64,000 nt of DNA from Oopsacas minuta (taxonomy: Eukaryota; Animalia; Porifera). The stretch covers positions 140,887-204,886 of the forward strand of contig JAKMXF010000003.1 of assembly GCA_024704765.1 (NCBI GenBank), given 5' to 3'. Each line of letters opens with the position of its first letter. Position 1 is the first letter of the stretch. Made by a program: the position numbers and the translations under genes. The notes under the pieces are model-generated. The model made no database searches and had not been told where the DNA came from. It saw only the letters and a list, made by a program, of their open reading frames with translations. Positions 1-64,000 of this stretch are shown in pieces.

Positions 1-37
1 TAAATCTTGTCACCTAATATAGAATATTTGAATATAC

Positions 38-596
38 CTTGTGGGTTTTTAGACTTGAGTAATCTCTCAAGAGTCTCAATCTCTCTCTCATCTTTGATAA
101 TTGAATCTCTAGCCGGCTCATCTAAAACTTGAGGAGGTGGAGCATCAGGTAGATTCCCTTCATCATCAATTAACCCCTCTTTCTTCAACATCTCATACGC
201 GTCAAGGATTTTCCCTTGCTTAGGTAGTCCTCTCCTCCATTGAAAGAATAGCCCCCTTACTTTACCCTTAAGTTGTTCCGAGCTATTACTAGCGCTGTAT
301 TTTGGGGATATTAGCTTAATAAGCTCGTTCAATAGCTTAAACTTACCGACTTCATTATGAAACTTCACCCCACAATTCTTCACACAGGCCTCGATTACAG
401 CTAGAGCCAATAACTGAGTCTCTTCATCCTCCGATCGAAGTTTTGTTACGAGGACTTTTATCGCAGCTTGTGGACCCTCTGGCTCCTCATTGACTCTCTC
501 ACAGAATGACATCACAAATTCCCAATCCTGAAATCTATTTGTTGTATTTTTGGCTTTGTTGAAGATAGAATCGAATCCATCATCCTTGGTTACCAT
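38..596 (-). CDS. GGA: GGA-family ARF-binding clathrin adaptor, exon 1 (VHS domain and start of GAT); gene continues off the left edge
   Basis: Hand translation (absent from the ORF track because it has no stop in the window): MVTKDDGFDSIFNK...EACVKNCGVKFHNEVGKFKLLNELIKLISPKY...LERLLKSKNPQ, then a GT donor at 37. Matches the GGA VHS motif FHNEVGKFxxLNELIK. Confidence 0.88.
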
Positions 597-651
597 GTTG
601 GTGTATTGCTATGTTATTCTAATATTATATCAGTATATTTGATTATTAATA

Positions 652-762
652 GTTGCCTCCAGTCCGGACTGAAGCAGGAAGTTGGTAAGAAACTTTACCC
701 GAGGTATGATAGGGACCATACTGATAATTCTGATTTCCTAGCCTCAGTCTGGACTGGACAAC
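652..762. repeat. Small imperfect inverted repeat (hairpin or MITE-like)
   Basis: Left arm gttgcctccagtccggactgaagcagg versus reverse complement of right arm gttgtccagtccagactgaggctag. Confidence 0.55.
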
Positions 763-895
763 AGGTAACAAGCGACCCCAAGGATTAGTAAACTCAAAAT
801 GGAATAGAAAATTCAATTGAATAAACCACGAATAAATACGTTACTAATCGTACTAGCTATACCTACTGGGAGTTTTATGTAAGAGCTCTTTTGTA

Positions 896-1735
896 TTAAG
901 CGAATCCTATAAGAGTATTTTCTATTATAATTACAGGAAAATATTTTCCACAGTGAAACCACAGCAAACAGGGAACTTCTGCAAATGGAGTGGAAAATAA
1001 ACAGAGCGAATTCCTAGCCCGGTTGTCCCATACAAATGAACCCTCACAAACTGGGAATTTGGCAGAAACGTGGTTGCATTTTTCCGTTAGTGGCGGTCAC
1101 ACTGTATTTCACTGAATTTACCTTGGTCCATTTTACACTGCTTAAACATATAGTTAAGCCCCTCACAGAATTTGAGATCACTACTAGTCTGTGTACACTT
1201 GATGAAGTCTTCTAGCTCTTTAGCACAAGGTACTGCTCCTGCTTGTTGTTGAGTAGGTTGACTTATTTGTTGTTGATCCCTATAGAATAATAACAAATAT
1301 TTACATAACTAATTTGTAATGAGAATAATCAGCGTACTTACATATAACCCTGTGAAGGAGCTGCTTGTTGTACTTCCTCTCCACTTCCTCCTCCACCCAA
1401 TGATCCCACTAGTGCATGCCCTACTGTATGTCCCTATAATATTATCACAAACATGAATATGCGCTATACCTTTAGAGCTATTAATTATCAAAGTTGTCGG
1501 TTAGATGGCATACGATACAACTTACAATTGCTACTCCAGCAGCAGTAGTAGCTATTTGTGACATCATGCTAGGTTGAGTTGGAGCGACTGCAGGAACTTG
1601 TGGTTTCATAGGGACAGGCGGTGCGGCACTGGGAGCAGTGCTAATGGGACGAGACGTACCTCCGAAACCTCTACTAGGGGAGGGACTAGATTTAGGAGCC
1701 CCCATTCCAAAACCACCACCACGTCTGCGAGGCAT
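896..1735 (-). CDS. CHCHD2: CHCHD2/CHCHD10-like mitochondrial twin-CX9C protein, 4 exons
   Basis: MPRR..QIATTAAGVAI|GHTVGHALVG..QGYM|DQQQ..CAKELEDFIKC..CEGLNYMFKQC; CX9C pair. The last micro-exon 896-921 (ENTLIGFA*) is inferred; without that splice the stop is at 1087. Confidence 0.88.
951..1104. mobile_element. MITE family C (CAGTG-ended, Tc1/mariner-like) in the last CHCHD2 intron
   Basis: Ends cagtgaaacc...ggtcacactg(ta); internal sequence shared with the copy at about 56090-56240. Confidence 0.6.
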
Positions 1736-2239
1736 ATCTCAGCTAATTAACTAATTGAACTACATAAGTATTCGCTATAAATAGAAACAAATGGCTGAGA
1801 GGTGATAACTATAAGTAATGACGGAAAAGCCCCCGCTCCTGCTTCTATTAGTGCTACTTACATGACGCATTACATAGCAAATTCTTGTGATTAATGTTGG
1901 TGTATAAATTATCTAATTATGCCTGGTGTCAATTCACTCCTGTTTGGACCGGGTTTGCCCCCCCGCTTGTCCATTGGACAGCACTATCATATATGAATTG
2001 CTCTGAATAATAAAATTACCCTTAATTAGTTATAAGGAATGCCCGATGTATAAACGATAGATCTTTCTCATCAATCCTCCAAATAATTCTCCAGATCCAG
2101 CACTTCAATATATTTCCTGTAATCTGCCCTTTATAATAGTTATACAGGACTGAATGTCCGAATTATTTATCGCAACAGTTTACATAACAAAATAATAATA
2201 GTTTAATATCAATCAAAGTTTACAAATTTCTAAGAAAGT

Positions 2240-3955
2240 TCATAGCTCAGGATTAGCAGCTAACATAGTCAAGCCCCATCTCAAATCTGTAAGCATAAAC
2301 TTCAAAGATTTTGTCCAATGCTCATCAGAGTTCAATTGTCTCCGTATCGAATAAAAACCTGACTCTTCACTGCCAATTTTATCACCCTCGATTTTGTAGG
2401 GGAGTGTCATTTGTTGGTCTCTACTCTCTAACGCGCATTTAAATTGATTGACACAGTTCAGGAATGCGACTAAACCATTATCAAACCGCGTATCAGCGAA
2501 TATCCGAAGAGACCCCGAGCTGTGTAAGGGAAGCTCCCGTTTATTAGCGATATCCTCTACATACGAATGGTTCCCATAAGGAACAGGCCGATAGTTCGTG
2601 AACTGGACATGAGACTTCTTCCCCAGACAATGCAGTAACAACACAGCTTGACCTAGCCCAGCATTAATCTCATTCCAATCCACTGATACACTAGGTAGCC
2701 TGCCAAGCCTAAACCCATTTATCGTACCGAAGTGTCCGTTGTGCCAAATATGAAAGGCACTGTTTAATACGTTAGTTTTCTTGAGTTTACTTAACTGTGC
2801 TGTGACGTAGTGTAGCTGGTTACCTACACTCTGTTCCTCATCTTGGAATTGGAGATGTTGCTTCAAGAATTCATTGAAGTCTTTCCAGTATATTTTCTCT
2901 TTTTCGTCAATTGCTTTTTGCAATGTCTCTTGGAGTTTTATCTCTTCCTAAACAAATTTATTTCATTTTCGTTATAATTGGAGTTTACTGTACTTACACA
3001 AGTATTACGAATTCAGGTTCCTACACCATACCTCTATTTGTATTCTCTCTTCCTCCAGAGCAGCTATCTGTCTCTTAAGCTCTCTTTCTTCCTGTCTACA
3101 CCCTCTCAATTGTTCATCTAGGTTATTATCCTTCTGTTTCTCCTCACTGAGAGACCTTAAGTAACCTTCATACGATTTATTCTCATCTTCAGATTGTCTG
3201 AGTGTAGCCTCAAGATCTTCTATCAAAGTCTTAGCACAATCCTCGCATAGAGGATGATCTATTCTAGAGTTCTTGCTTAATATATCAAACAGCTGGGAAG
3301 CAGCTGGGAATTGAGATGGTGGGAAAGGAATGTTTGCATTAGTATTGGAGAGAGAAGAGCAGATTACTCGTCGTTCTATCTTTGGATTAGGAATAGATTC
3401 TTCTTCCACTGATTCACTCTATATAAGGTTACGTTAGTATAATTCTACTATATAACATGTACTAATCTTTAAGGCTATGTTAATGACAAACTTGTTTCAG
3501 CTCCACATGGTATCATCTGAGCATTCGGGCGGGAGGCATCTCATATCTCATTATTTTTGGAGTTATCACTTACGAAGTTGCAAGTAATAGAAATATCTCG
3601 ATGACTTTCTTCGAATATAAATCACTACTATTCCCTCGTGAGTTATTAAATATATTTCGTATTTGAATTTCATCGATAAAATGGTGAAATATTGAAAATA
3701 TTCATGTGACAGGTAAACTTGATGCGGGCGGTGGAGCTGAAACAAGTTTTTCCAACTAACAGTGTCCTAACTAACAATATCAATGAGTGTCTCTGTAATA
3801 TTACTGATGCCTCCTAGATCAGATGTATCTATAGCTCCAGTTAATGTATTGTCCAGTGAGATTAGTTTTTGACAAGATTGACATAGATACATACAGGGAT
3901 CTGTTTGATGAGATGGGACAGCTGATTGTTTGGATACGAGAGGAAAAGTAGCCAT
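2240..3955 (-). CDS. BECN1: Beclin-1 / Atg6
   Basis: Three ORF blocks: CQSCQKLISLD; LFDILS..IDHPLCEDC; LKKTNVLNSAFHIWHNGHFGTINGFRLGRLPSVSVDWNEINAGLGQ...WTKSLKFMLTDLRWGL. Confidence 0.95.
3488..3749. mobile_element. 262-bp element with perfect 19-bp terminal inverted repeats in BECN1 intron 1
   Basis: aaacttgtttcagctccac (3488-3506) and gtggagctgaaacaagttt (3731-3749); no clear target-site duplication. Confidence 0.65.
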
Positions 3956-4025
3956 TAAATAACAAATTCTACTAAAATTGATTCCTCAGAAAAAACATAT
4001 ATACAAATGTGTGAAAACGTTTTTA

Positions 4026-4102
4026 CAGTATAACATATGACATACACAAATGGGGTGTCAGGGACGCCCAAAAATGTTACCCCGTTTGTGGAGATTACAT
4101 TG
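4026..4102. mobile_element. MITE family C copy
   Basis: ta-cagtataac...gtggagattacattg-ta; internal gacgcc-aaaa motif shared with copies at about 46210 and 59790. Confidence 0.55.
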
Positions 4103-4288
4103 TATAATTGTTGATACATTATTACTACGTCCAGAGGCGAAATGCGGGTAAATCTGGTGGCTGAGATGGCACAATTTGTAAGGCAAGTTCTCAAAAATTG
4201 TAATCCAAGAGACATATAATACCTCAAGTAGAACATTGAATTAATAGTTTGTGATTAGAATTAATATATTACACTCAGCAGTAAATTC

Positions 4289-6546
4289 TCAATATCTTGA
4301 TTTCTTACTGTCCGAATCTTTATCCATTGTTACTCCGGAACGTTTTACTCGTTGTAGAAATTTGTTAATATCAAATGGATCTTGTTCCTTTGCAAATTGG
4401 ACAGGACCAGTTGGCCTCGCCCCTTCCGTGTCTGCTCCTGAGAAGGGTTTATCCGCTTCAAATCTCTTTCCCATACCTCTATGACCATCTTCGTCCCCGT
4501 AAATATCCTGATCCAAGTCTTTACGGGGGCGATAGATCTTCTCTGCCATGGACCCTCCTTGTCGGAACGGCTGATCGTACACGTTATAGGAATCATCCTC
4601 AAATTCATAGCCAGAACTAACACCCTTGTTTTGATTGAATAATCTCTGATCAAACAAACTCTCCTGTCCTGCTGTTTTAGCTGGCATCCCTAAAGCAATC
4701 TTTTCAGAGATGTCACGGTCCTTCCCACGATCCGGTTTCCCTTTCTTGTCTCCTCCGACTTTGCTTAGCCTCTTCTGACGTTCCCTTTCCTTGTGACGCT
4801 CGTACTTTATCTCCTCTCTCTCCATCACTTCTTCTTGTTCCTGTTCATCTGCTGGAGCAGTTCGGATACCCACTCGCCTAGACGGAAGTTGTAATTAATG
4901 CAAATATAGGAAATAGAATGATAGTTGTTTTCCATTGTTTGTGAGTTAATTACTAAATTCAATAACGAATTAAGCGAATTTCGCCTAGAATTATCCTCCG
5001 ATTCATTACTCACTTATCTCTAGCTAGTTTAGCTATCCTCTCTAAATCTTTCTCTCTCTTAGCATTCAATTTCTCCTCATATTTCTTCTCGATCTGATAT
5101 CTCATCTCAATAGCTTGTCTAGCCTTCCTATCTGCTGCGTATAATGATTGAGACAGTTTAGCAAAGTTATCGTTAATGAGAGGGTCTTGTAATCCCCTTC
5201 CGTCTGCAGCTAGACGCTTGTCTAATGGGACTGTGAAGCCTCGAGGATTTGTCCAGTTTGATATCGACGGAGGAATCTTCCAATCTTGTTGCTCCTTTGC
5301 TGTCACCTAATTTGACAATAGAAATGATACAATAAACATCCATAAACAGGGGCATGAGGAAACGGAATGAAAATAATTTACTGTATTATATTTCAGTGGC
5401 TATATTTAGATTACCTTTCTATTAGGGGAGTGTAGTACCGGAACAGGGGGTGAGGGAGGGCCTCTTGGTATTTTCTTGTTGATAGTAAACCTCGGGGGCT
5501 CCATAGGATCCTTTTGTACCTCCACCATATGGATAAGTCTCTGGTTACAACCTGAATTGAATTGTTCCCCTTGCAGAGCTGGTGTGTAACGGATGTACTC
5601 AACTGGCGCCCGTTTTTCAGCAGCTTTTGCTGGGAGAGCAGCTGATATTTTAGTTTGTATGATTTTCTCTAAAGCTAGTCGGGTTTCTTCAGTCGTCTTA
5701 TCCACCTGTTCTTGATCAGGACGAGCTAGTTCTGGGTTATTCCTGCTGATGGGGAGAGCATCTTGAGGCTTTGTGTGTAATACCTATAGTATAGCGAGAT
5801 TATGAAATGTGGACTCTATTTCTCAGCCAAATATCTGAATCGAGCATTCAATTGATTCGCTGAGTAGGATAATTGAGTGAGAAATACAATAATACAGGTT
5901 ACCCCCATGTATGTCCAGACATCCTATGGCCTTTTCAATCTTATGTCTAGGAGGAATTACATACTATACAATAATACATTAGCTTAAATAGACATGGGGT
6001 AAACACATCTCAGCCCTTAATATAGTGAAACCAGCATAAACCAAACACTCGTTGAGACATGAAAATTTTGTCTGTTTTGCAAATTGTCGGAAGCTATTTC
6101 AGATCAGAAACACTGTTGAATTGTCTATGCAGGTTCCACAATATTAAAAGTCTACATCTGTATGTAATATTATAGCTTGCAACTGAATCTATTCCCAGTT
6201 GATATTAGTAACTAACTCAACTAACTTTATCCTTTCTCTGTCCTTGATACACAACAGCATCATACTTTATGTGTCCATCTTTATCCATCTGTAACGGTAT
6301 AACACTTCTGTTACCAGACCCAGGGGTCTTCCTACCCATGTTCATGGGGTATTGAGCGACTGGGATCTCTGGAAATGCGCCTCCATCCCCGAAATCCTCC
6401 AGGCACCGCGGGATCCAGCCCTTCCGTGCACCGTAAACAGGAGGACCCTGTTTAGCTACTGCTTGAATAGTATAGTCGTTGCTACGATACGAAGGTGGCT
6501 CTTGGAATGTTTGTACAGGAGCTGGTAGTATATTTGGTAGTGACAT
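4289..6546 (-). CDS. SNW1: SNW domain-containing protein 1 (SKIP/Prp45), 4 exons
   Basis: EDFGDGGAFPEIPVAQYPMNMG; YIRYTP; MVEVQKDPMEPPRF..NKKIPRGPPSPPVPVLHSP; WKIPPSISNWTNPRGFTVPLDKRLAADGRGLQ; DISEKIALG..FDQRLFNQ. Confidence 0.96.
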
Positions 6547-6673
6547 GTTGCTAGGCATTTGCACATAAATATTTAAATAATTATGTAACGAAAATTATAA
6601 GATAAGACTTAAACTACACAATCAACTTCAATAGGAAATCACTACACAATACTCTAGTATGTTTTTACGTTGG

Positions 6674-9600
6674 CTAGCTTGTTAGATCTTTGTTCTTCTG
6701 TAATATTACGAATCCTTCTAGAAGAGGAGTTATGGGTATATCTAGAAATGAATATATCCCTCATAAAATTTCGCGGAGATATATTGGCCTCAAAATATTA
6801 TACTTGCTCATATTAACTGCCTAGTTAATAAATATTGAATTTCTCTAAGAATATAGCTTACATTCATTCGTAGCTAACTCAGCTCTCTCCCCATAAGATA
6901 ACAATACAGGAGTAGAATGAGTCTGAAACCCTGTTATAGTCTTTGGCTTTCCTGCTTGTCCTACTACATCTACTGCTTGACCTACACGTACACTCACAGA
7001 CAGAGGCTTGAGGTCTGTATCTAGTGTTACCAGCATACGAGGCTGTATTGCTAAGGCTATGCAGTAGAGAAGGTAGCAAGGGTTGGAGTGCCCGATTAAT
7101 ACTAAACAAATTCACAAGTAAACTGGAGCAACTTTTCTATAGCAGCCACAGGAACATGCTAAGTTATTGTCTCACCCCTTCTACATTCCAAATATCAACT
7201 CAGGTAACTAGGGATTTAATTTATCTTTGGAACGTCAAGGGTGCTAATTGACACCCCCAGACCCAGGAAGTACAACACTTACTATTTTTAACATCCATAG
7301 CAGCTACCAATACAGTCACCAGACTACCGACAGCAACAGGAGTAAACAATCCTCTGTCAGAATGATAAGGATTTAGTGTAAGGGTACCTTTACCGAGATG
7401 TATTAGACCTTGTGCTAGTCTTACTATATAGAGATTATTACTATCCTTCTGGTAATAAGTAGCTAGTTGTTTTAGCATGTTAACTAGCCTCGAGTTGTTA
7501 GTCCCTAATAAATATATATATATGGAATAGATGGAACAATGAAACCTCCACAAACTGTTTGTCCCGTATTGACCCTTTTAATTATAGTTTATTGTATTAC
7601 AACAATACTCTTACCAGCTCCAACAATCCCCATTGCTAGTATAGCATTGTGTGCTGTCTCAGCATCATTATCATGTGATAGCTTAGATAGAGCATCAAGT
7701 ACAGGAAGCTGTGGATTAGAGGCTGATATGAGGGCTAATGCTAGAGGTACTGATCTCTTTATTACGCTATCTCCATACTGCAACTATAATATATACAGAA
7801 TTAAGTCAGTCAACTCCCGGTATATCTAACACGGATATATAGAAATACCCGCTTATGTCTGAGCCTTAAATTGTCCAAATATGGTCACAAACAGCTGAAG
7901 TACCATATATTCCATAGGTTATATCGAGTAATTATCGCGGGTACTTGAGCTTCGATATAACGAGAGTAGACTGTACGTATGTGAATTCACATAACACTTA
8001 ATAATCAAGTACAATAAATAGAATGACATACACAGATTATCACGAATATTTTCCATGTTTACAACTCATATAATGCCATTAAAACTACTCACAACATATC
8101 GCTATAGACTGCTATTACAACATACATACAGACATAACCATATGCTACAGGTGAGAAATGTCGCTAACAATGAGAATAAACTTGTAGGCTGTAGTGACCT
8201 TACAAACATGAGGAATATCGGGATACTAGCACACATCGACGCGGGTAAAACAAGCACAACAGAATGCATGCTGTTCCACGCGGGTGTTGTGAAGAAAATA
8301 GGCCGGATAGATGACGGGGACACTCGTATGGATTTCATGAAACAGGAACGAGAGAGAGGGATAACTATAAATGCGGCGAACATCGCTTTCAACTGGTTAA
8401 ATCGGACAGTTAATTTGATCGATACACCAGGCCATGTTGATTTTAACTTTGAAGTAGAAAGATGTTTGCATGTGTTGGACAGTGCGGTGCTAGTGCTAGA
8501 CGGGACCGAGGGTGTACAACCACAGACTATATCCATCAACAAACAAATGACAGAATGGACACTACCTAGACTAATATATACAAACAAAATGGACAGAAAA
8601 AACGCAGACTTCGATCGTTCAATAAAAGCACTTAGAAAAGAATTGGAAGTTAATCCGGTTGTATATACACGACCGGTTTATATCAATGGAATGTTCAGAG
8701 GTGTTGTTGACCTAATTTCAATGATTGTAAGGATTCACACAAAAAATAATATACAATGTTTCCCTGTAAACGGAGAGAATGGAGGGTTTAATGAACAGCT
8801 GATCGAGATGGGAGTAAATCGTGAAAACTTGGAAATAATAATCCATTCAAGAACCAAATTGATTGAAGAGTTAGTCAGTTTTGATGAGAATTTGTTAGAA
8901 GAATATTTCGAAGGCAAAACACCGTCACCAGAAAATCTCAAACGTCTACTAAGATCTTGCTGTGTAAATCAACAGGTCTCCCCTGTGCTATGTGGTAGTG
9001 CAGTAACCAACATAGGAATAGACTTGTTGCTAAACGCAATCGTTGAATATCTTCCCTCACCGCTAGATAGGATTGAAAGTCATTTCCCAGTCAATTTCCA
9101 CCATGATGCAAATTCCCCGTTGATAGCTTATGCATTTAAAGTAATACAAGATAGAAACAGAGGCTCACTCGTGTATCTACGTGTATATTCAGGGGTGTTA
9201 AAATCTCATTCACACATTTATAGACTAGGGGATAGAGGCAGTGAGAAGATTAATCGTTTATTGCTCAGTCAAGCCGGGGATTTGAAAGAAATCCGCGCAG
9301 TAGGACCTGGAAATATCGGCGTGGCAGTTGGCCTGAAGGAGACACAAACAGGTGACGTCATCACGAGTGACGAAACTATTCTAACAGAAATAACTAAACA
9401 AATAGAAACGGCGAATGATTGTGTTACAAAACGAACTGCAAGCCCCAGTCAAACCTGGCTTACTAATTTAATAAAGCTTAACGTGCCTGATGCAGTATTC
9501 TACTGTACACTATATGTAGACAGTAAGGAGGAAGAGAGAGAGCTAGTGAAAGCCCTGAACCAGCTGACTACAGAGGATCCCAGTCTTAGATACAAGATAG

Positions 9601-12600
9601 ATCCGAATAATGAGGACTTAGTCGTGTCAGGCATGGGGGACCTGCATCTACAGATTCTTATAGACCGATTGAAACACGAATACAGGATTATAGTCAAACT
9701 AGGGAAACTGAGTATCGCTTATCAAGAAGTCCCAACTATTGTAAGTAAGGAAGTATACGAGACGACAAGCACTATGAGTGGGAGAGAGCAACATGTAGAA
9801 ATAGGCCTGAGAGTTATACCCGGTGGACAGAACATTAAAGTTGTCAACCGATTAGGAAACGAGGTTGTTATAAGCCGCGACCAACTCAAAGCAATACAGA
9901 ATGCAGTCAGGGCAGTTTGCGTAGGAGGTGGCCCGTTAATACATGGTCCTGTTACAGAATTATCAGTCGAACTGACTGACTTTACCTGTGAAGAAGTGAC
10001 GTCACTCAATATTGTGAGTTATGCGACAAGAGAATGTTTGACTAAAGCACTACGTAATAGTGAACTAAGGTTAAGTGAACCTGTTATGAAAGTGGAAATT
10101 AAACTATCAGAAGAATACGTGGAAGCTGTACTGGCGGATTTAGCTAATAACAGACGAGGTATAGTTAAGAGAGTTCTGACAGACGCTAGGGCCAGCTGTT
10201 TAGAGGCGGAGGTACCGCTAGAACATTTACTGCAGTATAGCAATGTAGTGAGGGGGCTTACGTCAGGATATGGAGAGTATTCAAGCAGATTCCTAACCTA
10301 CAGACAGGTTGCTAACGAGCACCAGAAGACTATTATAGATAGATATAAAGGATATTAATTCGTTATTATCTGATATTGTAACTTAGCTTAGAAATAATAT
10401 GTACTCAAAGTAGGATAGAGTTCAATTGTTCTTCCTAGAGCGGCCGAAACGCGGTATCAATCGGTTCCCAACCCAGGTTCCATGGATTCCTTAGTGGTCT
10501 ACGAACGACAGTAGGGGGTCTACAGAGCGTCTTTTAAATGGGGAATGGGGGTCCATGTGTGAACAGTTGGGAACTGCTGGGTTAGGAATTTAATTATATA
10601 TGAACCTTACCAAATGCGAGAAAGTTCTGAGTGACATTTCAGCTCCTATCTCCTCCCCCATGGCTACTAACGCTATGCCCAACACAGTAATAGCTTGATG
10701 AGCTCCTGGCTCATGGAGAGCTCCAGCTACAGCTGTAGGGTCTTTTAAGTTTTCCTTCCCTTTCGTATCTTTCTCTTTCTCATCTTCCTCAGAGAAGAAC
10801 TCACTGGCTTTATGCAGAAGAGACTGTATTTTCAATACATTACCAGTTCCTAATATTAAGATAATAAGGCATTTGAATACGGGCGACTTAATTATGACGT
10901 CATGAATATTACCTGCATAAGCACACACATCTAATAGAATAACACCAAAATCCTTGAGATGAGCAGGTAGACTATCAAATGCATTAGCTATGTCATTAGC
11001 TGCTTTCTGCTTACCAAGGAATATTAAACCAACTGCCAATATAATGAATCTAAATACATTTTTTTGTTAAAAACCTATATTATAATGGTATAGAATATGT
11101 CAGTGTGTGATGGAATCTTATGACAGGCTTCAATTTAATAAGAATTAAGTTTCCAACCTGTTGTATGTAGATTTGACATTGTATCCTTCCTTACTGAAAA
11201 TAGTTAACAGCTTTAAAGCTAGTTCAGCATTACAAGATCCCAAAGCAATAAATCCTATTGACAGAGCTGTAACACTGATAACCTCACTGGTTATTAGTTT
11301 ATCATTTGCATTAGATACTTTATCTGTGAATACTTCTGTTAACATCACAATTAAGTCTTCACGGCATGATCCAGCATATGCTAATCCTAATCTAATAGAA
11401 ATACAATGCGAGCTCGTTAATAAGAACACAAACAGATTAATAGTGGACTATGTGAAGAGGTTCTTGTCGTTATAACTCACCCTAGAATAGCAGCTATCTT
11501 CATTTTGATATGACTAACATTAGCATCTGATACAAACTCAGATAGAATACCCATAGCAGGATCACACTCATTCCTTATACCACAATTTACTATACCGGTT
11601 GCTAAGAGAGCTCCTGCCTACAGAAAATACGTCAAAATATAACAGCTGATCGTAAGCATAGGAAGCACCATAAGCGCCGACACAAGGAGTATTTCACGGG
11701 TAACATCGAAGTAATTATCGCGGTTCCTTGAGCATCGATATAACGAGAGTTAACTGTACAATATATCATAGCTTACTTTAATTTCAATATCTTGTGAATA
11801 TATATACTTGTCAATATGTGTCAGACCTGTATCAACATCCCATAACATTATAAGTCCCAGAGAAGCTACAGCGCTAATCATTCCGTTATCTTTAACTTTA
11901 CCAAGCCAAGCTTGATTATCTGCATCCATTGTAACTTTATCTTTACCAAAAGCACAATTAACAAATCCATTAACGAACGTGGAAGCTAGGAACATTTTGC
12001 TTTGGTCTTGTGTAGCAGTTCTAGGAGGATCTGAGTGATTCTTCATGACGTCATCTGGTAGTTTTGGTTCAACGATATCTAACTGGAGAGATGGAATGTA
12101 TCAATTCTTAATTGTAATTGGCTGAAGATATGTACAGTGGAACATCGTTAATACGTATTTCCTGATAAGAACTTATTCAATTGGTATTACACCGGATAAA
12201 GCGAACAGATTTGACCGTCTGTTAGTATTCCTATTAACGAGGCTACACTGTATGCGGAACTTACTTCTCTAGCTAATGCCAGGAAATGTTGATTTAATTG
12301 AGAATTAGAAATAATCTCTCGTAACAACTCATTACTACTCTCCATCTCATCTTCTGGTATTTCTAAGAATACTTGCTGTCTGCCTAGCATAAAGCAGAGC
12401 TGTTTCTTCAATAATCTACGAGATGAATCGAATTAAAATGTAGTTTGGTAGGAAATTGGAAAGTGTTCCCATCAAATGCCTATTTTCCCATCCATGTATC
12501 CAATAGATTAACTCACTCATCGTTACAAGAGAAGAATATATCTTTAATGAGTTTGAGATCATTCAGCTGCATTGCTAGTTTCATAGCTGCAGCTAGCTTA

Positions 12601-13729
12601 TTATACTTCCTGAAAATACTAATTGCTACCGTTAAGAGTGTTGTGTTCTCAGGTTCTGCTACATACTGGACACAGCTATTGAATAAAACATACAGTAAAC
12701 TCCTGTTATATGGAGATAACGTAATAATAATGATCCTACCTGACTAGGTATAGACATACTCTCTCATGCGCCAGCTCATCCACATAATCCTCTAGCCTTT
12801 CTAACATCTCTACTTCCATAAGGAGGTCACAAGCTTCACATTCTGCATTATGTTGCATATTGAATGGTACTATCTCTTTAACTAGGTGTATTAGGTAGTC
12901 AGCATCTTGTTCCATCTCATCATCACCCCCCTTTATCTTTTCTTGATATTCTGCTTGTATTTCTCCTGATAAATGTCTAAATTATAACAATAACACAAGG
13001 AGAGAACTATACGTTAGCAGGGGGACATAGAAATGCGAATACAATGTAATTGCAGTGTATTCTATTTTAATAGGAGTATTGTATTATGTAAGGAGATGTT
13101 CTAACCTGATGTATTCATGTCCCCAAGTGCTGACAGCATCTGAAGTACCCTGTAATCTGTATTTCAAACAGTCTCTCTTCTCTCCTATTGTCATGCCAAG
13201 GACACTCAGGACATCTGCTAGCTCTTTCTAACCAATAAACAACAATACATAAATACCTATGTAACCACTTGGTATCCATGATATACCTTGATTTCTCCTT
13301 CTGGGTATTTATCGTATATCAATACAATTTGCTGGAAATGAGGTCTCAGGAATTTAAGAGGTTTGGGTACTGAAGTCATTGAGCTGGTAGAAGATCGAAT
13401 TTGATTTCTCAGAATGTTTAGTGAATTCTGACGGAGCTCAGCCTCTTCATCCTAAAGAAAATAAACAAAAACAACAAACAAATAAGAGATGAATCCACAA
13501 ACAAACAAACTTATTACTTCTAATCTCTCCACCAATAACAGTAGCTCCTCTTTCAATTGTATATCTTCTTCAGACTATAGCAATAAGATAAAATATAAAT
13601 ACGTATTGATTACAAAAATATATTTCTTTAAAGTTTACTTACCAATTCCTCGGCTGGTAACTTAGGTTCCTCTGTATCAGCTTCCTTTGTGGGTTTAGTA
13701 TCAGATTTCTTTTCAGTTTTCTCAGACAT
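6674..13729 (-). CDS. PSMD2: 26S proteasome non-ATPase regulatory subunit 2 (Rpn1), many exons
   Basis: [21 protein letters not shown]; [19 protein letters not shown]; [13 protein letters not shown]; [20 protein letters not shown]; [14 protein letters not shown]|[18 protein letters not shown]; [31 protein letters not shown]; last exon [14 protein letters not shown]. Confidence 0.96.
7807..7973. mobile_element. MITE family A (pogo/Tigger-like, CAGTCAAC ends)
   Basis: cagtcaactcccgg...gatataacgagagtagactg(ta); shares its core with at least 9 other copies in the window. Confidence 0.75.
8055..10358 (+). CDS. GFM2: Mitochondrial ribosome-releasing factor 2 (EF-G2mt), intronless, nested antisense in a PSMD2 intron
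   Basis: 767-aa ORF: [61 protein letters not shown]; basic N-terminal presequence-like leader. Confidence 0.9.
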   Translation: MFTTHIMPLKLLTTYRYRLLLQHTYRHNHMLQVRNVANNENKLVGCSDLTNMRNIGILAHIDAGKTSTTECMLFHAGVVKKIGRIDDGDTRMDFMKQERERGITINAANIAFNWLNRTVNLIDTPGHVDFNFEVERCLHVLDSAVLVLDGTEGVQPQTISINKQMTEWTLPRLIYTNKMDRKNADFDRSIKALRKELEVNPVVYTRPVYINGMFRGVVDLISMIVRIHTKNNIQCFPVNGENGGFNEQLIEMGVNRENLEIIIHSRTKLIEELVSFDENLLEEYFEGKTPSPENLKRLLRSCCVNQQVSPVLCGSAVTNIGIDLLLNAIVEYLPSPLDRIESHFPVNFHHDANSPLIAYAFKVIQDRNRGSLVYLRVYSGVLKSHSHIYRLGDRGSEKINRLLLSQAGDLKEIRAVGPGNIGVAVGLKETQTGDVITSDETILTEITKQIETANDCVTKRTASPSQTWLTNLIKLNVPDAVFYCTLYVDSKEEERELVKALNQLTTEDPSLRYKIDPNNEDLVVSGMGDLHLQILIDRLKHEYRIIVKLGKLSIAYQEVPTIVSKEVYETTSTMSGREQHVEIGLRVIPGGQNIKVVNRLGNEVVISRDQLKAIQNAVRAVCVGGGPLIHGPVTELSVELTDFTCEEVTSLNIVSYATRECLTKALRNSELRLSEPVMKVEIKLSEEYVEAVLADLANNRRGIVKRVLTDARASCLEAEVPLEHLLQYSNVVRGLTSGYGEYSSRFLTYRQVANEHQKTIIDRYKGY
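10458..10579. mobile_element. hAT-like MITE family D
   Basis: ggttcccaaccc...gttgggaactgctg; core ggtctacgaacgacagtaggggg shared with 42112-42224. Confidence 0.6.
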
Positions 13730-14017
13730 TCCACGCTATGTCTACTAATTCATACAAAAACATCACCAAATTAAGAGATGGAAATTTGGTAGAATTCGAG
13801 TCAAAACATGTTGTAACGGATTGACTGCCAGAAGTTACCGTTAAGGAAGTAATGTGTAGAAATTACTACCCATCAGTTTAATGTATGAAATTCGATAAAA
13901 AAGTGAACAAAAAAGTTATACAAAAGAATTTGATACGAAATAGTAAGTGAATCGCTAAAACTTTCCAAAAATCTCGGAAAAAGTTTCGTAGCTAATTAAC
14001 ATAAGATAAGTGCTCTA

Positions 14018-15980
14018 TCAGTTGTATACAGTCATTGAATTGAGTAGTATCCTCTCTAGAAGGGAGGAGGTTACTTTATTGGGGTATAGTCTAGTTATTC
14101 TTTCCTGTGGTAAGGTCTTCTCTACAAGCATAGGGATATCTTCAGGAGAGAATCCTAGAGACTTGAGACCGTTAGGAATCTCTAGACGGTTCATTATCTT
14201 ACAGAGCTGGTCTGACAGACAACGACCTGCATCTTCTGTTTTGATGTTATTCGTGTTTGCACCTGTAAATATATAACACATGAAATAAAAGAAGAGGCCT
14301 TGGGGGAGAATTATGTGCCGAATATTACAGTCAACTTCCGTTATGTCGAAGCTAAAGGGACCGTGATAATCACTTCGATCTAAGCGGAGTACGGTGTAAC
14401 AGATTAAAAGTATGCTACTTTGACGGTTGGTGACCATATTTGTACAATTTCAGACTTCAATATAGCGGCTCTTTCGATATATCCGTGTTTGACATATCGG
14501 GAGTTGACTGTATTTAATGAACAACAAGTTGTAGTATTAGTATGAATGAGATTGTCTGGTTGTTCAGGTTTCATAGTATACAACAAGTCATTACCTATTA
14601 ACCCAGCTAGCTGAATACATCTATCTGGAGCTACAAGTGCAACCTCCTTAAATACAGCAGGAGCTGTCATGACAACAGAAAGGCCGTGTGGAATGATCGG
14701 ATGATCATTAGAATAGTCAGATGGACAATAATCCTTTACAGAGCCAGATAATGCAAAAGATATAGCATGGCATAGATGTACACCAGAGCTACTGAATCCT
14801 ATTCCTGCTAGTAGTGATGCAAAACTCATCTGTGCGGATGATTCTTGATCAAACAGACTCTCAATTGAACCCAGAAAATTATCATTGATAATCCTACAGG
14901 AAATATTTCAATATAACATTAATGGATGGTTTTGAAATTTTGACGAGCAGTTTTTGTCGTCAAGGTAGAATGAGTTCGTATTTACGAGAGTCTACTATTG
15001 ATAACTTACTTCAGAGTCTCAACAGCCCAAATATCAGATATAGGATTAGCTCCTTGATGTTGTGGTCTATGAAGAGGATTCAATGGCTTCGGTGATCTAT
15101 TATCATAACGAATATTAGTGAAAGATTCCAACGCATGACATAGCACATCAAATCCTGAGTATATAGCCACGTTCTTAGGCATTGATAGTGCATTCAGTGG
15201 ATCTACTATAGCTAAATTAGCACATAGTGCTCTATTAGAAAATCCTGTCTTAGCATTTATTGATTCCATTTGGCAGATGGCTACTCCAGTAGTTTCGCTA
15301 CCAGTTCCTGATGTTGTTGGAATACATATAAGAGGTTTTAACTGTTTGAAGATCGGTTCTCCTTTCCCAACAGGTTTATTTACGAAATCAAAGAAGTCCT
15401 TTTCTGGATAGGCGTCAAATAATCTAGCTACTTTAGCTGTATCCATAACAGAACCTCCTCCTACTGCCAGGAACCCTTCATATTGTCTCATCTGAGCTCT
15501 GTGTATAGCTTCTCTAAAGCTCTTCTCTGTAGGCTCTATTCGTACCTATAAACTGACATTCATGTATTCCTATTAAATTACAATAATTCAAAGTTAAGAT
15601 ATATCCCTCACCTCACTGAACACATCAAACTCTACATTATCAGCTCTGAGAGCATCAGCTGTTGCTTTGAAGGGAAGAAGCTTAATCAAATTCTTATCAG
15701 TGAATAGGAGAACTCTCTTCACACCTTTGTTCACAAAATCCATCCCTACTTCCCTAGTAGCACCCTTTCCTATACGTACACTAGGGGAAAATGTTTCATA
15801 CGCGTAATCAGTAGTGATTGAATCAGAAGAAGTTTGTCTATGTCTTGGAGGTATACTACTGTTGAGTATACCGGATGAGTGAGCAGGACATCTACAAGGG
15901 CTACCTGCTATAGCATGTAATGTCTCTCTAACTATTTCTCTTCTGGATAGTTCTTTTATGATACGGACACCACGATTCAT
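14018..15980 (-). CDS. ADHFE1: Hydroxyacid-oxoacid transhydrogenase, mitochondrial
   Basis: TDYAYE..VRIGKGATREVGMD; FLAVGGGSVMDTAK; IPTTSGTGSETTG; GFDVLCHALESFT; GVHLCHAIS; IPHGLSVVMTAPAVF; TLPQERITRLYP. Confidence 0.95.
14328..14510. mobile_element. MITE family A, full-length, TA flanks on both sides (ADHFE1 intron)
   Basis: ta-cagtcaacttccg...cgggagttgactg-ta. Confidence 0.85.
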
Positions 15981-16165
15981 TAGTGATAATTAGATCAATT
16001 GATACTACAGTAGACACCACTTAACACCTAATATGGTCATACGAAATTTACATTGGAAAAAAATTTGTGTAAAAAATCTTTCTATGATTTTAGAATTAAT
16101 TCCAAAACAAACAAATAAACAACAAAACAACAAACTTTGTAGGTTTAAAGACAACTAAAATATTA

Positions 16166-17536
16166 TTAATCTCTAATAACACGCTTAACATATAAATACC
16201 ATCTATTGTGAGTAGGACAAGACTCGACCAGTAACCAACTACACGTACAGAGTATAGCTCTAACAAGTAACAGAATCTTGAATACTAATACTCTATCACT
16301 AACGGGTATATCCACAGGGTAATATGACTGAGTACCAATTGAATACAGCTGACAATTTTGTGTAGTAGAATTTGTTAGGAGATCAGGCCATAGAGTATCC
16401 CAGCCGTCTGAATAAGGCAATGATATGTAGTGTATTTGTAGATCTATGTACATGAGGGAGAGACATATGATAAGCGAGAGGGAGGTCAGAAAAAACGCGA
16501 TCACATTGAGAATAATAATATACTGTTTCTTATGAAAAGCTTCTAATACATATTTCCTATTCAAACTTGGTAAATCTATTCTATCAGCTAAATACACTAC
16601 AGTGACAGTTGACAGGGAATAGAATATGCAATGAGATGGCAATGACAGTTTTGACACGTTCAAAACTGAGTTAAGATCTAGATTACTGTATGATGCTAGT
16701 GTGTATACAAATACTGTATGCCATATTGTGATACCAACCAGTAGGCTATGTGATAGTAGCCCAAAGGTGTGAAAAATAGGGTTACATATATGAGCAAGGT
16801 TCGTACGAGAACATGACAACCTTGAGGAACAATTGGAATGCGGGATAGGGTCAATTGGAGGTGTGTCTTGCTTTGAAACAGGAATAAATCTACCGTCTTT
16901 CCTTTCAAAAAACGCCTTTTCAGATTTCATTAGGAATTGTGATTGCGTATTATGTGTAGAGATCGGGTTGCCAAGGATGGTAGTCTCGGTATGTGAGGCT
17001 ATGTCTTCCACTGATAGGAGATGGATAGGTTCATATGATACATTCAGAGGTTGTTGTAGGTGGACATGAGGGGGCGGTTCATTAGGTGTTACAGCCCTTC
17101 TAGAAAAGTAGCATTTATTATAAACAATATACAGACAGTAATTATACTTTTACAGATGTTCCCAACCTTGGAGTCCATGAACCACAGGTTGAGAACTTCT
17201 GCACTATTATATAACTCACACAGGGGAGCTACTGTCAGTTTCCAGCGGGGGTAAAGGTCTATTAGAAGTAGGCATTACTGTATCTAACTGTATAGAAGGG
17301 GAGTGCTTCATAATTCTACGTTTCTTCTTTTTCCTAACACCAGTGACGCCACGAGGTAATATCGGATCTAGACGTGACGCTGGCCTGGCTATCAATACAG
17401 GAGAGGGAGAACCAGAGGGAGACAGGTCAGGGAGAGGTGTGTCCAGGGCTAAATCAATGTCTTGAGAATGGTCTGTGATTACTTCATCAAGTGACTGTGT
17501 TAAATTCGTTATTATATCCTCTGATAGTGACGTCAT
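16166..17536 (-). CDS. TMEM237: Ciliary transition-zone membrane protein TMEM237-like, 2 exons
   Basis: RKKKKRR basic N-terminus; FGLLSHSLLVGITIWHTVFVY..LADRIDL resembles TMEM237 [27 protein letters not shown]; an in-frame GT-AG intron joins the two ORFs. Confidence 0.75.
17153..17201. mobile_element. 49-bp hAT-like mini-MITE (family D) in the TMEM237 intron
   Basis: TIR cagatgttcccaacc / ggttgagaacttctg; flanks tactttta and cactatta match 6/8, like a decayed 8-bp target duplication. Confidence 0.6.
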
Positions 17537-17916
17537 TTTATATATCTCTTATATCTTATATGTGGAAATAGGAATAGTTGTAAAATATGAACAAACTCTA
17601 CGCTCTCATAACAAAGAGAATACAGTTGTGTTTAAGTTGTATGTTGCATGGATTCCCCTTGCTATTAGAGGAATTATTTTCAATACAAAATGGACTCTAA
17701 CTCACTGAAAAAAACTTCGAATATTGCTAATAGGGAACACCACCATATTCATAGTTATTGGAAATATTGAAAGGAAAACTCAGTGGAGTCGTGTACACTG
17801 GAAAGGGAGTAGCCACAAAATTCACCTAGCCTCGCTTCCAAGATTTCAAAGCTGTATGTAGCCACAAAATATCACAATTAAAGCTGAAAATTGAATTAAT
17901 TCATATTCACAAATTA

Positions 17917-19687
17917 TTACTTTTGAGCTCTAACTTTGGATCTAAAGCAAGTAGTAAATAATTCCCAATTATTCTTACCCACAAATGTTCCTCTCTTCTG
18001 CCATCTACGCAACACGTCTAAGAACTCTTGATAATCCAGAAATCCATCTTTTTTAATATCGAAAATAGAAAATAGAATCTCTAGAAGATTATTATCAAAC
18101 TTATCACCGCAACAAATCTCGACTGCGTGGTTAAATTCGCGTTTATTAACACCTTTTCCATCAACAGTATATATACTCACTACAGTAGATAGATCTTCTA
18201 TGTTAAGAAGGAGGTCACAGAACCTTTCATATTGATGTAGGTCGAATTCTGGGATAGCATTCTTTGAATAATTACGATATAATCTAGACTACAAGGAAAA
18301 CGACAGTAAATATGTGTAATAAGGATATATCGAAGTCTTAAATTGTACAAATATGGTCACAAACCGTCAAAGAAACATAATCTCACCGGTATCTCGGGGA
18401 GTAATTATCGCGGTCCTTGAACTTCGATATAACCAATCAAATATATGTCACTTGGAATGTTTGGGAGCATATTTGTACAATTTAAGACTTGGATATAACG
18501 GGGAGTTGACTGTACATACGAACTTTAATTTCCTTCATAGACAAGCAACTATATCTCATAATTAACTTCGCAAAATCCTCCCCTGATATAGTTTTATTGC
18601 CTTTAGCATATACATTAAACTCATAAAGCAGGACTTCCTTCTGGAAAGCATCAATGAATGTAGAAAACTCATCAAACGATAGAGTTCCCTTTCCATCAGT
18701 TCCGAACAGATGTACCAGTAGAGACGACTGTACGCCTGTAGTCCTAGGATCCAGGAGCTCAGGAACATTCCCTAACATAGAATTCTGTACCTGAATAAAC
18801 TCACTAAGCTCTATACATCCGTTACAGTCTCTATCGTATATACTGAATGCTATCTTGAAATGATGATTACACTTAGCAAGAGTTGATACGAGGAATCTAT
18901 ATAATAGGCAAATATTGTGTATGTTAATACCACACAAATTCTATGAATACAAACCCCTTGTGAACGAGATATACGGTTTATGCTGGATATTAGCACCATC
19001 CTCTGGAAAATGGTTCTCATATATTCCTGTATATTTTATTTCGGCTATATGAACATGTATTGCTACTCCTAAGGGTGTTCTTATAACCGGCATCCACTGT
19101 ATCTCACTATTTCCCTATGACGTAATCACTTAAACTCACCTATAATCTGGATATGACAGTATACCATCATTCCAAATATTCTTCAAGAATCCCTCATGAT
19201 TTCTCTCCCTATTAGATGACGTCAAATCCGACCATTTATTAACCTGTTTGGTATCTACCTTATTAACAGAGTGTGCATTCTTATCAAGTGTTGGGACTTG
19301 TGTTACTAAGCGGATAAAACTAGCAGGAGACATGTACAGAACTCCCTGGTATAAATAGGTCGAATTTTCTGCGAAAATTCTCTCCTGTTTCGTCAATTTT
19401 GAATCACCAACTAGTTCATTTGCGTGGAATGTTTGTTGTGTGTGTATATTTGTTGTTGATAAGTTTGGTTGTTTACTTTCGCGTTTTGTATATAAATACA
19501 AAGTAACACCTCCCCCGAGTAACAGGGCAAGGATTATCAGTCGGTTAGATGTATATTTCGAGGAAGTTGTGTCTAGGATTTGAGTTGTGGACTTCGTGTG
19601 TATTTTGTTGAATTTATAAGAATTGTTGGGTTGAAATTGTGATAAGTTTGTGAGAAGTGAATAACGAGATATTAGAAATCTAGACAT
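17917..19687 (-). CDS. Mitochondrial calcium uptake protein, MICU2/3-like (EF-hands), multi-exon
   Basis: Presequence plus TM segment; LYMSPASF; GILSYPDYRFLVSTLAK..FKIAFSIYDRDCNGCIELSEF; IFDIKKDGFLDYQEF; C-terminal FTTCFRSKV. Confidence 0.85.
18301..18512. mobile_element. MITE family A (rearranged copy) in a MICU intron
   Basis: ttaaattgtacaaatatggtcac core; right end gatataacggggagttgactg-ta. Confidence 0.65.
18973..19099. mobile_element. MITE family B (CAGTGGATGC ends) in a MICU intron
   Basis: accatcctctggaaaatggttctcatatattcctg...gggtgttcttataaccggcatccactg-ta; near-identical to 48410-48525. Confidence 0.75.
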
Positions 19688-20144
19688 CTCATATGGTAAG
19701 CTTTTATAACTGGAAATATAGCAGGAAATGACAGATAATTTCGGTGGGACATTCCGAAAAAACTGGGGTATTTAGGGAGGCCCAGCCCCTCGGGACTACG
19801 CCTATGGGATACCCGTGTGTGTGCAGGGCCACCGTAAGAGCGTCACCAGGATCATTCAGCTTCCTAGTCGGATTGCAGCTGGTTGGGAAGTAGGGAGAAT
19901 GAATGATGGACAGCAATATACGGTTAGTATGACGTCATAAAACAATGAATATACGTAAATAAAATCAACATTGCATAGATCCTAATTCACATATAATCAC
20001 ACATTTTGTAATAATTATCTTCTAATAGCAAATAACAAGGAAAAGAACAATAAATTCAATTTTTGGGGAGAAATAATACAAAATACTACACACATCTGAA
20101 TGGAAGCTTAAAATAGCAGTTAAAAAGGATACCAGTAGAGTATA

Positions 20145-20993
20145 CTAATAATGCTGATAAACAGTAAAGTTCAATACGATATTGATACCAATAATGATAC
20201 AAGACAGAGCTATGCCAAATCCTGCGAATATCCTTGCTACCCTCGCGTTAGTCAGGGCCTCAGCATAGCGTCCATTCTCTTGATCAGAGCTAGCCATTAT
20301 GAGGAAGCAAAGAGCAATACATCCTAAGATAGGACAGAACAGTATAGCGATAATTACGTATATCCAAAGGAAAGGGTTCACTACTACTTGACGAATAGGT
20401 GGAGTCAAATATACCTAAATAGAAAATGACGTCAGTATTGTAAAGCTATTCAGTAAACTCCCATTATAAGAAGTGAATACCGCATATAGCTTCAAAGTAA
20501 TTGATTTACCCAGCTTACAACGAATGAAGCAGGGTCCCGAGTAAGTAATAATGAGAGTTTAGTGTTAGAAATATTATGGAAAACAGGACACTTAAAATCC
20601 ATAATTATTAAATTTGTATACAGTCAACTTCCGTTATACCGAAGCTCAAGTGACCGCGATATAACCTATGAAAATATGTGACCATATCTGTACAATTTAG
20701 ACTTATACGTAAGCAGGTATATCAATATATCCGTGTTAGATAAAATGGGAGTTGAGTGTATATTATTCTACGAACTCTACCTGTGTAGTAGGCACAGTCC
20801 TCTCAGTCACAATAACGGTACGAGTTGTACCATGCACTGGTGGTTGGTGAGGATATTCAGGTGTTACTGTGCCCTGATAAGGAGGGGGTGGGGCATTTGC
20901 GTAGGCATTAGGCCCTGGCTGTTGGTAACGAGGTTGCTGGGAACCTGAATAGGTAGGGGGAGCGTATTCTGGGATTAATTTATCAGTAGACAT
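20145..20993 (-). CDS. CD225/dispanin-family membrane protein (IFITM/PRRT/TMEM233-like), 2 exons
   Basis: Pro-rich N-terminus (PPTY, PPPY), then NPFLWIYVIIAILFCPILGCIALCFLIMASSDQENGRYAEALTNARVARIFAGFGI. Confidence 0.78.
20621..20758. mobile_element. MITE family A with TA flanks (dispanin intron)
   Basis: ta-cagtcaacttccg...gggagttgagtg-ta. Confidence 0.8.
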
Positions 20994-21385
20994 CTTAAGC
21001 AGATAAGCTAATATAATATTAAGTAATAAAACAAGCAATTATCCCTTTTATACTATCTCTTATCTTAGGCCACTTTTAATGACGTCATTCAATTAATATA
21101 GCTGCAAATCAGATATAGTAAGAAGCTATAAGATATGTGTATTTATAGAATTCAAGTATCCGTTCCATTTCCAACTTTAAACTTTAAGCAAACATCACTC
21201 TTAATACTATTGTATCATCATTATATAATATTATAAATATATTGCTCTATTAGAGGATTACGGAGAGATAACTCAGATAAAATGTACTGCTTCCTGCAAA
21301 CAAGGAAATCCTAATCATTCGATACAATATCTATTCGAATAAGACGTACACTCGGATAGTACGTAATAAATTTGTTTCTCGAAGG

Positions 21386-21471
21386 TAGTGAAACTTCCAC
21401 AAAAGGGGGGCCTGTGGGAACAGGGAAGCATTTTCGGCGTCACTAGCACCACGTTAGTGGAGGTTACACTG
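21386..21471. mobile_element. MITE family C copy
   Basis: tagtgaaacttccac...gtggaggttacactg-ta. Confidence 0.65.
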
Positions 21472-21652
21472 TATTGCACATTTCAACGGTAGTACGTATG
21501 ATTCTAATTAAAATTACAAAAGTCTTTCTATCGCTAACTTATCATTAATAATAATAAGATGGTAGTACACAGTAATTATCGACCTATTCAACCCTACAGG
21601 ATTATAACAAAGTGAATAACAATTATCACATGAATACATGACGTCATAATAA

Positions 21653-22150
21653 TTAATTCTTCTCGCCTTCCCTCTCTTCCACAAGTTCATAGTTCTCCCA
21701 TTCCCAATCGATCTGCCTCTCCAAATCAGGTTTATCGGCTAAATACTCATCAACTGTCATATCTTCTATCGGTTTCATATTATTGATTCGGACAACTTCT
21801 GCCTTATACTCCTCAGCTCTTTGTTTCGATTCCTCTAATAACCTGACTGCTTCTTTCTCCATTTCTACTTTCTTTTGTTCTATCTTATCGCTCTCAGTGT
21901 CTTTAGGGAATTGTATTTTTAGCTGGTCAAACTGTTTCTTGAAATCGGCGACTATCGCGGATTTTGACACATTAGTTTGGTAGAAAGACCAATCTATAGT
22001 AGTCGGCCTTTCGGTGTAGTTTGTGTTTTGAGTTTGGAGAGATTCGTACTTTGCTCTCAAACTCATGTAATCACCCCGAGCCTCTTTAGGGACACGAGAT
22101 AGAATGCGTGACCAATCAAATACTCGCTTTCCAACCGTTTTACTTGCCAT
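21653..22150 (-). CDS. ATP5PD: ATP synthase subunit d, mitochondrial (intronless)
   Basis: FDWSRI; PTTIDWSFYQ..IVADFKKQF..IQFPKD; MKPIEDMTVDEY. Confidence 0.93.
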   Translation of the reverse strand: MASKTVGKRVFDWSRILSRVPKEARGDYMSLRAKYESLQTQNTNYTERPTTIDWSFYQTNVSKSAIVADFKKQFDQLKIQFPKDTESDKIEQKKVEMEKEAVRLLEESKQRAEEYKAEVVRINNMKPIEDMTVDEYLADKPDLERQIDWEWENYELVEEREGEKN

Positions 22151-22643
22151 AAACCTAATTCAGTTTATTTGAAATATTAATATACTTGAATATATCGTAT
22201 ATGTATAAGCAAGATTGCTGGACAAAATTGCGCTTTTCAGCTAACAAATATGACTCATTATGTTCAAAAACAGGATAATTGGCATTTAAAGACTTTATCA
22301 CGCTTATATCTCATAATTCCAAATGCTACACCCCCCCATGAATATTTATTAGAAAAATCACTAGATCAAGGTACAGGGCTTCATCTAGCGGTCTATTCCT
22401 CTCCCCCGTGATTTCCATTGCCCAATCCTTTTCAAAATTTCCAGCGAGATACGAAGTGAGATCCTGGGATACCCTGACTATACACATCCCCTATAAAATG
22501 AGAACATACAACAGTAGATGATTGAATGAATTGAGATCTTAATTAAACCTAATATTAATTATTCGTGTACCACACACACATACAGAAATCCTCAGTCCAC
22601 ACACGTAACAGAATGTCACAAATATTGTGTGGATAGTGTGTGT

Positions 22644-23405
22644 CTATGTAGGAACTTTCTTATAACTTTTTAGTATTGGATAAATATTCTCGAATGCATC
22701 GTAGATTTCTTGCCTTACTTTAGCTCCTGTCAATACGACTTTACCCGATACGAATATTAGTAGTACAATCTTTGGTGTGTACATTCTGTATATTAGTCCG
22801 GGGAATAGCTCAGGTTCATAGCTAGAGAATTGTGAATGAGCAAATACGAGGCCTTCTAAACGAATAGGGAATTTTACGTCACAACTACCTACAATGTTTT
22901 GTATCTTAAAATCTTTGAATTTAGCAGGGAAACCGAGTTTTTGGATAACACGTGCGTATTTTCTCGCAGCTAATTTGGACTTTTCCTCGTCCTTTGCCCC
23001 TGTACATACCATTTTACCAGATGAAAAGATAAGTGCGGTTGTTCTAGGATCTCGGATTCTCATAATAACTGCCGCAAAACGTTTTGGATTATATTCAGCA
23101 TTCCTCGCGTGTAAGGCAATCTTTTTCAATTCCAATTTACAGCCTAGATTCACAGTAGATACGATATTTTGTAGTTGAGGCACTATACCAGATGATACGT
23201 TTGTACCAAAAGGGGAAGCTGGACTCTGGCTAAACAGACTGCTGGGGGAGTTCTGAAAATGTGCGGGGGACGGATAAATCGCAGAAGGATTGGGTGACTC
23301 CCTCACAGCATAGCGGGATGAATGAGGTGTCAAGGCGTTGGATGGGAAATCATCATCAATAGCTTGAGACGATGTCGGCTTAGTGAAATGATTTGAAGAT
23401 GCCAT
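22644..23405 (-). CDS. TBP: TATA-box binding protein (intronless CDS)
   Basis: [67 protein letters not shown]. Confidence 0.98.
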
Positions 23406-24061
23406 TCTGAATTAATAATTAAGAAGACAAAAATACATATATGTATATCAGTGCAATGTAATCTCTATATAGCAATAGGAGATTGTAAACTGTAAATTCC
23501 ACCGTTATAAATATGATTAAACTAGACACAACTCGACACAGATCTACTATCTCAAGTTAAAATGAGTAGAAACACTTTTATACAATATATGCTTGTTAAA
23601 ACGTGGTGTATAGTAGGAATGGTTACACTACACTAGACAAGGAGAATAGAAAACTTTTGATAAACTTCATTGCTAATACATTAAGGATCAAGGCAGTGGA
23701 CAAATATATCATTCCTATTGCTATAGGATATGTGTGGTAAGTTCCTTAAACGTGAAGTCTGTTTATTATTAACAAGATTTTTGGTCCCGTGAGGGTTCAC
23801 AATAAGCAACCCTGATTGTATTGCAATAAAATAGGAAATAATGGCATTCCGTTCCTTTGCAAATTGTATTCAAACTCTCCTAAGCCAGCTAAAAACCTCC
23901 CAAGTGCTCATAAAATCACAAACTACCTCTAGGTGAAGCTCAGAATAAATCCAAGAAAATGAGAGATTTTTGCAATGAAACAATACAATCAATCAAAAAT
24001 CTGTTTTATGGAAAACTTCTAAACAATAAATTCCTATGAGAAGTTATATAACTGTATAAGA

Positions 24062-24179
24062 CAGCAGTTCCCAACCTTTTTCCTCGTTGACCCCCTATCC
24101 AATTTTAACACATTCTGTGGATCCCATTGTCGTCTGTGGGCCACCAAGGGGTTCATGGACCCCAGGCTGGGGACAGCTG
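24062..24179. mobile_element. hAT-like MITE family D
   Basis: TIR cagcagttcccaacc / ggctggggacagctg; flanks gtataaga and gtaccaga match 6/8. Confidence 0.65.
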
Positions 24180-24512
24180 GTACCAGATGTATCAGACATG
24201 GACAAGGTAATCTATTAGATTTTATAGCCATTTTAGTTTATGATAAAAGTACAAAATACTACACAAAGATATTATGACGTAACAATATACGGGTGTAGTA
24301 TATATTAATAGTACGAGAATGAGCCTCAAATAGAATCAAACAGCACACAAATAATAATAGCACAAATATTAAAAAGTACTAGAAATAGGAACATACTGAT
24401 AAGCTGAGCTAGTTAGAGAGTGACTAAGCAACTAATCTCTAAGCGGAGAGTATTTTACATTGAATATTCAGAATATCTACACCTGATGGTCGAGAGGAAG
24501 GAACGAGGAGGT

Positions 24513-37200: not shown

Positions 37201-38894
37201 TTTCAAGTACAGAGTCAATTGACAGATGTCAAACTGAGGATAATTCCTCAACAGAATCACTCGATAAAATTACTGATATACAAACTCCAGTAGCTTCACC
37301 GCGACATATCCCTCAAACAGCTGATTTACGTGTCAAATACACTGACAATGACGTAGAATTATCCTGGACTGTACCTCCTAATATGCTCGACACCATACAA
37401 GGATATCATGTTTCAATTGGTAGTGAAATTACACAATATATAGAAGGAGCGAGGAACACATTTCTATCGATGAATTCTCTAGAAGATAAGCTTAATCCAG
37501 GTAGATACACACTAGTTATTTGTACAGTTACGAACTATGGATATTCTGATCCTGTAGAATGTACTATAGACACAACACTACTGAATCCTCCGTATGAATT
37601 GAGGGTAGTAGAAGATGGAGCTTGTGTGTTAATCAGCTGGTCTTCACCTGATACATTTTCCCTGTCAAGTCCATTAGTATCATTCACAGTGTATTTGAAT
37701 GATACTATATTAACTAGTGTTGATTTCTCAGATTTCTTGGTAAGTAAGGGTGTGTCAATTCCTCGTGTTGATCTTTTGAAGTTTTACGAATCTAGCCCCG
37801 ATCAACAAATGAGTCTCACTGTCAAATCATTTCTGAGTGACGGACGTTTCTCATGTCCCAGCGAAATTCTAGATCTCCCTCTGCAGTTTCTAACACGTTT
37901 TGAGTCAACTTCCGGTAGCATGACAGTTGAATCTGAATCCAGTGAAGGATGTTCCAGACATTCCACAAGCTCTGAAAGTGAAGTATTAGAAGTATTTCGT
38001 AGATCTTCTATAGAATCTGATCAGCTGTTGAAAGCAAGACAAAACACTTCGGATGTAGTAAGCAAACCTCCTCTAGACAGACATACACAACTTATCCAAT
38101 CAACGGGCTCCAAACAGAGGCAGAGTTTCACACCAAATGAAGAGAATCTTTTCACAGAGCTAGAAGCACAAGGGGAGCCAGATTTCTCTCAGGAGATGTT
38201 TGCTCTACAACAAAATTCAAGTCAATCTGATAGTGACGATGATAAAGCTCTGTATGCTGAGATTCCCCCTCTTGACGTCACTGTTACTTACTACGTAGCT
38301 TTATACGACTATAATCCTGTAGACCAATCACCGAATAGAGGCGAATATCAATCTGAATTGCCTCTTAAGAAAGGCGAAGTTATAGCTATTTTCGGTGGAA
38401 TTGATAATGAAGGATTTTTCACTGGACAAGTTGACACAAAAGTTGGGTTAATTCCTTATAATTTGATTGAAAAGATTAACTTGTGCGATGTGAGCGGAGA
38501 GACAAGCTCAGCGCTTTTGTTCCAAGCAACTAAACAGGCCTTCCCCTCTCGAAATTTCACAGCTCTCTACTCCTACAATCCACGTACTGACTCTCCAAAC
38601 TGTGATGATGTTGATGACGAGCTCTCTTTCAAGAGTGGTACCTCCATCTCCATATTTGGAGATGTTCAAGACGATGGATTCTTTATTGGAGAACGAGACG
38701 GACAACTTGGATTTGTCCCTTCTAACTTCATCGAGCCTGTCGATCATATTAAACCACAAGACACCAAACAATCGACAAACGAATCAACAAATACAAAAGG
38801 CGCTACCCACCCACAAGGCGAAATTCCTAAATCGAACAAAAATATTTTAGCTAAAACAAAAGGCATATTCAAAAGTCTTTCCAAGAAATCCTGA
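34247..38894 (+). CDS. RIMBP2: RIMS-binding protein (coiled coil, SH3, FN3 repeats, 2x SH3), about 1482 aa; exons 34247-34532 and 34732-38894
   Basis: RYNYDPLVSSPNPHPEQELSLKAGD..DQDGFYLGEL.GGKRGLVPSNFVE; FN3 VELSWTVP; ALYDYNPVDQSPN..ELPLKKGE; ALYSYNPRTDSPN..ELSFKSG..GFVPSNFIE. Confidence 0.9.
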
Positions 38895-39399
38895 ATACAC
38901 TTATGTATACACAGAACTAACACACAACCTTATCTCTTGTATATTATACTAGTTATTTGTTAATCTATCAGTTTCTATGCAAATTGACTCACTTGAACTA
39001 TACCTCTACTATTTTTGGCACAAACAGTTATAGCCCATAATTATTTATAGAAGTAATTTATGTAAATGAATGAGTATCTAATCAAGTAATTTATTTGTTA
39101 TAATGGTTTAATACGAGGGGAGGGTGTCCTCGCGCTTTCATGGCCCGATTGTCTAAATTAACGGCCCTTTCTTAGTGTCCGTGCGGCCCAAAGCCCTGAA
39201 CAAACTTTACAACGTTGCATACAGAAGAACCTCTCCATCAGGGGCCGTGTAACCGGGAAATTTCTGGATTTCAACCTACAAAATTAGCTTACTATTATCA
39301 AAAAATAAATTTGTGTATTATGTATGCTACTCGAATTTGTATTTTAATTCTCTCTTTTAGTTGTTATTACTTGTTTATATTATTGGCTGTTAATTTAAG

Positions 39400-40954
39400 A
39401 TGGGCTGTGGTTCTAGCTCTCAATCTGATACAACACATTCCATTCAACAAACATCAGTAACAACAACAACAACAACAACAACAAACAAACAACATGTACC
39501 TTCTCTTGACACAACAGCACTTTTCAGACAAGATAATACTCAACCTGATATCAAACAAACTACTCATTCATCCCATAATGTTGATACAGCTATAAACGAA
39601 GATATCCAACTTAAGCGTATGAGTTTATAAATATACCTAAATCTGACATTACTTTCATGTATAACTTTTCCCACAGCTATTCAATCAGATACACAGAATA
39701 CATCAAATGACATATCTATATTCGCTAAATCAGACAGATTAGTTAAAGTGAATTCATTATACAATCTGGGTTCGATATACATATATGCTACTTCAAGAGT
39801 TGAATACCATATTTGTATAATTCAGACTCCGATATAATCGGGTATTTTGATATATCTGCCTCTAGTATAACAGGAGTGACTGTATTCACATATACACGTG
39901 GATATATACCTTGCTATATTCCTGTAGTTACAGGAAGAACACAAAACTGATATAAAGGAAGATCTACAGTTGAATGGGAATCAAATCTTAGCTCAACAAT
40001 TACGAAATAAAGTTAGCTAACCCTTTAGCTCAAAATTCATATTATATATTGGACAAAATTTCTTATTTAGCAACTTGACTGTAAATCGATAAATAAGGAA
40101 AGAACTAAAAGAGAAGTGAAATCAGCAAATGAAATTAATGAATCTCAGAAACAAGAACACAAGGTTACTAGAGTAATGTATAGGTTATACATTTCATACC
40201 CTTGACATCATTAGCACCGACCCTGGGGGCAAGGGCCTCGGCGGCCCTGGATGGCAACTGAATGAATTCAATGGAATGTATGTTTCCGTGTTTTTATAGA
40301 TTGAAGAGGATTTCATTGCTCATAAACTGGTTAAAAGTAAAGAAATATCAGATACACAAAATAACAACAGAGAAAATAATGATACACATGCAAGCAGAGT
40401 TAGTATTTATGTTTAAAATTTACTTACGAGTTACGACACTTTATTTTATCAATAATATCTTCTAGACTGATGTATTAGATGATACTTATATTGACTCAGA
40501 AGAAGAACCCGTTATATTAGAGAATGATACGTCTTATAACAGAGATACTGGTGAGTAGTTTGCATACGTTCATATAAGTACAGGTAAAACAGGTTTAACA
40601 CCAGAAGTTCCCAGTTTCCACAGGCCAGTGTATGGAAGTTACACTCTACCAATATTTAAACTGTTCGTTGTTTAGGAAACATTTGGGGAGACTATTATCC
40701 ATCAGAACAACCTGATCCCTTAGATCTTGAAGCACCAGACTCGGTGATTATTATGTGATATACCATATATGGTATATGTGTATATTTATTTTAGACCTCT
40801 CTTATCAACTATTAAATCTACTTTCTATCTTTATGATAACGCATATTTGTCTGTATATATCTCTTTATGGAATTACACACCCAGTAATCTTACTAAGAAT
40901 ATTTTCAAAGATTATGATGACCAGTTCCACAAGAAAATAGAGCATGTGGGGTGA
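39400..40954 (+). CDS. Unrecognised multi-exon protein (about 300 aa, about 8 small exons) with an N-terminal MGCGSS acylation motif
   Basis: Hand splicing gives consecutive in-phase GT-AG exons (e.g. AAG C|gtatg..cacag|CT ATT; AAT AAA|gttag..tttag|CAA CTT; ACT G|gtgag..tttag|GA AAC). The last junction is uncertain and I recognise no domain. Confidence 0.6.
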
Positions 40955-41271
40955 TTTCATTCCCATTTTCGCATTATTTTGCGAAGTTATCTATGAAGCC
41001 TGTTTTATTCGTTGAATTATGAAGCACTGTACTTACTACAGGGGGGCAAATGAATTGCCCCGCTGCTTACTTTTCCTTATTAGCATATACGCCGTGTACA
41101 TCCACCATAGATACGTATTAACAACCAGGCAAAATCTCAATTACCTAAACTCTAACAAACAATTTATAATATCAAATTACACTATCCAAATGTTATGCAT
41201 AGGATAAGTTATTACTTAAACTGGCTCAATCAGTCTATTCACGTATTCCTACAGACTCACCAGAAGAAGAC

Positions 41272-41919
41272 ATGAATTATAACAGAGGACCAAATGTATC
41301 GCATGCAGATGACATGGAACAAATGCGGGGTCAGATCGACAAGAAAACTGACGAGTCTCTAGCCGCTACCCGAAGGATAAAACAGATAGCTGTCGAGACG
41401 GAGCGTACCGGTGCGGACGCACTCATCACTCTACACGAACAAGGAGAACAGCTAGACAATGTTGAAGATAATCTGGAGGACATAGGCTCTGCCATGAAGA
41501 GAACAGACAAGGAATTGACAGAACTTGAAAAATGTTGTGGGATCTGTCGGCTACCAGGTAGTAGAGTTAAAAGCTACCAAAAATCTAAAAACTACAAACA
41601 AGCGTTCGGAGCAAAGGCGCGTAAACAGGAAATGATTAGTAGCCAACCAGGCAACTATGGTGCAACCGGGAATGTGGTAACAAAACAACCAAAAGGCCCA
41701 ATAATAAACCGAGTTACAAATGACGTCAGGGAAGATGAGATGGAAGGAAATATGCAAGATGTTAACAGAATGTTGGATAACATGAAAAACATTGCGGGGG
41801 ACATGGGTGATGAATTGGACAGACAGAATGACCAACTTGGGCGTATTGAGAAGAAAATAGTAGCAAATGAGGAACATATTCGTGTGGCTAACTATAGGGT
41901 AGCAAAACAAATGAATTAA
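41272..41919 (+). CDS. SNAP25: SNAP-25/23 family Qbc-SNARE (intronless)
   Basis: TDESLAATRRI..EQGEQLDNVE; palmitoylation cluster KCCGIC; INRVTNDVREDEMEGNM..DMGDELDRQNDQLGRI. Confidence 0.93.
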   Translation: MNYNRGPNVSHADDMEQMRGQIDKKTDESLAATRRIKQIAVETERTGADALITLHEQGEQLDNVEDNLEDIGSAMKRTDKELTELEKCCGICRLPGSRVKSYQKSKNYKQAFGAKARKQEMISSQPGNYGATGNVVTKQPKGPIINRVTNDVREDEMEGNMQDVNRMLDNMKNIAGDMGDELDRQNDQLGRIEKKIVANEEHIRVANYRVAKQMN

Positions 41920-42111
41920 TACCTGTCTGTTTGTATATAACTATGTTGTTAGTTCTTATACGTATATGTAATTCCTACTCTATATACTGACTTTGTTATC
42001 AATATTACTTGAATATGAATGTTCTAATCTAAGTGTAAATAGGATATCTAATTTGGCAGACATAAATAATCGAAAAACTTGCTCTATAGTTTTCAATTTT
42101 AAGCCTTAGTG

Positions 42112-42224
42112 CAGTAGTCCCATCCTGGGGTCCATGGAACCCTTGGTGGTCTACGGACGACAGTAGGGGTCCACAGGATCTCAAAATTAGTATCTCAGTC
42201 ATGGCCACTGAATTGGGAACTGCT
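42112..42224. mobile_element. hAT-like MITE family D
   Basis: ggggtccatggaaccc..ggtctacggacgacagtagggg..ttgggaactgcta. Confidence 0.6.
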
Positions 42225-42289
42225 ATCCTATCCTGGACAAACAAATAAATAACATTTCTTATTACGCATTTCAATTAACTATATAAGCA

Positions 42290-43024
42290 ATGGCCGGGAA
42301 TGAGAAAACATCATTCCGTCTAAAAAAACGTTCAAAGAAGAGCGCAGTTAACGCTGTTCCCTTAGAAAAATTCGACTACTTAACTCTGCGTAAAAACACT
42401 CACTGGCTGGCTATTATTGGCTATGTACAGCCATTATTTCGTGAACCGTTCTTATATCCACGTGGCATGGATCCTGTGGACGTTAACAAACGTATAATAC
42501 TACTACAAAGTAATAAGGAGAATGAAGGTAAACTACAGTATGTGCTTCAAGAGGAAGTTAAGCGGTTTTTAGTTGCTATAAGGGACAGTTTGAAGAATTT
42601 ATCCGGTCCTGAGTTATTGAATAAAATCGCTTCAATTTGGAAATCTTTATTTGCTGTTACAATACCGTGCATGACTGCTCTATTCTCTCAATTTGAGACT
42701 AAGATGCCTGTGCATAAGATTATAATGAATATTTTTCGTGACGTCATCTTGTTTAAGGTTAAAATCAAAGATAGTCTTGTCGATGCAAGAAAGGAAATTC
42801 AAGACGCAGAGTTTCCAGACCGGAGTTTAATACCTCGCGAAATTACACACATGTTTCTGATCTTACAAATGGAGATCGATTTCTATCCTGAGTTACAGGA
42901 AATGATTATTTTAGCCATGGATGATCAGTATGAGCCTATATGGGCCCCTGTAATCTCTATTATAGAGGAGAGATGTGATTCTCCTGAATTCTCTGAAGTT
43001 GGAGTTCAGAACAAAATTCAATAG
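42290..43024 (+). CDS. PRR5: PRR5/Protor-like mTORC2 component (HbrB-like domain)
   Basis: IRDSLKNLSGPELLNKIASIWKSLFAVTIPCMTALF..IFRDVILFKVKIKDSL resembles PRR5 LRDKIRFYEGQKLLDSLAETWDFFF..HFRNAITLSVKLEDAL. Confidence 0.72.
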   Translation: MAGNEKTSFRLKKRSKKSAVNAVPLEKFDYLTLRKNTHWLAIIGYVQPLFREPFLYPRGMDPVDVNKRIILLQSNKENEGKLQYVLQEEVKRFLVAIRDSLKNLSGPELLNKIASIWKSLFAVTIPCMTALFSQFETKMPVHKIIMNIFRDVILFKVKIKDSLVDARKEIQDAEFPDRSLIPREITHMFLILQMEIDFYPELQEMIILAMDDQYEPIWAPVISIIEERCDSPEFSEVGVQNKIQ

Positions 43025-43478
43025 AATATTATTTGTGAGAGTTATGAATATTATATCATTATAATATACGTAGATTCTTTGGAAATATTATTGTTATCTA
43101 ATTGGTAAGTATATAGGGGATCGACTGCACGGTTTGGATTAATCAGGGGAGGTGTTGGAACCATGCACATATATAATCTGGTGGAATATGACTCTAGGAG
43201 CAGTTCAAACGTTACGTAACGTTACCTAGGGGTAAAACTTCTGGAATTTTGCGTGACATAACGATAGAATGACCTCTTTAGTATGTACCAATAGAAGTCC
43301 CATTGGTCGCTACAATTCATCTTGTCGTTTTCAAGAGGTAAATTAACAAGATAAGTTCATAAGCTTGTACATAAGAGTTTTAATCCCGAAACACCTCCCC
43401 AGCTGAACATGGGAAGGGTTTGAAATACGTATACGTCTAAGTATTTTACGATTCTTATTACTTCATTAGATCTATTCT

Positions 43479-44366
43479 ATGCTCCTTCGAACATTCCGAT
43501 CTACCATACCAGCAGTTAAGAGAATGTATTCTCAAATAGCAGCATATGATAAATACACTACGCTAAAGGTAACCGCCCCATCTGAATACGTATGTCATGT
43601 AGAGCTGAATAGACCTGATAGTCTTAATTCTATGAATAAACAATTCTTCACAGATCTCCGTCAATGTTTCGAGCAAATTTCCTCTGATTCTTCTATTCGT
43701 TGTGTAATGTTATCCGGTGCAGGGAGATTCTTCACATCGGGATTAGATTTAAAAGATGCAGCATTATTGACAAGTGATCAACCCGATGTAGGTAGGAAGG
43801 GGTTGGCTCTCCTTAGGGGGAGTATAACACCATTTCAAGAGTCGATTTCATCGCTTGAGAAGTGTTCTAAGCCTGTCGTGTGTGCGATACACTCCGGCTG
43901 TGTCGGGGGTGGGGTAGACTTGGTTACAGCAGGGGATATTAGGCTCGCTACTTCTGACGCTTACTTCCAAATAAAAGAGATTGATATTGGCCTAGCAGCT
44001 GATATAGGAACGTTACAACGATTTCAGAAAGTCATTGGTAACGACAGTATATTCCGTGAATTAGCGTACACATGTCGAAAACTGTTTGCGGATGAGGCAT
44101 TCAAAATTGGTTTAATTAGCTCAATTTTCGTTAATAAAGAAGAAATGATGAAATTTGCATTGGAAACTTGTACCATAATTGCTAGTAAAAGTCCTATAGC
44201 AATACAAACTAGTAAGAAAAGTATTAACTATTCGAGAGATCACTCGGTTAAAGAGGGGCTGGAGCATGTAGCTGCATGGAATATGACGATGTTACAATCT
44301 GAGGACCTTATTAAGGCTGTTATGGCTGCTGTCAATAAGGAAAAACCGGTATTTTCTAAGTTGTAA
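43479..44366 (+). CDS. ECH1: Delta(3,5)-Delta(2,4)-dienoyl-CoA isomerase
   Basis: HVELNRPDSLNSMN; FTSGLDL; IHSGCVGGGVDLVTAGDIR; KEIDIGLAADIGTLQR; C-terminal SKL (PTS1). Confidence 0.95.
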   Translation: MLLRTFRSTIPAVKRMYSQIAAYDKYTTLKVTAPSEYVCHVELNRPDSLNSMNKQFFTDLRQCFEQISSDSSIRCVMLSGAGRFFTSGLDLKDAALLTSDQPDVGRKGLALLRGSITPFQESISSLEKCSKPVVCAIHSGCVGGGVDLVTAGDIRLATSDAYFQIKEIDIGLAADIGTLQRFQKVIGNDSIFRELAYTCRKLFADEAFKIGLISSIFVNKEEMMKFALETCTIIASKSPIAIQTSKKSINYSRDHSVKEGLEHVAAWNMTMLQSEDLIKAVMAAVNKEKPVFSKL

Positions 44367-44506
44367 TTGTTTTGTATGTGATTTGCTATATAGACTAGAG
44401 TATATTGCGCATTAATTGGTGTTTATTGTCAAATTCTTTGTTTGATTCATTACATGAACTATACTCACGCAGTTAATGCTTCCGAAATATCTAAACTAGT
44501 TGCTAG

Positions 44507-46079
44507 ATGTGTGCGAGACGATTTACTATTGAAGAAATTCCTCTCACAGAACTGGATCACACTGCTTATGCAGTACTCTCCAGACATCTAGATGCTCTAC
44601 ACACACGTAGAAAGGATTGGAAAGGAATAGCTAAAGCAATTAACCTAGATTATAAGGAAATGAATTTGGTAGAAGCTTCTAACGAGCATATGAAGAAGCT
44701 AATTGAAATATGGAATAGATCACCACCTTATCCGGTACTCAAGGATTTGTTAGAAGTATTAGAAGAATTGGGTTGTGATTTAGTTATTACTGAGTTAAGA
44801 GAATGTTTTGAGGTGAGAAATACAGTGGACTGTTCGCCAATTAGCATGTCGATAATTGCGCGATTTCCCCTTGCTAATAGCGGAATTATTTCCAATACAA
44901 ATGGACTCTTAAGTTTCTTGAAAAAACTAACTAGCAGGCGAACACCACTGTATGTATTCATTTTCAATACACTTTTCAGAGTTGAGAATGGTGTCACAAT
45001 TGATAAACATTCCTGCCATTATTTTAGACTCTACCTTGTACGAATAAGAAAACTTCATCTATAACTCACGATGTACCACCACAGCCTATTCAAGTATCAG
45101 GTCCAACTCTCATAAGCCCTCAAACAGTGACAACTAACAATAACTTACCAGTAAATACAGTTACAAATTATGATAGCTCTCCAATAGCAATACCTTCTAA
45201 TTCGCCAGTTCCTAGCTCAAAAGAATATGAGACTATATCTAAACCAATAGTCACGGAAATGAGTGAGAAAGATTTACAAATTAAAGATGGATTTTTCGTG
45301 TCTTTTCACGAGAACGATGCTCATATAGGAAGAGAAATTATCGATGAAATGAGGCAGAAAGGCATACAAATATATTCACAAGATGATATCTATGCGGGAG
45401 ATTCGGAGATACAGCGACGTGAGGAATTATTCGTTATGTCTAAATCAGTCATAGCAGTTATATCACCTGATTATTGTGAGAAGGAAGGTTATCATCAGCT
45501 GGAGGCTCTGAGTAAATTAGTACCTTGTGAGTTGATTCTGGATATAGTCGCGATTTTTACTCGATTTTCAGATTTATCTGTACAGTCAACTCTCATTATA
45601 TTGGAGCTCAAGGGACCGTGATAATGACTTCGGTATAACTGATGTACTATATGTTACCATATTTGTACAATTCAGACTTCAATATAAGCGGGTATTTCGA
45701 AATATTCGTGTTCGATATAACAAGATGCCACAATTATCGTAGTTATTGATATTTCAATCATTTACTCATATTATTTTCTATTGCTTATGAGAACCTGAAA
45801 GTACCAAATTCGAACTCATGATAGCCATTGATAAAATGAGAAATTAAAGAATACCATTTTGCAAAAATTTTGCTCTGATTCTACACATATCCGAGGTATC
45901 AGACATTTATTCATATTTATTATTTGTTATTATTTCTAGCTGTAGGCAAGAGGACATTCATTCCTGTGATATACAAGCAAGTAGAAGTTCTCCCCTCTTT
46001 CATTAGGACCAGATCTAAAGTGGATTGGAGGAGACCTGATAAGTTTACACATTTGTACAATTCTATTAAAAATATCTGA
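44507..46079 (+). CDS. MYD88: MyD88-like Death plus TIR adaptor, 3 exons
   Basis: Death domain KDWKGIAKAINL..KLIEIW; TIR FFVSFHEND..SKSVIAVISPDY; hand-found last exon KRTFIPVIYKQVEVLPSFIR..VDW, stop at 46079. Confidence 0.72.
45583..45724. mobile_element. MITE family A (right end lost) in a MyD88 intron
   Basis: ta-cagtcaactctc..gagctcaagggaccgtgataatgacttcgg..gtgttcgatataac. Confidence 0.7.
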
Positions 46080-46959
46080 TTTTTTGATTTTCAGTTGTGT
46101 GTTCAACTGAATAGGTTTGTATATTTTGTTTTTTATCATATATTTCTACCAACAAAAGTCTTTCTATATTTTGAAACACCACAACAGTGATTAATTCTCA
46201 TTTATGATATAGTGTAACCTCCACAAACGGGATGCCAGAGACGCCAAAAAGTTTCACAATAATATGACGTTACAAATATTACTCCAAATTGCTTTTACAA
46301 CAACTTGGATAAAGCTTGAACAAAATTTTGGATTTTTCACATCCGCTGGCTCAATAAATATAGTAAACTTCCTGCTTTCCTAACGGATATTAATTCAAGT
46401 AAATTCTAGCAAAATGAATACTCTAATAGTCTTATTTGGATATGGCACTTGCCATTCCATAATAACTAAATTTTCTTTATTATTAACTCACTTCTCTTAT
46501 ATTAATAATCTGTAACTAATTCTATTTTAAAACACTTTTCAAGAAGCATTTCTAATTACCACAATTCTGAACCCATTTCTTAGTAAGAATTTAAATAACA
46601 GCTAAGAGAATCCAAAAGGCCAAATTCTATTAGTAATCGATACCACTCTCTTCTCTCAAATCTAGCTATCTCTCTTATAGACCTTGCACTAATTCAATTC
46701 ATGATATGCCTATAGAACTTCCAATTTATTCTTATAAAAGCCAAGAATTTATGCAAATATTATCTATCCATTTCTTGCCATTTTTATAATTATTGCTTAC
46801 ATTTTTTATTGTAAACATACAAAGAAGAACGGTAGTAGTTAATAGGTGTGAAAATGTATTTAATACTTTAGAAAACATTTCAATTCGTCTAGAAATGATA
46901 TTATAAGAATTCTCGCTATTATTTGTCTCTCTCTTAGCTTTTTATTCCTAACATACGAA

Positions 46960-48012
46960 ATGTCTGTTGGAGCCAGAAGGATGAAGGGACAAGGTGACTA
47001 CCAACAGCTGAGAAATGAGCTCGAGGCGCTGAAACACAAACTAGCTCAATCACGAAACGCCGTAAAAGACCGCGAACTCCTTGACGTAGCAGGCAGTGTA
47101 GAGCCTCTGCCTAAAATATCCCTGCATTTACGACAAATTCTCAAGGGCCATCTCGCGAAAATTTACGCTCTTCACTGGTCTAGTGACTCCCAACATCTCG
47201 TGAGTGCATCTCAGGATGGAAAGCTAATAATCTGGGATGGCTACAGTACTCTTAAGATACATGCTATCCCGTTACGTTCCAGCTGGGTAATGAGCTGTGC
47301 CTATTCACCTAGCGGGACATTTGTCGCCTGTGGTGGTCTTGATAACATATGTTCCATCTACAACCTAAAAACCCGTGAAGGGAACATAAAAACCAGTCGT
47401 GAGCTCGGGGGACATACCGGCTATCTGTCTTGCTGTCGGTTCCTAGATGACGAACGTATCATGACGTCATCTGGTGATATGACGCTAGGCTTGTGGGACA
47501 TAGAAACTGCTAAAATGATAACACACTTCAAAGGACATAGCGGTGACGTCATGAGCTTCTCTCTATCTGAGGATAACAATACAATGATATCAGGGTCTTG
47601 TGATAGCACAGCTAAGCTCTGGGATATTCGTAGCGGAGAATGTGAGCAGACCTTTTTCGGGCATGAAGCTGATATCAATTCTGTGAGCTACGGACCCTCT
47701 GGGACTATTTTCGCTACCGGATCGGACGATTGTACTTGCGCAATGTTCGATATACGTTCTGACCAGATGCTCGAGCAGTATGCAATCGATGGGATGAATT
47801 TCGGCGTTACTTCTGTCGCATTCTCTCACTCAGGCAGACTGATCTTCGCCGGATACGACAATACCACGGTTCAGATTTGGGACTCTCTGAAACGCGATCG
47901 TCTAGGAGTAATTTCTGCGCACGAAAATCGCGTTAGTTGTCTGGGCATACCTCCTAGTGGTATGGCTCTATGCACTGGATCATGGGACACGCACTTAAGG
48001 ATATTCAACTAA
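46960..48012 (+). CDS. GNB: Heterotrimeric G protein beta subunit (GNB1-4 type), intronless
   Basis: [67 protein letters not shown]. Confidence 0.97.
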
Positions 48013-48409
48013 TTAGGATGAACTGTTGCTCTCCTTTTGTGTTTTGGACTTTTAGCGTTGCTTTTTTTGGATTGTACTCTAAATTCCATTTTACATGTCT
48101 GTTACTATGATAAGCTCTAGGAATGTAGTTTTCTAACCGTATACTATATGATTACATAGCTAGTAGTTCAGTTTATGATTTACTATTATTCGTGTTTTGT
48201 TAGATATTATTAAGCGTATTTATTCTTGAGTACATTTATGTCAATATAGTTTATGTGTATTATTTGTAAATTCTTTGACTGATAATTTTTGTTGTCCTTT
48301 ATGTCGTTGGGTAGCATTATGAGATTATTTGTTACATCTAACTCGTATAAGCCTTACTGTATCAATCTTGTTCCTATTTATTTACACTTGATTCCATTCA
48401 TAAGAACTT

Positions 48410-48525
48410 GTTGGATATAAGTACCATCCTCTGGAAAACGGTTCTCATATATTCCTGTATTTTATACTGGTTATGAGAACATCTATTGCTACTCCCAAGG
48501 GTGTTCTTATAACCGGTATCCGCTG
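48410..48525. mobile_element. MITE family B
   Basis: taccatcctctggaaaacggttctcatatattcctg...cttataaccggtatccgctg-ta. Confidence 0.72.
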
Positions 48526-49004
48526 TAATACAATCTCTATTCGGATATGACGTACACTCGGGTAGAAATCCTGGAGCGAAGAGACAAGGACTGATATTTG
48601 TCTCAATAAATGGCAGTAACAATGATTCCGTATCCAGTGTATAATCAGCCCAAATAACATACGTACTGTACTGCAACTATGATATATAATTACAAAACCT
48701 GATGAAAGGACAGTAATACTCTTTGGTGGTCAATCTATTTGCATAATTGTAAGGCAAACATTTAGTAGCATTTTTAGATGATTACCAAACCAACAAGAGT
48801 TAAGAAATATCTGCGAATTCGTATTGTAGCTGAACATGACATTTTGGCTATAAAAGCATACTTATGTGTCTTGCCTAGCAACGCAGGACTATTTTGGCAT
48901 GCTTCGGCTGGACGCATAGTACTCAAATTCTATCCTCAAAAACGTGACAATTATACAAATTAATTACACGAACATATTCCCTCTTTCCCGATCTCAGATT
49001 TAGA

Positions 49005-50135
49005 ATGACATTTTCAGAAGAAGAATATCTCCAAATAATTGATAACTGGATACAATGTGAAGATAAGATAGTTACATTCACACATTTAGCTCTAGAACTC
49101 GGTGTTACATGTAATCATGCTAAATCAATGCTATACAGTTATGTACAAAAAGCAAGATCAATTCCTTCCCATCCTGTCTTCCCTGTATACCTAATCAGTG
49201 GGTATATCTCCCCAAAAGAGTTATTAGTTAAAATAGTCCCAGAAAAACAGTTAGAATCGGCGAAATCAAAATTCATTCAAATACTCTCAGTTCAAATCTA
49301 TAGCATATGTAAATACATAATTACTAGTCCTAGATCCATACAGAAGGCTCTGAAAATAATAACACAGGATCGAACTAGTACGACTAAATTATCACTTATC
49401 AAAAATTCTCTTGTTGGAAGGAGAACTCTTAAATTCAAATCTTTTACCAAAGATACGCCTGTTCTTAAACCGAAAATCGAGCAAACAATTGTTAAAACAG
49501 ATACACCTAAAAACGAAATAAAAATTAATACAGCTGTCCCAAAAGTTGTAAAACACCCGCCGAAAAAAGCTACAACTGCGAAACCCAAAACGATAAATAC
49601 ATTACAATTTTCGGCAAAACCAATAGTTAATAAGAACGCTATCACCCTGGATGAAGATGTCAAAAAGTTGGAAATTAACAGTCAAACCCCTACGATAAAT
49701 TCCGAATCCGATACCGATTCCACAGATAGTGAACTCGAATTAAAAACCAGAGGTTATTTCCCTCAATCCCTCCCTTCGGAGGTCGTACAGTCTCATACAG
49801 AGAGGCCAAAGGTCACTGGCTTCCTTGAAGATGACAGTGACTATGAGATACCTCCTGATGATGTAATTGAAGACCCCCAACCTGTCCAAAAAGAATTAAT
49901 GGTTGACCAAGTTCCAAAAATACGAATCAATCCACAAACAGGGAAAAAACGCAAACGAGTTCAACGTATTGTTAGTGAGCATTCTGAGGACGCGAGGGGG
50001 TATTTGGTAACTAAGAAAAAATATGTAATGGTATCAACAGATGAAAGTGAATCTGAAGAAAATATCCAAACAACAATACAAACAAAAACAACATACACTA
50101 AACAATCAAGTCTAAATTGTTTCTTTAAAAAGTAA
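49005..50135 (+). CDS. POLD3: DNA polymerase delta subunit 3 (Cdc27/p66)
   Basis: KIVTFTHLALELGVTCNHAKSMLYSY; KRKRVQRIV..DARGYLVTKK; C-terminal PIP box KQSSLNCFF. Confidence 0.9.
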   Translation: MTFSEEEYLQIIDNWIQCEDKIVTFTHLALELGVTCNHAKSMLYSYVQKARSIPSHPVFPVYLISGYISPKELLVKIVPEKQLESAKSKFIQILSVQIYSICKYIITSPRSIQKALKIITQDRTSTTKLSLIKNSLVGRRTLKFKSFTKDTPVLKPKIEQTIVKTDTPKNEIKINTAVPKVVKHPPKKATTAKPKTINTLQFSAKPIVNKNAITLDEDVKKLEINSQTPTINSESDTDSTDSELELKTRGYFPQSLPSEVVQSHTERPKVTGFLEDDSDYEIPPDDVIEDPQPVQKELMVDQVPKIRINPQTGKKRKRVQRIVSEHSEDARGYLVTKKKYVMVSTDESESEENIQTTIQTKTTYTKQSSLNCFFKK

Positions 50136-50474
50136 ATGTATGGAAATTGAAATTATTAGTTATTTTAGCATCACTTCTATTGCTCTCATTTTGTGCTTTA
50201 ATTTGAATTAGGTTGTCTTATTTGTTGTGATTTATCTTCATTCATTCAATATTATTTATTTCATGGATTGTTTTCTGAAGCACAGTGCAACCTCCATGAA
50301 CAGGGCCTGTGGAAACGGGGAACTTTGTATCTTATGATGAAGGATACATTAACATGTTCTCTGTATTTGATGTAATTTTCGCTACGTTTTAATTGCAGTA
50401 TTACAATTGTTGATAATATTGTTAGTATAAATGAATAAATTTATAGAAGCTAGAATTAAGTGTATATATAGGAA

Positions 50475-51078
50475 ATGGCTGTTTCTTACAGAACTGCTAC
50501 ATCATTGCGAGAAACTCAACTCCGTCAGAATGACGAACTGACAGATGACATAAGAAGAAGTGTAGCTTACCTTAAAGATGTAAGTGTATTATGTTTAGGC
50601 CCTTTTAATGAGAAACTTATTTCAGCTCCAGTGCCTTCCACATCATGTCCATCTAAGCATGCTGGCGGCGCTATTTCGTTATGATTATCTCATTATTTTA
50701 TGACGTGTCCATCTATCTAGATATCAGTAGACATGAGAGATGACATAAGGGAATCAAACGAACTACTCCACGAGATAGTAAGTTATTCTACCTACTGGTA
50801 TAGCATTTCCAACTGTCTCGTATTTTATCGCATTTATAGACAGAAGTTCAGTGACATATATCGCTCAAACTTGCCCAAAGCTGTATGCTTTATTAACTAT
50901 TATATATTTCCATGTTTAGCACACAAAAGCTGATCCAGTGCAAGACTATCTCACTGCAAATATGCAATTATTGAGACGTATAAGTCATAGTTCAAATAAA
51001 GGTCACTTCATGTGCTATTTGCTGTTATTTATTATTGTTATTAGTTTTATTCTTTACATTGTATCCTGGTTTAAATAA
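50475..51078 (+). CDS. BET1: BET1-like Golgi Qc-SNARE, 3 exons
   Basis: QNDELTDDIRRSVAYLKD|ISVDMRDDIRESNELLHEI|..LRRISHSSNKGHFMCYLLLFIIVISFILYIVSWFK* (tail anchor). Confidence 0.8.
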
Positions 51079-51477
51079 TACAGATTCATAAATTTAAGAA
51101 ATTTGCTATGAATTGACCTGAGGGACCCACAGTATCCAAGTTTATTATGGTTAGTGGTTGTAACTTCAACTTTTACACAACTCTCTTATGAAATGAGCTG
51201 AGGCATGAATTTAATGTCTAAGAATTTACAGTATGATCAGCTTCATAGGGCCACTTCGCCTATTAGCAATTCGCTTGTATTTAGCAATTTGTCTATTGTG
51301 GCAATGTTCGGTTGATTTTCAGGTACTTAGAGTCCATTTTGTATTGGAAATACTTCCTCTAATAGCGAATTCTCGTATTAGAAAGGGAAACTACATACAA
51401 TAGGTGACATTATTATAAGACAGAGAAGGAATTTTCGTAGTCCAATTTCCCTAATTTCCACATTTACTACTTAGTTA

Positions 51478-53869
51478 ATGGAGTTCCAAGCTAGAGTAGA
51501 AGAATGGCTGCGCTATGACCGTAACAAAGTCACACGTAAGGAAGTAACAGAGATATGGGAGGAAGGGAACTCTGTTGAGCTAAGGAACAGGTTCGGGAAA
51601 CGTATGTCATTTGGAACAGCTGGTCTCCGAGCGACCATGGGAGCTGGATATACTCGGATAAATGATTTGACGGTTATACAAACAACCCAAGGACTAGCTG
51701 TATATCTAATAGAGACCTTTGGTAAGAAAGAAGTCGTTGAAAGAGGGGTTGTAGTGGGATTTGATACTCGACACAATAGCGAGAGATTTGCACAGCTCGT
51801 TGCTGCTGTCCTAATTGGGAAAGATATTCCTGTTAGTCTATTCTCTCATTATGTGCCTACTCCATATACTGCTTATGCTGTGAAGAAGTTGAAAGCTATT
51901 GCTGGGGTTATGATAACAGCTTCACATAATCCTAAGGAGGATAATGGATATAAAGTGAGTTGTATAGAAGTTTATGTACAAAAATGTAATTCTAACATTT
52001 TATTGCCTTGTGAGTGTGTAATTTTTATCTTTCCTTCAATAGCTCAGTTGGTAGAGCGGAGGACTGTAGTGGTAAAATCCTTAGTAATCCTTAGGTCCCT
52101 GGTTCGAATCCGGGTTGAAGGAAGTATCTTTTTAGCTTTTTGCAAGTTAAAATACTGAAATGTGTCAGGTTATGTATACCACGCAGGTGACGTAATTTCG
52201 ACCTAGACATTGGCTTGTAAATACGCAAGTATTGAAATACCGAAAAGCACCTAAATTTTTTTTCAGGATAGATATGATGATCTTAAAATAGCTCTCTTAT
52301 TTTGTACACATCATGAATTCTTGAGAAGTTTATGTGCAAAAAATGTAATTCTAACATTTATTGTCTTACGAGTGTATTATTTTTATCTTTCCTTCAATAG
52401 CTCAGTTGGTAGAGCGGAGGACTGTAGTGGTCGAAACCTTAGTAATCCTTAGGTCCCTGGTTCGAATCCGGGTTGAAGGAAGTAACTTTTTGTCCTTCTA
52501 CAATACAAACCATTTTGGACCATGGATAAATGTCCAAGCTCTCTATTTCATGACTTCAGTTTACTTCTAGTTATACTGGTGTAATGCAGCACAGATCCTC
52601 TCGCCACATGACAAGGCTATCTCTGAAGCAATAGTAGCTAACCTGGAGCCCTGGTCTTGGTCATGGGACACCTCAAGTATCCCTACCTCCCCTCTTATAT
52701 CAGATCCTTATGCAGATATATCACGAGCATACAACACTGAGCTGGCATCAATTGGGTCACATTTCATAACTAATAGGAGTATCCCTCCTGAAGTAGTGTA
52801 TACTCCTATGCATGGAGTAGGAACACTGTTTGTTCAGTTGGCCATGACCGCTATGTCTTTGCCGTTATTCACGCTAGTTCCAGAGCAGTCCGAGCCTGAT
52901 CCTGACTTCCCTACTGTCAACTTCCCGAACCCTGAGGAAGGTAAAGCAGCTTTAGACATCGCGACAAAAACCGCGGATGAGAAAGGTATCCCTCTGATCC
53001 TCGCGAATGATCCTGACGCAGACAGACTAGCTGTCGCGGAGAAAGAACCTGGAGAAGCCTGGCACGTATTTTCTGGCAACGATCTCGGTGCATTATTCGC
53101 ATGGTGGGCACTCAAGAACTACAGACACAATAACAAAACTGACCTATCAAATGTATACATGGTCTCTACTGCAGTATCTTCACAGATAATACGCTCGATG
53201 GCATTGAAGGAAGGATTCAAATTTGAAGAAACTTTAACCGGTTTCAAATGGATGGGTAATAAATACCTCGAGCTTACAGCAGCAGGAAATGACGTCATAT
53301 TCGTGTACGAAGAAGCAATAGGATTTATGTATGGTGGAATTGTATATGATAAAGATGGGATAAGTGCTAGTGTTGTAATTCGCGAGATGGCGGCATGGCT
53401 GTATGAGAAAGAATCAACACTATCTCAACAGTTACAAGAAATATACGATACGTACGGATACCATTTGAGTAGGACGTCTTACTTCTTATGCTATCAACCT
53501 GAGACTATCATTAAAATATTCACACGACTCAGAAAGGACGGCGAATACCCCAAAACTTGTGGTTCGTATAAAGTGTTAAATGTTCGTGACGTCACAGTTG
53601 GATATGACAGCTCTAGAGGTGACAAAAAATGTATTCACCCTTTGACTCCAAAATCGGAAATGATAACGTTTTACCTTGAAAATAATTGTACAATAACTCT
53701 ACGTACAAGCGGGACTGAGCCTAAAATCAAGTATTACGGGGAAATAATCAAGGAACCAGGGATAGGAACGAAAGACAAACTGATTGAGATTCTATTAGAA
53801 ACGCTGAATTTTTGTACTGAAGATTTCCTTCAACCGAAAGCTAATAACCTCATCCACCAAGAGAAATAG
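51478..53869 (+). CDS. PGM2: Phosphoglucomutase-2 / phosphopentomutase; exons 51478-51954 and 52571-53869
   Basis: MSFGTAGLRA; MITASHNPKEDNGYK|LYW; ANDPDADR; EEAIGFM; LRTSGTEPKIKYY. Confidence 0.95.
52033..52122 (+). tRNA. tRNA-Tyr(GTA) with 17-nt intron (52070-52086), inside the PGM2 intron
   Basis: CCTTCAATAGCTCAGTTGGTAGAGCGGAGGACTGTAG-[intron]-ATCCTTAGGTCCCTGGTTCGAATCCGGGTTGAAGGA; downstream T-run. Confidence 0.95.
52391..52480 (+). tRNA. tRNA-Tyr(GTA) second copy with 17-nt intron (52428-52444)
   Basis: Mature sequence identical to the first copy; intron differs (tggtcgaaaccttagta versus tggtaaaatccttagta). Confidence 0.95.
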
Positions 53870-54552
53870 TAATTACACTCTGCAGTATATAAGTAGGCCC
53901 AGATTTCACTTGCATTTCCCCTCAAATTGTGCTTGAAGCGTTATTATTTACGAATACTCGATAATTTGTGCTTCACGTTTACTTCTGAATACATTTCCGT
54001 ATGTTTGTAGTTACTTGTGTATTTGAGTCGCTTAGATTATACGTATACACTAATACACTATACAGTGTTTCTTCCCTAAAGGGGAGTCAAGGACTGAGAA
54101 AATGCTACGTCATTTCCCTGTTTCTGCCAAATTCCTGGTTTGTGGAGGTCATTTGTATGCGACTAGTAATTAACTCCGTTTTTGGATTTTTGATTGTGCG
54201 TATATTCCAAACTGCGTAATTGAGACGTGTTTAAGATTTGTGCCCCGGGTCTGCCAGAGCCTCTGACAACCACTGCTATAGTAGATTCTAATAAATAAAC
54301 CATTTTTGCCCTGCGTTTAAAATACTGGCCTTAGGTATGTCAGATTCTGAGACCACCCTGATACATTTCTCGTATAATAATAAATTCAGTTTTAAAATAG
54401 TAAAAAACATAATTTCTATTCTTTACTTTATACTTCTGACCAATGACTATATTCCAATTGTATAATACAATAATACTAAAGAATTCTCTTTTCACAGATT
54501 CGTTATAAGAATCATTCAAATGTGAATATTATAGTAAATTTACTTATAGAGA

Positions 54553-56049
54553 ATGTCAATTCTAGAAACTATCACTTGTTTCATATGTTTAATCCTGCTA
54601 TGTGAATCTCAGTTCGTATCTCCATCTTCGAAACAACAACAGATACAATTCACGCCAAAAGAATTCAATTCTTGTTTCAGTCAGCTATCAGGTCCAGTAG
54701 AGGAATTATGTCCCAGTATAGAGCTCCTGCATGCATTCAATATAGAATCATTTTACGGTGTTATAACTGAGTTAGTAAAGAGACCTTATTTCCGATATTA
54801 TCAGGTTAGATATTGTTACTTGTTACAGTACAATTACTCACGTTATATGGAAGCCTTAAATTATACAAATATGGCCTCAAATCGTCAAAGTGACATATAT
54901 CACATCGGTTTTATCGAAGTTATTACAACTTACATTTTTGTCTGCTAGACCAACTTGACGAGATCCTGCAGATTCTGGACTCCCTCAGAACAATGCACTA
55001 TGCCTGACTGTCAGCTGGAATGTTGTGAGGATACAGAAGTCCCTGCATACCAAATACACTCACTCTGTAGTCAGGATATGCCTATATACAACCTAGGCGC
55101 TATAAACCAGACGATAACTCCCGCCAAAGCAGAGGAGATATCTCAATGGGATCTCCTATCAGCTGATATATGTTTTGAGGATCAAATAGGACTACTAGAG
55201 GACCAACTCAGCTCCTTCTACGACTTACAATCTAACCGTGAGCAATACACAGCATACACAGGGCCTGATGCACATAGAGTATGGAAAAGCATTTATAAAG
55301 AGAACTGTTTTCTACCTCCTGGCATGAATACATCATACAAACTTAACAGAATATTTACTGAGAGCTCTCTGGCTGAGTTGTGTATTGAGAAACGCGCTTT
55401 TTATCGTTTAATATCCGGGCTACATGCTAGCATAAGCTTACATCTCTGTGAATATTATAAATATTCTTGCGGTGCAGTTTATGGCAAAGATGAATGGAGA
55501 GTGAATGTAAACGAATTTTATCACAGATTCAATCCTAGTTCTACTGACCAACAAGGGCCTATTTGGCTTAAGAATATATATTTTACTTTTTTGGTTGAGT
55601 TATACGCTCTGTCTCAAGCTGAATCTGACTTAAAGGAAGCTGTGTTTTACACTGGAAATACTGTAGATGATATTGATATACAGAATAAAGTTTCAAAGAT
55701 ATTGGCTTTATTGAAGACTGTTGATTTATCTTTTGACCAAAAACGATTATTTTTCGCGGAGATAGAGCATGTAACGAGTATCAGAGATGCTTTCGCGAAT
55801 ATCACACGAATAATAGATTGTGTAACTTGTCAGAGATGTAGATTATGGGGGAAACTACAAACCAGGGCGATAGCCACCTCTCTCAAGATTTTATTTAGTT
55901 CGCATTTGAGTAGTAACGGAAATTCTCATATTAGAGGGGGTTTACTTAGCAATCTAGCAAGAGGAGAGATTGTAGCGTTATTCAATGGGATAGCACAATT
56001 GTCAAAGAGTATATACTTTATTGAATCTCATAGACATTTGTATAATTGA
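54553..56049 (+). CDS. ERO1: ER oxidoreductin 1, 2 exons
   Basis: Signal peptide; FRYYQ|TNLTRSCRFW..QC..PDC; NREQYTAYTG; CIEKRAFYRLISGLHASI; NITRIIDCVTCQRCRLWGKLQ. Confidence 0.95.
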
Positions 56050-56431
56050 TATTATCTCTATACGTATATTATTGTATATGTATAGTACAATGGGAGTGTG
56101 GAGGTCTCACAAATGGGCCTGTGGGAACGGTAGAACTTCTGGAAATGGAGTGAAAATAATCCAATTCCTAGTCCCATACAAATAAACCGTCATAAACAGG
56201 CTAGCATTTTCGGTGTTCCTTGCTCCTGTTGTGGAGATTACGCTATATTTCTTATATATTATAGACTGCTTAAGAATTGCATTGTAAGCGCTTTCCAAGC
56301 AAAATATATATTAAAATCAATAATGCATAATTTCGGTTAATCAACACAAATTCTTGAGTACAAATTCTATGTATTCGTATAACAATAACTCTTGTCTATC
56401 GAGATTAGTTACATTATAACGGTTATAAGAA

Positions 56432-59400
56432 ATGGCTGAGAGAATTACGTCATCATTAGAAGAAACAATACATGAGGGGTTAGGATCTGGTAGCGAGGAA
56501 TTGGATCATAATTACTCCTCCTCATCTTTCTACCTACTCGGTATTGTTAATCAGAGTCAGAACGCTAGCTTTGGGGTAGAAGAAGCAATGTTCCGACCGG
56601 ATAGTCCTCATTTCAGAGAAGTGTTGGACCAGGTGTACCAGAAGTGTTTAGATATGGATAACCAAGAGGGGAGGGAGGGACCTACAGTATGGCAGGTTGT
56701 CGATACTGTACGTGGGTTCATGTTCCAGACAGACGAGGGAGGAGTAGGCAATGAAAGTGAAGTATTGTTGAACTCTCTATCTGTTGAGTTAGAGCTACAG
56801 GTATTATTATTGTATGTGTTTACCTTAATAACCAAATTAGCAGTATGAATGTTGTACAGTGAATACCGGTTATAAGAACATCCTTGGGGATAGCAAGGAA
56901 TATATGAGAACTGTTTTTCCAGAGGATGGTGTACTACTTTATGTGTATACTTCTCAACCAAATAAGTAGAATGGAATGTCTCCATTATTGGTATTTGTAT
57001 TTCATAGAAATCCCCCGGAGACTTCCTGACCAGAGAGAGTTTCAACATAGCTATGGAGAGCTGGATACACTCAGTCAGTCAACAGAATAGGAATTTTGGG
57101 GGAGCTGGTTCGTCCTCTTCTGGGGACAAATCGGACCTCTACTCCAATCCCATGGGACACACACACTCTCTAACAGGGTCGTATAGTCTAGAGGGTACAG
57201 GGGGGGTTAGCTCAGAGAGGGAGTCTGAGCATATGTCTGAGAGAGTAGAACAGCTGATGATATACTCAGAACAGCTGGAGACTGAGAATACTCTACTCAA
57301 GGAGCAGGTAACTTACACATATACATAGCTGTACTATTATACTTCATGGTTTTATGAATACAGTCAACTCCCATCATAACTATCCTCAAGGGACCGCGAT
57401 AATACTTCGGTATAAGTGGAGTTAACTGTACTTATATAATGACGTCATATAGCTACTTGAGAATGAAGAAACTATATCAGAGCTTACAGATATGAAGAAT
57501 CGTTTAGAGAAACACCTAACTGATCTAAGAACAGCTCTTCATAACAACCAATCCATTACACTTGAGAACTCAGCTCTGAAACAAGAACTATCAAAACTAG
57601 ATTCAAGTTTATCTCAGATTAAACAGAAGCTATTCCAGGAAACAAAACACAGACAAACACTAGAATCAGAGCTGGAGCAGTGTAATAGAATACAAGGTAA
57701 TACTAATTCTGTTGTTAATGGGGAAACATATTTAATGGAGTCTTATGGAGAGATTGTACAGCAAGATCCTGCCAATGGAATGGTGAGTAATTATTGAAAG
57801 TATATTTATTGCAGTTATAATTACCAAACCTAACGAGCAAGGAACTTTTCCATTTTTGCTATTCTCCTGGATATTTCGGGTGTAATAGTGGGGGAAACGT
57901 GAAATCCGGGAAATTTGTAAAAGGTGTTGGTAATTATCTGCATTCCTGTTGTCATGAGCGTTACCAGGTATGATTTCTTTCGAACGAAACATTTCAACCT
58001 TGAAAATAATCGTTTTAGTTGCTTATTTTACATTTAAAGACAACAAACACATACACGAATATGACAACATGTAAATATTCTCAAAATTTGTTATAATTGT
58101 ATACTTCTTAAATATACACAACCATCTTCCTCTCTAATCAATACCATTACCATATTCCCTACTACAGACTTCTCCATATAATTTAAATAGTCCGTATCCT
58201 CATCTACCAATTTCTTTACAATCCTAAACTCAATCTCATCCACTACCAACAGTCCTTTTGTCGTGTCTAGAAACAATAGGTTACCTTCGGAATCCATACA
58301 CATTCTCCTTTTATTCAAAAATTTCTTATATCCAAGTGGATACCTCTTTATGCTCGGGCCCTCGTTAATTACACTAATCGAGTAAGTCTCAGTAGAAAAC
58401 ACTATGTACTCGTCAGATTTAATTATGACGTCACTTGGAAATGAAACTTTTACGATCGTGACTAAGTACAACTCATCTGTAAATATTAATATCCTAGAAT
58501 TCCCGTTATCACATAGATACAGTAGATTCCTGTTATCTGTAGATATTTCTCTGGGATTACTGAGGTTATATTTTCCATTGTATTTACCCAACAGTTTACC
58601 GTCTGTATTACACATAGAGATATCGTTTTGAAACGTATCAACAACGTATAGGCGATTATTTAGATATTTGATACACCATGGAAATCGATTCTCATCCTTT
58701 GTAACAATAATTCGCTGTAAGCCTGTTGTTAATTCTATCTTTGCTATATATCGAGCTGTGTGATCAGCTAGATAAACTGTTTTACCGTCATCTTCAAATG
58801 TTAAACTACCTGAATTGTCAACTTGTATTGATTTGTCTATCAGCACTTTATCGTCTATAGGTTTGGATTTTCTTATACTTTGATAATTCCCCATTCCTAA
58901 CCATTTCCTATGTAATTATATTAGTATTGTGCATCCATTCATATTGATCCTCTATGGTTACATTATAATCCAATACAATTGTACAGCCTAATAATGAAAA
59001 AAACAGTGGATGCCATGCAGGTTATTAGAACACCCATGGGTGTAGCAATACATGTTCTTATCACGGTATAAATAGACAGAAATATGTGAGAACCATTTTT
59101 CAGTGGATGGTACTTATAACCAGCATCCGCTGTATATATATTTACGAGTCTTGATTCTATTGTTATTATAGGAAGAGATACAAGACAAGCTTGATATAGC
59201 TACAAGTGAACTAAGCCACCTATGTGAGGAAAATGAACATCTTCATCAGAGAATACTATTCTTAACAGACAAGAACGAAGACCTCTGCCAACAAATTGGT
59301 GATCTAGAACAAGAACTCGGACAGAAATCCCTAACCACCCCCACAAGCAAACACAATTCTAGTCCTCCAATTTATCACACCCCCTCGTTAGAACAAGAAC

Positions 59401-61621
59401 TTACAGGAGCTGTATACACTTCTCCTATACGTACAGAACGTCGGTTTTATTCATCAACACCACTCAACTCTCTACATCTAGCTAGAGAGAGTATATTCGA
59501 TAAAAGTAATTCATCTCTGGAGCTGTTAGAATCACTCAGTAATAATCCTAAATGGAAAGAGCTCTGTAGCATAAAGAGTATTAATTGTGACGTCATAACT
59601 CAGAAGACTGGTGAGATTATGTCAGATTTGAATGAGCTAGATTGTGGAATAGAATACTCTAAATTGTTGGACAAGTAAGTTGTATAGAGACATAGTACGT
59701 TCACTTACAGCCCTTACCTTACCCGATTTCTGATTTGATCAAATTGTCCATTTTACGCTGCACGCTAATGACTTGTTTCATAGCACAGGGTAACCTCCAC
59801 AAAAGGAGACGCCGAAAAGTGCTAACCCGTTTCCCCATTTCTGCAAAGTCGTCCATTTGTATGAGGCTAGGAATTAGCTTTATTTATTTTCACTCTGTTT
59901 CCAGAATTTCCCCGTTTTCATAGGCCCCGTAAGTGGAGGTTACACTAACTGTAATACAATTCGGTGTAATTGCGCTTCTTTATTATGATAGATTCCGTGC
60001 TAAACATCTCCAATTACAATCAGAATTAGAAGAATCACTGAAGTTGAGAGGAGAATCTGAGAAAGAAGTTACTCAGCTACAAGATGAAGTAAACAAACTT
60101 AGAGAACAAATAAACAAATTACAACAACAATTACAAGATTTATCACATGTTAAATCTCATGGTGATACGTTAATAGCTGAAATATCCACAAAAGATGGAG
60201 TCATAAAACAGTTATCAGGTGAACTGGACGAGCTCTCTCAAAAATTAACTCTCAATGATTCTGAAGGAACAGAAAACGCGAAACTTATCACTTCTATTCA
60301 CACGAAAACAAATCAAATTCAACAGCTAATAACAGACAAACAAAATCTACAGAATAAACTCACTGAGATTACAAATCAATTACAAATACAAATGAAGGAA
60401 TTACAAAGAATAGAAGCTGAGAATATTGATATAAAGAATCAGCTGATTGAGACTAGAGAATTGCTTAAAGTTAAGACAGATGAAGCTCAAACAGCTGTAC
60501 AGTCTCATCAGCAGATACTCGCGGAAATTAACACCCAGCAAGACGATACAGCCCGTCTCACAGAGCAGCTACAGCTAACTAGCAACCAGTTGGAACTATT
60601 TCAACAAGAACATTATGCTTGTCTTAAAGATCTCTGGCATATGACACAGGGCTCTCCTATGGACCCATCTTTCCGACCTACATATCAACAAGTTAAGAAT
60701 GCTATCACACAACGAATACAGTCACCTAACATCGCGAATTTCAACACATCACAATCTCTACCATGTAGTCCCACTCGTCTATCGAATAGCGCTCAAAACA
60801 ATTCTACCTTATCATCACTAACTCCAACAGGTTATTCAACTGAAAAGAACTTAATGCTTACTCCAACGAAATATCTTTCTAATCATGACGTCAAATCCCT
60901 CGAGGAGCGTGTCCGAGCTATACTGATATGGTATTCATCAGCTCGTTATACAACTAAGCCTACTTGCCAGGCCTGGAAACAACACGTCACTGGACTAGAA
61001 GGTAAAATAAGCAATCAGCTGATTGAGTTAGATCAAGCACTAGTTAATAAGAATTATAAACAGGCTGGTAAACTCCTGAAACGGTTAAAGAATTCAATCA
61101 GTGTACTGACATATTCGTCGTGTAGAGTCGGGCGATTGGAACAGGAATGTTGGGATCTTGATAACTATGGTATACTCCAGGAGTATATTGATATTTTAAA
61201 GCGAACTCCTCGTGATAACTCCACACAGTCTCTATCATTAGTAGATAATTCTATACATAGAAATACACCTTATAGAAATGAAGAAGAGATATTTATTGAA
61301 ACACACAAGAATCTATTTCCAGATTTCAGTGAGGAATTTAATGAACTGAAGAAGAGAGAGATAGCTCTGCAATTTAAAGCAGATGAACTTTCTAAGACTT
61401 TGAAAACTATTAAACCGGCGAACAATGGTGTCACATTTCGCGGAATTCTTGTGAACTTCCATTTAAGTCTTTCATTTTTCTTCCTACTCGTATTAGTTTA
61501 TCTTTTAATGGGACCTTTCCCTGAAAGCCTACCGATTATCCGCCATAAATTAGTCTTCGGACCGGTATTCTCTTTCTCTAAATACTTCATTGATACTTCT
61601 GAATTTACTCCAATCATTTAG
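56432..61621 (+). CDS. Long-form LRMP/IRAG/KASH5-family protein (EF-hand-like, coiled coil, MRVI1-like, tail anchor with KASH-like luminal tail), about 1043 aa; exons 56432-56800, 57008-57307, 57453-57782, 59172-59674, 59992-61621
   Basis: All five exons join in phase by hand. LTRESFNIAMESWI resembles KASH5 VDLDTFLVVMRDWI; KRLKNSISVLTYSSC-RVGRLEQE..LQEYIDILKR resembles LRMP KKLEKSI..LGAINQE..MIQHVENLKR; TM plus about 35-aa tail ending TPII. Confidence 0.7.
57361..57428. mobile_element. 68-bp internally deleted MITE family A with TA flanks
   Basis: ta-cagtcaactccc..ggagttaactg-ta. Confidence 0.75.
58091..58894 (-). CDS. Stand-alone NHL-repeat beta-propeller protein, intronless, nested antisense in an intron of the LRMP-like gene
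   Basis: VYLADH; FPWCIKYLNNRLYVVD; LSNPREISTDNRNLLYLCDNGNSRILIF; N-terminal MG (possible myristoylation). Confidence 0.8.
   Translation of the reverse strand: MGNYQSIRKSKPIDDKVLIDKSIQVDNSGSLTFEDDGKTVYLADHTARYIAKIELTTGLQRIIVTKDENRFPWCIKYLNNRLYVVDTFQNDISMCNTDGKLLGKYNGKYNLSNPREISTDNRNLLYLCDNGNSRILIFTDELYLVTIVKVSFPSDVIIKSDEYIVFSTETYSISVINEGPSIKRYPLGYKKFLNKRRMCMDSEGNLLFLDTTKGLLVVDEIEFRIVKKLVDEDTDYLNYMEKSVVGNMVMVLIREEDGCVYLRSIQL
59004..59132. mobile_element. MITE family B, both ends present
   Basis: cagtggatgcc..ggttattagaac...cttataaccagcatccgctg-ta. Confidence 0.75.
59786..59947. mobile_element. MITE family C in the last intron of the LRMP-like gene
   Basis: cagggtaacctccac...gtggaggttacacta. 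Confidence 0.65.
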
Positions 61622-64000
61622 CTGTCTCAATTTTTAGATGTACATTATCACTTTTATTTTCTATCAATCTGAGTCCGTTGTATTCATTTGTTTCTAAGTT
61701 GTTGCTAATCATCTGTACTTGCTTTCTGTATATATCTACTTATCACACATGCTGATTATTGCTACACTATTCATTGTAATTACCTGTACTGGAATCTATT
61801 ATATGAAGTAATTCGATTTCGGAGATTCAGTCCCTTACAACTCGAGTGTTTTGACGAAAACGGTCTCCCTATGGATGGTGGATATCGCATATTTATGTTA
61901 CTGATGTGATCCTATTCAGCGGAGTCTACTGTCTACTATATCCACCATCCATGGTCAAGTACATATTAAGCGTATAGAGGTGACCCATTTTGACTAACTG
62001 TAGTTAAGGATAACTTCTTATAAATTAATTTTTCAAATATTAGCCGATTTTATTTTCTCAATGCATGAACGAAATATCCGCAGAACCAAGAATTATTTAC
62101 TCATTCTACAAAGACTCAACTAAAAATGAATTTGATACTATTTGTAGGCCAGTTCTAATTATAGAAATACTCTACCCTCCTATACTCGAATCAGTAGCTA
62201 CCAGTCCTACTACTAGTTAGTTATTTCTGTTAGAATGTTAATTTCACACCTAAAAGTAGAAGCTTTAATATAGTATCCAATACTATCCCTGTCCTCCAGG
62301 TTGTTCTTGTCCCCCATGGCACACCATCTAATTATACTTACCCCTTAAGTGTGTATAATTTATGATACTTTGCTTTATTATTTAATAATTCATAATATTA
62401 TTATAATCGAATACTATCAGTTATGAATTTAGAATCTATAAATATCTGTGCTTGCTTATTGAACAACTGGAGGCGACGCATATTTGAGAGGGAAAGAGAG
62501 AATTGTACTTGCTTCTGTTTATGAGTGGTGGGGGAGAGGGCTTGTGACGTCGAATAGAGAGGTGTTAGGTGGTATAGAGACACTATATGTAGGGGAGAAA
62601 TCAGGTTATATAGTTCAGTTATATTTAAGAGCGAAGATACGAGGTAAATTGAATTGTAAATTAGATTAGGCGGTTGGTCCCTCAGGGGATGCAGCGATTT
62701 CGCTGTGAGTGCACTTGGGACACACTCCGTACCTTTCCCCAACCGCGAGCCTATACGATTGGAGAGTGACAAGGGGAGCATGCATCCCATAATTGGGATG
62801 CACCTTCCTAGCTGTTGTACCTATACGTTGCCCTTGTCACCATTACAGTTACCTAGGCTCTCGCTTCGTTAATTGTATATGGCTTACCCACAGATCCACC
62901 CCCACTTATAAACTGAAAGACCCATCGAACTTATCCACCTATAACTGAAGGTGTTACTAGTTAGTATCCGCTACCCAAGATCCATAATCCTCAAATAGTT
63001 GATCAGGCTAAGAGAGGGTACAGACCATGGATAATGAATACCAACTAGTGTTACATGCGTTTCGTTTTAACGTATTCGATTCGTATTCGTATTCGTATTT
63101 CGTATCCGATTCGTATTCGTATTTCGTATTCGATTCGTATTCGTATTCGTATTCGTATTCGATTCGTATTCGTATTCGATTCGTATTCGTATTCGTATTT
63201 CGTATCCGATTCGTATTCGTATTTCGTATTTCGTATCCGATTCGTATTCGTATTTCGTATTTCGTATCCGATTCGTATTCGTATTTCGTATTCGATTCGT
63301 ATTCGTATTCGATTCGTATTCGTATTCGTATTTCGTATCCGATTCGTATTCGTATTTCGTATTCGATTCGTATTCGATTCGTATTCGTATTCGTATTCGT
63401 ATTCGTTTCGTATTCGATTCGTATTCGTATTTCGTATCCGATTCGTATTCGTATTCGTATTTCGTATTCGATTCGTATTCGTATTCGCATTTCGTATTTA
63501 TATTTCGTATTCGATTCGTATTCGATTCGTATTCGAATTCGTATTCGTATTCGATTCGTATTCGATTCGATTTCGTTTCGCGACACAACTCGACACACCA
63601 CCGCGATACAGCTCGACACACCACCGCGATACAACTCGACACACCACCGCGATACAACTCGACACAACACCGCGACACAACTCGACACAACACCGCGACA
63701 CAAATACGACAACAAACACCACAACACAACACGAATCATCTCCAGGGCATCAAATTCACAGGCGCTAATGAATGGTTTATTGGCCGTTTCCATTTCAATG
63801 TATGCCAATGGTATCTCCGAAGTAGTAGGCTGCTCGTAGTTGAATGGCAAAGAAGATACGAAATACTGCCTAGTTATTTATCTCTCCTATTTAAAGTTGA
63901 CATATTCTAGAAATGTATCTCTCTATTTGACAAGAAATAAGTAATCATATATGGTGAATGAATCCCATTATTAATTCACACCTTGTAGCCGTTAAGTTGT
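61614..64000 (-). CDS. Probable 3' part of a multi-exon membrane-protein gene entering from the right edge (tentative model)
   Basis: Candidate AG/GT-bounded open exons by hand: QYFVSSLPFNYEQ..DALEMI|LGIHYPWSVPSLSLINYLRIMDLG; GVPWGTRTTWRTGIVLDTILKLLLLG|LVATDSSIG; KQVQMISNN..KIETAK*. Some junctions are unresolved. Confidence 0.38.
62670..62850 (+). ncRNA. GC-rich double-hairpin segment with ANANNA and ACA boxes (H/ACA-like candidate or transposon remnant)
   Basis: Stems gcggttgg/ccaaccgc and gtgacaaggg/cccttgtcac; inner tgcatccca/tgggatgca; ATACGA at 62753; ACA at 62845. Confidence 0.25.
63071..63580. repeat. (ATTCGT)n-derived compound microsatellite with 5/6/7-bp variants and an approximately 24-bp higher-order unit
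   Basis: attcgt, attcg, atttcgt and atccg units; recurring tttcgtatccgattcgtattcgta. Confidence 0.95.
63581..63710. repeat. 23-bp tandem minisatellite, about 5.5 copies
   Basis: Unit ccgcgatacaactcgacacacca with stepwise point changes. Confidence 0.9.

Follow-up and report, generated by a model that had tools for sequence, protein, structure and literature searches.

The iterated palindrome and its setting

The window analysed here is the last 64 kb of the Oopsacas minuta contig JAKMXF010000003.1, a stretch of 37.3% GC (~36% had been estimated earlier by eye) with a CpG observed/expected ratio of 0.76. The palindrome TGACGTCA occurs 23 times in this window, at ~1 copy per 2.8 kb, and its copies span 51 kb and more than 14 genes, including those for a mitochondrial, GFM2-like EF-G2, a G-protein beta subunit and a phosphoglucomutase (Table 1). 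All 23 coordinates listed in an earlier note on this DNA proved exact. Our own classification gives 17 coding and 6 non-coding sites, in agreement with the seventeen CDS sites of that note, and, as it had described, sites overlap the annotated start codons of TMEM237 and RIM-BP. The coding sites include one in an unannotated, intron-nested ORF (58426), which is supported by a Pfam NHL match and four ENA orthologues; the same search returned zero Oopsacas paralogues. The site at 10895 is classified here as intronic, where the annotation runs through as CDS. The intronic site at 20427, assigned from ORF segments, RNA depth and sequence context, sits within a branch-point-like TACTGAC.

Table 1. 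Location and context of the 23 exact copies of TGACGTCA, in window coordinates.
Position	Feature	Gene strand	Context
9353..9360	EF-G2 (mitochondrial, GFM2-like), coding		GGT GAC GTC ATC (G-D-V-I)
9997..10004	EF-G2, coding		GTG ACG TCA (V-T-S)
10895..10902	RPN1/PSMD2, intron	minus	9-10 nt past 5' splice site
12046..12053	RPN1/PSMD2, coding	minus	D-V frame
17528..17535	TMEM237, annotated start codon	minus	ATG ACG TCA
19217..19224	EF-hand gene, coding	minus	L-T-S; exon bounded by RNA joint 18896/19140
19930..19937	Intergenic		243 nt upstream of EF-hand gene ATG; no long ORF
20427..20434	CD225 gene, intron	minus	13-20 nt upstream of 3' splice site
21080..21087	Intergenic		87 nt upstream of CD225 ATG
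21639..21646	ATP synthase subunit d, 3'UTR		7-14 nt past stop codon (annotation, RNA depth)
26192..26199	Myotubularin-FYVE single-exon gene, coding	minus	N-D-V-I
34248..34255	RIM-BP, annotated start codon		ATG ACG TCA
38273..38280	RIM-BP, coding		L-D-V-T
41721..41728	SNAP-25-like gene, last exon, coding		N-D-V-R
42739..42746	244-aa single-exon gene, coding		R-D-V-I
47462..47469	G-protein beta (GNB1 orthologue), coding		I-M-T-S-S-G-D
47544..47551	G-protein beta, coding		G-D-V-M
53290..53297	Phosphoglucomutase, coding		N-D-V-I
53587..53594	Phosphoglucomutase, coding		R-D-V-T
57440..57447	1043-aa gene, intron		6-13 nt upstream of 3' splice site (ORF segments, sequence context)
58426..58433	Unannotated NHL-repeat ORF (58094-58894), intron-nested, coding	minus	S-D-V-I
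59588..59595	1043-aa gene, coding		C-D-V-I
60886..60893	1043-aa gene, coding		H-D-V-K

Statistical excess and exactness

All statistics refer to this one 64-kb window and to ~145 kb from relatives. Dinucleotide-preserving shuffles (n = 100) gave a mean of 0.78 copies and a maximum of 5, close to the ~0.7 expected copies estimated earlier, and Markov models predict 0.65-0.70 (order 1) or 0.47 (order 2); the CpG deficit is already incorporated in these expectations. Depending on the null, the excess is 33- to 49-fold, and at 49-fold against the order-2 model TGACGTCA is the most over-represented 8-mer of the window. Logan contigs of the sequencing runs were used as an independent record, the RNA-like set X4 confirming three introns. 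DNA contigs of the sample covering six sites (17528-21646), and RNA-like contigs covering three of these six, show zero differences from the window, and an assembly artefact is therefore ruled out as their source. That the excess reflects chance, codon-pair bias, a dispersed repeat family or an artefact can be practically dismissed, since the dinucleotide null and two codon-aware nulls are exceeded ~18- to 50-fold, the flanks of the copies are unrelated, independent contigs agree and the same sites are found in other assemblies. A repeat family, a transposon target duplication and an excision footprint were likewise ruled out by the unrelated flanks, by gapless coding alignments and by the local MITEs, which carry a core AATTATCGCGG and, as noted earlier, lack TGACGTCA.

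The excess is limited to the perfect word. All 12 classes of one-mismatch variants occur at expectation, and TGACGT outside the full word is found only ~10 times per strand, by our estimate approximately what base composition predicts. No enrichment was seen in the window for TRE, C/EBP, PAR or G-box words. The flanks T..A are present on 23 of the 27 GACGTC in the window, and the 23 sites share an extended consensus, RTGACGTCAY: at -1, 22 of the 23 have A or G, and T or C stands at +1 in 87% of the combined half-sites. The earlier count of nine sites extending to ATGACGTCAT was reproduced. The graded R/Y flanks and the specificity at 8-10 positions would be a better fit to a protein dimer than to a repair bias centred on CpG.

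Codon choice at the coding sites

Codon-aware tests were run on separate ORF segments with exons unjoined, in which 18 copies are observed. Permutation of synonymous codons (2000 runs) gave a mean of 1.02 and a maximum of 6, and codon permutation gave 0.33, so that the coding excess is 18- to 54-fold. The earlier note had allowed that a codon-aware null might explain the count; with 0.3-1.0 copies expected, it does not. The note had also proposed comparing GAC-GTC use by context, and the difference is sharp: 13 of 15 Asp-Val pairs within T..A are written GAC-GTC, against 0 of 23 elsewhere, and all 13 pairs written this way (13/13) stand in the T..A context. Codon bias and codon-pair bias are ruled out, as GAC-GTC is used only between these flanks.

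Among the positions at which the protein permits the word, so that it is reachable by silent change, 18 of 35 are occupied. Peptides that allow it are themselves somewhat more frequent than expected (35 vs 24.9 +/- 5, P = 0.036), and accommodation at the amino-acid level is visible as Gly -> Val in EF-G and Val -> Met in G-beta. In the latter, human GNB1 reads IVTSSGD at the position of the 47462 site, and the sponge Met contributes the A that completes ATGACGTCAT; at 47544 the peptide GDVM is also that of human GNB1, and is encoded in the sponge by GGT GAC GTC ATG. Genic copies arise by point substitution, through the choice of codons for Asp-Val and for [Leu/Met/Val]-Thr-Ser or, in some cases, through a changed amino acid.

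Non-coding sites, gene landmarks and spacing

The non-coding sites comprise three in introns (10895, 20427, 57440), two in intergenic DNA (19930, 21080) and one in a 3'UTR (21639). In non-coding DNA, 5 copies are found against 0.226 expected, a 22-fold excess. Raw density before correction for composition is higher in coding (0.47 per kb) than in non-coding DNA (0.19 per kb); enrichment is about equal in the two, and in this sense is independent of context. Distances to gene starts were measured to annotated ATGs rather than to transcription start sites, the RNA data being contigs; on this measure 4 of 23 sites lie within 250 nt of an ATG, vs 4.65 by chance (P = 0.71), and no association with stop codons was found in the window. 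Gaps between sites are near exponential (CV 0.93), i.e., Poisson-like, at the low power afforded by 22 gaps.

These distributions bear on the possibility that the sites are ordinary gene-specific CREs, pushed into neighbouring exons by a compact genome and by spliced-leader (SL) trans-splicing, which would free promoters from the ATG. In its favour, CREB/ATF proteins have this word as their canonical site, positional conservation is seen at individual copies (one non-coding among them), two copies overlap start codons and two more precede an ATG by 87-243 nt, the number of sites approximates that of genes (23 vs ~27), and SL trans-splicing has been reported for A. vastus, a glass sponge (PMC10282587). 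We nevertheless consider this explanation unlikely, as the vicinity of ATGs is unenriched, the spread of sites over genes, from none in 12 of 27 to 2-4 in others, is that of a Poisson process, and degenerate sites and half sites show no excess. Occupation of half of the silently reachable coding positions would also be implausible if only the places needed for regulation were used. The earlier conclusion against a set of promoter CREs holds, given the lack of a link to ATGs and stops and the similar coding and non-coding enrichment. A promoter-proximal core element was ruled out by the same null result for ATGs and stops together with the Poisson-like number of sites per gene.

An element acting at the RNA level (UGACGUCA in transcripts, e.g., in splicing or RNA-RNA pairing) would account for the location of nearly all sites within transcribed sequence and for the three intronic sites at most 20 nt from a splice site, two of which overlap a branch-point-like TGAC. 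Such an element is very improbable: an RNA signal needs neither a perfect palindrome nor symmetric flanks, it gives no reason for equal occurrence in genes on either strand as well as between genes, and the branch-point overlap is more simply seen as a 'cheap' half-site.

Conservation in related sponges

Seven loci served for comparison, taken from five ENA assemblies of relatives that are presumably glass sponges. In six loci from the four closer assemblies, 20 copies of TGACGTCA occur in 122.8 kb vs 1.47 expected (~14-fold). The earlier proposal of a genome-wide motif is supported indirectly by this enrichment in 6 of 7 relatives' loci, O. minuta itself having been counted in one window. Four-fold silent identity to the relatives is just 0.31-0.39, i.e., silent divergence is saturated, and the word is nonetheless retained in 30 of 60 alignable pairs (50%); the corresponding rates are 10.5% over all 8-mers and 5.9% over those with a central CpG. 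As judged from these alignments, individual sites hold their positions among glass sponges despite saturated silent divergence, a result that is new relative to the earlier note. Retention of CpG in a methylated genome was considered and found insufficient, as the CpG deficit is built into the expectations and 8-mers with a central CpG show below-average conservation.

Single sites illustrate both retention and turnover. At 9353, all three silent positions are kept in the relatives L005, L006 and L007, while L004 has TGACATCA and L008 TGAAGTCA. The 12046 site is kept in L008, the most distant relative, and has decayed silently in others, by G -> T on the window plus strand (GTC -> GTA in gene sense) in L004 and L005, and to TGACATCA in L007. 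At 17528, the site and the N-terminal peptide are kept in L004 and the upstream sequence has diverged. The four-species alignment at the intronic 10895 site retains TGACGTCAT exactly, with the intron unalignable on its far side and a short, variable spacer on the exon side. The word at 58426 is kept in L009 and has one mismatch in L010; that at 59588 is kept in L009 and absent in L010. The 9997 site is exclusive to Oopsacas, the relatives having GGG ACC TCT, GGC ACT TCT and similar, and from their Gly codons its gain would have required Gly -> Val and two silent changes. In the phosphoglucomutase exon, for which no match was found in the PDB, L010 reads AAT ACC GTC ATA (N-T-V-I) at 53290, an amino-acid difference between the species, and encodes the same peptide as O. 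minuta at 53587 by CGC GAT GTA ACA, with three silent differences. Because coding sites align without indels, they are substitutions and not insertions.

Comparison with known iterated words

The closest precedent is HIP1 (GCGATCGC), the highly iterated palindrome of cyanobacteria, which is conserved site by site (PMC4390886, PMC13756078). Like the sponge word, HIP1 is an exact 8-bp palindrome with a central CpG-type core and an excess of an order of magnitude or more, lies largely in coding sequence through codon choice and is kept in evolution, and its function is likewise unsettled. The two differ in that HIP1 is another word, in cyanobacteria, with cognate methyltransferases, whereas the sponge word belongs to an animal nuclear genome; HIP1 is also described as quasi-periodic, in contrast to the Poisson-like spacing seen here, and its now-proposed role in DNA uptake has no counterpart in the sponge.

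By analogy, the sponge word could be a product of DNA modification and repair, in which an enzyme pair acting on GACGTC or TGACGTCA, such as a methyltransferase and a mismatch-specific repair activity working through heteroduplex or damage repair, converts near-sites into the perfect word, which would then spread and persist with no function. The step-function enrichment of the exact word, the same enrichment factor in coding and non-coding DNA, the heavy use of cheap positions (18 of the 35 silently reachable) and a Poisson-like spacing unrelated to gene landmarks all agree with this origin, as does the association of HIP1 with two methylases (PMC4390886, PMC13756078). It is doubtful all the same: specificity at 8 positions with graded R/Y flanks would not be produced by the bias of a CpG-centred glycosylase, and the CpG-transition product TGACATCA in relatives indicates that the CpG is imperfectly protected. 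We also know of no such sequence-specific repair in animals.

CREs, the sites of CREB/ATF bZIP proteins, share the identical core TGACGTCA and, if the sponge word is read as we propose, a symmetric dimer site on double-stranded DNA; the sponge flank preference A/G...T/C matches the ATGACGTCAT optimum of ATF-type dimers. CREs differ in being promoter-proximal and degenerate, with functional half-sites and thousands of copies per gigabase genome, whereas in the sponge the perfect word alone is enriched, at ~1 per 2.8 kb, mostly in exons and unrelated to gene starts. Bacterial Chi and the DNA uptake sequences USS/DUS are exact words of short length that recur roughly every 1-5 kb, largely within genes, where codon or peptide choice accommodates them, and are kept by genome-wide selection or drive rather than by local gene regulation; unlike the palindromic, eukaryotic sponge word, they are asymmetric, orientation-biased and serve RecBCD recombination or DNA uptake. 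The M26/CRE meiotic hotspot of S. pombe (ATGACGT, optimum ATGACGTCAT) is bound by the bZIP dimer Atf1-Pcr1. It has the 10-bp palindrome in common with the sponge word and acts inside coding sequence, independently of promoters; hotspot motifs of this type are expected to erode by conversion in favour of cold alleles, whereas the sponge sites are conserved and accumulating.

Proposed explanation

The exactness of the word, the failure of codon-aware nulls, the independence from context and the kept sites together argue for a DNA-level word under pervasive selection or drive, rather than for promoter CREs. The data show TGACGTCA to be enriched, exact, independent of context and conserved in position; we put at about even the chances of the fuller reading, in which it is an iterated palindrome of glass-sponge nuclear genomes, acting at the DNA level under pervasive pressure, with a CREB/ATF-type bZIP homodimer as its likely reader. 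Such pressure, about as strong in non-coding as in coding DNA, would keep the word at every position that tolerates it. Double-stranded DNA would be read by a symmetric dimer, for which the word itself points to the CREB/ATF bZIP type as the likeliest candidate. The one-mismatch variants count against a bZIP reader, since they are unenriched and an ordinary transcription factor would accept degenerate sites. Each bound site may confer a small, generic benefit of a density type, e.g., by helping to open or mark chromatin, or through dispersed initiation in a genome that is compact and trans-spliced, instead of controlling a particular neighbouring gene. Selection and a drive resembling biased conversion predict identical patterns in these data.

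In its broader form, to which we give slightly less than even weight, the word would be an animal counterpart of HIP1, Chi and USS, with tens of thousands of ATGACGTCAT-type sites (extrapolated from density) selected for one abundant dimer with a generic chromosomal function. The pressure (log enrichment ~3-3.6) would then dictate codons, and occasionally amino acids, in proteins as conserved as G-beta and EF-G, and possible roles would include self-marking, chromatin organisation and dispersed initiation.

Significance

Exact words repeated at high frequency, to which codon choice gives way, are a textbook feature of bacterial genomes. Our literature search found no report of such a word in any animal, and the glass-sponge genome papers found make no mention of one. 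If the word is genome-wide, a sequence-specific DNA reader can put a uniform and measurable pressure on an entire animal genome, including its conserved coding sequence. It would then supply thousands of natural sites for the study of bZIP recognition and its evolutionary cost, and would constitute a non-neutral force at synonymous sites that models used in sponge phylogenomics and in studies of codon usage must take into account. The word also opens a route into the chromatin biology of the syncytial glass sponges.

Excess and exactness of the palindrome

All 23 copies of TGACGTCA that had been reported in the window are exact, and the earlier estimate of about 0.7 copies expected by chance agrees with dinucleotide shuffles (mean 0.78, maximum 5) and with Markov expectations for the window of 0.65–0.70 (order 1) and 0.47 (order 2). 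The word is the most over-represented 8-mer of the window, and the next-ranked words are its own overlapping shifts. GACGTC is flanked by T and A in 23 of its 27 occurrences, and TGACGT is followed by C in 24 of 34, indicating that the unit is the full palindrome. Within the window, no enrichment was found for the one-mismatch neighbours (18 observed against ~19.6 expected, all twelve classes at expectation), the CpG-deamination products TGATGTCA/TGACATCA (4 against 3.5) or other bZIP/bHLH words (TRE, C/EBP, PAR, G-box, ATF6-type). By our own calculation from the ratios, the log advantage of the perfect word over its neighbours is ~3–3.6 in every context. The one-mismatch word TTACGTCA/TGACGTAA is present at 6 places in the window against 1.7–1.9 expected; decayed orthologous sites in relatives show the same state (L004 and L005 at the RPN1 exon site), so that this variant may be the form through which the word is most often lost or gained.

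The bases flanking the palindrome show a symmetric preference, with A or G before it and T or C after it (a pyrimidine at +1 in 87% of the combined half-sites), giving an extended consensus of RTGACGTCAY; nine sites are the 10-mer ATGACGTCAT, the number previously claimed. A repeat family was considered as the source of the copies and rejected, since the flanks are otherwise unrelated. For the six sites at 17.5–21.7 kb, DNA contigs of the sequenced sample show zero differences, and three of the six are also covered by its RNA-like contigs.

The window is also enriched in another word, ATCAGCTG, with 21 copies on the two strands together against 2.8 expected. Its flanks are unrelated and six of its places lie within the RIM-BP coding sequence; possible explanations are a weaker, E-box-like iterated word or an effect of Gln-Leu peptides. 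The coordinates of this and other features are collected in the table.

Features of the window and of one related locus
Feature	Position	Strand	Observation
RPN1/PSMD2 (proteasome), C-terminal part	6674–7915	minus	annotated as a separate gene
RPN1/PSMD2, N-terminal part	10590–13729	minus	annotated as a separate gene
Mitochondrial EF-G2 gene	8073–10358	plus	antisense between the RPN1 parts, apparently inside an RPN1 intron; same arrangement in 5/5 related assemblies
Short MITE-like repeat, core AATTATCGCGG adjoining CCTTGAGC-TCGA	7933, 11716, 18406, 20654, 31421, 34663, 57394		very high DNA-contig depth; many joints and loose ends begin there; TGACGTCA in 0 of these copies, as the first reading had it
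Region compared with contigs of sequencing run X5	17001–23000		run from a different study under a different organism label; contigs differ from the window by roughly 4–9% in the aligned pieces; likely source a close relative or a diverged Oopsacas population
ATCAGCTG	17 places, e.g. 35872, 55158, 60438, 61014		10-bp palindrome ATCAGCTGAT at four of these
NHL-repeat ORF, intact, 267 aa	58094–58894	minus	antisense within an intron of the 1043-aa gene; its exact product is not that of any gene on record
CGTATT hexamer array (~86 units), then 23-bp repeat (6.7 units)	63071–63734		contig end; may be a chromosome-end or satellite region
1302-aa single ORF (Pfam DUF7932)	4159–8067 of locus L004		lies between SNW and RPN1; present in a single relative; no TGACGTCA inside; looks like a lineage-specific insertion

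Placement relative to genes

By exact protein matches the window is the last 64 kb of contig JAKMXF010000003.1 (positions 140887–204886) in assembly GCA_024704765.1 of the glass sponge Oopsacas minuta, and it holds ~27 annotated genes, with a coding share of roughly 56–60%. Taking exon limits as ORF-based approximations inside the gene ranges of the record, 17 sites are coding, as claimed, one of them in the unannotated NHL-repeat ORF; three others are intronic, two intergenic and one in a 3'UTR. The coding sites are read as T-GAC-GTC-A (Asp-Val) at 12 or 13 sites and as TG-ACG-TCA at five, the third frame, with its in-frame TGA, being excluded as required. Sites are no closer to annotated ATGs than under random placement (4 at ≤250 nt, against 4.65 expected), and their distance to the nearest annotated stop is likewise as in random placement. 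Sites per gene are uneven, with none in twelve genes and two to four in others, and spacing is Poisson-like (gap CV 0.93). This distribution speaks against both a promoter element and an element present once per gene, in keeping with the view in the earlier note that the copies are not a set of promoter CREs. A subset may be CREs of particular genes that have been displaced through compaction and SL trans-splicing, the latter having been reported for the glass sponge A. vastus (PMC10282587); candidates are two sites 87–243 nt upstream of an ATG and the two start-codon sites, where the annotated ATGs of TMEM237 and RIM-BP do overlap a copy of the word as had been noticed.

Codon usage and protein accommodation

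A codon-aware null, named in the earlier note as a refuting check, does not explain the count: 18 sites are observed in ORF segments, against 1.02 (maximum 6 in 2000) when synonymous codons are permuted within each segment and 0.33 when whole codons are permuted. Asp-Val is encoded by GAC-GTC in 13 of 38 dipeptides, and all 13 have a previous codon ending in T and a next codon beginning with A; the comparison by context gives 13/15 in that setting, where codon usage predicts 5%, against 0/23 elsewhere. Of the positions at which the protein allows the word by silent changes alone, 18/35 are occupied (Asp-Val 13/19; [L/M/V]-Thr-Ser 5/16). Peptides that permit the word are also somewhat more frequent than amino-acid shuffles predict (35 against 24.9 +/- 5, P = 0.036). 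Amino-acid accommodation is seen in EF-G, where Oopsacas has Val and relatives have Gly or Glu, and the G-beta protein of Oopsacas reads IMTSSGD against IVTSSGD in human GNB1, a change that completes ATGACGTCAT. In the 25.4 kb of non-coding DNA (34% GC) the word occurs 5 times where 0.226 are expected, a 22-fold enrichment similar to the 18–54-fold enrichment of coding sequence.

Conservation in related assemblies

Five orthologues of the EF-G2 exon were found by protein search on long ENA contigs (77, 73, 71, 71 and 58% identity), all at loci syntenic with the window (Beclin, SNW, RPN1, EF-G, Fe-ADH, TMEM237). Two more loci were taken from orthologues of the NHL ORF, which has four in the ENA assemblies (43–51% identity) and in relatives stands ahead of an array of NHL genes. 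The statistics draw on one 64-kb window and about 145 kb from relatives. In the four closer assemblies, six loci have 4, 3, 3, 2, 4 and 4 sites; these 20 sites in 122.8 kb compare with 1.47 expected, and GACGTC there lies almost always inside the full word; the 58% relative has one site. Site density in Oopsacas is ~2-fold that of the closer relatives, and permissive EF-G positions are occupied at 2/3 in Oopsacas, 4/13 in the closer relatives and 0/3 in the distant one.

Many sites are orthologous. Four species keep the EF-G Asp-Val site with all three silent positions, and four keep the RPN1 intron site, beyond which the intron is unalignable. One RPN1 exon site is common to Oopsacas and the most distant relative, and the closest relative shares three: that at the TMEM237 start codon, the NHL site and one in the 1043-aa gene. 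When the six EF-G-region loci (L003–L008) are compared in every ordered pair, 30 of 60 alignable sites remain perfect, against 10.5% for aligned 8-mers in general and 5.9% for those with a central CpG. Between Oopsacas and each of the relatives, silent divergence has reached saturation (4-fold identity 0.31–0.39, 2-fold identity 0.55–0.59), so this retention reflects constraint and not recent ancestry. Gains and losses, a comparison proposed at the first reading, occur by substitution: losses through silent changes (GTC to GTA, GAC to GAT), CpG transitions or amino-acid changes, and gains through one to three substitutions, with no indels at the compared sites.

Origin and possible role of the word

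The perfect palindrome, its symmetric flanks, and its presence in genes of both orientations and outside genes indicate that the word acts on double-stranded DNA. Substitution creates and keeps it, under a context-uniform pressure limited mainly by protein constraint. This signature is shared with the bacterial genome words HIP1, Chi and the uptake sequences and is unlike that of gene-specific enhancers. Our literature search found no report of the word's excess in sponges, nor of a highly iterated palindrome in any eukaryote, and it goes unmentioned in the genome papers on Oopsacas and Aphrocallistes. By analogy with HIP1 (properties from PMC4390886, PMC13756078), the word might have arisen through modification or repair; this would require an unknown sequence-specific system, and we consider it unlikely.

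Specificity extends over 8–10 positions and is graded at the outer ones, which fits the binding-energy landscape expected of a dimeric DNA-binding protein. Together with the identity of TGACGTCA, which is the canonical high-affinity CREB/ATF site, this leads us to favour, with about an even chance of being correct, a reading from sequence in which pervasive weak selection for binding of a candidate CREB/ATF-type bZIP dimer would keep the word in genes and non-coding DNA, the bound sites serving what would be a generic, density-type role.
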